Assembly (NCBI GenBank): GCA_977862235.1 | Contig: OZ374560.1 | Location: forward strand, 2,046,001-2,110,000 | Length of the DNA stretch: 64,000 bases | Origin: Dudresnaya verticillata | Taxonomy: Eukaryota | Reading direction: 5' to 3' | Part shown: one piece after another, positions 1-64,000 of the stretch | How positions within the stretch are numbered: the first letter of the stretch is position 1 | Layout: every line of letters begins with the position of its first letter | Program-made: the position numbers and the translations under genes | The notes under the pieces: model-generated | The model's database searches: none | Seen by the model: only the letters and a program-made list of their open reading frames with translations | Told to the model about the DNA's origin: nothing

Positions 1-77
1 ACGCCCGCAGATTCAAAGGACTCGCCAGTCTTTACCTCAATAATTGCCAAACCGGGAACGCCAAACAAGATACCCAG

Positions 78-641
78 TTGTTCGCCATGATTCTACTGGA
101 AAATGCTAAACTTCCAGAAGCCACCCTAAACCACATCATCCTTCAACTTATCAGCGAAGCTACAGTCAAGACGGATATGCCCACCCTGGAGTATGTTTCA
201 GTCTCCATAAGTGATCTATCGAAAGCCATTCGAGCCTCATCCGAAGCCGCCTCCACACTTAAAAGTGATACTCCCAACGTAGCTTCCGTCCAGACCACTC
301 TCAATTCGATATCCAGCACACTACTGCAGATGAACAAGAACGACTCTGCCAAGACAAAGGAACAGAAACGCATCCCCAATCTTACACTCGACGCAGCCAC
401 TCGCGCAGTAATCGAGATCAATATCAGCTTTACGCGCACTGGTCTGGATACACAGGGATCCTTGCTTGGCAAACGGACATACCAACACAATAATGACGCC
501 CATAGCCCCGCCAAGCGCCATATACCAGTCGGTGCAGGCCTCAAAGCCACCACCAAATGCCGTTCCTGCCACAAAATGGGCCACTGGTGGCAAGACCGCC
601 CCGAATGTGCAGCTATTGCAAAGAAGAAATTTGAGAAATAG
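78..641 (+). pseudogene. copia gag C-terminal part with zinc knuckle
   Basis: CxxCxxxGHxxxxxxxC knuckle at end of ORF 78..641. Confidence 0.75.
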
Positions 642-819
642 GTTCAACACAAATTCAAAAACGCCCAAACGCAAGAAAGCAGACTACCGACAACCCCGCG
701 CTCCGACAAGATCCAACACGACGACGATTCCGACACAGAAGCCCCTGCTTACACGCCCCAGAAAGAGAAGTCCTCGTTTTTTCGTCGGTAGGGTCCGACC
801 AGCTCCTCTCGGACCCTAA

Positions 820-3800
820 CCCCATCCTCGATGAAGGAGCTCCTACCTCCACCGGAGGGACCTCCAACGCTGCCAAGCTATGTGACATCCTCGGCATCCC
901 TCTAACACTCAGTGAACCAAGAGACCTGTACCTACATGGGTGGGGTCAAAACTGCCTCGACGCAAAGATGATCGAATGCTCCTGGACACTGACTATACAC
1001 GACATTACAGGCAAACCGACTTCATTTACCTTCGACCTCGTCAACGGCGAGTCTCCCCTCATCCTCGGACTAGACGTCAAGAAATTCTCGAATACTATCA
1101 ATCTCTCGAATCCAAGCTTCGTCGAGATCAATCGCCCCTCAGACAGTAGTGTCCGCAGGTTCAGCACATACATAACCCAATCCAACAACGACCAACGACT
1201 CCGCCTCGAGATTATCCCCCACCGCAACTCATCAATACGCACTCTCATGGCCACCATCCACCACCGTCCATCCATCTCACTTGCGAAGAAAATTCGCCGC
1301 TATACACACGCCACAGCCACAGAGATGAAAGATTTATACAAAGCCGCCGGCAAGCTGACAAAAGAACTCGCACTAGCATTCGATAAGGTACACGCCGCCT
1401 GCGAAATCTGTTGCTCAGAGGGCCGCCCTCGTCACTCGAAAAAGATTTCACTCTCACACGTCAACAAGGAATTCAACTACGAGATCCAAGCAGACTTTCT
1501 ATGGGCAGTAATCCAATCGACAAAGTACGTCATTCTCAACATCGTTGACACAGGTACTAAATACGGTGAGAGAGTCGTGGCCCCTGCAAGATCCGCCGAT
1601 ATCATGACTAAGCTGATCGACCAACACTGGATCACCAAGCACGGAGCACCAACCGCCTTCAGTTCCGACCCGGAATTCCACGTCACTAGTCTCAAACAAA
1701 CCCTCGCGCATCACAAGATACAATTTCACCCAAGACCAGCACGTCGTCACAATAAGACAGGTATCGTAGAAAGGAACAACGCCGTTTTCAAGAATGTGTT
1801 AGCCCGCCTTGGCAAGGAAAACACGACTGCCGCTCCGACTCAGCTCATCTCGCGGGCATCGTTCCTTACCAACATATTCTCCGGCTCGCACATACTCAGT
1901 TCCTTCCAGCTCGCACGGGGGTACTCTCCATCCATCCTGGGACTGCCATCTACAATCGTGACCCCAGACTTGCTCAATGCGCACTGCGAACAAGTCGCGC
2001 TTCGTGCTATCCAGAAAGTCCTAAAATCTCGTGACACTAACACAGTACCATCCCGTTTACTGAAGCCTGGCACCGCCGTCTTCATCTACCACGATAGTAG
2101 CAACAACAGCATCCCAACGCAGTGGATTCGGGCTAAAGTCATCGATGCGCAGCGCGACCGGGTCCTTTGTCGACGATCACAGCGCGGCCCGGCTATGTCA
2201 ATCGCATACGAAGATCTTCGGCTCGCGCCAACCGGGCAACTTACGGAAGAACTAATGCAATGCTCCCTCGAAGAAGAACTCTGAAACGAAGACCGAACGG
2301 ACCAGCCAGGCCCCACACTAGGCGATGACAGCTCAGCGCACAACGAAACATCATCATCAGACGAAGTTCAGCATAGCCGGCGACGCACAGTCCGATTTAC
2401 AGCGGAACCCACCTTAGTTCCAGATTCACAGCCACCGCTAGCCGCAATACCAACCCTAGCTACAGCCACCCCACTTCGGACCCGCATGCACATACCGCAC
2501 AACCCCAGCCTCCTCGCCACGAAATGCCTCGGTGACCCTACGCAAGATATCGGTACAGTCACAATCCAAGATAGCAAACCCGCCGAAGGTGACCTGACCT
2601 CAAACCGTCAGCACATCCTCAAGGACATACACGACAGAATTGGCAATGCCCAGGTATCACAGTGCAAGCTCGAATTCGCGCCACCCTGGATACTCGACGA
2701 AGCATTCAACATCGAACATGACTCCAACTGGCCCACTGCATACGAATAACACGACGAAATTACAGTACCACCCGTCGCCAATATCATAACATCGCACGTA
2801 ATATACAAGGTCAAAAAAGACGAGGATGGGCTTCACTCCATGAAAGCGCGGATCGCCCCCTGGTAATAGGGACTTCGAGAAAGACAACGTTCGAAAGGAC
2901 TCATCGACAGCGCAGTTTGCCGTTATAAGGCTCCTGCTCTGCATAACAACCTTCCTTGGGTTCCGCCTAGGCCACGCTGATGTTAAAGGCGCCTACTTAC
3001 AAAGTGGACCAATCAAGCGAGACATCTACGTTCGGCCACCGCGAGAATGGTCAGGCAATCGACGCAAGCTGTGGAAACTCACTAAACTCCCTTATGGAAT
3101 AGTCGCGGCAGGTCGTCAACGGCAGAAGACATTTGAAGAATGGCTCCTAAACGAAGCCGGCCTAGAACGCATATTCGGAATCAGTCAGCTCTACCGTAAA
3201 AGGGACGCCAAGGGCAGAACAATTCTACTGATAGCCAAAGTAACAGATTACCTACTCCTATCCGGATCACTTGACTCCATCGCCGCCTTCAACAGCCAGT
3301 TACAATCCAGATTTCGCATCAGCAAAGCCGTCATCAATCGCCCACTTTACTTCAACGGGTGCTCCATCTTGCAATCAATCGCTGGATCAATTGCTATGAG
3401 CATGCAAGCGTTCGCAGACGAGATCCGCCATCTTCCACTCTCAAGAGCACGGCGAAAGGAAGAAAACTCTATGGCAACTCCAACAGAAACTTCATTGTAT
3501 CAGGGCCTAGCCGGCGCTCTCCTCTGGCTTGGCAGCGGCGTTTTACCTCAAGCATCTTACGTTGCGTCCGCCATGCAATAAAAGCTCGGCTGTCTCAAGG
3601 TATGCCATCTAAAAGAGGCCAACACAATGCTAAAGGAGCTTATGCAACTCAAGTCCATGATCACGTACCCCTGCCCATCCGACAGCATCACTTCGGCACA
3701 CGTTTACACATTTTCGGACGCTTCATTCAACATTGGCAAAGCACAGCAGTACGGACAGACAGGCATGGTGACAGGTGTGTGCATTGATACGCCTACGGAG

Positions 3801-4241
3801 AACAAGATATTCCACGTCATAGATTGGACGAGCCACAAACAAAAACGCGTCAGCTACTCATCTTACGGTGCAGAAATTCTTGCCTGTACGGACTCCGACG
3901 ACCGCGGCTACCGCCTCCGCAACTCCATACGGTCCCTGGATCCTGTCTGCCAGATCAAGCACATCTTGCATGTCGACTCCCGTGGCCTATACGACACTAT
4001 TACAACGCTCCACGAGGGTAAGGAGTGCCGTTTACGTCAAACAGTCGAAAGAATCCGCAACAGCTTCGAAGCACGCGACCTCGACGTCCTGAGATGGATC
4101 CCTGGTTGCATAAACGTCGCAGACGCCCTAACCAAGAGGAACACAAAGAGCTTTCGCATGCTTAACGAAGTTGTAACTAGCGGGAAACTCACTATAAGCC
4201 TCGATACTGGTTACGAATTGGATAGTGCAACATGGACATAA
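820..4241 (+). pseudogene. copia pol (protease, integrase, RT, RNase H) with several premature stops
   Basis: Integrase HH..CEIC, IQADFLW, IVDTGT, FSSDPEF, TGIVERNN; RT DVKGAYLQSG and KLPYG; RNase H FSDAS, AEILA, HVDSRGL, NVADALTK; stops at 2282, 2747, ~2865, 3579. Confidence 0.9.
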
Positions 4242-4425
4242 ACGTCACCTCATCACAACAATCTCCAGCCGAATTACCAACTCGAAGACCATCCGGCCCT
4301 ACGCATTCCGATCCTCACTAAATGGGCTACATCGACGCAAGCAACCAAGTCCCCGGCATTTCCATTAACTTAAGTCACCTCCATACATTTGTGTAACAAG
4401 ATGTTAATGAGATGACTGGGGGGCA

Positions 4426-4935
4426 TGTCAAACGCAGCACAACAAATCGAAAGCAATACAAAGCAAAGCCAGCTCACGAGCACTACGACGAAATGCAATA
4501 CGAAACGAAAGCAAGACAATGCAATGCTAATCGGCGAGCACGAGAACCACCAGGCCAATTCGCACACTCACGAATACAAATACTCACGCCCCTTCACCAG
4601 GGCAAATGTGCAACCGTAATAAGTGCTAGCACAATTCGCGAACAAATGCTCATGAAAACATCGCCGAGTGCATCGCCGCGAAGAGGGCGCTACAGCCCAG
4701 AGAGGAGAAAACGAGAAGAGCATTTAAGCAGACTCCTCATTGCTAGACTGATAAACGAGAGAGGGAAGAAAAAACAGAACGAGACCTCTCCGGCATCCGT
4801 GCCGAATCAACTAGCCGCCCAGCCTTACCTCCTCATCCCTTCTGAACAGCTCTATGTCAGATCATTTCCAGCAAGCGACAGCTGTACACTACAAAACAAT
4901 AAACGTAGAAATTACATGGGAGTTTCAGTGTCACA
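4426..4935 (+). repeat. putative 3' LTR of the copia element
   Basis: Starts TGTCA right after the PPT, contains AATAAA near 4898, ends TGTCACA; no partner LTR in the window, so the right end is uncertain. Confidence 0.5.
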
Positions 4936-4956
4936 CGCGAACGCGTGCACACGTGG

Positions 4957-5191
4957 GCGCCACTGCGCACTCCCTTACAGTTCAGCGGGGCTTCGGCGCC
5001 ACCGGCTGACAGCGTGCGCACAGCAGTGCACACGTGGCGCAGCTGGTCTTACAGCTGTGCGCGCCACTGCGCACTTCCTTACAGTTCAGCGGGGCTTCGG
5101 TGCCACCGGCTGACAGCGTGTGCACAGCAGTGCACACGTGGCGCAGCTGGTCTTACAGCTGCGCGTGCGTGGCACAGCTGGTCTTACAGCT
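4957..5191. repeat. tandem repeat, two ~104-bp units plus a third copy of the terminal CAGCTGGTCTTACAGCT sub-unit
   Basis: GCGCCACTGCGCAC at 4957 and 5061; repeated peptides in overlapping ORFs. Confidence 0.9.
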
Positions 5192-6620
5192 ATGCCACAG
5201 ATATCCCTGATACCATTGGCTATTGTGGTTAACGACTTGTGTGGTGACCGTAGAGTGTTCTGGACGAGGCACAACGTGGTGGGTCTGCATTTTGAACCGG
5301 GAATGGTCTTGCTATTGTATCTAAAGAATTTTTCTCCCTCCCGCTCTCGGCAGCAGAAGGAAAGGAAAGAAGAGCATATTTTGTTGTGTCTCCCAAGGTG
5401 CTTGAATCGAGTGAAAAGATCATGGTATGGGTAAGGAGCTGCGCCGAGCGTACTGCACCCCACAACACTGTTGAAATCCCGCTTCGACGGAAATTTTGGA
5501 TAACGCAAATGAACGTCGAAGAATTCAACACGAACTACTGCTTTAAGAAGTAAGCATACGCCTTTGTCAGTTTATGGGAACTGTTCAACGACGCGGATTC
5601 TGGTTCTTACTACACACTACTCCTACTTCCTCTCGAATCCCGGCTCTGTCTACAGCCTCTCGGTATAAGAGGCGGGCTAGATGCCGAACTCTCTCACTTG
5701 CACCAATTTCCTTCTTTCGTTCTCAAGTGCACTGAGAAAAAAGGATTTCCGTCGACAGGACTGGCAAACACTCAAACCCAATGACTGTAAATGATAGCAC
5801 CGTCTCTAATGTCCCTGTTACTGTCGCCGTCTCGCCGCCGCCGTCCGCTGGTTATTTTGATATCGTCATCATCACCTGGCTTGTGAGATGTTTGGTCAAA
5901 GGTCCCTTTGGCCTCGTTCGAGCCTGGCTCTTCCGAATGAGCAGGGATTATTCCAAAACACGCATTTGAGCGATTTCAGAATATGACTTTGAAAACAGAC
6001 TGGAGTCGAATAGCTATTTTCTGGTATCATTGCAAAGGGGAGCATCCCCTGAGTATGGTGGTGAAATCCAATTGGTTAAAGGACCATTCATTCCAAAGTT
6101 ATAGCGGTTTGCGTGAATTTACCCAAAATATTTCCAGGCATTCTGAATTTCAATTTCATTGCGTCGATTTGGCCCGCGCGGGCCACTCTGCGGTCCGCAC
6201 TGGGCCAAATTGGAAATTGCCGCCCCGCGGCAGGCCCCTGGCCGCGCGCGGTGCATGCGCGCCGCATCGGCCAGCTGACCCGAGACGCGCGTGCTCGGCG
6301 CCGCATACAGACTGCCTCATCGCCCGCTCCCCCGCCCCGCCCCGCGATGCATAAGCCCTTGAGCAAAATCTGCTATCGCGGCTGCCCACCCTCATGCACA
6401 CCGTGGATCCCGCTGCCACGTCAGCTGCCATTACGGGTTCGTGCTGCAGGTATGGTGCTGCCTGCAAGGCGTAGATAGCCTCTTCATGAAAAGGATATAA
6501 TACATGCGGCAATTGCCAATGCTCCTCGGTTGTTTACTGCCTGTGCCATGCGGCTCAGTGGGCTTTAAAGCATAATTATACCCAGCTCGTTTCGTAATGC
6601 CTGAACGGGTCTGAGTACAG

Positions 6621-7717
6621 TTGGGAGGGATACCATCAGCCGAAGTTGCTGAAATGAAGACGAGAACCCAGACAGGTCTTTCTGATACCACTATTGATAA
6701 CTCTATTTTCCCGGTGCATACTCCCCTTCCACGATACAGGGCTCGGGCTCGCACATGTATTGAAACAAGCGTCGATATCAACATATGCAGTATCAATTGC
6801 CTCGAATACGTGGCGAAGAAGGAATCAATTTGCTGGTCCCGGTTTCGAGAGGATAGCGGGTTAAACTTTGCGTGTCTGAACATTCGACGTGTCAGGCATG
6901 ATGAATCCAATCTTGTCTTTAGGTACAAGAAGTACACGGTATATAGCCCAGCGGAACAATAGCGACCCAAACTCCTGATGCAGACATCTCCCGCAGACAT
7001 CCCCCGCTGATGTACTACCCCCTGTGGCAGTCCGAATGCACATCCTCGTACGTGAGAGGAAGATGTCTGACTTCGTACATAGGGAGCCTGCACGAGAAGT
7101 CAGTGATGAACTGCTTGGGAAGAGCCAGGATCTGTCGTGTCTGGATTTCAATGCCCTGCGCATACCAGAAGAAACTGACAGAGACGTGGTCCTCCGCATT
7201 GGTGAGTCCAATACTCGCATTAATTGAGAACTGCATCTCCGAGGGCAAGCGGTTCACCGGCCTTGAGGCACTGGGAATCAGACTATTCGACCAGTTTGTG
7301 TTTCTTACATTTATGGAACGCGTTCATAGACAGGCAAATGTAAAGAACTACGGACAAACTGAACGAGTTGCAGGTTTCACGGCCTTCCTAGTTGATATTC
7401 AGCAGAGAGAGGAAAATAAACTGATGTCAAATCCCGACACAGCTATTGTGCTGGAAGTACTCTCGCGGGGACATGGCAAATTCAAAAGCCGCCAGGAGCG
7501 TAATTCGTATTACGTCGCTCGTCAAGAATACAACCGTCGACGTCTTTCCGTTTCTAACATTACCGACGATGAAAGGTACGGCCATAAGCACACATATTCA
7601 AGACCGATGCGCGTCTCAAAGTACTACTACTCCTTGCTACGCAATCAGATTGATTGCTCGACTTCATCCTTGGTCGATATTAGACAGACTTTCAGGACGA
7701 AGCTTTCTTATACATGA
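6621..7717 (+). pseudogene. frameshifted gene of unknown function inside the TIR element
   Basis: Consecutive protein-like ORF fragments 6621..6962, 7024..7227 and the 3' part of 7010..7717; no recognisable motif. Confidence 0.4.
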
Positions 7718-9098
7718 TGCGAACGTCATGTTCCGCACGGGTCACCCGTACCTCCCTTACCTCCACAGTCCCTTCTGTGTTAGTTTTGGCAAACTTTCAA
7801 GTCAGGAGAAGCCAGCACATTCGCTCGAGCTCCCGCACTGGGTCGCTTGCCAGGAGAATCGCCTCGACTAAAAGGGAATCGATTACATGAGCTTCGGATC
7901 CGGAGAAATCATATCCCGATACGTAATCAAGCTTCTTCATACCCCACGGTATACCACTGTGAGCATGTTCTGGTCATGATCGTATTGGCCCATAACGAAC
8001 TCCAACTCCCGAGCACGGTTCTGTTCCATGACTCTTTCTTCATCCTTCACCTCCAAGGATCGCATTATACGTTCCGAAAATTGCAAAGAGTCACCGTTAA
8101 GGCTGCGCTGCAGCTCTGTCAATCGAAGCCTGAATTCACAGCGCATGACGTCATGAAATGCGCAGATCCCAGACTGTATTTCTGCCGGCAACGCCGGGAG
8201 GTCAATGAGCATGTCTATAGTAATAGGAATGCCTACACTTCGGTAAGAAATCCTCTTCTCTGTATGTACAGCCGTATTTCTGTTTCTCAGTACCGTCGAG
8301 GAGGTCTGTGAAATGAAACGATTGCGCGCTTTTCAACGGAAAGTAACACTTGTAGCTAATGGTTTCTGCTGTGTACGAGGCTTAGGCATTCTCTGTATAC
8401 AAATACGGATATATCTTCCAATGGACACGTTCAAATTCCGGTAATCAAAATGGCCGTACTGTACCGAAGTACTTATACCGGCAGAAGTTTGAGGACGCTG
8501 CAAAAATGCAGCCTCAACTTGCTGGATAGTTCACATGCACATCCCAGATATTAGGTGGAACCGCAGATCAGACTGTCTGAACCTCCGCAGAATAGGGATT
8601 TTCTGTATTGCTAGAACGAGGACATGTTGATATGTGGATAATTCTGGAACGTATTTACAGAGATCACTTGGACACTCTGGTACAGGCTCTAGCATGGTCT
8701 CACGTATGGTATTAATCATTTCCATGACCTTGATATTACTTATTTCATTAGACCTTTCGAACAAATAGGAGCTGCAAGCACAAAGGCAGGCGCATTTACT
8801 AAACAACGGTACCTGTACACGATACCAATAAGCAGTTCCGCAAATAGCACGCGAACCCTACATTACATGATATTGATATGATATATTTTCAAATTGAAAT
8901 TGTTACGCGTAATCAGCTGTGCGCACCATTTTTGCGCGCCATTTCTGCGCACAGGAAATATTCAGAGCATTCCCGCAACGACCCCGTCTTTGGGTAAAAG
9001 TCTATTCCCCGCCCCCATCACCGGGCACCGCACACCACCCAGTTCAGTACCACCCCGAAAACCCCGCCCTTCCCTTATGCATTTCAAGGGTCAGTAGA

Positions 9099-10346
9099 AT
9101 GCAGCCGATCTCAACCGACGAAGCTGTTGCAGCGCTCCAGCTCCTGGCCACCACGAGGGCACGACGCGAAACAGGGCTTCAGCGATATGAAGGCCCCGCT
9201 GTCATCGCCGATTCCGATGAAGAGATGGACTCACCCACTCCAGTCTTTGACACTTTCTACAGCTCAGGTGGTTCCCCGGCAATTGTTCAGATGACGGGGT
9301 TTGACCCCAATGAACTCCGTAATATCTACCGACAGCTAGAAAGCTTCATCGAGTGTGGTACATCAAGGCGCGTTATAACGTTGGAAAAGGGCGAAAGTCA
9401 AACGTTTCTGCACTGGACGTATTCTTGTTTTGTTTTGTACTGTATACTGTTTTGAAGAATGGTGGGAAGTGGGACGCACTTGGCAGAACGTTCAAGGTCA
9501 AGGGGCCCACTTTCGAAAAATGATTATGCGTTTCATCACGATGATATCACCGGAAGCCTACCGCCGTTTCGTATTGGACGTTGGGCATCGCTGGAGCATG
9601 TCGGGGTTGATTGCCACGGGGCGAACGTTTTCTTCGTTCCGGTACGCTCGATATGCCACCGATGTTACCTTTCAGATATCCAACTGTCCTTCTGGAAACG
9701 TCGCGGAATGAAAGCTGTACTATTCTGGAAAGCACAAAAACCACGGCTTGAAAGTTGAAGTTTCAGTTCTTCCGATAGGTCTGGCAATTGCATGCAGCCG
9801 GCACTTTCCGGGATCGGTCGCCGACATCGAGATAATGCGGGAGATGAACGACTGGCACCAGCCTGCACCCCGCAAGGCCCATTCGGGGACCACAATCGCC
9901 GACATTAGAATTTTGTCCGATGCGTATGCTGCTCACTGGGCTGTGCTCGCTGACAAGGGGTGTCAAGGATGGCACGAATTTTCTGCGAACGATCGTCCCG
10001 AAAAAGAAGCCGCCGAATGGGACTTTGTATTTTGAGGATGCGGCATTCAACAGGAAGGTGGCCAGCGACCGTATTATTGTCGAAAACGTCTTCGGTAGGA
10101 TGTGTGGACTGTGGGATGTGGTTTCCGCCAAGTATAGGTGGGCAGAAGGGCGTTATGATGCCATTTTTGTACTGTGCGCGAGCCCGACAAACGAACACAT
10201 TCGCTGTCACCCCCTTCGAGCGCAAGACCAGGATTTTTTCCGTCGGTAGAAGAACCGCCAGTACAACATTGGCACGGAGATTGCGGCGAACCGCAAGCGC
10301 ATTCAGGACCATTACAGACGCACGCGCAGGATGCGGCTTGATGTGA
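9099..10346 (+). pseudogene. DDE_Tnp_4 (PIF/Harbinger/ISL2EU-like) transposase, frameshifted
   Basis: YATDVTFQ, YSGKHK, KVEVSVLP, PGSVADI, WAVLADKG, ASDRIIVENVFGR motifs spread over several frames. Confidence 0.85.
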
Positions 10347-13300
10347 TGGTTTGATGTGATGTTCCACACGCGTGGACTGGCAGGCCCCAGCGAAGCGGAA
10401 AGCGGTGCTGCCGAGAACGAGTGACATTTGGGATGTGACTATGCCTTTGTTTTTTCTTTTTTCAGTTTCATTGTCCGTTTCTGGTCTGTCGTGCGGTGGC
10501 CCAGGATTTTATGCTGTCTTTGATATACTTGGGGCTAGTATTATCTTGGTCATGGTGCTTTCGTAAATTCTGTCATGTTTGTCTGAGTACTGGGCTGCTG
10601 CAGTGTTTCGCAGTATTTGGTTTAGAGATCTATTGGGTAACACGCAGACTTACGTTTGTCGTGGCATCCGATGGCAGATTGTGATCATCAGTTTGTTTCG
10701 GTGCTGTAGGGGTTTTATGATGACCATATCTGCAGGATGGAAGCACAGGCTTCAGGAAATGTCAATGTTAAACGATTCTGCGAGGGCGGACAGTAATCTT
10801 TTTCCAATTCAAAAACGCGAAGTTATTTCTATCGTTTCTGACGAACACATTCATGTTGGTACAATTGTAATGATTGTACGTTTGCGAATCGTCCACATCA
10901 CCCCCAGTCCAAGGGAGTGTGCCTACGTAGGCACGCGTACTTCCAATTTCGCCTCCACGTTGTGGAACTATTTCGTATGCCCAATTCTTACCCGCCTTGA
11001 GCATAGTTTAGATACCCTAGTAGGGCCGCTGTGAATCGGAATAACTGTACGGTTGGACGGTTAGAACTGACTTCCAAATATTTTCTGAGAAAGTACAAAC
11101 TTAGGTTGAACACCCCTACTGCACGATACGTCGATATATTTACCGACGACCAACAGAACCCTGCAGTGATTTTTAGCTTCATGTAATCTCACGGAATGAG
11201 GCAGGGCGACACCAATGGTACAGGACTCGAACTATCTTTCCGGCACAGTTAAAACCGTACGTGAGGCTGATAGTCATACGGGCAAACTTCCTTTCCAGCT
11301 TGATGCTGGAAACCGGCATGATATATCCTGTCTTTCAATACCGTAACCACTGCGCTGACTACGGACATATTGTTGTAAACCCGAAGTGCTCTTCGTGAAA
11401 CGACAACGCTTATTCCGTACTCATCAGCTTAACGCAACCAGTTGGAAACACCTACGGCAACCAGTTGGAAAGACGTAAGGCGACCGTTTGTTCAAAAAGT
11501 GCTGAATTATACTTTTGGATGGATGGGCAAGAAACGTTCTGGAAAGGGTGCTGTTACACAGTCTGAAGCGGACTAAAATTGCTTTTCTGCAAGTATGGGG
11601 AGGGCATTGTTTTCTGAGGTGATGGAGGGTTCCCTGAATATGAGATTTGACCCCAGGGCGTGCTTCCCGCTAACGGCAATAAGACCCGTGGTGCGCTCCG
11701 GAGTGAAACATCTGAAAGCTCGCATTCATCTACACTCATCAGAGAAGAAGGGTGGCGAAGGGACCATTGGGTACGTTGCCGGGTCTGACTCTCCAATTGT
11801 CATCGAAATGACAGGGTCCCTGCGGGGTCACGTCGTTGCGTATTTCAAGAATCTAAAATCCTTGAAGACCTTACTACCTCGGCACTTTCCAGAAAACGGT
11901 TCTCGTGAGCGCTCTAATGTATTCCCATGGGAATGTATGGTAATGAATTGCATCTTGTACACCTATTGCTTGCCAAGCACAGATCATGACAATGCTTACC
12001 TTCACCCCCCTTAAAGGTTTAATTCATCTGCCTTCCAATACCAGCAATAATAGGACAGGCAACTGTTTTTGCGCTTTCAGTAACATGAAGTGACATGCAT
12101 CTATATAAAGAGAGCTGACTGAGACTGGGGTCTCTCATGCTGAGGCAAAATGCTACCTACAGACCCAGCCCCGTTGTCGCTGGTTGAAGAAGTTCGCGCG
12201 CTGCGCGCAGAGCTCGACGAGGCTCGCGCGCGCGCTTCGGAGTAGCTGGACACACCAGTCTGGCTCCGGGCACAGCTGATGGGGTGGGCTCGCGATATGA
12301 TTGCGAGGGCTGGCCTGGTTGGAGAGGGGGTGATGCGAGGGGCTCTAGGGGTGATGGCTCTGTTTGGGTGGGAAGTGCCGGAGGAGTGAACCGTAGAGGA
12401 CCCTGGTTCAGATGTTTAGGTAGCAAGAACGTTAAAGGGGTTAGGTCACAGTCGGTTTCTATATAACACGGCAGTCAATAAGTATGTAGATACGCGAGAG
12501 GGGTGCAAGAGGGGGTTTCGTGCGTGAGTACGTTTACATACACACAGTTCCCGAGTGAAGTAGAAGCAAAGTGCTCATTTGCTTCACGCCAGTGTGTAAC
12601 CAGTGTGTAAACAGTCCCCAAATGCGCGTTACTGAGAATGCAGGCCGAGTATTGCAGGGAAAGCAGTATGCTGCTCGAGGGAAGGTTAAAGGGAGAGGAG
12701 AATGCTGGGGGAGGGCGGTGAGCTGCGGAGGTTGGTTGGGTATGTCTGGGGTGCGGAAGTGGCCTTTGGCATCGCAGGAAGGGGTCGCACGGCGGAGGCC
12801 CGCATCGCGATGGCTAGAGGGCGCGACGGGGTGATGGTGCCCGGAATCAGAGAGTGCATGCGGGAGGGTCCCCGCGACAGGAGGGCATGGGCATGGCCAT
12901 AGCGGGGCGGGGCGGAAAAGAATGAGGAGGCAGTCTGTATGCGTTTCCGTACGTTTGCCTTGGCCAGTTGCGCGCGCACAGCACTGTGCAAAGGGTGCAC
13001 CAGACGGGCGACGAAGCAGTCTGTATGCGGCGACGAGCACGCGCGGCTCTGGCCAGATGGCCGATGCGGCACGCATGCAGCGCGCGCGGCCAGGGGCATG
13101 CTGCGGGGCGGCAATTTCCAATTTGGCCCAGTGCGGACCGCGGAGTGGCCCGCGCGGGCCAAATCGAGGCAAGGAAAAATGAAATTCAGAATACCTGGAA
13201 ATATTTTGGATAAATTAACGCAAACCGCCATAACTCTGGCAGGAATGGTCCGTTAGCCAATCGGATTTCACCACAGTCCTCAGGGGACGCTCCCCTTTGC

Positions 13301-13563
13301 AACGACACCAGAAAATAGCTATTCGACTCCAGTCTGTTTTGAAAGCCATATTCTGAAATCGCTCAAATGCGTGCTCTAACTAGAAACCAATTCTCCTCAT
13401 AGTAATGATTGGTCGGTGTAGGAGACGAGTCGAGGGCTTAGTACACGTAAAAAATTTGTAAAAATAAAGATCAACCCGTTATTACCATCCCTTGCCGCCA
13501 AACCTACTTCTACGCACGCCTAAAAATAATACTAGATCACCCTTTTTGGCCCAATAGAACATT

Positions 13564-13626
13564 CAGCAGCAGCAGCAGCTAGAGCATCAGTAGTATCAGC
13601 AGCAGCATCAGCATCAGCAGCAGCAG
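13564..13626. repeat. imperfect (CAG/CAT)n microsatellite
   Basis: Direct reading; a shorter (CAG)n run is at 14275-14290. Confidence 0.8.
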
Positions 13627-14659
13627 AAAAACTGCAACCCCATTGGCTGTGCGCTGAATGACTGCCAAGCCGCGCCACCCGATTGGCTGTATGCCGCAAT
13701 GTTTCCCGCGGTACCCGCCTCGGGACAAATCAACCCGCGCACGCGCCCTGTTATTGGTGCGCTGACATTTTCTGACAGTAACTTTACAGAGGGGCCGCGT
13801 TATAGGGGTAGGATCTTACAGTCCCACCGTGGGCCTTGTTTCCTAATTTATCCCATTAAAATGCCACTCACCCCTGCGGCTTGGAAACCTATATCATTAC
13901 CTGAAAATGCTCAGAAACCTGTCCTTTTCCAGTTACCGGTACTCACGCGAATATCCACGAGTGTCCTCTCCATTAAAGATAATAATACGCGCCGAAGGAG
14001 CGGCGCATGGCGGCGCGCAGCCCCGCGTCGTTGCCCTTCCCGCACCGACAGCGCGGTGCATAGCGGCGTGCAGCGCCGCGACGTTGCCCTTGTTGACCTT
14101 AGAGTAAACATTTAGGTGGATATGACCGCCCAAAGGATAGAAATAGCCAGACTGGGTCTCAAAAAATAAACAAAAATATATATCGATGCGCCAACAAATC
14201 CAATTGGCGCCACAGTAGTTTCTAGGCATCGAAAATAATATCTACAATACATGCCCGCAGCGCCGATGAAAAATCAGCAGCAGCAGCAGCAAAGTTCACC
14301 ATTGATTGGCGGAATAGTACTCGCTACAGCCGACACCTTTGCTGTGCGCCTGATTTCGAAATTTGGCGCTTTTTTTGCACGCGCTACCGCCGTTAAATCC
14401 CGCGCCGAAGGTGGCAAAGGCGCGGGGTCTAGTGGCGCGTAGCGCCGCCCTCGCGGGAGGCGGTGTGACTAGCGGCCCGTAGCGCTGCCTCTGCCGAAGG
14501 CGGTGCGATTTGTCTGTATCTGGAAACATTTCGCAAAGACCTCCGAAATTCCAAGGAGCTAAAGTACGTGCATTCAGCCGGTTGTTGGGTGGAGCGATGT
14601 ATCGCTGCAGTTGCACTACTCATAAATGAAGCTGATGCCGCTAAACAGGCAGGTCTGCT

Positions 14660-16067
14660 CGGAATTGCTGAGGAAGGCCCTGCAGGTGCTAGAGAAGTTC
14701 TCGCTATGCGCACGGCCTGCTTCCAAACTGTCTTTACCAAATCTCAGTCCCGGCCCGTTCGGTCGCTCCGTGTTTGGTACCGCTCCAAATCGGTTAGTGC
14801 AGCTCTACTACAACGAGGTGGGGCCTATCCGTAACGGTTCCAAGTACACCCTTATGCTAAAGGATGACCACTTGGAGTATGCTGTGTTTTCCAACAACCC
14901 ATGTGGTGCAAACCGTCCGTGACGGGTAGCACGTCCAGGTGCTCGGGGCCCGGCGGGTATTGTCGTCTAATGACGGTAGTCGTAGAGCGGATGAGCAACG
15001 CCACAGGGCGGACTGTAAACGCCCCAAGCGGAAAGTAGCTGAAACGAAAGGAAAAAGGAACAAAACCAAAAAGAAACACTTTCAGGAAACGGTGAGGAAT
15101 GTGGGAGGGCGGTGGGGCTGACGCATGGGCTTCAGGCTTCGGAGGAAGGTACGTGCTAGCGAAAAAGGGCATTCAGGTCCGGACCGGCTTAGACGAGTTT
15201 ACTGTGACGTCCTCAGACGAGCTCTCTAAGTAGCACTGCCAATAAACGTGCACATACGCATCGCGGCGAACGCGCGGTGTCCCAGGACGCGTGTCATCAC
15301 GCCGTGCGTATGAGAAGTTCCGTTGCGGTGCAGCCATAGTGCTAACAGATCCGCGCGGCGCCGCACGCAGTGCGCCCATGCTTACACCTACACGTGGCCA
15401 CGGGCGGCCCTTACAGTGTAGTTTCGCGATCAAATTGCGCACGTGCGTGATCCAGGTGTGCCCCGTCGTGCGCAAGCCCGTGTGTACCACGTGTACGCGT
15501 GTGGCCCCGTTTGCCTCGTCATCCACCTTCGGCATGTCGCTGCACCTGAGCCGCGCCGGATGTGGCCACGATTTGTAAGCCTGTGTCGGTTTCTTTCCGC
15601 GGAGCGAGCGGGTTCGCGCCAACGCCTGTTGGCGGTTACAAAAATGTCCCACGCCAAATGGCGGAAGAGGCCCGTCGTCAACGGTAACGACGCCAGCAGC
15701 GGTAGATTATATCCGGAGCGCCGCGCGTGGCTTGAACCACAACCCACACCGCCGAGGAAACAGCAGCAATATTTCTAATCGACTGGTGCGCTGCCTTCGG
15801 CGTTCCGTGCGAGAGGATGTCCGATGGACCTACGCACTTCAAAAATGAAGTACTCGGTTCGGTACCTACGGGCCTCAAGGCTCCTCATCAATTCACGCTA
15901 CCGTACTCCACGTGGAGCAACGGAGCAGTCGAGCGCCTGGGCAAGGAACTGCTCAACGTATTCCGATCCGCTTTTTCTGAACTTCAGACTCGTTTTGAAG
16001 AGTGTCCGGACATTTTACCGCTGGTGCAGAGTGAACTCCACAATGAGCCATCACCGTTACGGAAAAA
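14660..16067 (+). pseudogene. old gypsy integrase core, interrupted by a solo LTR
   Basis: KYTLMLKDDH before the insertion; DWCAAFGVP, MSDGPTHFKNE, YSTWSNGAVERLGKELL after it. Confidence 0.8.
14902..15741 (-). mobile_element. solo LTR (840 bp) related to the gypsy LTRs at 26486 and 40471
   Basis: Ends TGTGGTTCAAG...TTGCACCACA on the minus strand; 5-bp TSD ACCCA at 14897-14901 and 15742-15746; shares GGCGTTTACAGTCCGCCC and GACGTCACAGTAAAC blocks. Confidence 0.9.
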
Positions 16068-16860
16068 TGTGGTGCACGGGGTCAGCGCTTTTATTTCCTC
16101 GCCATGGGCGTATCAAGACCGCGTCGACCGACGGACGGTCGTCTGAAACGGCTCATTCGCCGTTGGCGCGAACACGTCAACGACGATTGGCCTACCGACG
16201 TGCGGGCGCCATCCCCGCACAACGCGCGCCCGACGCACTGTACGCCACAACGCTGTGGAGCGGATCTGGATGGCGCATCTGGATCAACGCGGTGTAAGGT
16301 GCTCGACTGTCAGCTCGGCCCGAATCCCGATCGAATCCGGAATCCAGATCGGACATCGGGATCTGCTGTAATGAAGGCGCACCTGTAATACTGCCGCCAA
16401 TGGGGATCGGAATCCGGATCGCCTACAGTACCGCGCAAGCGTGCTTCTGTAAGACGCGCATGGCGTCGTACAGCGGCTGCACCACCCCGCGATGTGTCAC
16501 ACACACCTCTACACGACTTGTATCCCGGGTTCCCGGGCTCTGCGTCATGCAGCCGCCGCGCCGCGGCCCCATAGCAACTACTTAGGTACCTCGTCTAGGA
16601 CGTAGCAGTAAACTCCCGGTAACCCGGTTTGGGTCTGCACTTCCCCTTTCGCATCGCGCGCACTCAACCGCTACCCGAAGGCCTAAGCGTCCGTCTACCC
16701 GCGCTTCCGCGTCCACTACCGTTCTGGACGTGTTTCTTTTTGGCGCTTCTTCCCCTTTCTACTGCAATTTGGGCGTCTACATGATGATGTAGAATGATAC
16801 GCCCCTGGCGTATCATTGCTCTACCACCACCCGTCGCCGACGCGCTATCCGCCGAGCTGA
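16068..16860 (+). mobile_element. 3'-truncated LTR of the same gypsy lineage
   Basis: Starts TGTGGTGCA; shares CGTCGACCGACGG, CGCCGTTGGCGCG-AACACGTCA, GGATCCGG-rich core and CTTAGGTA with the LTR at 26486; terminal CACCACA not found. Confidence 0.8.
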
Positions 16861-18036
16861 ACTAATCGGACGTGATATGTCCGACACGACAAAAAGCCTC
16901 GCCCCATCACTGCTTTCATCAGAGTGGAACCCACACCTCCTATCTCCAATTTTCTCTGAAACTGCCACTCCGATTACGATGGAACAAGCAAATCTTGAAG
17001 TATCTCGAAAAGCACCACCGAATGCGGCGCCAAAAACGAGACCCCAATGGACCAGGAAGACCGAGTGTATTCGGTAGAAAACTGACCGAACATAGAACGG
17101 ACCCACACGCCGGTAGCAAATGTTGTAGAGCGGGAGGCGAGCGGGCGAATTCGTGGCCAAATCTGCCATGAGGACAGAAAATGGCCAAGTTGGGAGTACG
17201 GTTGTTAACTTTACTCCCAAACTCTGGTGGGACGGCTTCGTACTTATTCTGTCCGAGACCTAGTGTGTGGCCGTCTAAGTAGACCTAAAATAGGCAATCT
17301 GAGCTAAGCTGGAGCTATTCTACAGTTATTGGCCGAGGTTACTCCCCGTCGGCCATAGTATCTACTTGTGTTCCGGCATCGAGCCAATACAAAGCCCTTT
17401 CGAGACTAAACAAAGTAATTGTGAAGCGTGGAAATAACGGGGGCCGGAACATGTGGGAGGGTGACCGGAGATAATAGTCGGTAGTGTAAGAGGGAGCGAG
17501 GAGGAGAAGTGGACCGTTCGAGTCTCATTACATTACACGACAGTGTTATGCGCATGACCGTTATTGCCAACGCCACCAGCCACCGCCGACCGTCGCTGCT
17601 GAAGTAAATGACTCAGCACTGCCAAATAGTGACAGCACCAGGGCGCATTCGCTGAGGGAGTGTAGTACGATGATGTGGCAAGTGGGATGTGCCACACGCG
17701 CCGCGTTACGCCAGCTGCGGCACCATGACCGTAAGACTGTCTTACAGAGTGGCGCGCACGCAATTTGCTGAGCGCCGCCGCCGCTGTGCTTCTCCCTCTC
17801 CAAGCTCCGAGCACACCCACGCTCGAGAGTATTGCCGAGCCGATTGCATGTCGTATTCCGGCACTCCGCAGGCGGTTGGTAAAGGTCGCTCCATGCGGGA
17901 GCCAAACGTTTGCATTCGTAACGGAGACGGTTTCCAACAGTAAAGACGAGGCGCAGAGCTATCCATAGCACCTAGAACAACGTTAGTTTCGCTCACAGTT
18001 GCAAGACATATGTGTCCGAAGCGGATCTGGCTTTTC

Positions 18037-18076
18037 ATTGGCTTAGAGGGGCCGTTAACGGCCCCTCTAAGCCAAT
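18037..18076. promoter_or_regulatory. 40-bp perfect palindrome with ATTGG/CCAAT ends upstream of accessory gene A
   Basis: ATTGGCTTAGAGGGGCCGTT-AACGGCCCCTCTAAGCCAAT; regulatory role is inferred. Confidence 0.6.
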
Positions 18077-18225
18077 CAAATTCCGGAAAGCGTTTTCTCG
18101 TCAGAAGCCCTTGACTCGACATATATGTATCTTGTTGCGTGCAGCCGTCCAACCATCCCCGGGAGTATCACCGGAGCTCATTCAACATACTGAGCCTTCC
18201 TTTTTGGCCCTTCGCTCGCCGTGAC

Positions 18226-19864
18226 ATGCCGTCCCCACGCGCCAAGATCTCTCACACAATTTCTACAGTGTCTGAGAGAGTTCGTGAGTGTGCGGATCGT
18301 CTAGTTATCAACCCGAGTCATATCAAAGGGGATGACTGGCAGTATGTATCTTCTACTCTCAACTCTATTGCGCACATGGCTGCCGTCCTCGAACGTTTTG
18401 TGGAGGGAAGTTCGCAGCTGGGAAAGCTTAGGGTAGCCATATTTTCTAAACCCATTGCTCGGACGGTTGGCTCTGTGCCAGCAATAATGTTATGGGGACC
18501 TAATACTTCTGTTGTGCCCCACGGTACTGAAGATAACACTCGAAGTGCGAATACTTCGGGCCCAGTTGCTCAAGGCAATGTGCAAGACAGAGATGTCCTA
18601 CTCCCAAGACCCATCAATGGGCCAAGTACTTCTCGAGACAGGGATGTCCTACTCCCAAGACCACTGTCCGAGCCTATCCTTTCTCGAGACATAGATGTCC
18701 CACGCACATCTCAGGAACAAGCTGGAGGCTTGGGAGTAAGGATAACCTATGAGGCTGCAGTCAAGTGCATGGCACTTCTACTGGATTCAAGTGCTATTAC
18801 CAAGCATACTTCATCTTATATTCCAGGGGTCATAGAAAGCATCAACGGAAAAACCGTGGAGACAGTGTATGGCGCAGTTTTTGCCCTTTATCATGATCGA
18901 TTGGGACATATAGGAGGAGATATCTCGGGGATGTCTTATCTCTCACTACTCCCAAGAGAATTGCGGTATAAGACTGCTTCTTTTCCACAGCTAGAGCTGG
19001 GAAGATATGGACCAACGTCCACCTACAAGATAATTGGGAGACCAAAGTTGGTGAAGATGCGTAATATCCGCAAGGCCAGCAAAGCTACGAAGCTGGAGTC
19101 CATCACTCTACTATCTATTCTTCTAATGATAGTTAATGATGACACAATTCGCTCCAACACCGAGGCGGGAAATGAAACAAGTAAGACACAATATGAACTA
19201 CTTCGCGAAGTAATAGAAGAGGTTATGATTGGCAAGGCCTTGTGCTGTAGTATGCGCCGATGAGCCTAAGCCACTATGTGATGTATACTTTGGGACGAGA
19301 CACGAAGAGGAAGAGAAGTTTGGAAAGGGATGCGTGGATCCCTTCATTCCTTATTTGTATGGGAAGAAGGTTCCGGAGGATAGCCTCGTGTTGCAGTTTA
19401 CCAGCATACAAAAACCTGAGTTGCTATCCCGAACGCACTACGCCACAGCAGAAGTGGCGAATATGTTGAAACTTCCAGTCATGTGGAAGAAGGAAGGTAT
19501 TGGGCGTGTAACACTCACGGAATATCCCAATAACGTGGGATCCGCAATCGTTGTGCGCACGGGAGTGAACATCAACAGGGAGCGGAAGAGGAACATGGAC
19601 ATGCGAAATGCTTCTGAACTTTGCAACTTCAAGCCTCCTACAGGAGGATATGTAGTATTAAGCACAGCTGTCGAACAAAACACCACTGCAAGTGGTAGTG
19701 GAACAGATGTGTCCCGTACTCGTGGGAGTGGGGTGGAGAAACCTATTTACCCGTTCGCCGAGTGGTACTCTTCTTGCGAGGACAGGAAAGTGCTGAAGCG
19801 GAAGCACTTCGTAGCATTTCCAAAATTCATGTCGGACTTGGATAATTGTCGGGTTTTCCTCTGA
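18226..19864 (+). pseudogene. KDZ accessory gene A, unknown function, one frameshift near 19230-19260
   Basis: ATG at 18226; overlapping ORFs 18139..19263 and 19229..19864 give ~545 aa of protein-like sequence. Confidence 0.65.
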
Positions 19865-21168
19865 GACGGAGAACATCTACACTCCAATCCTAAATAGCTT
19901 TACTACCTCTCACTTCCCAATTGAGAGCTGACTTAAGTCTGTCCAAGTCTGGAATTGACAGTTGTCGAGTTTAATTGTCTAGTTGTCGAGTTTAATTGTC
20001 TTAGATTGTTGTGTCTGTTGAGTAAATGCGAAACATAGAGGTCCTAGTACCTACAAGGCTTGAACATTTCCTCCCTCATTGCCACTTTGATCTCTATACC
20101 GAATGTTTTAAGATGTGGACAAGACCCGGGGTTACAAATTCTACATCCAACTTTATAATAAGTATCGGACAAGACAAGTGAGTTTGTATACACAATATTC
20201 ACCCAATACGTCTACTATAGTCTAGTAGAGATGTTATTTGGATATTTCCTTGTTGCAACAGCGGCATGCCGCTGTGACATTACAAGAATCATCCAGACAT
20301 ATGTGTCCTGCTGCTAATTTAAGATTTTCTAGAGGCCATGATTGCTTTTGGCACAATGTGGATTCACGAATATTGTAATAGGATAGTAGATGTTATTTTA
20401 ATATTTCCTCGCCGCCGCTATGATGTGACTAGACACATTAACGATGTGCTTTTACCCCACAGCTTCGTAAAGGTACAACTGTTTGTGCAGTCTTAACTGT
20501 TTGTGCAGTGTTAAGACTAGTCTTGGTGGAGCTCCACCATCAGGGGTGAAATCACCGCTGAGGGTGGATGACTCATTCACATCGATATCTCCTTTTCGCT
20601 TCTTACTATTGGTTAGCACCAACTGTTGTGGAAAGGACAAGTCAGTATGATAATACTAGCACTGCACATATTCTTTTAATATCCCATGGACAATAGTGGT
20701 GGACCATATCAGGACACACATGTCCTGTTAGATTTGGACTTTGTTTTTGTAAAGGATACAAGGATAGGATATCTACGTCCGTATTTATACTTTTTATAAG
20801 ATGTAGTGTAGAAGGCAAGTGTTCCATCTATAAATGCTAGTATTTCTTACTCATAGTCGTAGTCGGCCAAGTCAGAAAGTGACCACAAGTACAAATATGT
20901 CTTCATTGTTGTAGTCAGATGTGCTGTGTCATATATGATCGTATATCATAGCCATAGTCACTTGTCGTATTTCTGTTATCATATGTGATGTATCACGTGT
21001 GACTAGGCGCATCAAGACACATATGTCCTGCTAGTCTGTGACTTGGTAAACGCAATGACATATATGTCATTACATTTACCAAGTCACCATAAATGAAGTG
21101 ATAAGAAGTTTGAAGAAAGACAACTGAGTTAACTCAGTAGATTTTATCAGAACCCAAGTGCTAACTAC

Positions 21169-24100
21169 CTATTTTTTTTCTGTTGCAGCATTATTACTAT
21201 ATAGACAACAGGTGCATCGCAATCCTAGGCAGTCGAAGAACGCCCACTCCAAGTCATATTCAGAAAACAGACTGGTCCGCTCCTTAATTTTCTGGGAGGC
21301 CTTTGTTTTGGCTTTGATGTCGGCGACAATTGTGTCGTATGTCAAGAGAGAGATATATTTCACGTGCCCAGAGTTTCGTAGTGATGCACGGATTGTTTGA
21401 ATGCGACTGTTTATCTGCTCGTGGGATACTGTATTGCTTGAGTTCAACTCCGAGTAAATCTTTGGGTTATAGGAGGGAGAGCATGACTTGTGATTTCCAA
21501 TATGAAACTTGTCGCTAGCAATGGTGGTTCCCTCCAAAGCCCACCGAAGGGTGTTGACTGCACTTGAAAAAAGACTGTACGAGAATTCATAGACAATGAA
21601 CCTTGGGAAAGATGCAAAACGTGCCAGTACCATATCCAACACAACCTTCGGTCCCTCGTTTCTGTACAAGACCTTGGCTCCGAACGTTACTGGACACCGA
21701 CCAGAGCACGAAATAGTCATGGCTCCTGGTGTAAAGCCCTTCGTTTTCTGAGAGTAGTGTTTTGAGCAAGGTCCCAGTGATTCCGCTTTGGGGGAAGTTA
21801 TTTCGTCCCTGTTGAACTGAAGCGGGCAAACTTGAGGACGACCAGGGAAGTAATGACCAGTACATAAAGCCTCTTGCAGGGATGAAGACCAACCGTTGGA
21901 GTTATGCGGATACCTTACAGTCATCCGTTGCTTTAGGACATGTATGTCCTGAGATTTCCACCTTTGACCGTAAGTCACAGCCGTACTCTTAAGGACAGGG
22001 GAGTCATAGTACGAGTAGAATTTCGTTACGCAGCGCGCTGTGTATATAAAAACAGAACCCAACGCGTGTCTTAGCTTCTTACCTACACCTCCATTTGTAT
22101 TCAACTCAATGTGTCGAATACTGGCGAGAACTGACTGCATAAGACAGCAGGTATCAAGGAAACTTGTTTCTCCAGTCTGGGAATTACCCAGGCCTTGAGG
22201 TGTCTTCAGTGCATTGCCCAGATCTTCCGCTTGTTGATAGAGACATATATGTCCCAATGCCACTAAAGAATTAATATCTGACCGCCGAACGAACTGACAA
22301 ACAGGACCTTGTACGAGCATTTGATACAGGTTCTGTAAATCCTTGCATACGTCCTTGTCCCATTCGGTCAGCACGGTACCAAACGATGCCCAAGGCACAC
22401 CCTGTCTTGTAACACGACTCTGGATAGCAGGCGTTCTCTCCAAGTCAGAAATCTTCGTACTGGCCGGCTGATTGCTTCTGAATGCCTTCCATATTACGAT
22501 TTAACGCTCTGCAGAAGACTAGAGAAGAAAACTTGGAGAGGTTTCAAAAGCCTGCACAGCAAAGACTTTGTACAAAAAAGCTCTCTGTCACATTTTGGAG
22601 AGGGAGGACTTAGTTATGCTCCCCAATATCACTTGAGTGGTCATTCCTTCCATTTCCACAGATAGCTTCTAGACAGAATTTATCCAGCACATCCTCACTG
22701 GAAATCAAAAGAATACACGAACATATATCGATGAGTGATGTCGTTGTACATGATAGAGAATCTCCCTTGATACAAGATAGCATCATCTTGAGCGTCTTCT
22801 CTCTGCGGAAGAACCCTGAGAGCGGGCGATGAAGTGAGCCATTTCCTCGCGCCCTAGACACCGGAATAGGGTCACACGGCTCTGCAATACTTTTTAACTG
22901 CACTTGCTTGTTCTTTAAAGTATCCAAGTTATATCCCGTCAATGAAAAGTGCACGTATATCATTTCCATCATGGTCATCATGAGACATACATGTCTCACA
23001 AGCAAACAAGCTCTTCTCTGGTTTCATGGCCATCAGTTTCAGCATCAAGGTGCAAAGGTCTTGCAGTGTTCTAGTTGATTGCGAGTGGTAGTGCCTGAGT
23101 CGGCTGTTCAGTGTTCCATTACCACTTACAACTCCCGTCAATTCACGACTTAAGAGGGCATGAGTAGCTCCGCTTGTCATGTTCATTAAGAGTATGCAGT
23201 GCCCTGTACCATCAGCATGCAACTTTCTAGCACAATTCCTATTGGAGCAGTAAAATTCCTCAACATGCATTCGGCAAGGACCGAGTGTGTGCATAATGAT
23301 ACCATATTTCTGCAGTTTCCTAGTCTTCGGGTTCTTGGTTTCCCCGCAAGTACAATGCGACGGGGCCAGGATAAGATAAATCTCTTCTCGCCTTGTAATA
23401 TCAGCAACTTCCTGATCCATAATAATGGACCGGAAAAAATTGACTGATGCTAGTGTCAGACGTGAAAGACACTGGGACATATCTGTCTCAAGGTTTGTCG
23501 CTGGATGTGGAGTGATTTCCGCTTCCTCCTCCTCTGCAATAGTTCCAACGCATGAGTAAAGCTGCCGTGTGTGCATACATCCACCAGAATATTCCGTATC
23601 GCAAAATGCGCACACGAAGAAAGAATTCTTCACGACCCGACTGGGAAAGCCCATTTCTGTCTCGCGATGACCAATACCCCCAAGAAACCCCCCGGAAAGC
23701 CTACATCGGCATCGGGTCGTCCTTTCAGTCGATGCAGTCCCGCACTATCCGGCTGCGTAAAGTCAAGCTCTACGTCAAGGGTAACCACGAGTCGTGGTTC
23801 AGCGACCTGACCCTGAATGCCTTTGCGGGAATGGTTAGGCCCGATTATCAAGCTTTTATCAAGACATCAGGAAAGTCGACTACCCTGACCCGCGAGAGCA
23901 AGGGTCTGTGGGGCAAGGATTGGTCTACACTGGGGGAACTCGAGTTGTCAGCACGGGCCTCTTCAGTCCACTGGACCATCTTCCTTCAGCGATGTGGCAC
24001 ACCCGGAAGTCCTTCTTTCCGATGAAGGCTCATCTGAATACAGTCATGGCAACGGTTGCTGAATTTGTTCGAGCCGGAACGTCTGAGACATACTATGTCT

Positions 24101-24374
24101 CGACACCACAAATGCTCACAAATTCGACCGGAGGGTTTTGCGACGCGTTTTTTAATATGAGGAGGAAGACGCACCTTCCTACCGATTCTTCATGTACCTG
24201 GGCGGAGAGTTTGCAGCACCGCCTACCGTCCTTGTTTCTGTTGGGTGGCCTCGCCAATATGCGTGTACTACTACTGCGGGCGACAACGTCATTCAAACGT
24301 TCCGCCAGCGTGGCAAACCTCCGGTCTCGGGGCTTTCGACTCGCGCGTTCTACTCCGAGGGTAATAAAAACCAT
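21169..24374 (-). pseudogene. KDZ transposase with SWIM-like and CxC cysteine clusters, multiple stops and frameshifts
   Basis: CAFC..GCMH; CTCG..FYCSNRNC; FACETC..FIDGI; CSKHY..FTPGAMTISC; EGPKVV; IVYEFSY (YDFAC position); DKFHIGNHKSCS; NTVSHEQINS. Confidence 0.85.
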
Positions 24375-24429
24375 CGTCTACACGCTGGTGACATCCTGAT
24401 TATTGAAGGAGACTACGCTTTCTCTGTGG

Positions 24430-25486
24430 ATATGCAGATTTTTATGCGGACGCAGAAGGCGCGAATGGTTTCCTGGAACCTTTACACGGAAGAGAGCTGT
24501 GTGGAAAACTTCCACAGGGCCGGGAAAAAGCCGTACAACCCGCGCAAGTACATTCGCGTTTCCCCCGACATTCTAGCTTTCCTGCCTCCCGTGCAGGAAG
24601 TCGCGGCGGGATACCCGGAAGCGAGGGAATAATATCTCAAGGAGTTGGAAGAGATACAGGCGGAGAATCTGGAAAACGACGTTCCCATCGAATGCCGCCT
24701 ATCCGAGATGGAAACTGCACGTGTCACTAATGGTGTTTATTCTCCAGGAGCTATACGAAGGCTGTCTCAGAAGGAGCGGAAATTTTCGAGGTGCATTCCG
24801 AGGAGTTCTGGGAGGGAAACTACTTTGGATCTGTTTCCTCCGGTTGGAGTGCCTCAGGCGATGAGGTGGATCTCAATCCAGATCTGCCGTCCGATGAATA
24901 TTTAGAGATTTTAGGTCGTAAGACAGATATGTCTCACGAAAACAAGTCTACTATTCCCGGTCAAGGTGGCGCTGGACCGTCTCGTGGATATGCGGGAGAT
25001 AATTCTGACTCTTCGGAAGATTCCTCCAGTTCTTCTTCGGAAGAACAGGTGCAGGAGGAGCAGGTGTACGAAATAGAATACAAGAGCAAGCATAGACCTC
25101 CCAGTGGGAAGGGCAAGTGCAAGAAATCGCGCCAGGAGAACCGATCGGGTCGTGCAGATCAGTCCGCAATGGATATATCTGATGACGACGATGACTCCGA
25201 CAAGGAGGATGCACCACTTCAGCCGAGAACCCCACAGAAGAACGTGTCGTCCCGCGCCGGCAGACACGGCGTTGATACAGCCGCAATTTCCCCGGCCTCC
25301 CTTCCAGACGAGGTGAAGCACGGAATGCCAGAAGCATTAGCGAGGGAGAGGGGACTATTGTCGGATTCAGGGGAAGGGTCGGGAGATGGACGTAACAGGG
25401 GCGAGGAGAGTGGGCAGGACAGCGATTACGTCGTGCGTGAAAAGGAATCTTCTTCTAGTTCCGAGGATGATTCCAAAAGCACTTAG
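24430..25486 (+). pseudogene. KDZ accessory gene C, acidic and low-complexity, disrupted
   Basis: ORF pieces 24192..24632, 24645..24905 and 24791..25486; divergent from the transposase. Confidence 0.5.
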
Positions 25487-26016
25487 GATACTCGAAGGGA
25501 GTGTAACTAGCTAGCTGCTAGTTCCGAGGATGCATCCTTGAATCAGGATTCCAAAAGCGATTAGAATGCTTGGATGGATTTTTGTGCAGAAGTTCCAATA
25601 GCTAGCTGCTAGCAGCGCATAAGTAATAGTGTTTGTTTGTTTGTTTATTTCGTGTGATTCGTTCTGACTTCAACTTTCCGCAGAAGCCATTACAGGGAAT
25701 ATGTTCTACATCATAAATGTTCTACATCATAAAAGTAGGAGGCGTGTTCTAGGACCATTATATCTAGGGCCATATGAGTCCCACACGCAGCGGGGGCTTT
25801 GTGCACAATCCTGTATAGAACCCGATGGGACACATATGTCTCAGAACTGTTGTAGGGTCATTGTATTCGTACAGAACATATAGATCCTGCTTTCAGGGAA
25901 GACTTCACATGCATCATAACTTCACAAACACATGGGACTTGTATGTCTTAGAATCTTTGGAAGCGTTCGCAATCCACAATGATCTACTTTGAGATGTATA
26001 TTAATGTTCTAGAACG

Positions 26017-26485
26017 TTAGTACACTTGAGAATTTTCAAGAGGCGCAGCTACTTCATGTTGCAGGCTCAGCAGCTCCTCCTTAGACATACGAGCCAGAAC
26101 TGCAGGCCCAATATTATCGCCGTTGAAGTCTGGCTTTCGACGCCCCCGGCTGGGAGTTGCTCCAGATCCGGACGGTTTCTTGATCCGCAGTGCCTGCAGC
26201 TCGGCTTCCGCCGTCTCCAACTTCCGAGCAACTTCCTCCTTCTCCAAGCGAGACTTCTCGATCTCCTGCAACATTTTTCCTTGCGGCTCCTGGTGGGATT
26301 CAGGAACAGCCCCCGGGATACAGAGAGTTGAGAAATTCGGTTCTGCAACGCTGCAGCGACGCGGCGTTCAACTTCCGCTTTCACTTTGGCCTCCAAGGCG
26401 CTATCGAAAATCGAGCCTTGCTTGTTGCCCGAGATTGGAACTGAAAAAGTACCCTTAGGGAACTTCTTCTGCAACGCAGCAATTT
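26017..26485 (-). pseudogene. 3' part of KDZ accessory gene D (coiled-coil tail), separated by the gypsy insertion
   Basis: Removing the gypsy at the AATTT TSD joins EIGNLRKQ to IAALQKKFPKG in frame. Confidence 0.75.
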
Positions 26486-27382
26486 TGTGGTGCAAGGGGA
26501 GGCGAGCCCTTTTTCGCTGAAAGCGGTCGGACTAAATACGTCGACCGACGGAGAAACCGCCACCGGCGCTCACCACCGCCGTTGGCGCGCGAACACGTCA
26601 TCGACGGCTTGCTGAGGCGCGCGCGCGCACTGCGCGCCGCGCGCCACGCGGGCACCGTACAGTGCTGGGCCGACCTGGCGCCTCGGGGCACTGTAGCGCG
26701 GATCCGGATGCGATCCGGATCCGGCATCCAGATTGCCTATCTGGATCGCCTAAGCTGTAAGGTATGCGCCTGTAAGGCTGCGGGTATCAGCATTGCTGGT
26801 CCGATCCGGATGGGATCAGGATCGGACAAGTACCAGATTAGATCTAAGGCACACGCTCTACAGTGCGCGCGCACGCGCGGCTGTAAGACACACGCGTCCA
26901 CGTGTACGTGTAAGCACCCACACAGGGGATTGTACGGCGATCTATCAGACGCGCGGCTGCATGCGACGCGTGATCTGTCAGACGCGCCTCGGGACGACAC
27001 GTGTCCCGAGTTCCCGCGCTACACGCACGCCGCCGCGCCGCCGTACTATACTTAGGTAAGCCGTCCCAGACGTCACAGTAAACGCCCAGGCAAGCCGGCC
27101 TTGGTCCAGACTTCCCCGTTCCGCACGCGCGCATTCTACCGCTGCCTACGGCTAAGCGTCTACCTCCCGTGCTTCCACGTCTACCATCGTCCTTGACGTG
27201 TTCCCTTTCTTTTTCCCTTTTCCTTCCTTTCCGCCTCGGGCGTTTACAGTCCGCCCAAGGCGTGCCCCTTTTGCTCTACCACCAAGTCGCCCACGGCGGG
27301 ACTACCTACCGCCGAGGGCGCAGCTACCCACCGAGCCCCGAACTGCTCGGCGGTCTATCGTCACTGGACGCTTTGCACCACA
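26486..27382 (+). repeat. 5' LTR
   Basis: One difference seen versus 40471-41367 (G26991/A40976). Confidence 0.97.
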
Positions 27383-27384
27383 TC

Positions 27385-27397
27385 TGGTCTCCCGACC
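27385..27397 (+). promoter_or_regulatory. primer binding site, possibly tRNA-Tyr
   Basis: TGGTCTCCCGACC 2 nt after the LTR; complement ends GGGAGACCA as in yeast tRNA-Tyr; primer identity is inferred. Confidence 0.65.
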
Positions 27398-27509
27398 TAG
27401 AAGCAGTGCTACGTTTCAACGAGTTTCTCCGTCGCGCGACGTCCGACTCTCCGTCTCTGACGTTTGTCGCGAATCGTCCACGACGTTCAAGCAACTCTAC
27501 GATTGTATC

Positions 27510-30074
27510 ATGGCCTCACGACCGCCGCCGTCGCGAGGCCCAAGTTCAAGAAGACCGTCTTCGACGCCTGGGAGTGTACCCGCGTCTGAACGGTGGTCGC
27601 TACAGCGGATGACAAAGAGGTCGGGGCGCCTCGTGAGCCCCGAGATCGCGTCGGCGTTCCCGACGCTACCCCCGGGCCACGGCCACGTAGGCTCCCGCGC
27701 GTCGCTCAACGGAGGAGAGTTACCTCCCCCGCCGACGCGCCACAACCCCGTCGTCGTCCGCGCCTCCGTCCCCGAGGGATCGGCCCTCCGCACCTACCGC
27801 TCCTACGTTGACTCGGCTGATACAGTACAAGCCGAGCAACAGGACGTCGTAGACGGAACACAAGCCGACATCGTCGCGGGACAACCGGAACTTCCGGATC
27901 AACCAACCATCCCCGTCAACGACGATCAAGCGCACTCTGCGGAGCGCAACGTCGCTGACGAACCATTGACACAAGGGGCATGTTGCCCCACTCCCCACGG
28001 CAGTGCCGGTTGTTCGCCGGCTAAGCCGAATTCGCCACGTCAAAGGGCGCAAGGGACGCCCGACCGGTCCAACGGCGAAAGCCAACCGCCAACGGCGTCA
28101 CCCTCGGCCGTCCGCGTGAGTAACTTAACGATACCACGCGAACGGATCCGAGAGGTGTGCGTCTTAGAGGACGATGCGATGCTCGCTCGGTTCGCCGGGT
28201 TGCTGGACGACAGTGTCGGAGGAATCGCAAGTCGTCTACAGACGTTGGAAGAGGATCGGAACGGCGCCCTACAAGGGCTACGCTCCGACCTCGACCGTCT
28301 ATTGACGAACCAAACCGCCCAAGGCGAGGGTACACAACCACCGCCGGCAGTAACGGTTCATTCGCATTCTGAGCTTAGCTCACGCGAACGCTTTCAGCGA
28401 CTTGCGACCCGCTTAGAGCGTCTCGAAACCGCCAAGTGGCGCAATGGTCCGCCGTCAGGTGACGAGAGCTCAGGCGAAGATCGTCACAGACGTAAGGACC
28501 GGAAGAAACGCCGTCGGAAGCTACGTCAGAGATGGAAGAAGAATCGTCATCGACGAGGGGGCTCATCCTCATCGTCTTCGGACTCGTCAAGTGACGGAGA
28601 GTCATCGGACTCTTCGTCTGAAGACGACGACTTCCCAACTCTCGGCAGTGCCGCAAGACCTCGCGGAAAGCGGTTCAAGGGGTTGAAGGAGCTACGCCCC
28701 TCCAACCCCCTTTTCGATCAGCTATTATCGCACCGGACTTACCGTCTCAAAGACGTAGGACAAAAACGCTCAGGGCGCGATACGGGCAAGGTCAAGGACA
28801 ACATTAAGCGACTGGAGCTGACCATGAAGGACGCCGCCTTCAACGGCAGCGACCCCGTCATGGTCCTCGAGTTCCTGACGCGTTACGCGGATGAAGCCGA
28901 TACGCTGGAGATGAGCGAAGCCCAAGCGTTCGTCGCGCTGCCGTACTTCTTGCGAGGTACGGCAGCCACGCAATTCCGCTCCGTCAAGTCGACGTCTTCT
29001 CGCCATCGCGGCGGGGTGTCTTCGTCCGGAGGCGGTACAGTACCTCCTCCGTACGTATGCTACGACAGCGGCGATCAGGGACACGGTCCTCGCCCTACGG
29101 TCGACTGACCAAAAGCAAGGCGAGGACGAGACGACCTATGGGATGCGGCTAGCCGGTGCGTGTATTCGTTGCGGTAACGTATATCCCGATTGGGAAAAGA
29201 TGACGCTGTACATCGACGGGTTAGACCCGTCGATCAGGTCCCTGGTCGCTCGCTTCCGAGAAGAAACGCCAAGGGCGGAGTTGTCATTTCAGCGGCTGGT
29301 CCACTTCGCACAGGACGAAGGGGATGCCAACCGCGCACGACACGGCAGAGCCGGTTCCACGTCAGCACGACGCGACTTACTGACACCAGCTCAAGCCGTA
29401 CGCACACCGCGATCCGCCATCGGCGATGCCCGAGGGGTACTGCGTCCACCGACGAGAGGCGCCAAGCCTGGAGCGCGCGCTATGATAGCGGAGTCCTCCG
29501 TCGAGTTCCGAGACGTAAGTCGCCCTGTCGATGACATGGAAACACACGCCGAAGGTGATTTGTACTTGGCAGACGAACAAGCGTCGGTGCCAACATCGGC
29601 CCTACCGACAGACAGCTTCGTCGATGACGAGGACGAAAGGGATATGGACCCTGCTCCGCCTTTGGGCGCTCGGTCGTACCAGCGCCAGGCGTCCCCTATT
29701 CCGAGTATGCTCCTCACGTCCACCGAGCAAGGCCCGGATGGCAGGACAGAGGCCCACCCCGTCAAGAAGCACGTCGGCAGCTGGTATGCCACCAATGCTA
29801 CGCCCGCGGACACATCGCGCCGGACTGCTTCCTCCGCATGAGCGACTTCATGAAGGTTATTACCAACTATGAAGGACTAACCGAAGCCGAGAAGGCTGGT
29901 GTCCCCGCTGATGCGTATGTACGTTGCAAGGAACGCGCGACTCGCGACGCTGCTCGCCGTGCTGCACGACCACAATTGCCACGGGGCGGACCCATGCCGC
30001 ACGCGGCCGAACGTCACCCGACGATGATCAACCGCTATGTAGCGCCGCAACCACCGCCGCAGGCGAAAAACTAA
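27510..30074 (+). pseudogene. gypsy gag with frameshifts
   Basis: FNGSDPVMVLEFL capsid-like motif; zinc knuckle CHQCYARGHIAPDC near 29785-29830 in the frame of 29838..30074. Confidence 0.85.
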
Positions 30075-33000
30075 CTCGGGCACCAAATCCTGACACTGGG
30101 GTGTCGCACCACGAAGAGAGGCCTAGGCCTCGGGTGCTGACACGGAAGGAGGGCCCGAAGTTAGTTACTGATGACGCCGACGGGCGGATAGAGTCGTCAC
30201 AGACGTCATAAAAACGCCCATGGCGAAGGTACCAACCCCCACAGGCGCGAGGACAGTTGTTCGTAATGGCCAAAAGGAACTATAAGGTGTACGCCGACAT
30301 CGGCGTAACCGTTAGTACCTTGGCACGTAAACTCACTGTCCTCGACACGGGGGCTGGTCCGAATTTCATTCGCATTGACGATATTCCGCTGGAAGCGCGA
30401 TCGCGCATCGTGGCAAAGAGCCTCCCCGTCATAGCCGACGCCAACAACAAGGCGATCCAGACAAGAGGCACCATCGACCTGGTCGTTCGTCTAGGTCTAG
30501 GACGGAGAGTCGTCAAGTTGGAACTGATCGTTTGCGAACGACTCGCTGCGCCGGTAATACTCGGCTGCGACTTTTGCGACCGCTTTGTCGAAGCAATATA
30601 TCCGCGAAATCGCGAGGTTGAATTGGATGACGGGACTCGTGTCCCTATAACCCGCCGCCCGCTGCGCCGACCCCCGTCGTATCCTCCGTTACCAACGGAA
30701 CAGGAATACGGCAAGGCCGATGGGAGGACGTCGCCCAAGATCCGAGTTGCCGAGCGCGCGATCATCCCGCCTAAGGCGCAGCAATGGGTATCGGTGACCA
30801 CCGAGCGCGCCGGCATCATCACAATGTAACCGTTCGGAACGCTGTACGACAAACAAGGTCTGGCCGTTACGAACGGGATTGCTCAAGTGGAGCCGCTAAA
30901 AGCGTTTCGCATTCTGGTTGCCAACTTCTCTCCCCGCCCGCAGGCGTTAGCCAAGGGCCAAGTCGTCGCGACGGTGTTACCACATCCGACAGCAGTGTTC
31001 CCCAGTCACGTAAGTCTAGCCGATGTTTTGGGCCTCACCGAGGAACAAGCCGAGGAAGAGAAGGCAAACCAAGATTTCCGTTTTCAAACGAATGATAACA
31101 CTGCGGCACAGCCGGATACTTTCACGAAGTCTATCAAGGAAACCACTGCCAAACCTCCGTCAGTAGACGATTTAGACCTTGGACATCTCCCCGCCGAGCA
31201 TCAAGGCCGACTCAAGGAGATGTTGCGCAAGTATTCGTCTATGTGGGACGGGTCGTTGGGAGAAATCTCAACCACGGAGCACTACATCGACTTGCTTCCC
31301 GGTTCTAGACCGATATCGTCCCCGCCCTACCGAGCGGGGCCGAAGCAAAGACAACTCGCTCAAGCGGAAGTGGACCGCATGCTGCGTCAAGGGGTTATCG
31401 AACCCGCACAATCGCCGTGGGCGTCACCTGTGGTCTTCGCCCCCAAGAAGGACGGGACCCTCCGCTTTTGCGTGGACTACCGTCGTTTAAACGCAGTAAC
31501 CATACGGGACACGTACCCGCTGCCGCGTATCGACGAATGCATCGACAGTCTAGGGGAAGCAAACGTCTTCACCACCCTAGACTGTAACAGTGGGTACTGG
31601 AAAGTGCCGATCAATCCGCGAGACCGCGATAAGACTGCGTTCACGTGCCACGCCGGACTGTTCCGCTATAAGCGTATGCTATTCGGTCTCACGAACGCAC
31701 CCGCTACGTTTCAACGAACGTTGGACATCCTGCTCGCTGGTTACAAATGGCGTTCGTGCCTCGTCTACCTCGATGACGTAATAATCTTCTCCAGCGACAT
31801 CGACAGCCACTTCCGTCATGTTGACGAGATCCTTTCGACATTGCACCGCGCCGGGGTGACTCTGAAGTTAACCAAGTGTGACTTCTTCACCCCGACCGTC
31901 AACTACTTAGGACACGTCATACGTCCAGGACGGTTAGAAGTTGACCGAACTGTCACTGCCGCGCTACGCGAAGCCAAGCATCCACGGGATCAGAAGGAGC
32001 TACGGAGTTTTCTCGGTCTTTGTAACGTCTACAGACGGTTCGTCTCGCGATACGCGCATGTCGCTGCCCCCCTCAACAAGTTGCTGAGGAAGGAACAGGA
32101 CTTCCGGTTACAACCGTTTGATGAGACACAAGCCAAAGCGTTCAGTACGCTCGTCGAGGCCGTGACTCATCCGCCTATACTGGCGCTACCACAGCAGGGT
32201 CTCCCCTATTCCGTCGATTGTGACGCAAGCGAGTATCAGGTCGGCTGCGCTCTCTTTCAGACGCAGCCCGACGGGGAACGTAAGCCGCTCGGCTTCTGGT
32301 CCCGCTCGCTCACCGCTCCGGAGCGTAACTACTCGGTCTCCGAAAAGGAGTGCCTCGCAGTAGTATGGTCCGTCATGACGCTGCGACCTTACCTCCAGAT
32401 GGAGTCGTTCACAGTCCATACGGACCATTCGTCGTTGAGGTGGCTGATGGAAATCAGCGACCCCTCTGGACGGTTAATGCGGTGACGCCTTCGCCTTTCC
32501 GAGTTCGACTTTGTCGTGAAGTACAAAAAGGGGTACCTGAATACCCAGGCAGATGCCCTTTGGCGTCTATAGACGAAGGGAGAAACCGTCGAGCCCATTG
32601 ACGATGATATACCGTGCTACCACGGAAGCTACGTCGAAGACGGCCATCAAACGTCACAGGACGATCTGTCAGACGCCGAAGGCGAGGTCGACTTTGCCGA
32701 ACGAGAGTTCGAAGAGTTCGACCAAGTGTTGATCAACAACACGCCACCGGCGGATGCGGTACTCCTTCGTCAAGTGACGCATGAGGAGTTGGTACACGCC
32801 CAAGGCGATGACAAGTACTGTAACGATGTCAAGAAACGTCTGGATGACGGAATCATATTGCCGTTCGCAACGGACGAACAGGGCCTGTTGGTCCGAACAG
32901 TGGAAGTCCGTCCGCAAGTGGTCGTACCCTCCGCGTTACGCGCTCGCTTACTCCACCTCCGGCACCACGCCAAGTTGGCAGGGCACCCAGGGGGGCGTAA

Positions 33001-34798
33001 GTTGTATCATACGCTTCGACGCGAATACTATTGGCCATCGATGCCAGTGGACTGCTATGCGACCGTCCGCAACTGCGTAACTTGCGCTAAGAATCGCGTA
33101 TTACTACGAAAGAACACCAAGCAATTGAAGTTGTTCCCGGCAACCGAGCCTCTCGAGTTTGTATCGATCGACATCCTGGGCGAATTCATACGCACGAAGC
33201 GAGGAAACAAGTTCCTACTCGTCATTGTGGACCGCTTCTCGAAGCTGGCCCGGACGGTCCCACTGCGTAGTATTACGGCATTGGAGATCGCTAAAGCGTT
33301 TGTACGACATTGGGTCTTCGTGTACGGTCCTCCCAAGAAACTGTTGTCCGACAACGGACCACAGTTTGTGGCTAAGCTGTTTCAGGATATCTGCCGTCTG
33401 TTGGGATTGGAGAACCTCTTCACCACGACGTACCATCCGCAATGCAATGGCCAGGTAGAACGATTTAATCGAACTATCCTGGCCTCGCTGCGTCACTACG
33501 TTGCGGATCATCCGAGAGACTGGGACCTGTTCACGGATGGCTTGACGTTCGCATACAACACACAGTTGCATTCGTCTACGCATCTCGCTCCGTTTGAATT
33601 GGTGCTGTCGAAGCCACCACGACCATTGTCGCTCGAAGCGGAACCGTCGCTCGAAAGCGTACCCACCGCGGGGCAATACTACACCAAGTGGCGAACCTGG
33701 CTGGCCGCACTGATGGGAACCGCTAAAGCGTCGTTAGAGAAAACTCAAGCACGTTACAAACGAAACTTCGATACCCGATTAAGGAAATCGAAGGAAACAA
33801 TCGCCGTAGGCGACTTCGTATTCGTACGTAAGGAATACTTCGCCCGAGGCTAGAGCACGGATCGCGCAGAGCGTAAGCATAAGCTGGCGCCAGTGGCGGA
33901 CGGACCATACCGGGTAACTGACGTTGATAACGAGACAGTAACCGTCGACAAGGGACGTGATGAGCGGGAACGTTTGTCCCGAGACCGCGTGGTCTGGGCG
34001 CCGACCCCACCGGGTCAGGCGTCCCCTCCAATCGTCGTACCACCAGGCCCGCCTGAGGAGCAGGACGCAGTCGCCCCCACGTCACAAGACGAAGGGACAA
34101 CTACCCCAAGCACGCCACCAGCGGACCCGGAGGGGGACGCAGAGACTTCGCATATTGCGGGAGATCCGCAAGAGCGTACGATCACAGCGTCACGCAGTCG
34201 TGGGTTGGCAGAGCTTTCGCCCTTCGCCGCCGATCCCAACGACCGCGCTTCGCAATCCTTCCCCAACGACGACAGTACCCCAGGGGTTCGCACCCGTTTG
34301 GAACACGTCACTACGGCACCGCCGAATGAGAACAATGACTCCGCTGAAAGCGCATCCGATAACGAAGACGTTATCCGTGCAAGCACGAAGCAAGGCGCTA
34401 AAAGCGATGAACTCGTCTCAAGACGCAACAATCCACTGACCGCTGATCGAGCGTCCGAGGCCCAAGGCCAACACCTTCGGCGATCAACTCGTCGAGTACG
34501 CTTCGCCGAGCCGGAACAGACGCCCATCACGCAACGAGACAAACCGCCAAAGGCGCTGGACAGGCCCGCGTCCAAGCCGAACGCTGTGAGCGGAACAGAA
34601 TACGTGATCGAACGCATAGAGTCGCACGCATACGCGGGTGATGATGAGATCCTCTACCGCGTCAAGTGGTTTGGATGCCCCTCTTCAGCGAACACCTGGG
34701 AGCCAGTCTCCAGTTTGCCGCGCTCCCACGTCACACGATACCACCGTCTCAAACGTATGCAGCTGCCGCCAAACGTCGACGACGCGCAACGCGGCTAA
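30071..34798 (+). pseudogene. gypsy pol: protease, RT, RNase H, integrase, chromodomain; five in-frame stops
   Basis: LDTGAG; RFCVDYRRLN; YLDD; CDASEY; GHPG..CVTC; SIDILG; SDNGPQF; NGQVERFN; YRVKWFG..NTWEP; stops at 30209, 30827, 32483, 32568, 33851. Confidence 0.95.
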
Positions 34799-36068
34799 CC
34801 CTAGTCCGGAAATACCGCTGGAAGCGAATGGACGGACGATCGAGCCCACGTGCTCGACCTACGATCGACAACGGCGCGGAAGCTCAACCCATGCCCTGTG
34901 GACGCGGTCGAAGGAGCGACAGCGCCAACCACGCGTGCACGCCATGGACGAACGGGGACGCAAGTCGTTGCGTCATAGACAGCCTCGCGCCGCCACCTCG
35001 CAGCAGCCCCCATACGGAACTTCTAGATGGGTGCGCTGTTGACAGTGGATCCAGATCGCAAATCGAGATCCGCCGCCGGCGACCCTCGGGTAATATGAGG
35101 CAGTAATTGGCCCAATTTTAATTTCCAAACACAGCAGCGCGCACCACCCCGCCGTCAACGCAGGACGAACGCAATTATGCCAAGTGGCTGAGCAGGTGCT
35201 ACGAGCCCCAGCGACGACAGGCGCAAAGTGGCAGCCCACGACAACCGTCTCCGACGTCGAGACGTGCCTCGCCCCACGGCCAAGGCCCTGGGACCGCCAC
35301 CCTGCCGGCCACGGTCTCGCGCGCAAGACCCGTCGAACGTCTCCGACGTAACTCGCCGAGAAGGGGCGCACTGACAAACCCACCCCCGAAGGGGGGGAAG
35401 GTGGTCGAAGACGCAGTTGCTGCAGGTTCCGTGCACGACGCGCCAACAAATCGCCAACGACTCCGCCGCTGCCTGCAGCCGCCGCGCCGCAGTCGCGTGA
35501 GCGCGACAACTCTACCCTACCCCCAAGGAGGCACGTCGAAGACGAAGGTGGCGGCAGCGCCAAGGCGTCAAAACCTACCTCACCGCCTTCGCGACCCTCG
35601 TAGAGGACGCCGGCAAACCACGCCCAAGGCGCAGTGCGACACACGCATTACAAAAACGCTAAGTAAGCGTAAATACGACAACGCCACGCGTGAACCACGA
35701 AGAACAACGCTACTACAGCGGACCCTACTGGACAAACACAGCCAAGTGCCAACGCACGGCCAAGGCTAAAGGCATCAAACGACAGCGCTACTGTAGCGGA
35801 CAACCAAGAACACGACGCAAAGTCGAAAGTGGATCACAAGGTTACACCCTAAGGCCAACGCGAAACGCGACACATAAAGACGCTGACAATGGCCGAAGTT
35901 TACTGGGCTAAAGACAAATGGGGAAAACCCCTCGCCCTAGCGATTGACCACTACAGGTACATTAATCGTCAAAGACGAAGGAGAATACTCCGCTCGTCGC
36001 TCCAGCAAAGGAGCCGAAGGGGCAACACAATACGCACCTCGCGTCCGCTACCCGTTCCTGAAACGACA

Positions 36069-38372
36069 TCAAGACTCCTTCGTCGCAGACGAATCGGCTG
36101 GCACGTCCCCAGCGCCTTCGGCGGACTTACGCAACGCCTCTTCGTAGAGGTCTTCCTCCGTCGTTGACGGCACACTCACGGCAGGAGCCGGGGCGGATCG
36201 CAAAGGCCTTGCCACCGCAACTGCCGGAGCGGCTGCAACAGGCGCCGCAGGCGAAGTGGGAGACTCATCAATCGCCTTGGGCGTCGTCGCGACAATATCC
36301 GCCAAAGGCGATGAAGCAATAACACCCGCCACAGGCGCAGAGCCTAAGCTACCATTCGCCTTAGGCGCGGGCACAGCCCCATCCGCTTTAAGCGTACTCA
36401 ACGACTCGTCGACCGCCTTTGGCGTCAATTCAGAAACCGCCTTGGTTGGCGTCGCTTCTTCACTCGCCTTCGGCGTTGTTAATCCGACACCCGTCAATGA
36501 CGCAGGAGCACTTAGCCCCTTTTGAACCGTCGACGACGCTACAGTGGCATTCGCCTCGCTCGCCGCAGGCGGTACAGTCATATTCACGTCCTTAGACGCC
36601 GGACCATTCGCCTTAGGCGACGAAGGCTTCTCCGCCACACCGTCCTTCGACGCAGAACCTACGACACTAGTCGACTTCGGTGCGGGTCCACCCTGAGGTG
36701 GGACCGTAGCCGACAAAGCTTGGCTCATCCACTCAGTGGGTGAGCCGCTCAAACCGCTAGTAGCGACGCCTGCCGCCTGCAATAACGCAAGCACGGTGCG
36801 GCGCTGTTCTTCGGTCCAAACCGGCACCGGAGCTGGACCCCCAGAACCGTCTGCGACGCTTGATGCTTCGCCTTGAGGCGTCACGGTCGGCGGAGCCGGC
36901 TCAAGTATTGGCGTCACCATAACGGCATCGCCATCACCGTCAGCGACGGGAGCCGCAAGGTCCAGAGGAGCAACAGCTGGCAGGCCAGCTGGCACTCCAC
37001 CGCCACCGACAGCGCCTCCGGGCAAAGCCGAAGACGCGGGCACAGGCTCGGCAGTCGACTCAACCGCCATAGGCGTAGCAATGTCCGTCCCAGACGGGTT
37101 CTCCGGTCCGCCATCGGCGTTAAACGCATCCTCCTCGGCCATTAAGGCGCTCAGATGCGGAGGAAAATCACCGACAAAGTCGCAGCTCTTACGCAAACCA
37201 CGCGGGTGATTACCTGGGGTGAAGCGGTCCGTTTTGCGATGGCGCTCCGCAATGTTCTTCGTCGTACGACGCTTAGTCCACGGGTTATAATGGACCCAAT
37301 CGCCACAGGCGGAGTGAGTCCGACTCATCGCGAATCGCGGACGGTTCGCCTTACGGCGGTTGTTTGCATACGGCACCATTGCCGGGTCGTTCCAGTCAAT
37401 CTCATTCGCCACCGCGCGCAGGTTCGAGAACTCCTCGGCGTTCCGGGACCCGCCAAATATTTCGACCAAGTCGAGGCTGCCAAGCTGAGCCACCACACGC
37501 GGGGGCAAGTGGTACATACGGAAGGTGTCATACACCTCCCATAACCACGCATACGCCACATTGGCGACCCACTCCGTGTAAAACACGATCCAATGCCTGG
37601 AATAGGGGTCGGTCATCAGCTCGGAACCCAGATACGTAACACACGGAGGAAGCTCTACGGAGAAACCCTCGCATATCTCAAACTCGCGCCACACTGGCGG
37701 TACCTTCACGAAACAAAACGGCAACTTACTACGCTCAATGCGGTCAACCTGCATGTCCTGGTAAGGCACGAATACGCCCTTTCGGCGACGCGTCTCGCAC
37801 TCCCACCGGATACAACGCTCCCAAAAGAACGTACCCGTACGATGCAGGTAACGAAAATCCGCATTCAAGCGTACGCCTAAGAGGTAGGCCTCTCCCAACA
37901 CACGAGGCTCAATCGACACGCTCACATGTTTGAGCGACAACGTCCCAAGAAGAGCACCATATTCGGCTTCGCCGGCTGTGCGGTATTGTCCCGCATCATA
38001 ATTGAACAGGGGCGGCGTTAACGTCGACCCCGGATAACGCGTGAAGCGACGATACACGTCTGAGACGAACTGCGCGTGGACGTCCGCACGCGACTGTCCC
38101 GCTCGCACCCAAAGCCATTCTGCAGGAACGGCACAGAGTGACTTCCATTCCAACGTCCAGACGACGCCGAGGGGCAAGCCCCCCGGCAAGAAACCGCTAG
38201 TAGCGTAATGAGCAACTAATTCTTCCTCGCGCAAGGCCTCTTGGTCGAACCAGGGGGCCCGCGCGAAGAAGTGCGCGTGATCGCGAGGGTTCTTTCCGAC
38301 GAAGTCGACCGGCGAAGCGTACACCGGCGCAGCCGAAGATGCTGCCACCTGCATGCCATTGAACATCGGCAT
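36069..38372 (-). CDS. intact 767-aa antisense ORF of the gypsy element, unknown function
   Basis: Open ATG-to-stop ORF between pol and the PPT; aromatic-rich N-terminal ~400 aa, Ala/Pro/Ser-rich tail. Confidence 0.85.
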   Translation of the reverse strand: MPMFNGMQVAASSAAPVYASPVDFVGKNPRDHAHFFARAPWFDQEALREEELVAHYATSGFLPGGLPLGVVWTLEWKSLCAVPAEWLWVRAGQSRADVHAQFVSDVYRRFTRYPGSTLTPPLFNYDAGQYRTAGEAEYGALLGTLSLKHVSVSIEPRVLGEAYLLGVRLNADFRYLHRTGTFFWERCIRWECETRRRKGVFVPYQDMQVDRIERSKLPFCFVKVPPVWREFEICEGFSVELPPCVTYLGSELMTDPYSRHWIVFYTEWVANVAYAWLWEVYDTFRMYHLPPRVVAQLGSLDLVEIFGGSRNAEEFSNLRAVANEIDWNDPAMVPYANNRRKANRPRFAMSRTHSACGDWVHYNPWTKRRTTKNIAERHRKTDRFTPGNHPRGLRKSCDFVGDFPPHLSALMAEEDAFNADGGPENPSGTDIATPMAVESTAEPVPASSALPGGAVGGGGVPAGLPAVAPLDLAAPVADGDGDAVMVTPILEPAPPTVTPQGEASSVADGSGGPAPVPVWTEEQRRTVLALLQAAGVATSGLSGSPTEWMSQALSATVPPQGGPAPKSTSVVGSASKDGVAEKPSSPKANGPASKDVNMTVPPAASEANATVASSTVQKGLSAPASLTGVGLTTPKASEEATPTKAVSELTPKAVDESLSTLKADGAVPAPKANGSLGSAPVAGVIASSPLADIVATTPKAIDESPTSPAAPVAAAPAVAVARPLRSAPAPAVSVPSTTEEDLYEEALRKSAEGAGDVPADSSATKES

Positions 38373-38397
38373 GACGTCAACGACGAGAATATGTTAA

Positions 38398-38757
38398 CGC
38401 CAAGGGCGATGCTTGTACGAACGTCAAAGATGACTCGTGTCCTGCGCCACTGGCGAAAGCTTCAAGAAGCGTGCGTCGAAGACGATTACTGTTGCAACGC
38501 CTTAGGCGAGGAAAGGAAACCCACGTCAACGACGTTCAGCTGCTGCGCCAACGGCGATGCCAAAAGCAAACGACGTCGAAGACGACTACTGTTGCGACGC
38601 CTTAGGCGAGAGAAGGAAACCCGCGTCAACGACGTTTGACTGCTGCGCCAATGGCGATGCCGAAGGCAAACGACGTCGACGACGATTAAGTTGCAACGCC
38701 CCAGGCGAGGGATATACGATAGACGTCAACGACGGAGCTCGTTATGCGCCACAGGCG
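38398..38757. repeat. tandem array with ~50-bp periodicity (~100-bp higher-order unit) carrying eight CGCC-N3-GGCG sites
   Basis: Sites at 38398, 38445, 38498, 38546, 38598, 38646, 38697, 38747. Confidence 0.9.
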
Positions 38758-38966
38758 GTGAGGTCGGGGCAGCGTACGCAGCCGCACGAGTACGCAAACG
38801 CAACAAGAGCGGAGTTCTTACGGCACAGCCGAGGTCGCAGTCGCACGCGGCGCACCAATACAATACGCGAAGGCGCGGGGACTCGCTCGCAAGGCGCGGA
38901 AGTCGGCAGGGACGCAACGGCAGAACGCACGGCAGCAGGTTGACGGTCGGGTCGTGTTCGCGTTTT

Positions 38967-39008
38967 GGAGGGGGGTCGTGTGGTGCAAGGGGAGGCGAGC
39001 CCTTTTTC
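38967..39008 (+). other. polypurine tract plus first ~30 bp of the original 3' LTR
   Basis: GGAGGGGGG then TGTGGTGCAAGGGGAGGCGAGCCCTTTTTC starting at 38979. Confidence 0.9.
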
Positions 39009-41367
39009 CTCCAGTTCTTCTTCGGAAGAACAGGTGCAGGAGGAGCAGGTGTACGAAATAGAATACAAGAGCAAGCATAGGCCTCCCAGTGGGAAGGGCA
39101 AGTCCAAGAAATCGCGCCAGGAGAACCGATCGGGTCGTGCAGATCAGTCCGCAATGGATATATCTGATGACGACGATGACTCCGACAAGGAGGATGCACC
39201 ACTTCAGCCGAGAACCCCACAGAAGAACGTGTCGTCCCGCGCCGGCAGACACGGCGTTGCTACAGCCGCAATTTCCCCGGCCTCCCTTCCAGACGAGGTG
39301 AAGCACGGAATGCCAGAAGCATTAGCGAGGGAGAGGGGACTATTGTCGGATTCAGGGGAAGGGTCGGGAGATGGACGTAACAGGGGCGAGGAGAGTGGGC
39401 AGGACAGCGATTACGTCGTGCGTGAAAAGGAATCTTCTTCTAGTTCCGAGGATGATTCCAAAAGCACTTAGGATACTCGAAGGGAGTGTAACTAGCTAGC
39501 TGCTAGTTCCGAGGATGCATCCTTGAATCAGGATTCCAAAAGCGATTAGAATGCTTGGATGGATTTTTGTGCAGAAGTTCCAATAGCTAGCTGCTAGCAG
39601 CGCATAAGTAATAGTGTTTGTTTGTTTGTTTATTTCGTGTGATTCGTTCTGACTTCAACTTTCCGCAGAAGCCATTACAGGGAATATGTTCTACATCATA
39701 AATGTTCTACATCATAAAAGTAGGAGGCGTGTTCTAGGACCATTATATCTAGGGCCATATGAGTCCCACACGCAGCGGGGGCTTTGTGCACAATCCTGTA
39801 TAGAACCCGATGGGACACATATGTCTCAGAACTGTTGTAGGGTCATTGTATTCGTACAGAACATATAGATCCTGCTTTCAGGGAAGACTTCACATGCATC
39901 ATAACTTCACAAACACATGGGACTTGTATGTCTTAGAATCTTTGGAAGCGTTCGCAATCCACAATGATCTACTTTGAGATGTATATTAATGTTCTAGAAC
40001 GTTAGTACACTTGAGAATTTTCAAGAGGCGCAGCTACTTCATGTTGCAGGCTCAGCAGCTCCTCCTTAGACATACGAGCCAGAACTGCAGGCCCAATATT
40101 ATCGCCGTTGAAGTCTGGCTTTCGACGCCCCCGGCTGGGAGTTGCTCCAGATCCGGACGGTTTCTTGATCCGCAGTGCCTGCAGCTCGGCTTCCGCCGTC
40201 TCCAACTTCCGAGCAACTTCCTCCTTCTCCAAGCGAGACTTCTCGATCTCCTGCAACATTTTTCCTTGCGGCTCCTGGTGGGATTCAGGAACAGCCCCCG
40301 GGATACAGAGAGTTGAGAAATTCGGTTCTGCAACGCTGCAGCGACGCGGCGTTCAACTTCCGCTTTCACTTTGGCCTCCAAGGCGCTATCGAAAATCGAG
40401 CCTTGCTTGTTGCCCGAGATTGGAACTGAAAAAGTACCCTTAGGGAACTTCTTCTGCAACGCAGCAATTTTGTGGTGCAAGGGGAGGCGAGCCCTTTTTC
40501 GCTGAAAGCGGTCGGACTAAATACGTCGACCGACGGAGAAACCGCCACCGGCGCTCACCACCGCCGTTGGCGCGCGAACACGTCATCGACGGCTTGCTGA
40601 GGCGCGCGCGCGCACTGCGCGCCGCGCGCCACGCGGGCACCGTACAGTGCTGGGCCGACCTGGCGCCTCGGGGCACTGTAGCGCGGATCCGGATGCGATC
40701 CGGATCCGGCATCCAGATTGCCTATCTGGATCGCCTAAGCTGTAAGGTATGCGCCTGTAAGGCTGCGGGTATCAGCATTGCTGGTCCGATCCGGATGGGA
40801 TCAGGATCGGACAAGTACCAGATTAGATCTAAGGCACACGCTCTACAGTGCGCGCGCACGCGCGGCTGTAAGACACACGCGTCCACGTGTACGTGTAAGC
40901 ACCCACACAGGGGATTGTACGGCGATCTATCAGACGCGCGGCTGCATGCGACGCGTGATCTGTCAGACGCGCCTCAGGACGACACGTGTCCCGAGTTCCC
41001 GCGCTACACGCACGCCGCCGCGCCGCCGTACTATACTTAGGTAAGCCGTCCCAGACGTCACAGTAAACGCCCAGGCAAGCCGGCCTTGGTCCAGACTTCC
41101 CCGTTCCGCACGCGCGCATTCTACCGCTGCCTACGGCTAAGCGTCTACCTCCCGTGCTTCCACGTCTACCATCGTCCTTGACGTGTTCCCTTTCTTTTTC
41201 CCTTTTCCTTCCTTTCCGCCTCGGGCGTTTACAGTCCGCCCAAGGCGTGCCCCTTTTGCTCTACCACCAAGTCGCCCACGGCGGGACTACCTACCGCCGA
41301 GGGCGCAGCTACCCACCGAGCCCCGAACTGCTCGGCGGTCTATCGTCACTGGACGCTTTGCACCACA
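39006..41367 (+). repeat. direct duplication of 25021-27382 (upstream flank plus LTR)
   Basis: Constant offset of 13985; four substitutions seen; TTC microhomology at the junction. Confidence 0.97.
40471..41367 (+). repeat. complete right LTR
   Basis: Matches 26486-27382 and is followed by the AATTT TSD. Confidence 0.97.
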
Positions 41368-43132
41368 AATTTGCTTGCGAAGGTTGCCAATTTCTTCGTC
41401 CCTCGAATCCTTCTTGGCCTTCTTTCTCGCGGAGGGAACAACCTCGTCGCCTGTGTCCTCAACTTCTCCCTCCTCTTCATTTTCCTCGACGCGGCGGCGC
41501 TTTTTACCCTTCTTTGAGCCTTCTGGGACAGATATGTCCTGAATCCGGTCTGCCGGTTCTTGGCCACAGAGTGGGACAGATATGTCCTGGCTCTCATCGG
41601 ATGGCCCGCGGGCCACTACCGCATCAGCAGGAGAAGTGGAAGCGACGTTCGCATCGGGGCCCTTGTCGAGGGCTCCAAAGAGGTTTTCGAGATCGATGAC
41701 ATCGTTTTCCTTCTTGAAATCTACGCGCTTGGACGACCTTGCAGCAATAGGCAGCGCGCCTGCGCCGCCCTGAGCGCCTGGGTACATAAGTTGCCCCGTG
41801 GGCGGTAGTTGAGGGAGCCGGGGCGGCTGTGATTTCTTCGTCACTCTCGAGGGTGAGGTCCACAAACGCAAGGGCTTGTTCCACCGCCGGCTTGGGAACT
41901 GGTGCAGACACCTTCTTTACAACTTTGGTCTTCTTCTTCTTACCAAACTTCTTGACCTTCTTGACCTTCTCGGTGACTGTCTCCTTGCGCATACGTGAAG
42001 TGCGCTCCTCGCCCTTCTTGGCCTGACGACACAACCTGGCTCGGCGCCTGCTATCAGTCTCGTCAAACCACGCGCGAAGGTTGTTGTTGTTTGAAGAATT
42101 GAAATGCTGCGTGAAAAACAGCGTGTTCTTCCAAGCGAAGTTCTGCACGTTGTGGTCGTTCTTCTCCAACGACCGTTGGCAAAACGTCAAGACCAGCTGG
42201 ACATACTTCGGGTCCAGCTGGCCAGTGTAGCCAATGTACGTCTCGAGGAATTTCGGGAACTTACGAACCGACTCCCAGTAAAGGAAGGCATCGAGGACGG
42301 ATGTCCTATTGCCGAGTTCCGGGATGATGTGGGACAAACATGTCGCAATGAGAGCGTAGCACCCCAACAGCAACCTGTTCATATGTCTCGGAATGTCAGA
42401 GAAATGATACAGGAAGTGGTTCCTCGAGTGGTCGTCCTTTCCAAATGCTTGGTAGATGATCTCGTCGTTCTCATCCTCGACGTCTTCTACATTTTCCTTC
42501 TTGTTTCGGCGCTGTCGTTCGGCACCTGCGCGTCCGGCACTCGCAACCTCTTCTCCCATCAACTTCTCCTGAAGGAACCGGTAACCTCCGTAAACCTTGC
42601 CATTGACTCCTGCCGCCTTCGTATTCGGAATAGAGTGGTCGCTGTCGACAAGCGTACGCACCAGGACAACTTGCTGAAGCGGTGTGGAGGGAGCGGGAGA
42701 GACATCTTGGGTATTTCCGACGATGATGAGAAACTTGACAGCCCTGTAGAAACGTTGCCTAACTGTATGTTCCGTCTGCGACACACGCGGCTCCTTGTTC
42801 TTCACTGCGTAGGAGACGCTGAGAAGTTCCGCACGGGTGATGAGAAATGCGTACAGGGTGTCCAAGCAGCTGTCTCGCGCGGAAACGACGGGATGATTTC
42901 CAGCCGTGACATACTCTGGGACATATACGTCTTGCCCATCACAGTTGAAGATAGGCTCCGTCACAACTATCGGATCGCACCGGCGGAAACTCTCGACAAA
43001 CATGCGGTCCGAGAGAGACAACGCGCGGAACCTATCCACGGGACGAATGAGCATGTCGAACCCGGGAAAGTGATCGATGAACCGAACCGCGTGCTTTACC
43101 TGGCTCCGATGGCGAACGGCCTTCATCACCAT
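41368..43132 (-). pseudogene. 5' part of KDZ accessory gene D, unknown function
   Basis: ATG at 43132 (MVMKAVRH) within ORF 41624..43543, shifts frame into 41287..41871; globular N-terminal part, Lys-rich NLS-like tract, acidic tracts. Confidence 0.75.
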
Positions 43133-44020
43133 TGCAGCAGTTGAAGTGGGCTGGAGGGAGGTTGAACGGATGGTGGCGATGTTGGGAATATCGTCCCCCA
43201 CGGCGGCAGGAAGAGAAGGCCGGAATGCCAGTCCGGGAAAAAGAAAGGAGTTGAGGAAGGGGGATAGGAAGGGAAGATTGTATGTGTGGAGGTATGGAGG
43301 TGGTTGGTAGTGAAGGGGGTGAGCGGGAAGGTGGTTGCTGCAAAATGCGGTGCCCTGGGGTCCTAATATAGAGCGGTATTTTCGCGGGACGGGGCGCGTG
43401 TGTGGGGCATACAAGTCTCGTCGGGAATTGCCGGGTCTATGATACAGTGCTGTACGACTTTTCGAGCAGTGAGCCGGGAAATTTGAAACGTTCTGCTGTC
43501 TGTCTCGAGCAATCGGGCCAAATTGCGGCAATTTTGGGCCCACACCTTCGTGGAGAGTTGCGCATATGGACGAAATTTCCTGCCCGTTTAACGCCGTGGC
43601 ACTCTCATTTCTGGTGCATGATTACAGTACATTACAGTTTAACTGTCTTACACTGACATCTATGCCACTGTAAAGCGAAGACCGGCGGTGAGTGCTGGGA
43701 GCGTGACCGTGACGAGGCAACAGCATCCACGTGTGCGTTGTGTGTGCGCTCTGTAGTTCCAATGTTGGAACGATTCGCCGTGCTCTGGTCAGCGGCCCCA
43801 GCGGCGCTGCTGAGCGACAAGAGCGGCGTTGAGCGGCGCCAGCGGCTCCGGCCCGCGCAAATCGTATTGGGCGCGAGTGGCGCGCGCGCGTGCGTTGCAG
43901 AGCGCCTCAGACGATGCCTCCAGCGCATATATCGCCGCATTGGGGCCCCGGCCCGGATTTTCCGGCCTCCGATGTTTCTTCAATTGGTAATTGTGCGTTA
44001 GTTATCGGCCATGTTGTGTG

Positions 44021-44531
44021 TGAGTTAGATTTTCCTTTGATTTTCCACTGTCTTCCCCTCGATTTCGTTTGCGGCGAAACCCAATTTCTCTTTGCGACTC
44101 GATTCAAATAAGATCATACATATTCAACATGCCACGTGGTGGCCTTGGTGTTGTAGGTCGCCGCCTGTGACACACGTGTAGACTCTGTAGACATGGGTTA
44201 TATGTGGCGCAACACCAAGGGGCCTCCGAAACGGACGCAATCGACCGGACCAAGTGGTCCATCCGACCCAATCAAAAAGGTACGTTTGGCCAGCCGAGGA
44301 TAGTGAAGGCCGGCGGACGCCGGTGGTCATGCGCAAGAGACACACGTTTCCAACAAGTGTACGCGTGTGTCACACGTGGCCATCTACGACACCCAAGCGC
44401 ACCATGTCGCGCGCTGTACACGAATGATCGCTGTGATCGGATCTGGAGACAATCGAAAAGAAGAAAGTGGATTTGGCCGCAAATGAAATCAAGAGGAAGA
44501 CAGCAGAAACATCAAGGGAAAATCTAACTCA
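44021..44531. repeat. ~510-bp inverted-repeat (MITE-like) unit just inside the right KDZ TIR
   Basis: TGAGTTAGATTTTCC... at 44021 pairs with ...GGAAAATCTAACTCA ending 44531; arms ~170 bp, imperfect. Confidence 0.75.
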
Positions 44532-45149
44532 TTTGGCCAACCACCAAGGGACAAGTACTTGGTTTAGTCTGGTAAGGGTATAACATTAGCCCCGCCGGAA
44601 CAAAAATAGACGTTATGGTCGAAAGTAACCTCGGCCACTAACTGTGAAATAGCGCTAGATTAGCTCCAATGGCCGATTTTGGGCCTACGTGGCCGGCCAA
44701 AAACTACGGCTCGGCCAGAATAGGTACGAATCCGCCCCTTCAGAGGTCGGAGTAACGTTTTCCAATCGTTTTCCCAACTCGGCCATTTTCCACTTCTCAT
44801 GCAGGAGTTTGGCCCCGATTTCGTCTGCACGCTCCCGCTTTACCACGATTGCTACCGGGGCGCAGGTATGTTCTACGTTTCACCGTTTGCTACGGAATGT
44901 GATCGGTCTTCCTGGTCCTTTGGGGTCTCATTTTGGCGGCGCACTCGGTGGTGCCTTTCGAGATACTACATTATACATGTGCGCGTTCACCATCGTCCGA
45001 GCGCCGGTGTTGTGGCCCGTTTTCCAAGTGTCGGCTTTTGGCTGGGCCGAACGACCCACCTGGCCCCGTTTTCTACACCCATTTCAGTGGCCCTCTTAAT
45101 CTTGTACAACAACTCTTGAGCGTGCAATCAACGTCGCCGTGCTCAAAAT

Positions 45150-45776
45150 CCGCGTGGCGGAACTCCATCCGGTTGTCAAGAACTGCACACGGAAGGCACC
45201 AGAGAAGAAGCGCGCTTAGCCTCTCGGGGAGAGCCGCCAAACTTTCACGAGGGTGATTATTTCCTCGTTGCACGAGAGGACTTTAAAAGGACAAGAAGCT
45301 TTCCCTGAGCTGTCTCGGACCTCGTCGGATTATAAAAGCACTCTCAGAATGGGTTGTCCAAGTTGAAAATCTCCGCAACGGTTTCATCGAGTATGAAACG
45401 GGTGCTGCCTCGAATTCGAACAGTACCCCTCGTGGGACACAGAAGTGATTATGTCACACTCCCTGTCTTCCGAACTTGGAGTGCCAGTGGCAAAAATGAT
45501 GCGCCATGATGATACTACGCGCGGAATGATGGTGTTAGTCCGCTGGAAGGGCCTATCGCACTCGGAAGATTCCCTGGACCGTCAAACGCGTCTGCGAAGA
45601 CGAGCGGGCGACGTTGCTCAACCTACTTCATCATTCCGAATGCCAGCAAATGGACCAAAGTCGCCTGCGCAGGACCACGTCACACAAAAAACAAACACAA
45701 CAACACTTGAGCGCAAGAAACCCGATTGGATTTGCTGAGAAAGCTCAAAGCCTCCTTGCGCTTTGAAAGAACGGAG
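45150..45776 (+). pseudogene. C-terminal integrase and chromodomain remnant of the old gypsy element
   Basis: PNFHEGDYFLVARED, GPRRIIKALSEWVVQVENLRNG, VLVRWKGLSHSEDS. Confidence 0.75.
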
Positions 45777-47168
45777 TGTAGCCGACTGAGCATGGCTATC
45801 TCCTCTACCGTCTCGGATTGATTCTTTGAGGATTCATACGGGGAGTCCCCCCGTAGCAGCGTGATCACGTGACTGGAACCCGCCGTCGTCGCTTACTCCG
45901 TCGTGATACAGTGGTATTTACTCCGTCACGGTCCATCTCTCTCAGTAAACTCTGGCCATCGAAGCCGAAGATTTTTCCCTTCCTCCTGTAGGTTGCCTTT
46001 CAGTCACCCGACTCGGCGTTCTCTCCAGTTGTCACATTTCCGAAGACAAAATCCTCTTTACTCTGTGCGCCTGTGACCCAACGTCAAAATCGTCGTGCAG
46101 GAATGGGCAATTTTTTCTCTCACTGTTCCTCTCCCCTAAGAGCTATTTGCAATCTATTGTTTTCTGTTCCCCTCTCCGAACTATCACAAAACCCTGGAAA
46201 GCGTATCCAGAGTAGTTTCATTAAGCTGGCATCTGCCCGTCGAGACGGGACAGTTCCCATCCAATTTCGACAAAAAGGGTTCCCAGTTTCAAACCCACTT
46301 ACACTACGAACCCGCCCTGTGTGTTTTTGTGGAGTGGCCTGTAGTGAAGCTCGGGAGTCGCGTCTTCAAGTATTGGATGCTGTCTGCGCTCATGTAAAAA
46401 TGAGCACAGAAGCTTTTGGAATATAGAGAGCATTTTCGCAAAGAAAACTCTACAGCCTGAGAGAGGGGGTTCACTACGTCGACAGCGGGGCATTGTGGAT
46501 CGTTTGTGAGATCCTTTTTTGTACCCTCTCCCCCGCTGCTGGGCGTCTTGAAGGAAGATTGGCTTTCGTTTCGTTCAATATCCTCAGCATGTCACGATGT
46601 GTACAGAACCGAGCCCAGGGTGGCAAGTAGGATTTTTGAGCCGGTTGATGAAGACGACTCCCGTAAGGTTTCCATAACTTTCTGACGTTCCGCTGTCCTA
46701 GTGGATGAATAGAGTGAATGTGGCGGGAGACACGCGTTTACAGAAGGACGAAGACAGCGCTCTGGTCCAAAAGAAGTTATCCTCTTCCATTCTGAAGAGG
46801 AGCGGGTCGACGGAGAAGCTGCGTTCATGCCAGCACTCAACTTCTGCCCGACGCGGCAATTGAAGTTCGCAGCAGACTCCATCGGAAGGCGGAAATTACT
46901 GTCAGTAAATAATTAATTCTATTCAGGGACGTTCTAATCGAAAAAATCTTCTTCTTCTGAGCAGCCGACAAAAAGCGCACGGAAACAGGCTCGAACGTTT
47001 CGTGACAACAGCATCGCATCAACCCCGAAGTACATTTATACTCCCCGCCTGCTCCAGTTCAAGCTTTCCGCCCCTCCGGACCGGCCATCATTCTCCGACT
47101 TCCCCTCTTCGACAGGCTCAACACTAACCGCACCTGCGACCCTTCGACCTCAACCTAACCGTGCAAAG

Positions 47169-48824
47169 ATGCCTGCTGACGTCAGCCTCATTGAGCTTCC
47201 GCAAGAAGTTCTCCATTTCATTGTCTCCAGATGCAGCGTTCCTGTCTTGCCGCGTGCAGGCCCCATTACGCTTGCCAGCGTGCGTCAGGTGTGCAACAAC
47301 CCCCCGCATCAGCTGCTTCCCGTTCTCCAATCCCATCCTACTCTCACCAACGTAGTCAAGAACAAGCTGAAAGACATAGACACACTGTCCTCATCTGTAG
47401 GCTTCCCTAAAATGACTCACTGGCTAGGGCTACTCGGCCCGCATGTGACTGGTATCTCGCTCTCAGAACCGTTTGGACCGGTCCAAGATCAACCATTCCC
47501 ACCTTATCGTCAAGGGTTTCCATCCATGTCCGTCCTCGAGTCCATTAGCCGCAATATGGTGTGCTTGCAAGTTCTTGATATCCAGGGAGTGCCGTTCGCT
47601 ACTGCGTCCGTAACTGTGAAGGAAAGACTGGAGAGGGCTTTATCTCGTGTGCTCGAGTACAGCGCACCTAGTCTACAGCAACTGGCCTTCAAGGCCGATC
47701 AGGTTTGCATTCGGTCTCTAAGAAAGTTCGAGATGCCTTGTTTGGAGGTACTGGCTATCAAGAGCGGGGATAAGAGTCTTGCTGAGGGACTGCAAGCTAT
47801 ATGGGAAGTCCAGAAAGAAGTTCGCGAGATACGCATAGAGGGGCAATCACTGACAGAGGCGGTGATGAGATCAATTGGAGACTCTCACTTGCTACAGCAG
47901 GTGGAGAGACTCCGAGTAATTTCAGTGAGAAGCATTGCGCCCATTCGCGGTTTCGAGGCATTCTTCAGAAAGATGACGAGACTGAAGGTGGTATTTTGGT
48001 ATGGGCTCATTCATAGTGAACCTGTGGAGGCTTTGCTGAACGGATGTCCTAACTTGCAGGCACTCCATGTTTGGGAATGGGAAACATTTCGTCGTGAACC
48101 TGCCGAGCACGACCTGTTCCTTCACTTCGATGAACTAGGCTCTCCAGATACGTTTTTGCAACAGGCAGGGTCCAGACTGATTTCCTTCCAGCAGAAATTC
48201 TACATTAGTGCCGAGAGGAGTTTGGCGATTGCCACACATTCTCAACAGCTACAAGAGCTCTCTGTGAAGGTTGACAGGGAAAACATGAAGGACTTGATAT
48301 TAATCACAGAGAAATGTAGGAGACTGCGTCGCTTAGAACTTACGCGTGCGAACCGTGGCGCTGAGTTCGAAAATTCGGAGCTTCCGTGCTGGAAGGTTTT
48401 GGGGGACGTTCTAGACGCTGCTTCGGAGAAGCTAAGCGTCCTAGTTCTGCACTATCAAGTAACGGTATTTTGCCCAGAGCAGGAAGAAGACGCAATGGTT
48501 GACAGGTTCTGCCACTTCTTTAAGAGCATGGGGACGCACGCGAAGAGCATTAATTTCTCGATTCCGACGAACACGAATGACTACGGTATCTTACTTCCAC
48601 GATTCACGAAACTCTTGGATTGTGCTTTGGAGCACAATTCAAACCTGGAGGAGCTGACCTTGGATTTCGGTCAACTGGTGGAACCGTGGTACTGGTACAA
48701 TCTCACGGAGACCGAGAGGAGGCCGATTGTTTTAGGCTTACGCTTGGCTATAGAGAAAGCTCATCGAAGGATGGCGAGCCCTCTGTGGCTGGACTTGAAG
48801 AAATTGGAGACTATTGTGATGTGA
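47169..48824 (+). CDS. F-box/LRR (RNI-like) protein, paralog 1
   Basis: N-terminal LIELPQEVLHFI; LRR-like units GCPNLQALHV, KCRRLRRLEL; shares DYG.L.P and HNSNLEEL with the neighbours. Confidence 0.75.
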   Translation: MPADVSLIELPQEVLHFIVSRCSVPVLPRAGPITLASVRQVCNNPPHQLLPVLQSHPTLTNVVKNKLKDIDTLSSSVGFPKMTHWLGLLGPHVTGISLSEPFGPVQDQPFPPYRQGFPSMSVLESISRNMVCLQVLDIQGVPFATASVTVKERLERALSRVLEYSAPSLQQLAFKADQVCIRSLRKFEMPCLEVLAIKSGDKSLAEGLQAIWEVQKEVREIRIEGQSLTEAVMRSIGDSHLLQQVERLRVISVRSIAPIRGFEAFFRKMTRLKVVFWYGLIHSEPVEALLNGCPNLQALHVWEWETFRREPAEHDLFLHFDELGSPDTFLQQAGSRLISFQQKFYISAERSLAIATHSQQLQELSVKVDRENMKDLILITEKCRRLRRLELTRANRGAEFENSELPCWKVLGDVLDAASEKLSVLVLHYQVTVFCPEQEEDAMVDRFCHFFKSMGTHAKSINFSIPTNTNDYGILLPRFTKLLDCALEHNSNLEELTLDFGQLVEPWYWYNLTETERRPIVLGLRLAIEKAHRRMASPLWLDLKKLETIVM

Positions 48825-51158
48825 CATTTCTCGATCTTGCGTCCAAGTCCTTTTCAGATCAGGACACGATGCTGATGTGCGAACCGGTGAAAATGGTGCC
48901 CCTATTTCTTATCCCGAGAATGCGTCCTTGGGACGAGCTACGCTGCCTGCACCGACACCGAATTGCATGAGATGATTACAGATTCGTAGCCAAGTTTGCG
49001 TGCAACGGAAAAGAAAGTTGATTTTGAGCAATCTTAGCCTAGGAGTGAGATTGTTACTTTGGTTGCGGCGGTTCAAGAAAGCGGCTTCGACATAGCAATG
49101 AACAGGAGAATTTGTAACGCGAGATGCCCGGGATTGCCATGTCTGTTCTGAAGATCGAAAGCGCGTAGGTTGGGATCATTAATGTAAGAGTGAAATTCTG
49201 TGGCGACGAAGTAGTTGTCGAGTTCTTCCGTAAAGAAAAGAAGCGCCCCGATGAGAATGACAGTAATAGATACGGTAGCTGCCCGGGGATCAGGATGAGT
49301 ATTTTCGTTAGAAGCTGGGCGATGAAACAAGGTCACCCCCGTCCCATGTCCGTGATAGTGTGATGGGAAGAAATGGTAGGACGCCCGACATTTATTCAAC
49401 ATCAACGGTCGCTGAGCGGCGAGAGTTAGATCACTGCCTCGACGCGCCCTTTCAAAATTACTACGTGCAGCAGATCCTGTGGCAGCTACAACGGGATGTG
49501 CAATATTTCAAGGACGTACAACACCGCTGCCGTGTAGACGAAGAATGTCTCTTCCGAGACCTCAACGCACCGCATGGTGCCACATGTTATTACCAAAGAG
49601 CGCTAGCATGATTCTGCTTCCTATTGAGATAGAAGAACCGTGCCAATGCTAATGTACATGGTAACGTGGCTTCCCCCATCCGTTCAAGACCATCCTGGTA
49701 CATTTTTCTGGGACAAGACCCGCAAAGAATTCTCGAGCTGTCACCTTACGAGAAATTGATTTTGTGGGACTGGCGGTCCCCGAAACAACCACTGTTCCAA
49801 TCTGCTCGGCATTAAATTAAGGCACAGCAACCTAATATGCTCCAACATTCCTGACGTTTCAAACTCCGCAGGAGTGCTTGATTGCAATAGCACACTACCG
49901 GGAGGCCGTGATTGTGGCAGACTCCTTCCGAGAAAAACATTTTATCCGAAACGCTGATATCTTGGGCCCTACGCATTTACAACTACTTGGTGTTCGTTTT
50001 TCTGGTCAGCTCGACATTATTCTTAGCAAGCGTATCATATACAGTCGTACTCTCGGTAGATGAAGCCAGTTCGTAGCTTTACCAGAACAGCTACAGCTAA
50101 GAACAGACGGTAATTTCGAAGTTAGAATGCATTGATCTGCAGGGGTGCTGTGCTGGTTTAGTGACGCAATTTTCCATTACGATCAACCACTTCCGATTTA
50201 AGCTTTTCCTCTAACACAGAGCGCAACGAGAAGTCCAATGTATCCTCAAACAGTCAACAGTTGTGACTCAACATGGGGCGTGCTGCCATGTCGCAGGATA
50301 ATCGGCTTTACGTTCTGAGCTTCCACGCAATGGAAGACAAGAGCAGTACCAAGCTACTCTACCCAGCAAGTCCTTCCTCAATACTCAGTTACATAGCGAC
50401 CAATATCCCGCAGTACCTGGTTGGCACCGGGTCCCTTGAACAAAAGATCCACTCCTTGCTGGTCCTTGCATGCCCTGGATGCCTGGAATGTCTCGCGTTG
50501 TCTATCGTCATTGGCTGTAAGCAACCACGAGATTTATCTTGCAACAATTGCTCCCTCAAGTTGCAGAGTGGTCTAGATAAAACCTGAGTTGGCAACCAAA
50601 GGTGCCCTCCCTCTTCTCTCATGGAAGGCCCAACACGTCGTTCCGCAGCGCTTAGTCGTGTCGGGCTCGCGGGGCTAGCAGAGCTTTGCAGAGAATTCCG
50701 CCTCCACCCCTTCTGGCGGACAATCGTCCCTGTGCTCCGCAATCCACATCCTGTCCAGCAGCTGAGTTCTGAAAGTCTAAAGCAGTAACAAGTGCTGTGC
50801 GTCCTCAATCGGGACTCACACGAATATGACCTCAGCCAAATTCGTGAGTATCCAAATGAAGTAGTTCCCATTTTTTGCCTTTGTGGAAGCTTTGATGTCC
50901 AGAACAGCATAAATTACCTCACACATTGTGGTGCTGAGAGAGATAGACAAGCAAAACTGCAGAACCGACGCCTCAACTTTTGTCATCTGCGGATAATGTT
51001 CCCCGTCTCTCTTGCAGAAGGTGTATCGCACGCGGAGGACAAACAGCGCTGCAGCTCAAAAGGAAAGTGAGGAAAGACGCAGCAGACGGAATACAGCTAC
51101 AGAAAGAAAAGGAAATAGATCAGGTCGCCAGGTCGTCTCTCCGGATCACCGTTCGGGG

Positions 51159-52874
51159 ATGGCGTCCCCGCCGGCGCTTGTGAGTCTGCCGTCAGCCGTA
51201 CTCTCCGTGATAGCCTCGCACATTGCCGCGAGCCCACCGCCTTGCCCGCACAGCCTGCACTTTGCTTCGCTGAGGAAACTGCACCACACCCTTCCGAATG
51301 ACTTGCTTCAGCCGGCGCTGGCCCACCCCACCCTCACAGCGGCTGTTGTCGACTTGCTGGGCCCGTGCTCCGCGCTGCTCTCGCCGCGCGTCGCGGGAGC
51401 GCTGCTGCCGGAATGGGTCAGAGCACTTGCTGCGCAAGTACGAGGAGTATCCGTCGCCGACACGACCGTAACGTGCGCGGACTACCGCATGCGAAACTAC
51501 GATTCCCAAGCAGCAACGGATAAGATTGCTGTGGAAGACGCGTGCTGCAACGCGTTGCGACTGTTTCAAGGTCTCGCTCGGAGCCCCGTCAAACTCCGTG
51601 TGCTCGATCTGCAGGGCGTTGCGTTTGCGCACTCGTCGGAGCGTGCATGTAAAGATCTAGAGGAATCTCTTGTGGGTGCGCTACAGGCCGCTGCGCCGCA
51701 CCTAGCGCAACTTGCGACCAGGGCGGATAAGGTCTGCGTACGGGCGGTGCGTCGGGTTGTGATGCCCTCGCTGGAGGTTGTTGGTATCACACCTGGGCAG
51801 GAAGGGCATGCGGAAGGCTTGAACGCCATGGAGGCGCACGCGTCGGTTCGAGAGGTTTGGTTCGAGGGCATGGCTCTCGGAGATGACGCATTGTCAGGCG
51901 CGGCGGGGGCACACATTCTGGGACAAGTGGAGCGGGTGCGCGTGTGGACGAGCCGCAACTGCTCGATGACGGTCGTTGAGAGATTCTTCAAATGTCTGCC
52001 TCGGGTGAAGGCAGTTCACTGGTATGGACGACTTGATGAGGCGAATGTGCGTGCCTTGCTGCGTGGATGCCCCAAGTTACAAGAAATCCATATATGGTTG
52101 TGGGACCAGTTTGAGCAGCGCTGGGGGTGCGAACTCCGCGATGAGGCGACAGATGCAGCGGGTGTTGTTACGCTGACGAGGGGGAAACTGCGGGTATTCG
52201 CGAGCACTGTACCGCTGACGACGAAACTTGGAGAGGCGCTCGTTAGGGGTGGAATGGAACTGCGCCACCTCGCCTTGGAGCTCCCACCAGACTGTTTGGC
52301 AAGTTTGGTCATGGTCATGCAAAGGTGCAGGAAGATTCGGCGCCTAGATCTGCAGTACGCTCAAAGTGAGGTTTTGGCTCCCGATGCGTACACTCAAACG
52401 ATGCTGGGTGTGCAGGGCTGGCAGCAGCTGGTTGATGCTGTGGCAGCGGCGTCTGACGAGCTACGCGTGTTCGTGTTGCAGTACCCTGATGAACATGGGC
52501 CCGCAGAGCATGACGAGGTTGCGATGATTGATGCAATGTGCAGAATGTTCGAAACTCTTGGCGATCGTGCCAGGAGGGTGGAGTTTCGGATTCCTATATT
52601 TGTGGATGACTACGGCGTTCTGGTTCCGATACTGACAAGGCTCTTGAATGTGGTATCGGCACACAACGGTAACCTGGAGGAGTTGCGGTTATTTTTCGTG
52701 CAGTGCGATGTGGACTGGGCGTGGCACAATGCGTCAGAGAGGTTGCCGAGAATTGCGAGCCTAGGCGAAGCGATTCAGAAGGTGCGCCGGAAGGCGAAGA
52801 AGCTCTACGTGCTGGACCTGGACCAGGTTGAGATCGACGCGAGACAAGACCCGGAAGCGGAGGAAGAAGATTGA
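51159..52874 (+). CDS. F-box/LRR (RNI-like) protein, paralog 2
   Basis: ATG at 51159; LVSLPSAVLSVI; GCPKLQEIHIW; RCRKIRRLDL; DDYGVLVP; HNGNLEEL. Confidence 0.75.
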   Translation: MASPPALVSLPSAVLSVIASHIAASPPPCPHSLHFASLRKLHHTLPNDLLQPALAHPTLTAAVVDLLGPCSALLSPRVAGALLPEWVRALAAQVRGVSVADTTVTCADYRMRNYDSQAATDKIAVEDACCNALRLFQGLARSPVKLRVLDLQGVAFAHSSERACKDLEESLVGALQAAAPHLAQLATRADKVCVRAVRRVVMPSLEVVGITPGQEGHAEGLNAMEAHASVREVWFEGMALGDDALSGAAGAHILGQVERVRVWTSRNCSMTVVERFFKCLPRVKAVHWYGRLDEANVRALLRGCPKLQEIHIWLWDQFEQRWGCELRDEATDAAGVVTLTRGKLRVFASTVPLTTKLGEALVRGGMELRHLALELPPDCLASLVMVMQRCRKIRRLDLQYAQSEVLAPDAYTQTMLGVQGWQQLVDAVAAASDELRVFVLQYPDEHGPAEHDEVAMIDAMCRMFETLGDRARRVEFRIPIFVDDYGVLVPILTRLLNVVSAHNGNLEELRLFFVQCDVDWAWHNASERLPRIASLGEAIQKVRRKAKKLYVLDLDQVEIDARQDPEAEEED

Positions 52875-53572
52875 TCCGACGCAATCCCCGTTTCCAAGCA
52901 ATACCATGTACAACTAGCAATGGGGATACGCTCAGTCCGCCAACAGACACAGGTGAAGGGACCTGCAAGCGGCAGTTGGAAGGAAGCCAGACGAAAGCGG
53001 GGCGGGTGAGAAGCAGCTGCGGTGGAACGGCGATGACCGGACTGGTCGGCCGGTGTCAATCTGCCAGCGGCAAATCGTGGCGGGCCCTTGCTGCCTTCAG
53101 CGCTGGGAAAGTTGGCAGGGCGTGGCCGTTGGGCGGCGGGAGGGGCTGCCGGCACGGCCTGCGCCCGCACACGTAGACGCGACGCGCAAGGTGAGTCGGC
53201 GACGCGACGCACCTGTGGCCGGTGGTGGTGCGGAGTGGCGGCGTGTCGCGCGGACGGCGCGCGGCATGCGGCGCCGTCAGCGGCGCAGATCGCGCAAATC
53301 GCGGCGCCAATGGCGGCGGCGCGCGTGTACCGCACAAATCGCAATCTCACACTCTCTGCTGCGACGCTGCGACGAATGGCAGTCGCTGTCTGACCGAAGC
53401 AAAAAAAAAGAGAAGAGAACAGCTCCCGACGACTGAAAATGCCCACCGCCGCTTTTCTCCATCACCCCATTGCCTCACCTTCCCGTCACCTTCACCGCGA
53501 CCGCGACTCCCACCGTCCCTCCGTCCGTCCCTCCCGCCGTCCCTTCCACCCTCACTCCCCTCACCACCCCCC

Positions 53573-53584
53573 CACACACGCACA

Positions 53585-53651
<67 letters not shown>

Positions 53652-53657
53652 TCACAC
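53573..53657. repeat. (CA)n microsatellite directly before the ATG of paralog 3
   Basis: Direct reading. Confidence 0.95.
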
Positions 53658-53658
53658 G

Positions 53659-55326
53659 ATGCCCCCGCCCCCGCGCCTAACAGACCTCCCCCCGTCGCTC
53701 CTCTCCCTAATCGCCCAGTCCCTCTCCACCCTCCCGGCGTCCCCGCGCATCCCGGCAACCCTAACCGCGGCCCCACTCGCCCACCAGCCCCTCCCGGAAG
53801 CTCTCCTGCCGCTAGCAACCTCCTCCCCGCACCTGCTCCGCGCAGTGGCCGACGCCCTTGGCCCACGCGCCTCCTACCTCACCGCCCGCTCTGCCGGCGA
53901 AGCCCTCGCGCAGTGGGTGCACGCCCTCTCCCCGTACATCCACGCCCTCTCCCTCCTCACCCCGACCCGCGCCCCGCCGCCCGCTGCCGCCCGCGCTCTC
54001 TCCGCCGCAGCCACCGCCACCCCAAGCCCCCCACTCCGTTCCCTGGAGCTCCCTGTCACCGCCTTCGTCGCCCCCACGGCCGTCTCCGACCTCGATCGCC
54101 TGCTGCTCCGCTCCGCCCGCACCCTTCGTGAGCTCCGTCTGCCCTCCATCCCGCCCGTCTTGCACGCCCTGCATAAGCTCCCGCCCGCCGCCCTGCCCAG
54201 TCTCTCCGTGTTCCACGCCGCGCCGGCAGACCGCGGCTACCCCACGCTCCTGGCCCTCATCGCCCGCGCCTGCCCCGCGCTGTCTGAGCTCCGCTTCGAC
54301 TCGGAGCACGTCACCCATTCCGACCTCGACGGCGCCCTTCCACCCGCCCTCCTCGAAAATGTCACCCGCGTACGTGTTCAGAATTGCGATCAGAGCTCGC
54401 CTGCCATGCTCGCGGACGTCTTCAACTTCTTCCCGGCCCTTGTTGAGCTCCACTGGGACGGCTACGTGTGCGAGGGCAACGTTGCAGCCTTTCTCTCCCG
54501 CTGCCTCAGGCTCAAGGACGTCCATCTCTGGCAGTGGAACGGATTTGATACGCGCTGGGGCCTTGAGCTGCGCCGTTCCGCCCCAGACCAGGCCGCCGCC
54601 GGCATCCGCCTGCTCACTGGCAGGCTACGTACCTTTTGCACCCGCGATCCGCTCACGAAGGACCTCACTGATGCCTTAATCGCCTCCTCGTCGACCTTGA
54701 ACCGCGTGGCGTGCTCTCTCGTTCCGGAATGCCTCCCACACATTAAGAGGCTCTTGCTTGCTTGCCGCGGCATCCGGAGGATTGATCTGCGCTTCCTGAT
54801 CGCCCCATACTTCACCGAACGGGACGTGGAAAAGCAGATGCTGCACGCTGCTGGCTGGTCCGCCCTGGCCGACGCGATCTCTGCCTCCTCAGATGAGCTC
54901 AGCGAGGTCTCCGTGCAGTTTGGTACTGCCGATGGCTATGCCGAGGACGACGAGGATGCGATGGTGGCTGCAATGGCCAGTATTATGAGGTCGCTCGGCG
55001 TCAACGCCAAGATGATCCGCCTGCAGATGCCCATGCTCCTAACCGACTATGGCCAGCTCATGCCGAGGCTGGTCAAGCTTCTCAGCGTTGCTGCAGAGTG
55101 CAACCCCAACTTGGAGCAGCTCGAGCTCAAGTTTTGCATGCGAGACGTGCCTTGGGCGTGGAAGGATGAGGCCATGCGGGAATGCGTTACCGAGCAGCTC
55201 AGCCACGCTATGCGCAAGATGCGTGCTAGCGCCCCTAAGCTGCATCGCCTGGACCTGGACGGTGTCGAGGCACGGTCGGGTGCTGTTGCAGTTGTTGAAG
55301 TGCCCAAGGGGGGTCATGGATGTTGA
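53659..55326 (+). CDS. F-box/LRR (RNI-like) protein, paralog 3
   Basis: ATG at 53659; LTDLPPSLLSLI; ACRGIRRIDL; TDYGQLMP; CNPNLEQL. Confidence 0.75.
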   Translation: MPPPPRLTDLPPSLLSLIAQSLSTLPASPRIPATLTAAPLAHQPLPEALLPLATSSPHLLRAVADALGPRASYLTARSAGEALAQWVHALSPYIHALSLLTPTRAPPPAAARALSAAATATPSPPLRSLELPVTAFVAPTAVSDLDRLLLRSARTLRELRLPSIPPVLHALHKLPPAALPSLSVFHAAPADRGYPTLLALIARACPALSELRFDSEHVTHSDLDGALPPALLENVTRVRVQNCDQSSPAMLADVFNFFPALVELHWDGYVCEGNVAAFLSRCLRLKDVHLWQWNGFDTRWGLELRRSAPDQAAAGIRLLTGRLRTFCTRDPLTKDLTDALIASSSTLNRVACSLVPECLPHIKRLLLACRGIRRIDLRFLIAPYFTERDVEKQMLHAAGWSALADAISASSDELSEVSVQFGTADGYAEDDEDAMVAAMASIMRSLGVNAKMIRLQMPMLLTDYGQLMPRLVKLLSVAAECNPNLEQLELKFCMRDVPWAWKDEAMRECVTEQLSHAMRKMRASAPKLHRLDLDGVEARSGAVAVVEVPKGGHGC

Positions 55327-57406
55327 GTGAGGGTGTGTGACATTGTTTGTATTATGCTGTCGCCCCTCTTTGCATTTGGGAACGGGGTGCGTATTCGTGT
55401 CCAACAAGGTTGGCGATATGTGTACTGGTGTAGCTTTCCTTTTCGTTTTATTACCGTCCTGCTGTTAGAGGAGGCGTCTTCTTACAAGTGAAACTGTTGT
55501 TGAGTTGAAAGCTGGAGCATGTTGTGTCTGCAACACTGGACCCGGGCAGACTCCACCTGTATCTCGCTGTTGTGATTGTTGCGAACGTATTGCAGATAGG
55601 TGATACTGGGGAGGAAGTTGCCGCGTTCTGCTTCCCGTTTCAGCATGTTTGCTAAGCATGCTGGTTGCGATTACGACAGCAGGCGCGTCTTACAAGAATC
55701 GAGAAGCTGTTCAGGATGCTTGAGCGAGCGGCAGATAAACCGAGGATGGCGAGTCCACCGAAGATCGCAATACTTGCGAACTAACAGGGTAATTCGTTTC
55801 GCACTCGGTGATGTGATGGCGTTAGCGGGACAGCACGTTCAATGCCAACCTCAAGTTGTACACCATTTCCTCCGCTCTCGAAATGTCGGGTACTGTGTGC
55901 AACAGCCAACAAGAGTAACACCGGATGCACGGCGGTTCGTGGTAGAGAAGCCCAAATCAAACATGTTTCCTGTTGGTGACGTTGTGACGAGGTCCGCAGC
56001 CGTCCTGCAGGGAATCCAGCCGGGAGCAGGTTTGCTGAGTTCGTGCGTTTCGCGATGTTACGGGCTCGCCTCGCGGTAGGTACTTTCACAGCAGCGCTCC
56101 TTGCCTCGCAGCCGTTCAGCGCACTGTTCCAGACGCTGGTCAACATGCACCGACGTGTTTCGAAGCCCACTGCGACCGCTCAGTAGGCCAGCTCCGGACA
56201 CACTGCGCCCTCCGTGCGATAGATTTTGCCAGTGCCCATGTTTGGATCTGTCGCGTCGATGTGCGGTGATTGCCTTTCGCACGACGGCGATGTTCCAAGC
56301 GCTTGCCTGAAATACATGTGCGACAAGGATGTTACCCATACTGGTTACGACAATAACTGGCACCGGTAAACAAGCCCAAGGCTGTTTCGAAAGGCTGTTC
56401 GAATCCGAGCGCAACAAGCGACTGCAGCACTCGTCCCACTTGCACCCACAAGTACTTCCCATGTCCGCAGCGACCAACACACGCACTGAGCTCGCCGTCC
56501 TCAATTCGACAGGCCGTGAGCGCTACCGAGAGGCAATCCGCACAGCCTCACCTAAGCCACTAGTCCATGTGCCTTCCTACGCGACCCACTTGCTACAAGA
56601 AGTCGTACCGGTTGCACGGAACTGAAACTTGTTCGATGCTGCTTCGCGAGTTTTTCTCGCTGACGCACGCACGCGGACAGTCGGAAAACACACAACGACA
56701 GACTTCTCTTCGTGAACGGCCATCGCGAGAAGGGATAGTTTAATGACCGGACAGGTAGGGGCGGGGTTTCCAGAGCTGACTGGCGGGACGGCGCTTCTGC
56801 CTCGCGCCGCGCTTGCACAAAGAAACGGGAGTCGCACGCTAACACTTTGCGAACGCATTGGCGGGTTATGCTGCTCCGCGGGGGCTGAGAGCAAGCGCAA
56901 GAAGCTGCACTTGACCGTTGTCTTGTTCCTCGGGCGCTGCCCCTCCGTCGCCTCGAGACCAAAAGAGCGCGCCGCAAGTGAGGCGCTGGAGCCACAGCGT
57001 CCCTCATCCAGTACCGCAACGATCAACTGCTTGCACTTATGTGTCCACACTGTTGGCGGAGAGCGCGAGGCGCTGGGCCCCACAATTTGAGCGTGACATG
57101 AGGTTCCAGGTACGGTGGCTCAAGTTCCCAAACCCCTACGACATCAGAGAGACGAGGTCTTCTACTTAACTTGTTGATCTCAACAAGCCTTACTGAACGG
57201 GAATGATGCTCCAACAGCATTTTCTGCCTCCAGCGGGGAATCAGCCTCGAAGACCACCCCGTGCGCAGTGTAACACTGTACCACTGCCAGTGTTCTTACA
57301 AGAGGCTTACCACAGGCTTAACGAATTGCAAGTACCTAAGTAAAACTTCCAAACTCCCACTCTTGTTCGTTTCATCCTCGCAAGCGATTTTCCGACGGCA
57401 TTCCTC

Positions 57407-57408
<2 letters not shown>

Positions 57409-57450
<42 letters not shown>
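57409..57450. repeat. poly-C tract (~42 nt)
   Basis: Direct reading; a second ~25-nt poly-C lies at 60245-60269. Confidence 0.9.
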
Positions 57451-57452
<2 letters not shown>

Positions 57453-58267
57453 TCCAGTTTTCGACGTTGACGGACAACACGCCGCGGTCTTCCCCTTGCG
57501 TGAGGGGACCATCCGTCACCATGACACAGACACAAACTGCGACATCGTCTATCACTGCCTGTTTTCGTGCTGATGCCCACCCACACGGTGGACAGGTGGA
57601 TAATGAACGTGACTTCGGCCATTCTGGAGATTACGTACCACCGCCAGCACGAACGCCCCGTCCGTGCCCTGTGCTCTGCAGAGTCTCAATTATGATCTTC
57701 CCCTCTCTCAAAGCATCGGAATCCGCTCCGATTCATTAAAATTAACACAACACGACTGCAGAGCTAGCATACCAAGGTATAGCTTCAGAAAGTATTCCAA
57801 AAGTAAAGGAGAGAACAACAACCCCCGCGTTTCTAGAGGCAGTTGAAGTGGGAAAGCAGTTGTTCCATTTCTATTCTTGTGGGAAAAGTACACAAGTAGA
57901 TCAGGCCATTGTAAATAGGCCAGCTCTAGGGTGCAATTCCCCATGGCACTGGAGTAGTTCGAAACTCCGACACTTATTGAATCATACAAGGCACTCCCCG
58001 AAATTCACGGGCTTGCACTTACAACTCTTCACACAAAACCGTGATCACCTGATCACCTCATCAAGAATCATGATAAACTTACGGCACAACAAACGAGGTT
58101 TCCGGGCAAATCAGCACACACAGACCGAGGCAAAAGTATACTTAACCCGATGTGTCTGATCGAAATGATAGCCTGCTCCTCTTCCCCATGCCACCTAGAG
58201 AGCACCACAAGATCTGGAATACGCCAAAAAAACAACATTGCCCACGAACACGAAGAACAAAAAGAAA

Positions 58268-59934
58268 TGGCTGACGCACTTCTTCAACAATTGGAACCAG
58301 TAGAACGACAGGTGGAGGCAGAACTGAGAAATGGGAGTACTGACTTATCTGCACTTGTGAGATCGCTCCCTGAAACGTTGAAGGAAGATCTTGTCAAGCA
58401 GTTGTTGGACATTGTTCATAGCAATCCAATGGATGAGGGCTTTCCCTCCGATACATGGCCCTTTGCCGGTCACTCGTATTGGCCAATATTCTGTGCTTTC
58501 TATAATGCATGGAGTTCGAGTGACGTTGATTCATCTTCTTACGATCGAAAGGTTTTCTGCGTTGCATTTGATACTTTGAGGAGTTTGGGACACAGCCTGT
58601 CTCCGGAGGAGCTCTGCAACAAACACTTCAAGGTGAAGGAATGGGATGGAGAGTGTCGTCTCCCAATTGAGATGGATCCGGACCGAGATATCCGAGTAGA
58701 CATGACGGACCATGTCTCTATTGCTATCGATAGCGCCGAAACTCACGATGTAGACGACGCCGTGTTCTGGAATGAATCAGAAAAACGAGTTGTGGTGCAC
58801 ATCGCTGATCCTTTGAGGTACTTTCCGGATGGATTGGAATCGACGAGGGAGGAAACCCCGAACGCAATTCTAGCAAGATCTGTTTTCGAGCAGGTTCAAA
58901 CCGTCTACACTCCCAGGAAAGTTTACGATATTTTCCCACCTTACTTGATACGAAAGTATCTCTCCTTGGACGCGCAACACTTTGATGGCTCTGCGTTAAC
59001 GTTCAGTTTTGAGTTCAATGAACGTCCCTGGATTGAACCAAGCTCAATCCGAGTGCAATTGACGACCATCAACAAGCCAAAGAGGTTGACGTACGAAGAA
59101 GCAACATGCATTGTTGAACGCTTCAGGGCTCACAAAGATCTCTCCAATACGGAACTTGACCTCGCAAAAGTGTTGGATCCTCTCTGTAGACTTGCTGACG
59201 AGCTGAGGGTTGAACGGGAGGTGAGATTGGACTTCCCGCCTAACGTTAAGGTTAAGGTCGAAAACTCTGTCCCCTCCGTTACCGTGCAGGATCGCAACCA
59301 ATTGTCCGCGAGGATGGTTAGTGAGATGATGATTTGGACCAATCATGTTGCCGGGAGGTTTGCTACCATGAATGGAGCTGCCCTGCCCTTCAGAGTGAAG
59401 CAAGAGGGCAAGAGCGTTAGATTCTCTTCTGAAGGGGGCTTACCACATCTTGGTGTCGGCCTTCACTCATACACGAACGCTACTTCTCCGATCAGAAGAA
59501 GTGGGGATCTTGTGGCAATCCATCAACTAAAATGCATCATCCGAGAGGAGAAACCATTCTCAGCTACCGAGGTTGAATCTTTCTTCGAGAGAATGAAAAT
59601 TGCAAAATCTCTGGCAAAGTTTCACGAGAGAAGATTGCGGAACTACTGGATTCTCGAACACCTTCGTCGCAAGGGTGTGCCTCTCCAGCTCACAGGGCAT
59701 TTAGGTGAGAGGTGTATCCGTGGACCATACGGAATCACCATTCCTTTCGTCGTGAGCGATAACTCTGAAAAATGGAAGCCCGGTACGACTGGAAGCAGAG
59801 GCACAGGATGCGGTCCTGTTACCTTCTACGCGACCTCGATTGACCCACGGACTGGGCAAATCGAAGTGGAGGATCTTGAGCGTGTGACTGGATTGGACGT
59901 CGCCTATAAAGACGTCTTGCAATTCCTCTGGTAG
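58268..59934 (+). CDS. RNase II/RNB-family 3'-5' exoribonuclease; start uncertain (ORF is open from 58150)
   Basis: IDSAETHDVDDA catalytic motif, VHIADP, RLTYEEA, MVSEMMI, HLGVGLHSYTNATSPIRRSGDL. Confidence 0.9.
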
Positions 59935-60289
59935 GATCGGATAATGTTTAGTTCTCATTAAAGGCAATCACTCTCCTGGTTAACGCAGGAACATATGTAG
60001 ATACACATAGCATTCGATATTTGTTGCGCATCGCGATTTGCGTGCACATGGAAATTTTCTGTACCGCCCACCCCGAAGTGCTGATACTCACCGAAACCCA
60101 CTCGCCCCCCTTAACCGACCAAAGGCCCCCACAACGCTCCTTTACGCTGCCCGCCACACGTGTCAGCCCATGAGGGCCATTGGCTCGGCGGAGTCTCCAT
60201 CATAACAAGGCCGCGCATTGGAGCATCCTTCCGTTACACATTGTCCCCCCCCCCCCCCCCCCCCCCCCCTACATCCAACCCTATACCAA

Positions 60290-60560
60290 CTCGTATGCGC
60301 TCACGTGCCTGGAATTGGAGATATTGTTGGATGCAATATCAGCCCTCGTGCAGATGGTGCGGCCATCCGCTCCATTCTGTCTCTTGTAAACGAACGTGCT
60401 ACCTGTGCCCCTGTTATGTTCGGGGATACCAATGCGCGCCATCCCTCCTGGTGCTCCACAAGAAACTCTAGGGGCCAATCGATTTTCGACTGGTGCTCCA
60501 CCCGAGCCTACAATGTCTTTGCCCCACACCGTCCTACATTCCATGCCCGAAATGGAAGTG
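60290..60560 (+). pseudogene. non-LTR retrotransposon APE endonuclease fragment
   Basis: MFGDTNARHPSW..NSRG..PTF motif. Confidence 0.75.
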
Positions 60561-60662
60561 TGAAGTCTAAAGCTTTGAAGACAATACCAATTCGTTCTGT
60601 CAGCGCAGAATCCTCGTTCTGGTTCCGCCAGTCATCAATTTCGTTTTCTTCGTCTTCTATGA

Positions 60663-61112
60663 TCACACAAACCGTTTTGAAGCCCTGTACTTCCTCAGAT
60701 GCAGCTTTTTAGACCGTCCGCCAAAACTTCTCCATCCCATCCCCGCATCAACATCTGCGCCATATTCACCGATGTATGGAAACGGCTCTGCGAAGCCGAA
60801 TATTGCCTTGTTGCTATAAAAAAGTAAGACTTCAAGCCTGCGTAATTTTCTGCAGCGTTGCATGACCATTCCAAAGCTTGGAAGGCCGTTTAGCGGGAGC
60901 TGCACAGCAAGATGGCGAAACTGCTGTGCAGAGTTATCGAGGGCCATCCTCAGCTGTAGCACCAGTGCCACTCTGTTTTCAAACTTCAACAGTCTCCACG
61001 CAGCTTTTTGCAAGACCGCAACCGAAACTATTGCACTCCTTCTCGTAGTACAGTGCCATGGGATCTGTGTGAACTTGTCCCATGCCCAAATTTTGACCAC
61101 CTTGCGGAACAT
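60663..61112 (-). pseudogene. fragment of a fourth, inverted F-box/LRR paralog
   Basis: FRHLAVQLP..MVMQRCRKLRRLEV matches LRHLALELP..MVMQRCRKIRRLDL of paralog 2. Confidence 0.75.
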
Positions 61113-61632
61113 CCCAAAGCAATTTGAAGGAACTCTCTAACATTAATTCAATATCAATGTAGTATCAGTAATCAGTTAACGTGTCAACGCTCTGGACACA
61201 AAGCTAAAAGAACACTTTAGCGTCAGTAATCAGTGTCACACGCAAAGATTATCGCGGCAATCAGGAGGAGTAGATGTACGCACTTGAGAAGCATGGAGAA
61301 TTCCACGGGGTATCCTTACCAAGGGTAAGTTTTGCAGGGCGAATAGAATTACCGCGGCTGTGCTTGTCAGCATAATCGAAAAGGCGTTCCTCTTCAACTC
61401 AGGCAGCGTGATTGCGGGAATTTCAGGAGTGTCCTGTAAATGCATATATTTGCAGAGAAAGACCTGATTCTTGAGGGCGGATGCTTCCGAGCTTGAGAAA
61501 ATGTAAACCTCTCCAGAATCACTTAGGAAATTCTGCAACAATAACATCTCGTTTTTTCCAGCCTCGCGCAATGGTGAATAATATTCGTAGGCAATCTGTT
61601 AGGATATTTACTTATTGATACCGGCTTTATAA

Positions 61633-62283
61633 CTACAGAAGCTCAAAATCATCATGATTGTTAACAACAGCATATGCTTCAACAAAAGCCTTCAGCTGTA
61701 GGAAGATGACCCTGGATGACTTTTCGACCAAACCGATATTAAAGGACTCCTCGATGTGAGTCTGTACTTGAAATGGTAGCGGAATGCGCAACACAGAACG
61801 GACACAATCTGTACAAGAAGTTCGGAGCTTTTGTAGAGCGGACTCAAAGCCGCTGATTTGTGGACGATAGTACTGCATTCGGAGCGAAATGTTTCGAGCA
61901 CAAAGCCACTTCTTATGCAGAGTCGGGAGATCTACGAGCTCTTGTGGCCATGCGTATGAGCATTCAACAGTCTTTCCACCCTCCCCAACGCAAGCAGAAA
62001 ACTGTCCCTTTTCAATTCCACTGGGTAGTAAAATCGAAATTGAAATCCTCCGCGTCCTTGTCTCTGGTTCTCGCCAATCTGAAAGTAGATATGGATAGCG
62101 GTGCGAACTATCAAGTGAATTAACAGCTTCGTCCATTTCATCTTCAGTTGCATTTCCACTAGACTCCTCAGCTTCTTCCTCGATTAGCCTTGATCTCTTC
62201 ACAATGTTTCCCAAATGCCCTCGTTCCGTGCAACGTGCGTTTAAATCATCTGAAAATGTCCCTATGTCGAACCGTAACAGCAA
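61633..62283 (-). CDS. hypothetical protein, possibly HSP20/alpha-crystallin-like
   Basis: 216-aa ORF; DWRE..ISILLPSGIEKGQFSACVGEGGKTVECS and RIPLPFQV resemble alpha-crystallin-domain strands. Confidence 0.45.
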   Translation of the reverse strand: MLLRFDIGTFSDDLNARCTERGHLGNIVKRSRLIEEEAEESSGNATEDEMDEAVNSLDSSHRYPYLLSDWREPETRTRRISISILLPSGIEKGQFSACVGEGGKTVECSYAWPQELVDLPTLHKKWLCARNISLRMQYYRPQISGFESALQKLRTSCTDCVRSVLRIPLPFQVQTHIEESFNIGLVEKSSRVIFLQLKAFVEAYAVVNNHDDFELL

Positions 62284-62759
62284 AATGAAGACTGTCAGCG
62301 AAACGAAACATTACCGCAGTTGGCGTACGCTTTGCGCTGAAATGCATTACCTAAATGATGCAAATGGCAGGTCGATGGTATGGGAAACGTAACCAGAATA
62401 CAGTGTCTCGCGAGGTTCTGTTCCCGAGGGGAGCGGGGTACCGAGACGAAGCTTTAACCTTGTTGCACAGAGTTCAAGAGGGGAGCAAGCGCCTGAAACG
62501 AATTAGGAAATTGCAGCAAAAGGTCGAGGTTAGTTGACAGTATCAGGAGAACGCAGTTGAAGACTAGTACGAACAGTTAACCGGAGAAAAGATGAGCACA
62601 GAAGTTCGAGGCAAGTTGCCTTATATCATGTCCAGGCATCTGAACGGAACTAATTCGCCCATGCTGAGCTATCGAGTAGACTAAGGCTTCTGCGCAGCAA
62701 AACAAAAGTTGCCACATGTCTTGTCCTGGTGAGGCGAAGAAAAAAGAGAGTAACGGACC

Positions 62760-62832
62760 CACCTCCCGCGGGGCTCGAACCCGCGACCAACAGATTAAGA
62801 GTCTGTCGCTCTACCGACTGAGCTAGGGAGGC
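62760..62832 (-). tRNA. tRNA-Lys(CTT)
   Basis: GCCTCCCTAGCTCAGTCGGTAGAGCGACAGACTCTTAATCTGTTGGTCGCGGGTTCGAGCCCCGCGGGAGGTG folds as a cloverleaf; no encoded CCA. Confidence 0.97.
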
Positions 62833-63049
62833 TTCACACCATAACACAGGTGACAATGTGACGTGTATACACAGTTAATATCCATTCCGTGAGCTACGTG
62901 CGTCAATCTTTTCCTTCGGCGCAATAGCTAATCTCTTAACGTTTTCGTGTCAGCATCGGAACCCCTTCCTGATAGAAAATAAAAGATGCCCCGTTATGTG
63001 CAAGCCATCCTGTCCCGAATGCCGCCGAACGATATTTGCCCCACGGTGC

Positions 63050-64000
63050 AAACTAGAACATAAGCCTATGTCTTCGTACAGAAGCAGCGGAACCCCTTTC
63101 TGCTAGCAAATAAAGCGAACTCCTGAACGCGCCAACCACCAACAACTTCAGTACTGGAGTCGTCGAGTGCACAGTTTTTCACGAAGCCCATGATTGTTGA
63201 CCCCCGGCACCATTCCAAAATCGACCGCATGTACTCCAAAACCTTCCCGGCGTACATTAAGCAGCTCCGGTGTTCGAAAGATGCTCGAAATATTACTGGG
63301 CGGGCTTCCAGAGCTCCTGCTCCAGCCTTGGAGAGCTCGGCCCCGTCCGGAGAGACTTCGCGAACCGCATTGGTACCCCATCCTGGACCCCATGCGACGA
63401 GAAAGGAGCCCGGTCGTATCAACAACGGAAGGCAAGCTGGAGATGAGTATCGCAACCTTCAACGCGCCATAAGCCATACACGCGCCATGAAGAAACAGCA
63501 AGAGCAAGAGGCAGCCCAGGAACTTCGCAACCACCCCTACTCCAATATGGCAAAAGCTATTCGGGCCCATAATCCGAAACGAGCTCATCGCATGAGTGTG
63601 AACCTACTAGTGGGTTCCCAGGATCCAGCCTTCAGCATTCACAAGACGTATTGATTCCCTACCCGACTCACCCACTGCTGCCGAGCGCCGTATCTTGAAC
63701 CCCTATCACTCTCTCAAGCGTAGGATCAGTCGAGCCCTCAAAACAATTCCTCGCGGGAAAGCCACAAGCAACGAATACATACATCTGGAGATGTTAAAAC
63801 TCTGCCCAGATATCTCGACTGGCCAACTGTTCGCGATCGGGAAATGTTGCGGTGATTTCGCAGTACTCCCCGGCGCATGGTTGGAAGGGAACCTCGTCCC
63901 CGCCCGCAACCAGGACTACCATCTGACCCAGAGAACTACCGTCCAATATGCATTCTCTCGCATGCCCGCAAAGTTATACCGCGAGACCTCGCGTACGAAG
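63050..64000 (+). pseudogene. non-LTR retrotransposon ORF2 fragment running into the RT domain, truncated by the window edge
   Basis: KTIPRGKATSNEYIHLEMLK and DPENYRPICILSHARKVI near 63740-63980. Confidence 0.75.

Follow-up and report, generated by a model that had tools for sequence, protein, structure and literature searches.

In a window of 64,000 nt from Dudresnaya verticillata (GCA_977862235.1, contig OZ374560.1, 2,046,001-2,110,000; all coordinates below are those of this window), a KDZ DNA transposon (16,996-44,970) and a gypsy retrotransposon nested inside it carry different spaced palindromes, as the initial annotation had stated: GACA-N4-TGTC in the former (18 sites vs 0.46 expected) and CGCC-N3-GGCG in the latter (43 vs 1.31 expected). 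The gypsy palindrome is, however, only one member of a variable family, CG-xy-N3/4-y'x'-CG, whose signature, judged from the sequence pattern, appears to be that of mini-hairpins or cruciforms with a 4-bp stem rather than a single sequence motif. The KDZ tag and the gypsy tag (CG tag) are independent of each other. The reading as a shape is based on the enrichment, the co-variation of the arms, the exact stem length, the missing tolerance for G·T, compensatory changes and a shift in loop length between families. We tentatively favor, at somewhat less than an even chance, that the CG tags are selected hairpins or mini-cruciforms whose shape is read by a protein and marks self, likely shielding CpG-rich DNA from silencing.

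The identity of the outer element as KDZ is supported by its transposase, which has a feature score of 0.96 in the Atlas comparison (201 of 256 features common) and top three Atlas clusters with PF18758 on 50%, 46% and 10% of their members; terminal inverted repeats (TIRs) of ~430 bp are also present (Table 1). Pfam hmmscan and a word-based search yielded nothing for this protein, and the region upstream of the catalytic domain is Cys/His-rich by eye, with no Pfam CxC match at E 10. The element ends in TG...CA. A target-site duplication (TSD) was found neither with 8 bp (Zisupton) nor with 7 bp (Kyakuja), possibly because the copy is old or rearranged. The nested element is a Ty3/gypsy element with chromodomain: LTRs, a 5-bp TSD, the order PR-RT-RH-INT and a C-terminal chromodomain are all present. 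Chromodomains are described to have arisen in further gypsy lineages as well (PMC12477816). LTR identity was rejected as a measure of age, the 3' LTR having been copied anew. Scans of viral contigs, metagenomes and prokaryote genomes revealed no related DNA.

Table 1. Features of the two nested elements and of the neighboring LTR relics (window positions).
Feature	Position	Strand	Remarks
Solo LTR, related gypsy family	14902..15741	-	TSD ACCCA; 6 N4 + 1 N3 tags
Truncated LTR, another related family	16068..16890	+	6 N3 + 3 N4 tags
Left TIR of KDZ	16996..17422	+	~430 bp, 76% identical to right TIR
GACA-N4-TGTC, 18 sites	18005..42333		consensus RRGACA(Y)ATATGTCYY
GACA sites, first nine	18005, 18586, 18637, 18688, 20296, 20713, 21016, 21057, 21325		
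GACA sites, last nine	21937, 22242, 22984, 23476, 24922, 25829, 41527, 41575, 42333		
Accessory gene A	18226..19864	+	two reading frames; three GACA sites in 51-bp tandem repeat; no family match
KDZ transposase	21169..23744	-	interrupted by stop codons; N-terminal part rich in cysteine; C-terminal part like PF18758 clusters in feature comparison
Accessory gene C	23732..25486	+	several pieces; one predicted all-beta, low confidence
Gene D, likely 3' remainder	26067..26485	-	severed by gypsy insertion; coiled-coil-like by eye
Gypsy 5' LTR (TGTGGTGCAA...TTGCACCACA)	26486..27382	+	TSD AATTT; 12 N3 + 5 N4 CG tags
Perfect CG-xy-N3/N4-y'x'-CG inverted repeats, 191	26486..38978		137 N3, 54 N4; 15 per kb; median gap 37 bp
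gag region	27510..30074	+	three reading-frame pieces
pol	30212..34798	+	protease, RT, RNase H, integrase, chromodomain; four in-frame stops
Intact antisense ORF	36069..38372	-	767 aa; conserved ~390-aa domain + low-complexity tail
Array of 15 tags	38375..38757		~25 bp apart; CGTC/CGCC types mostly alternate; 50/100-bp tandem repeats upstream of antisense ORF
Stub of original 3' LTR start	38979..39008	+	30 bp
Putative templated copy of KDZ 25021-26485	39006..40470	+	joined via 3-bp TTC overlap
Gypsy 3' LTR	40471..41367	+	one difference vs 5' LTR
Accessory gene D, main part	41368..43132	-	502-aa frame + second frame
Right TIR of KDZ	44551..44970	-	partner of left TIR

The palindrome screen comprised 5,376 tests with the expectation calculated from arm frequencies. 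In the 13,094 bases of KDZ without the duplicated block, GACA-N4-TGTC reached p 8e-23, and Markov simulations of order 1, 3 and 4 gave 0.3-0.4 sites (max 3 in 100 runs). The background (33,931 bases of the window outside KDZ, gypsy and the relic block 14,901-16,995) contained no palindrome beyond p 4e-5. The claim that the enrichment is element-specific, at the DNA level and not of the host is supported for both elements. Within the window both tags are absent from host DNA and two other transposons, and CG tags from a copia remnant, a second TIR element, KDZ and host DNA. The predicted switch of motif type at the LTR edges was also found, each LTR having 17 CG sites and no GACA site; in the 1 kb outside the LTR edges there are 1-2 CG sites and 1-3 GACA sites.

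The GACA sites, which had been thought to extend along the entire KDZ element, are enriched but confined to 18,005-42,333, where they are dispersed across about 9 kb, with none in the TIRs or in the last 2.6 kb. Because the TIRs hold no GACA site, a function as end-binding site of the transposase was rejected. Coding pieces contain twelve of the 18 sites, with each of the three frames represented, and six are non-coding; an extra site at 39814 is a duplicated copy within the 1.49-kb copy of the KDZ flank in the 3' LTR. Some tags were indeed amplified by tandem repeats, of 51 bp at 18,585 in KDZ and of 50/100 bp at 38,474 in gypsy. That one motif is read by a homodimer fits KDZ, in which the 16-bp palindrome likely serves a homodimeric accessory protein as operator-type site and may act like the self-binding systems of PAG3 and VANC, but not gypsy, in which the arms co-vary and mixed arms are at chance (CGCC/GACG 1, CGTC/GGCG 0).

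For the accessory proteins there was no Pfam match and no match to a solved structure. Searches of genes A, C and D revealed no ParB, methylase, SET or oxygenase domain, and eight pieces, which stem from broken genes, gave no match to PF01555 (N6 methylase) or PF00856 (SET) at E 10. For gene D, scoring of 7,992 candidates of 276-879 aa revealed no homologue; genes A and C were compared only by family, PDB, and phage or plasmid scans. By eye gene C is 2OG oxygenase-like. Its single-sequence model, which is of low confidence (pLDDT 49), matched nothing more specific than generic beta-sandwiches (best Z 6.4), and the piece showed no family match and no clear fold match.

The rule of the CG tags is strict in some respects and loose in others. 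In the 12,493 bases of gypsy, CGCC-N3-GGCG did not exceed 6 sites in Markov simulations, by which GC or CpG composition was rejected as cause of the tags. All N3 tags together number 137 vs 10.9 expected in the 12.5 kb, with arms co-varying over seven inner dinucleotides (CC 43, TC 35, CT 14, GC 11, CG 10, AC 7, TT 6), and one graded model suffices for the preferences at x and y (chi2 p 0.16). Identical arms are found in 137 of 271 CG-N7-CG sites, as compared to 26.8 (max 48) on arm permutation. Only arms starting with CG are enriched (137/10.9), the next best being GC (13/6.7), and N4:N3 varies with the arm type (TC 20:35, CC 6:43). A fifth base pair is avoided: of the 191 perfect tags only 24 have it, as compared to 70 among 247 imperfect sites (p 6e-5), and after de-duplication it is present in 21 of 180 vs 46.1 permuted, whereas non-CG 4-bp repeats extend to the fifth pair in 63 of 204 cases. 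Single G·T pairs are at chance level (9 vs 11.0 expected). Only 11 of the 191 tags are near-duplicates, and 379 of 1,437 CpGs are inside tags.

Most N3 sites (94 of 137) are in coding pieces. Amino-acid repeats were rejected as cause of the tags, which occur in all frames and in non-coding DNA. Under synonymous shuffling, from which gag1 and geneA1 were left out, N3 tags in pol (40 vs 6.3) and in the antisense ORF (31 vs 5.2) exceeded expectation; the tags are therefore not protein-driven. Their density is 8.7/kb in pol and 7.1/kb in the 3' non-coding part, with a peak of 26/kb upstream of the antisense ORF.

CG tags are not limited to the nested gypsy; they are also found in the related LTR relics at 14,902-16,890. 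Between LTRs that are ~70% identical, tag positions are kept (9 matches vs 2.3 by chance), the comparison being based on gappy alignments of three LTRs from one window. Eight of the nine tags in the truncated LTR have a counterpart at the corresponding position of the intact LTR, three of them with both arms changed. For example, CGTG-CTTC-CACG vs CGCG-CTTC-CGCG at a homologous site is a compensatory change. All five tag pairs of intact and solo LTR switch between N3 and N4, N3:N4 being 12:5 in the intact and 1:6 in the solo LTR (p 0.023).

The antisense ORF, earlier regarded as an orphan, turned out to belong to an unnamed protein family of 932 clusters, which is very diverse and has 17 conserved columns, mostly basic. 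For its domain, of which the model is confident, Foldseek found no counterpart in either PDB or BFVD, the best VIA match had Z 2.8, and an Atlas search was without usable match; such absence from searches does not prove that the predicted fold is new. In the tail, residues ~519-555 make up a small two-helix-like motif that is conserved, has no PDB match and resembles the SAP/HeH pattern. The TRP28 domain PF04195 is absent from the window protein and 30 homologues. Differences of the type that CpG decay may leave number 3 of 15 in the antisense gene. Three window proteins clearly bear an imprint of the tag in their amino acids (z 4.9, 7.2, 3.3), which is missing from 43 tails of antisense homologues (mean z 0.32, highest 2.4); it follows that the family generally does not travel with the tag at such density. 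A simpler test on residues i,i+2 lacked power (window z 2.1). The antisense protein is the leading, albeit unproven, candidate reader of the CG tags.

Selection likely keeps the tags as DNA hairpins or mini-cruciforms with a 4-bp stem and a 3-4-nt loop, which would form while the cDNA is single-stranded, or as a cruciform that a protein holds. A protein, likely encoded by the element, would read them, and the outcome may be anti-silencing. It should be noted, however, that 4-bp stems would not extrude from duplex DNA unaided. Also counting against this reading are the weak correlation of hairpin energy with enrichment (rho -0.38, p 0.15), the absence of CGGG/CGGT stems among the tags and the enrichment of identical flanking bases (62/180 vs 43.5). 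A further point against it is the CpG o/e of 1.11 outside the tags; CpG is not depleted there, so there is no sign of decay at untagged CpGs. The complete scenario, in which a red-algal LTR lineage uses a shape code of CpG-closed mini-hairpins with family-specific loop and a new-fold, element-encoded reader, folding would pair the CpGs of each strand with themselves and thereby conceal them from methylation or silencing by the host, and the surrounding KDZ element would achieve the same through its fixed palindrome, is rather unlikely.

The main rival, which we consider distinctly unlikely, is a mutational by-product: the reverse transcriptase of the lineage would fold back and copy short arms, leaving functionless perfect mini-palindromes. 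This would directly predict both the two-arm changes and the family-specific loop length, and is in line with the confinement of the tags to a single retroelement lineage, their equal density in pol and 3' non-coding DNA and the odd excess of identical flanking bases. The next pair should, however, be at chance or enriched and is halved; and the strict CG anchoring, the tag positions kept between LTRs, the copia remnant without tags and the density peak upstream of the antisense ORF argue against it. A low probability is also given to a panel of VANC-like homodimeric paralogues from related families, each with its own duplex palindrome, whose sites the element collects. The diversity of the antisense family, the alternation of CC and TC types in the tandem arrays and the type-dependent N4:N3 ratio would agree with this, as would the VANC specificities, which are reported to differ among families (PMC5735166). 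But seven or more readers would be required where a single graded model fits the preferences, arm type and spacer swap at homologous sites, and half-site reading offers no cause for avoiding a complementary fifth pair.

Quite improbable is that the hairpins act as RNA on the genomic transcript and are read by Gag or the antisense protein for export or packaging. In favor of this are the spread of the tags over the entire transcribed unit, the richness in A of the plus-strand loops in every region (0.38-0.44 vs 0.23) and the suggestion that antisense accessory proteins are retroviral-regulator-like (PMC11963269); yet the lack of G·U tolerance is unusual in RNA stems, and the strand bias of the loops is not significant (p 0.07). 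Very improbable, finally, is that a transcription factor, methyltransferase or repair protein of the host reads both kinds of site, with the accessory genes irrelevant: although neither tag is tied to any accessory protein and the imprint is missing from most antisense homologue tails, the host DNA and the two other transposons are free of both tags, and loop length differs among gypsy families within one genome.

Hairpin sites in DNA that are read by structure are integron attC, IS608 ends, REP/RAYT and phage N4 promoters, where the base-paired shape is recognized and the sequence is loose, as proposed for the CG tags. These sites are bacterial, with longer stems and one or few per element, whereas here ~190 minimal stems saturate a eukaryotic retroelement. 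To our knowledge, VANDAL/VANC is the only transposon system proven to recognize and de-silence its own DNA. Dense family-specific short tags, partly tandem-amplified, and an accessory protein composed of a conserved domain and a variable tail are common to VANDAL/VANC of Arabidopsis and the elements described here (PMC5735166). The VANC motifs (YAGTATTAY, AGTTGTCC) are, however, reported as fixed, non-palindromic, same-orientation, mainly non-coding and residing in Mutator-like elements (PMC5735166), whereas the tags here are palindromic and largely coding, those of gypsy have no fixed inner sequence, and the hosts are KDZ and gypsy. Retand, Grande and RIRE2 are also described to have an antisense ORF that lies between pol and the 3' LTR and adjoins tandem repeats; these are non-chromodomain plant elements encoding TRP28 (PF04195) (PMC11963269), in contrast to the gypsy here, which has a chromodomain and whose antisense protein is unrelated and unnamed. 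With 137 sites vs 11 expected, the signal of the gypsy tags is unusually sharp, and their rule goes beyond a dimer reading half-sites: any inner bases, perfect pairs only, exactly four, CG-closed. If true, the hairpin reading would mean self-recognition based on structure, not on sequence, in a eukaryotic transposon, for which a large unnamed protein family supplies a candidate reader; if the tags are mutational instead, they point to an undescribed error mode of reverse transcriptase.

That such tags had not been described before holds for gypsy; for red-algal Plavaka and Zisupton elements self-binding inverted repeats adjoining accessory genes have already been proposed, in a source according to which transposon silencing in red seaweeds is largely open (10.1101/2025.02.11.637652). 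The KDZ palindrome is a defined candidate site for this self-binding idea in algal giant transposons. The elements that carry PAG1-3 are likewise giant algal DNA transposons with several accessory genes and inverted-repeat sites, PAG2 encoding an N6 methylase (PF01555) and SET (PF00856) and PAG3 a ParB-like protein and a 2OG oxygenase (10.1101/2025.02.11.637652). The PAG3 repeats are described as tandem arrays beside the gene, in contrast to the 18 scattered sites in KDZ. With KDZ transposons (PF18758) the element shares transposase domain, Zisupton-type TIRs and accessory genes, and it differs in the missing 7-/8-bp TSD and the TG...CA ends, and no TET/JBP gene, an associate of fungal members, was seen in it; internal palindromes are not mentioned for KDZ transposons in the accessible text of that source (PMC12730594). 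Nested insertions and a dead transposase are also described for the red-algal PAG elements and the Ectocarpus ParB-methylase gene (10.1101/2025.02.11.637652; PMC12477816); in the KDZ element here genes A and C and the transposase are all broken.

The gypsy LTR retroelement nested in the KDZ transposon, a TIR element with accessory genes A, C and D, carries perfect inverted repeats of the form CG-xy-N3/N4-y'x'-CG (gypsy tags). The initial annotation had assigned each of the two transposons its own spaced palindrome, perhaps read by accessory proteins for anti-silencing. The enrichment of both is indeed real and strong, but CGCC-N3-GGCG is not the sole motif of gypsy: an unbiased scan returned it 43 times versus 1.3 expected, together with the arms CGTC (35), CGCT (14), CGGC (11), CGCG (10), CGTT (6) and CGTC-N4 (20). 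The 16 x 16 arm matrix is diagonal, with mixed arms at chance. Perfect CG-started repeats number 137 with N3 and 54 with N4 (10.9 expected each); other starting dinucleotides reach at most 13 at N3, and simulated Markov sequences of order up to 4 contain no more than 23 tags. Synonymous shuffling yields 6.3 tags in pol (40 seen) and 5.2 in the antisense ORF (31 seen). At both inner positions the preference is C>T>G>A, graded and separable (p 0.16 for independence). Outside gypsy, CG N3 tags are near expectation: copia remnant 1 (1.1), second TIR element 4 (1.9), KDZ element 5 (2.7) and host DNA 7 (5.7). The gypsy tag is stranger than first described. We found no counterpart to it, and full-text searches of the openly accessible literature yielded no retrotransposon described as carrying CG-anchored variable mini-palindromes; its function is putative.

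The stem ends at four pairs. A complementary fifth pair is present at 24 of 191 tags, against 70 of 247 imperfect CG-CG sites (p 6e-5); de-duplication leaves 180 sites, 21 of them with such a pair versus 46. G·T pairs are not tolerated in the stems (9 versus 11.0; A·C 24 versus 17.9). It should be noted that the bases flanking the tags on the two sides are identical in 62 of 180 cases versus 43.5 by chance. Related LTRs upstream of the KDZ element allow tags to be compared with those of the intact gypsy LTR. Eight of nine tags in the truncated LTR correspond to intact-LTR tags (9 matches versus 2.3 by chance), and three matches have both arms altered: CGCT/AGCG to CGCC/GGCG, CGTG/CACG to CGCG/CGCG with unchanged loop, and CGCC/GGCG to CGTC/GACG. 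With the solo LTR, 5 of the 17 intact-LTR tags correspond (1.8 by chance, p 0.025), and loop length differs in all five; N4 and N3 tags number 6 and 1 in the solo LTR versus 5 and 12 in the intact one (p 0.023). At several homologous LTR positions the tag is gone. Scans of viral contigs, metagenomes and prokaryote genomes found no related DNA beyond the window.

Arm co-variation, fifth-pair avoidance and loop changes require both arms together, which base pairing explains; we incline to the view that a base-paired structure is under selection. This structure may quite possibly be one of DNA; RNA is distinctly unlikely, the lack of G·T pairs favouring DNA. Sites for a panel of homodimers are rather improbable, since independent reading of half-sites leaves these three features unexplained, and we rate no higher the reading of the tags as a mutational by-product. 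Four-pair stems are weak (computed at -1.8 to -4.2 kcal/mol), so that capture by a protein would be required, which could seize a mini-hairpin in single-stranded cDNA or a small cruciform. Gypsy families within a single genome differ in loop length, which suggests a reader encoded by the element; a host factor is very improbable in this role. That the reader is the antisense protein, serving anti-silencing, is somewhat doubtful. The obligatory CG, with 26% of gypsy's CpGs lying in tags, suggests a link with cytosine methylation or with escape from it; methylation in red algae is poorly known, according to PMC9861306.

The antisense ORF is intact (767 aa). Its N-terminal ~390 aa match 932 cluster representatives at E 0.001, ~21–38% identical among 114 aligned; among 20 clusters looked up, the only named homologues are Gracilariopsis chorda proteins, which makes a red-algal host likely; 30 homologues tested lack a Pfam name, save one weak low-complexity match. 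The domain model is confident (pLDDT 90.8, pTM 0.88), with no fold match by Foldseek in PDB and BFVD and a best VIA Z of 2.8. Its conserved columns include 17 mostly basic and 13 acidic ones and no Cys/His. A small tail motif occurs 63 times among 172 proteins. Back-translation recovered a tag imprint from three proteins of the window (z 4.9, 7.2 and 3.3), but 43 tails of homologues showed none (mean z 0.32). The family thus extends beyond the gypsy tag: either tags vary by family as in VANDAL, or the antisense protein is not the reader. Full-text searches of the openly accessible literature found no description of this family. PMC11963269 reports that Retand antisense ORFs code for TRP28, and PMC5735166 describes VANC motifs as fixed and oriented, most of them in non-coding DNA.

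The KDZ tag, GACA-N4-TGTC, is a single sequence (18 versus 0.46 expected), alternative GA-xy arms and spacers being at background; with flanks and spacer it reads RRGACA(Y)ATATGTCYY, which would resemble a homodimer site. Twelve sites lie within coding pieces, with all frames represented, and six in non-coding DNA; the TIRs contain none. A similar idea is already published: in 10.1101/2025.02.11.637652, red-algal Plavaka and Zisupton elements have accessory genes, of which PAG3 (ParB-like domain) adjoins tandem inverted repeats, its proposed binding target. Genes A, C and D could not be assigned to PAG1-3; the KDZ tag is plausibly a new example of this proposed algal self-binding system.

Features of the window
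Feature	Position	Strand	Remarks
Copia-like remnant	635-4,241		RVT_2; control
Second TIR element	5,959-13,373		370-bp repeats, 91% identical
Solo LTR	14,902-15,741	-	TSD ACCCA
Truncated LTR	from 16,068		just upstream of KDZ element
KDZ element	16,996-44,970		TIRs ~430 bp, 76% identical to each other
KDZ transposase	21,169-23,744	-	broken
Gypsy LTRs	26,486-27,382 and 40,471-41,367		897 bp each; TSD AATTT
KDZ hairpins	18,026-18,087 and 21,038-21,087		long, near-perfect; non-coding
KDZ internal inverted repeat	44,021-44,184 / 44,356-44,531		near right end; 74% identical
F-box/LRR-like genes	46,938-55,326		three, tandem, intron-less, ~600 aa
RNB-domain gene	58,045-59,934		beyond the F-box/LRR-like genes

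The transposase has no match by Pfam or word-based search; its C-terminal part was grouped with KDZ clusters (Atlas, score 0.96). Family searches gave no match for genes A, C and D; A and C are both fragmented, and the gypsy insertion interrupts D. No target-site duplication was seen at the element's ends; the termini and TSDs typical of KDZ transposons are taken from PMC12730594, and PMC12477816 reports giant KDZ elements in Ectocarpus that hold nested insertions along with accessory genes. Of the two hairpins, the one at 21,038-21,087 has a GACA site at its centre; the other lies 10 bp away from such a site. Directly outside the left TIR, at the truncated LTR's end, 16,866-16,890 nearly matches the KDZ palindrome but has a longer spacer. 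CpG is low in the left interior (18,227-23,744; 0.57–0.75) and about 1.1 in gene D and both ends, possibly reflecting different histories or methylation.

Gypsy encodes RT, RNase H, integrase and a chromodomain, pol having four in-frame stops. In region 38,979-41,367 the 3' LTR was apparently remade by templated copying of the 5' LTR and 1.46 kb of flank: a copy of 25,021-27,382 starts 30 bases into the original 3' LTR, differing from its source at 4 of 2,362 bases, with TTC overlapping at the junction. Templated repair off the 5' LTR is the apparent cause, though it may be an assembly error; if the LTR was so rebuilt, LTR identity is useless for dating the element.

The second TIR element contains, by eye, broken Harbinger-like transposase pieces; it lacks a palindromic tag and has a GGCC-N3-GCGG dyad 7 times versus 0.33 expected. 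The copia-like remnant has neither tag, save one GACA site. The three tandem genes are alike in layout, one with a weak F-box-like match.

What the first reader, a model, noticed from the sequence alone, without database searches (positions are those of the whole stretch)
36069..38372. Intact 767-aa antisense ORF in a gypsy element whose gag-pol is broken
The ORF has an aromatic-rich, probably folded N-terminal half with no motif I recognise, and a disordered tail whose repeated (T/S/A)PKA peptides are encoded by the CGCC-N3-GGCG sites. Antisense ORFs are known in plant Tat-lineage elements (Retand, Grande), but I see no similarity to them. It stays open while pol has five stops; on length alone only about two stops would be expected, so this is weak evidence of selection.
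Basis: partly seen in the sequence, partly recalled or inferred. Interest (0 to 1): 0.7.

Follow-up and report, generated by a model that had tools for sequence, protein, structure and literature searches.

The report
Seaweed retrotransposon's conserved antisense accessory gene
This is a protein-coding gene carried backwards behind pol in at least three families of gypsy retrotransposons, likely of red algae; its 375-residue core is predicted to fold well, belongs to a large unnamed protein family and likely helps the element keep itself expressed, though the copy here sits in a broken element and may be intact by luck.

Summary
The ORF is real: 767 codons antisense to gag-pol, between pol and the 3' LTR of a chromodomain-bearing gypsy element (0 of 1000 shuffles give such a frame). 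Residues 18-395 form a conserved domain. It has 463 relative clusters (50%-identity level), including four Gracilariopsis chorda hypothetical proteins, and a confident AlphaFold model (pLDDT 91.7). No Pfam family names it. Two other gypsy families from metagenomes carry a homologous gene in the same antisense place, and in the larger one it is under purifying selection (dN/dS 0.21-0.48 between subfamilies). So it is a long-standing accessory gene of a gypsy lineage, placed like Retand/Grande antisense ORFs but lacking their TRP28 domain. Its staying open while pol has five stops is not significant (P 0.10-0.19), and 21 of 26 copies in the distant family carry lesions, so host domestication is unsupported. 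The PKA repeats come from an element-wide DNA palindrome (137 sites vs 12 expected). The tail is not wholly disordered: it holds a second shared motif of about 35 residues. Function is inferred only; most likely a nucleic-acid or chromatin-acting regulator that helps the element.

The parts
36069..38372 (-). antisense accessory ORF, 767 aa
37188..38321 (-). conserved core domain, aa 18-395, predicted mostly helical
   Evidence: 463 relative clusters; alignment; AlphaFold pLDDT 91.7, pTM 0.90
36690..36806 (-). second shared motif in the tail, aa ~523-561, likely two helices
   Evidence: 45 of 75 tails match a profile seeded from 41 of them; SAP/HeH likeness inconclusive
38474..38710 (.). 2.4 tandem copies of a 100-bp unit upstream of the ORF, rich in the palindrome; candidate antisense promoter region (inferred)
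26486..27382 (+). 5' LTR, 897 bp, TG...CA, preceded by AATTT target site
27385..27397 (+). primer-binding site (TGG start); tRNA-Tyr is my recalled reading, not tested
   Evidence: sequence
27510..30075 (+). gag with CCHC knuckle, broken by two frame changes
30074..34798 (+). pol: protease (weak), RT, RNase H, integrase, C-terminal chromodomain; five in-frame stops
38967..38975 (+). polypurine tract
   Evidence: sequence
38979..39008 (+). first 30 bp of the 3' LTR, joined by a 3-bp microhomology to a copy of the left flank
39006..40470 (+). duplicate of left host flank 25021-26485 (3 differences in 1465 bp)
40471..41367 (+). full LTR (1 difference from the 5' LTR), followed by AATTT target site

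Best explanation
The ORF is a conserved accessory gene of chromodomain-bearing gypsy retrotransposons, likely of red algae, set antisense between pol and the 3' LTR; its protein likely acts in trans on the element's own DNA, RNA or chromatin to keep the element expressed against host silencing. Shown: a coding frame, a large family, the same position in two further element families, purifying selection. Predicted: one compact soluble domain with a flexible tail and a short helical motif. Inferred by analogy: its own antisense transcript from the repeat region near the 3' LTR, nuclear action, counter-silencing. This copy is a passenger in a dead element.
For: Coding. Family: 463 clusters at E<=1e-3, 50 at <=1e-30; median pairwise identity 34% among 91 non-redundant rows; the only named cluster among 20 looked up is four G. 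chorda hypothetical proteins on four contigs. Position: 41 of 78 pattern-selected metagenome loci encode the domain (27 distinct copies); 30 of the 41 show gypsy pol, all 30 on the opposite strand downstream of the gene; LTRs flank both genes in L042 and L075. Homology beyond the search pattern: 31 of 41 versus 0 of 37 loci; profile-profile 98%. A third family, not pattern-selected, in L027 has the same layout (95%). Selection: core dN/dS 0.21-0.48 in the 21 of 26 comparisons with dS>0.35, pol 0.08-0.29 in 22. Model: pLDDT 91.7, pTM 0.90. Protein traits: 11 mostly-basic and 20 mostly-aromatic conserved columns, about 10% Arg, no membrane segment. Analogy: Retand TRP28 predicted to bind DNA and Grande gene23 nuclear with its own promoter (PMC11963269, PMC7264820); VANC anti-silencing (PMC12844716); accessory genes that may modify their own transposon in red algae (10.1101/2025.02.11.637652).
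Against: No function is shown. The core is not net basic in most members (net charge -14 to +12). The palindromes that would be natural targets are not enriched in the distant family, so a fixed protein-palindrome pairing is not general. The N half (aa 18-224) is not detected in the main distant family (0 of 41). The dN/dS comparisons share one reference and are not independent; three of five close pairs reach 0.60-0.69. L055 has 4.9 kb downstream without pol. The DNA context of the 463 protein relatives, G. chorda included, could not be read. Host identity is inferred.
Confidence: 0.45

Rival explanations
1. The core is an enzyme of unrecognised type that modifies nucleic acid or chromatin proteins for the element, like the AlkB-type or PAG2/PAG3 accessory genes.
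For: Near-invariant acidic and basic residues (D126, R131, E135, E191, R195, E232, D282, D358) in a 375-residue domain; precedents in PMC12786077 and 10.1101/2025.02.11.637652.
Against: No conserved His or Cys; no Pfam, NCBIfam or PHROG enzyme family matches; conserved charged residues may be structural.
Confidence: 0.2
2. The protein is a particle, nuclear-import or cell-to-cell movement factor, an env substitute.
For: Position where env-like genes sit; folded domain plus long flexible tail; basic clusters at aa 195-198, 339-341 and 367-369.
Against: Antisense rather than sense; highest 19-residue hydropathy 1.39, so no membrane segment.
Confidence: 0.15
3. The gene restrains its own element (copy-number control), through the protein or through antisense RNA pairing with the genomic RNA.
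For: Convergent antisense layout would give overlapping RNA; this role is discussed in PMC7264820 and PMC12786077.
Against: A large, deeply conserved folded domain is more than antisense RNA needs; no test here.
Confidence: 0.12
4. This particular copy has been kept by the host (domesticated) after gag-pol died.
For: 0 lesions versus 7 in gag-pol; deviation at conserved columns is ordinary for the family (rank index 22 and 36 of 54).
Against: P 0.10-0.19; 5 of 26 copies of the distant family are also lesion-free over the aligned part, and lesion rates are 2.9 versus 4.2 per 1000 codons for the gene and pol.
Confidence: 0.06
5. The ORF is a chance frame produced by GC-rich, palindrome-laden DNA.
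For: The tail's repeated peptides do follow the DNA palindromes.
Against: 0 of 1000 simulations, 463 relative clusters, dN/dS below 0.5, confident model.
Confidence: 0.01

Closest known systems
Antisense 3' additional ORFs (aORF-3R) of plant Retand/Tat elements: Grande gene23, RIRE2, Retand ORF4 with TRP28 (PF04195) (PMC7264820, PMC11963269)
   Same: Antisense gene between pol and the 3' LTR, long pol-to-LTR region, tandem repeats nearby, conserved across families, function unknown.
   Different: No TRP28 match; the host element has a chromodomain (Retand is a non-chromovirus lineage); TRP28 is reported only in flowering plants; the domain here is about 375 aa.
brtn antisense ORF of Botrytis Boty/BcGypsy1 (PMC7264820; passage in 10.1101/2021.04.13.439636)
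   Same: Antisense extra ORF in a non-plant gypsy element.
   Different: Sequence not on hand, not compared; fungal host.
VANC anti-silencing proteins of VANDAL DNA transposons (passage in PMC12844716)
   Same: Element-borne accessory protein in an element full of a short family-specific motif and tandem repeats.
   Different: DNA transposon, not LTR element; binding and demethylation are shown for VANC and untested here; the motif here is a strict palindrome with variable arms.
Plavaka accessory genes PAG1-3 of red algal DNA transposons (10.1101/2025.02.11.637652)
   Same: Mobile accessory genes in red algal elements; PAG1 also has no known domain; PAG3 lies beside inverted repeats.
   Different: Described for DNA transposons. 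No methylase or SET Pfam match here.

Membership tests
Ty3/gypsy LTR retrotransposon | LTRs with TG...CA ends, 5-bp target-site duplication, PBS and PPT | tested here: met
   the 3' end is rearranged by a local duplication
Ty3/gypsy LTR retrotransposon | pol order protease-RT-RNase H-integrase | tested here: met
   (protease only weak, E 0.095)
Chromovirus clade | chromodomain at the integrase C-terminus | tested here: met
   PF00385 E 1.2e-8
Chromovirus clade | RT phylogeny inside chromoviruses | not tested
   no reference RT set on hand; unrelated chromodomain gypsy lineages exist in algae (PMC12477816)
Retand-type antisense ORF (aORF-3R) | antisense, between pol and 3' LTR, kept across copies and families | tested here: met
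Retand-type antisense ORF (aORF-3R) | TRP28 domain (PF04195) | tested here: not met
   no match for the ORF or 49 of 49 relatives scanned
Retand-type antisense ORF (aORF-3R) | carried by a non-chromovirus Retand element of flowering plants | tested here: not met
   chromodomain present; the named relatives are red algal
Retand-type antisense ORF (aORF-3R) | own antisense transcript and nuclear protein | not testable with these tools
   needs RNA data and localisation
env-like ORF | sense orientation and transmembrane segment | tested here: not met
   antisense; maximum 19-residue hydropathy 1.39
VANC-like anti-silencing factor | binds a motif of its own element and lowers silencing marks | not testable with these tools
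   a candidate motif exists here but is not enriched in the distant family
SAP/HeH helical DNA-binding motif (tail) | profile match to SAP/HeH clan | tested here: inconclusive
   2 of 10 motifs give HeH or Ish1 at E 0.16-0.2, far below cut-off; likeness to SAP is my recollection
Any solved fold in the PDB | structural match to the core model | tested here: inconclusive
   see Tried and rejected
Plavaka PAG1 | sequence homology | not testable with these tools
   sequence only in closed bioRxiv supplements

The most novel reading that the evidence does not exclude
Red algal gypsy elements have carried, since before the main seaweed lineages split, their own anti-silencing protein of a new fold. 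In this family it recognises the 137 strict CG-xy-N3-y'x'-CG palindromes written into every part of the element, synonymous codons included, making it the first retrotransposon counterpart of the VANC system.
Probability: 0.12. Interest if true: 0.88.

Novelty: new variant of a known kind. Interest (0 to 1): 0.62.

Why it matters
What antisense extra genes of LTR retrotransposons do is an open question (PMC7264820, PMC11963269). This gives a second, apparently independent case outside flowering plants, with a large diverse family, defined domain limits, invariant residues and a confident model, so structure and function can be tested directly. It also explains a class of red algal 'hypothetical proteins' as likely transposon genes, and ties in with the barely studied silencing of transposons in seaweeds. 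The element-wide palindrome is a separate unexplained signal.

Full report
Observation. The frame 36069-38372 on the minus strand runs 767 codons from ATG to stop. The other five frames hold 16-35 stops. None of 1000 Markov simulations at each of orders 1-4 of the 4.2-kb region between pol and the LTR reached 767 codons (median about 225), and base use differs by codon position in both halves (p 1.6e-9 and 2e-34) but not in the adjoining spacer. Pol has five in-frame stops and gag two frame changes. The expected number of stops in the ORF at pol's rate is 2.0-2.25, so zero has P 0.10-0.14, or 0.16-0.19 conditionally; counting all seven lesions by length gives 0.146.

The element. It is a gypsy element with an 897-bp 5' LTR (26486-27382), AATTT target-site duplication, PBS, gag with a CCHC knuckle, pol with RT, RNase H, integrase and a C-terminal chromodomain (PF00385, E 1.2e-8), a 1.27-kb spacer, the antisense ORF, a 100-bp tandem repeat and a PPT. 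The 3' end is rearranged: 30 bp of LTR, then a copy of 1465 bp of left host flank, then a full LTR. The LTRs differ at 1 site and the flank copies at 3. The near-identity therefore likely dates a local duplication (or an assembly error), not the insertion, which reconciles it with the decayed gag-pol (inference).

The family. A full HMMER search with residues 1-410 found 463 clusters at E<=1e-3, 183 at 1e-10 and 50 at 1e-30. The best 150 were listed; matches span about aa 18-395 at 25-40% identity. Of 20 clusters looked up, one carries names: four hypothetical proteins of the red alga Gracilariopsis chorda on four contigs; the rest are unnamed ENA, JGI, Logan or NCBI records. A red algal host for the window is thus inferred, not shown. 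No Pfam family matched the ORF or the core of 49 relatives. AlphaFold with 150 sequences gave pLDDT 91.7 and pTM 0.90, ordered from about aa 12 to 395, mostly helical. The fold searches are told under Tried and rejected. Conserved columns include 11 mostly basic, 11 mostly acidic and 20 mostly aromatic ones, no His or Cys; net charge of the core ranges from -14 to +12; there is no membrane segment. Relatives share the plan of a core plus variable low-complexity ends. 45 of 75 tails carry a motif of about 35 residues (aa 523-561 here); the profile was seeded from 41 of them and near-identical cluster members are included, so the count is partly by construction. Its likeness to SAP/HeH motifs is my recollection and was not confirmed.

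Position in other elements. A degenerate pattern from the conserved core, present in 39 of 169 proteins then held, matched 78 metagenome loci. 41 encode the domain, as 27 distinct copies. Because the pattern is part of the match, I rescored with a profile that omits it: 31 of 41 versus 0 of 37 other loci for aa 252-396, but 0 of 41 for aa 18-224. Profile-profile comparison spans aa 118-372 at 98%. In 30 of the 41 loci gypsy pol is seen, in all 30 on the opposite strand downstream of the gene; 10 of the other 11 have under 1.7 kb downstream, and L055 has 4.9 kb without pol. LTRs enclose both genes in L042 and L075, and this pol ends in a chromodomain-like stretch by eye. L027 holds a further element, not selected by the pattern, with a 670-aa antisense homolog 254 bp beyond its chromodomain match. 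The three pols are 41-46% identical, so the layout is old. Control scans gave 0 of 16 prokaryote and 0 of 20 viral loci with the domain.

Selection. Against reference L068, core dN/dS is 0.21-0.48 in the 21 of 26 comparisons with dS above 0.35, and 0.18-0.69 in the five close pairs; pol is 0.08-0.29 in 22 comparisons. The comparisons share a reference and are not independent. Lesions run at 2.9 per 1000 codons in the gene and 4.2 in pol; 21 of 26 copies have at least one in the gene. The gene is thus selected while elements are active and decays after insertion, like pol. These are copies of a distant family; true sisters of the window element could not be read. The window protein departs from conserved columns no more than its relatives.

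The palindromes. CGCC-N3-GGCG occurs 43 times in 12.5 kb of element and 4 times in 49 kb outside. It is one of a class: 137 of 271 CG-N7-CG sites are perfect palindromes, against 12 expected and 25 of 278 outside. They exceed all 300 synonymous-codon shuffles in gag, pol, core and tail, but not in two host genes. G-U pairs and mixed arms are not enriched, which points to a DNA-level symmetric feature. The PKA repeats are this signal read in one frame. The distant family lacks the enrichment, so it is not a fixed partner of the domain.

Mechanism. Shown: coding gene, family, position, purifying selection. Predicted: one soluble folded domain, flexible tail, short helical motif. Inferred: an antisense transcript from the repeat region near the 3' LTR, as for Grande gene23, and action in trans on the element's nucleic acid or chromatin that favours its expression. 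I put 0.95 on the gene-family reading and about 0.45 on the whole statement. Rivals are an unrecognised enzyme (0.2), a particle or movement factor (0.15), self-restraint (0.12), domestication of this copy (0.06) and chance (0.01).

Comparison with what is known. It sits like the antisense 3' ORFs of Retand, Grande, RIRE2 and Boty, but fails membership of the Retand type (no TRP28, chromodomain host). VANC and the red algal PAG genes are functional analogies only. Papers seen: PMC7264820, main text; PMC11963269, first part and passages; 10.1101/2025.02.11.637652, passages and sections 8 and 21, supplements closed and possibly relevant for PAG1 and a curated gypsy family; passages only of PMC12477816, PMC8282616, 10.1101/2021.04.13.439636, PMC12844716 and PMC12786077. 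Ten searches listed no description of this gene; Repbase and subscription journals were not searched.

Verdict. A new variant of a known kind: a previously unnamed, old and diverse antisense accessory gene family of likely red algal gypsy elements, ready for structural and functional tests. Interest 0.62.

Noticed in passing
window 26486-39008 and 40471-41367: 137 perfect 11-bp palindromes CG-xy-N3-y'x'-CG (12 expected) through LTR, gag, pol and the ORF, kept at synonymous level, with no G-U excess and almost no mixed arms; cause unexplained and possibly a finding in its own right.
   Followed up: partly
window 38979-41367: The 3' LTR is cut after 30 bp and joined by a 3-bp microhomology to a 1465-bp copy of the left flank plus a full LTR; a recent repair-type duplication or an assembly artefact.
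   Followed up: partly
window 16069-16857: Diverged relative of the LTR (about 70-78% identity in aligned parts) with the same palindromes, next to an integrase-like fragment by eye.
   Followed up: partly
window 30055-30075: Gag ends just after G AAA AAC with pol in the -1 frame, preceded by a CGCC-N3-GGCG site; candidate programmed frameshift (recalled pattern, untested).
   Followed up: no
window 1-4241: Broken copia-like element by eye (integrase before RT), without palindrome enrichment.
   Followed up: no
window 21169-23744 (-): Broken ORFs that look like a KDZ/CxC-type transposase by recollection; the gypsy element may have inserted beside or into it.
   Followed up: no
window 47169-48824, 50997-52874, 53437-55326: Three tandem paralog-like genes of 550-630 aa with a weak F-box-like start and repeat-like body.
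   Followed up: no
L027:443-7397: A separate chromodomain gypsy family with a 670-aa antisense homolog, lying next to a copy of the main distant family.
   Followed up: partly
L055: Copy of the gene 99% identical to L054/L058 but with no pol in 4.9 kb downstream; possibly a deleted or non-autonomous derivative.
   Followed up: no

Follow-up and report, generated by a model that had tools for sequence, protein, structure and literature searches.

Short inverted repeats stud a chromodomain-bearing Ty3/Gypsy retrotransposon of Dudresnaya verticillata and are densest upstream of its antisense reading frame

According to the accessible parts of PMC5735166, the VANC21 protein of the Arabidopsis VANDAL transposons targets a fixed, non-palindromic 9-mer (YAGTATTAY) that lies mainly in non-coding DNA and in one orientation, and the density of this motif directs the protein. 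Antisense ORFs accompanied by 3' tandem arrays have been described for the Retand/Tat, Grande and RIRE2 retrotransposons, and DNA binding has been proposed; the available portions of both sources report no element-wide palindromes (PMC11963269, PMC7264820). The maize Sireviruses Ji and Opie carry about seven copies per LTR of one 17-bp consensus palindrome which, in the available sections of PMC4728375, is confined to the cis-regulatory regions of these Copia elements. Further accounts deal with palindromes at insertion sites (PMC6911290), with a single hairpin in place of a primer site (PMC5445492) and with red-algal repeat content (bioRxiv 10.1101/2025.02.11.637652), and to the extent of their accessible text none of the three presents an element-wide code. 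A literature search covering titles and the beginnings of abstracts, mostly outside subscription journals, found no description of an element-wide mini-palindrome code.

The element analyzed here shares traits with all three of the former systems, as far as the accessible parts of the respective papers describe them. Like VANDAL/VANC, it has a dense, short, family-specific motif amplified by tandem repeats and an accessory gene combining a conserved domain with a variable, repeat-containing region. Unlike VANDAL, which is a DNA transposon family, it is an LTR retrotransposon, and unlike the VANC targets its sites obey a rule of arm complementarity and form covarying palindromes that fill coding DNA. 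It resembles Retand/Tat, likewise Ty3/Gypsy, in carrying between pol and the 3' LTR both an antisense ORF and a tandem array that is family-specific, but Retand is a non-chromovirus of flowering plants with TRP28 (PF04195), whereas the integrase found here bears a chromodomain and the antisense domain is unrelated. With the Sireviruses it has in common repeated LTR-retrotransposon palindromes whose structure is kept while their sequence varies among families, with arms more conserved than the centre and with sites also near an extra gene; it differs in being Gypsy and in having about 190 sites of 11–12 bp, with free arm letters, through all genes. By analogy, the code would work like VANDAL self-marking and is placed like the antisense ORFs with arrays of Retand, and it belongs to neither system.

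The retrotransposon is located in a 64,000-nt stretch of contig OZ374560.1 (hereafter the window), and its features are as follows in window coordinates:

26486..38978, element counted as one LTR plus interior, 12.5 kb
26486..27382, plus strand, 5' LTR of 897 bp (TG...CA) with AATTT before it; 12 sites with 3-nt (N3) and 5 with 4-nt (N4) spacer
27510..29841, plus strand, gag-like region in two frames
30266..34798, plus strand, pol with protease, reverse transcriptase (RT), RNase H, integrase and chromodomain (Pfam)
36069..38372, minus strand, antisense ORF of 767 aa, consisting of an N-terminal domain of about 390 aa and a low-complexity tail
36069..37139, minus strand, low-complexity tail, the second-densest patch with 22 sites, 17 of them in one codon frame
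37140..38372, minus strand, conserved N-terminal domain, whose DNA holds 9 sites
38375..38757, tandem array of 15 perfect mini-palindromes 22–29 bp apart, with a 100-bp unit and a 50-bp sub-period
38965..38978, plus strand, purine-rich tract, PPT-like by sequence, abutting the start of the 3' LTR
38979..39008, plus strand, first 30 bp of the 3' LTR, joined with a 3-nt TTC overlap to the duplicated flank
39006..40470, plus strand, copy of the 1465-bp upstream flank (25021–26485) with 3 differences
40471..41367, plus strand, second full LTR with 1 difference from the first and AATTT on either side

The order of protease, RT, RNase H and integrase, followed by a C-terminal chromodomain, identifies a chromodomain-bearing Ty3/Gypsy element. 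The Pfam matches of pol comprise a weak RVP (E 0.079), RVT_1 (6.5e-33), RT_RNaseH (6e-30), rve (3e-13) and Chromo (1.7e-9), and the AATTT target-site duplication that precedes the first and follows the last LTR is that of an LTR retrotransposon. The copy in the window is broken, because gag shifts frame near 29100 and pol carries four internal in-frame stops (30827, 32483, 32570, and 33851). Its rearranged 3' end (38979–41372) reflects either a tandem duplication that includes a solo LTR or the merging of two alleles during assembly. Named relatives of the RT include Agarophyton chilense proteins with 56–69% identity, which points to a red alga as the likely host. The region 26400–41400 had no match in Rfam.

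An earlier note on this DNA had singled out the array upstream of the antisense ORF as eight phased palindromic sites. The eight CGCC-N3-GGCG sites (38398, 38445, 38498, 38546, 38598, 38646, 38697, and 38747) and their claimed spacings of 47, 53, 48, 52, 48, 51 and 50 bp were reproduced, and the proposed tandem unit of about 100 bp was recovered by TRF (38474–38710, 2.4 copies, 86%, 50-bp sub-period). The "GACGTC cores" mentioned in that note are real but describe incompletely what is a second palindrome set of the same kind, CGTC-N3-GACG, seven copies of which (38375, 38474, 38524, 38574, 38624, 38674, and 38724) alternate with the eight CGCC sites, with an additional imperfect site at 38422. 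Likewise, the distance of 26 bp from the antisense ATG (38372) is correct for the first CGCC site, but the array itself starts only 3 bp away. The observation that the motif is kept while its flanks diverge was confirmed quantitatively: between neighbouring 100-bp units the motif columns differ at 0/32, 0/32 and 1/32 positions and the non-motif columns at 11/68, 33/66 and 29/63 (Fisher p 0.015, 1e-7, and 6e-6). Motif positions are thus better kept than the remainder of the repeat unit, contrary to the outcome by which the earlier note would have been refuted. Phasing on the DNA helix was not recovered, as the mean spacing of 49.9 bp corresponds to 4.75 turns at 10.5 bp per turn and R is 0.20 for the eight sites and 0.10 for all 15; a period of exactly 10.0 bp is the only one with high coherence, and it restates the 50-bp unit. 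The suggested tandem-repeat route of motif amplification agrees with the 15 of 137 N3 sites that lie in the 100-bp repeat region, and the parallel to VANDAL, understood as self-marking in which motif density counts, is fair in the sense of "works like".

The array had been interpreted as an operator or enhancer for regulation of the antisense gene by its own product. Consistent with such a role, site density peaks just upstream of the ATG at 38.7 sites per kb (element average 11.0; outside the array 10 per kb), the 15 sites in 388 bp surpass the best 388-bp window elsewhere (12 sites, in the antisense-ORF tail), and the non-coding gap between pol and the antisense ORF has only 7 sites per kb. 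The conserved motif columns point in the same direction, and no minus-strand ATG occurs in the 606 bp from the LTR to the antisense start codon (38373–38978; 3.8–6.1 expected), so that a long antisense leader may include the array. However, the first site is only 3 bp away from the ATG, which makes transcription of at least part of the array probable, 122 of the 137 sites are located elsewhere, including RT and integrase codons, and the helical phasing is missing. The relatives L085, L080, L015 and L040 have no palindrome tandem array upstream of the antisense ORF. A dedicated operator for autoregulation of the antisense gene is improbable on this evidence.

The flagged array does not stand alone: about 190 very short inverted repeats are scattered over the whole retrotransposon, genes included, and the array is the place where they are most closely packed. 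Sites of the form CG-xy-N3-y'x'-CG number 137 in 26486..38978, compared to a mean of 10.5 and a maximum of 18 in 100 dinucleotide shuffles; sites with N4 spacers (54 vs. 10.9) and N5 spacers (30 vs. 11.4) are also in excess, while the flanks contain 16 and 9 N3 sites (shuffle means 6.7 and 7.1). They span LTR, gag, pol and the antisense ORF. In gag, protease, RT-RNase H, integrase and both halves of the antisense ORF they exceed 500 synonymous-codon shuffles, in all three frames, which rules out codon or amino-acid bias as their source; the Copia ORFs and two host ORFs of the same window showed no excess over such shuffles. The Copia-like element (635–4241) is broken, has no palindrome excess and served as internal control. 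Two solo LTRs in the window belong to related families:

16069..16900 (right end approximate), plus strand, solo LTR whose family is related and shares the code; 6 N3 and 3 N4 sites
14901..15700 (upstream end approximate), minus strand, solo LTR from a second related family with a preference for the 4-nt spacer; 6 N4 and 1 N3 sites

In aligned LTR sites of the related families, CGCC..GGCG and CGTC..GACG as well as N3 and N4 have been exchanged in place.

The two arms of a site covary. The most frequent arm types are CC/GG (43), TC/GA (35), CT/AG (14), GC/GC (11) and CG/CG (10), seven types reach at least six sites, and hybrids between the CC and TC types number 1 and 0; the symmetric share of arms is 0.80, compared to 0.23 expected under independent arm pairing. 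Wobble variants are not in excess, and pairing just beyond the arms is avoided (24 of 191 sites vs. 48.5 expected, p 2e-5). With the array excluded, site centres 11.5–18 bp apart are depleted (3 vs. 16.5) and those 18–24 bp apart are enriched (44 vs. 14.8). Flank preferences are dyad-symmetric: sites avoid G at –1 and, correspondingly, C at +1, and they favour A at –3 and T at +3; since they are mirrored out to 3 bp they define a 17-bp site, which matches the exclusion distance. The 18-bp exclusion and the symmetric flanks support the view that the motif behaves like a site read by a protein. The CpG excess of the element (345) is accounted for by the CGs of the sites, whose ends hold 435 CGs, about 66 of them by chance. 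A pure link to CpG methylation was rejected, as the families L085 and L086 use arms starting with C-T and have a CpG o/e of 0.95–0.98.

Symmetric sites without hybrids would also be obtained if several sequence-specific homodimers, for example antisense-ORF paralogs from sister families, recognized one B-form palindrome each and the element collected the sites of all of them. The strong bias in arm letters and the diversity of the protein family (946 clusters at 50% identity) are compatible with this idea. It would, however, require at least seven readers in the window element and dozens in L085/L086, it does not account for orthologous sites that change type in place, and subclades with long stems do not fit, making it quite unlikely. 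The lack of hybrids and the swapping of letters and spacer at orthologous sites would instead suggest a single protein that reads shape.

For comparison with relatives, 158 loci (the L-numbered loci) were retrieved with an RT profile, many of them on contigs of eukaryotic type within metagenomes or bacterial bins. Gypsy contigs inside bacterial genome bins (L080–L090, L130, and other loci) probably reflect host contamination. Filtering for hits of at least 240 aa and 43.5% identity left 67 loci, which together with the window gave 68 rows for a quick RT tree. The clade of interest comprises 61 rows including the window (the long-branch L047 was left out); these are related and several share assemblies, so that the following counts are not independent. 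Perfect 4-bp stems with 3–6-nt spacers show an at least 1.8-fold excess in 30 of the 61 rows, the window counted, and a ratio of 1.25 or less in 14; the seven rows not counted in the clade range from 0.94 to 1.32. One subclade of 11 rows (SH-aLRT 98) has no stem excess (0.82–1.20). The geometry in relatives has a sharp limit at 4-bp arms, and the letters are family-specific: L085/L086 use C...G with a GA, TC or TA centre and keep only the outer C-G fixed, and L080/L081 have a GC spacer centre. L031/L038 lack the spacing exclusion, whose peak varies by family. A fixed positional map across the clade was rejected, as window sites match those of relatives in 0–3 of 20–26 cases (random means 0.3–1.6); close families do share site positions (21/50 and 30/95). 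An excess of CGAC-N2-GTCG was also seen in the more distant L135–L138, L140, L141 and L144 (RT 33–34% identity), most of which in addition have an excess of TCGA-N4-TCGA, and may be due to tandem repeats.

Between families at 9–11% divergence, stem substitutions occur at 0.58 of expectation in two families, with controls at 1.04 (each pair counted both ways), and the two closest families have 109 vs. 188 and 205 vs. 356 expected substitutions in stems. The stems of related families are under purifying selection. G-T or A-C changes are no better tolerated in the stems of two families than others. Compensatory double changes in the two closest families do not exceed chance (4 vs. 3.8 and 7 vs. 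9.3), which argues against templated repair, yet gives no positive covariation signal at this divergence; in three deeper family pairs, 10 of 60 same-register sites show compensated arm changes. These numbers bear on the proposal that the palindromes are a functionless mutational by-product, arising when template switching in reverse transcription perfects quasi-palindromes. Such copying would yield wobble-free, strand-symmetric stems everywhere, and the long stems of L087–L089 are indeed abundant and not conserved. But it predicts many compensatory double changes, whereas stem substitutions are missing without them, and it leaves the CG ends, the avoided extension and the 18-bp exclusion unexplained. 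We regard a purely mutational origin as very improbable; what is observed is an element-wide, selected, symmetry-defined code.

Sister subclades deviate from this geometry by long, irregular stems of 7–15 bp with loops of up to 40 nt. Perfect, wobble-poor stems of this length tile gag-pol in L087 (whole), L083, L084, L088 and L089, stems of 6 bp are in 3–6-fold excess in L083, L084 and L087, and the long stems are not conserved (L087–89 0.97, L082/83 1.01). They are an argument for a function on single strands, according to which wobble-free hairpins fold both sense and antisense strands (genomic RNA, antisense RNA, and cDNA) and hinder sense-antisense annealing or single-strand attack, or serve as dispersed signals for packaging or handling by Gag or RT. 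Folding of both strands needs perfect pairing, L087 reaches a folding z of about –4 on both strands, and the element has an antisense gene, antisense transcripts being able to feed dsRNA silencing according to the accessible text of PMC7264820. Yet the array folds no better than shuffles as plus-strand RNA (z –0.20; minus strand z –2.64), stems avoid extension, which is the opposite of selection for stability, GG and GT arms do not occur in spite of their stability, and the fixed 18-bp exclusion with its dyad-symmetric flanks points to a reader. Action on single strands is a possible explanation that we consider doubtful.

The stems are mostly strand-symmetric, with some strand bias. Folding z-scores are equal on both strands, G-U pairs are below the shuffled level in stem-rich loci, the spacer centres of L085/L086 are GA in 42 and TC in 44 of 168 cases, and the top spacers of L086 are reverse complements of each other. 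Bias is seen in the spacers of the window, which are A-rich on the plus strand (p 0.04; 0.12 without the array), and in those of L009 (C:G 71:27, p 0.0003), and A-C near-stems outnumber G-T near-stems in many loci. Strand symmetry, the lack of wobble and the failure of the array to fold as sense RNA favour a strand-blind signal at the DNA level, and we infer from these sequence features that the signal resides on DNA and not on the genomic RNA. The 4-bp hairpins are weak, their predicted probability averaging 0.35 under DNA and 0.26 under RNA parameters, and cruciforms of this size are not known to extrude without help.

Motifs spread through coding DNA are known from other systems. HIP1 of cyanobacteria and the DNA uptake sequences are single fixed sequences that are over-represented genome-wide through coding DNA in all frames, and in RNA viruses with genome-scale ordered RNA structure local fold-back potential pervades the coding sequence, in synonymous sites. 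The present code is similar to the former in that a short motif or palindrome is enriched throughout coding DNA, but follows a symmetry rule limited to one transposon clade. With the genome-scale ordered RNA structure reported for RNA viruses in the accessible parts of PMC7642675 it shares pervasive local fold-back through coding sequence and in synonymous sites, but it differs in that both strands fold equally, G-U is under-used and the geometry in the window is fixed at 4-bp arms.

A protein encoded by the element itself could act as reader. The N-terminal domain of the antisense protein has a confident, mostly helical model (AF2 pLDDT 91) with a basic stretch at residues 331–400 (17 K/R, 4 D/E), and the low-complexity tail encodes five PKA-type peptide repeats. 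The N-terminal 390 aa or so define a family of 946 clusters (50% identity, E of 0.001 or below), none of the ten clusters looked up having a name. Pfam contained no family for the antisense ORF or 14 homologs, PF04195 being absent from the ORF at E 0.1, and the best hit in a PDB sequence profile search had an E of 0.17. At E 0.001 Foldseek had no match in PDB or BFVD, the best of 48,161 chains compared by VIA-align reached Z 2.6 (rmsd 3.6, 60 aligned), and the ESM Atlas gave no usable match; as the domain was folded and searched as a whole, the absent structural match does not show a new fold. Neither scans of viral contigs with antisense ORF and RT nor a search among longer proteins revealed a relative, lengths of 721–805 lying outside both protein searches. 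In these Pfam and fold searches no link to VANC emerged.

Homologs of the antisense ORF are present in 15 of 20 loci with at least 46% RT identity and 4.5 kb of downstream sequence, where the hits in L034 and L075 are probably part of adjacent elements, and in 1 of 27 more distant loci, which itself falls inside the clade. By this distribution, the protein marks the clade. The closest homolog among the loci (L019, 5505–7580) is in sense orientation downstream of pol. Four loci of the stem-less subclade (L004, L018, L022, and L049) keep homologs, and the antisense ORFs of the stem-rich L002 and L040 have no detectable homology, so that the ORF is neither sufficient nor clearly necessary for the stems. 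Provided that a protein reads the code, the antisense protein is the leading candidate, with the chances for and against it about level.

The explanation we prefer, and hold with roughly even confidence, is that a protein recognizes the element-wide mini-palindromes on DNA in the form of small hairpins or cruciforms and marks the element as self. The code consists of 4-bp complementary arms closed by CG around a 3–4-nt spacer, distributed over the whole Ty3/Gypsy element. At each site a reader with an inferred footprint of about 18 bp would contact the closing bases and the flanks, and the avoided outward pairing would fix the junction. Coating could then, by analogy to VANC, mark the element as self and shield it from host silencing. 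The tandem duplication may have created a high-avidity landing pad beside the antisense gene rather than a dedicated operator; local feedback on that gene would be a possible side use. The long irregular stems of the sister subclades count against this explanation, since a protein with a fixed footprint cannot explain them.

A further-reaching version is put forward only tentatively and is more likely to be wrong than right: the genes of a red-algal retrotransposon clade would carry a self/non-self barcode spelled in hundreds of 4-bp inverted repeats, and a protein of new fold encoded by the element would read the mini-cruciforms by shape and coat the element against silencing, with family dialects of closing bases, spacer length and spacing. 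Known self-marks of transposons, such as the VANC targets, have a fixed sequence and stay away from coding DNA, whereas a symmetry-defined mark can enter any gene via synonymous codons and change its dialect without losing function. If true, this would be a novel way for a transposon to distinguish its own DNA from that of its host. The code also offers a first concrete, testable candidate ligand for an antisense retrotransposon ORF, a class described in the available portions of PMC7264820 and PMC11963269, and the findings draw attention to a large protein family that has no name, is modelled with confidence and matched nothing in the searches.

Outside the retrotransposon, the regions 21169–23744 and, on the minus strand, 40002–43132 of the window contain pieces of Cys/His-rich ORFs, which we take to resemble a KDZ/CxC-type transposase, together with a minus-strand reading frame that the LTR insertion interrupts. 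A tRNA-Lys(CTT) gene is located at 62760–62832 on the minus strand.
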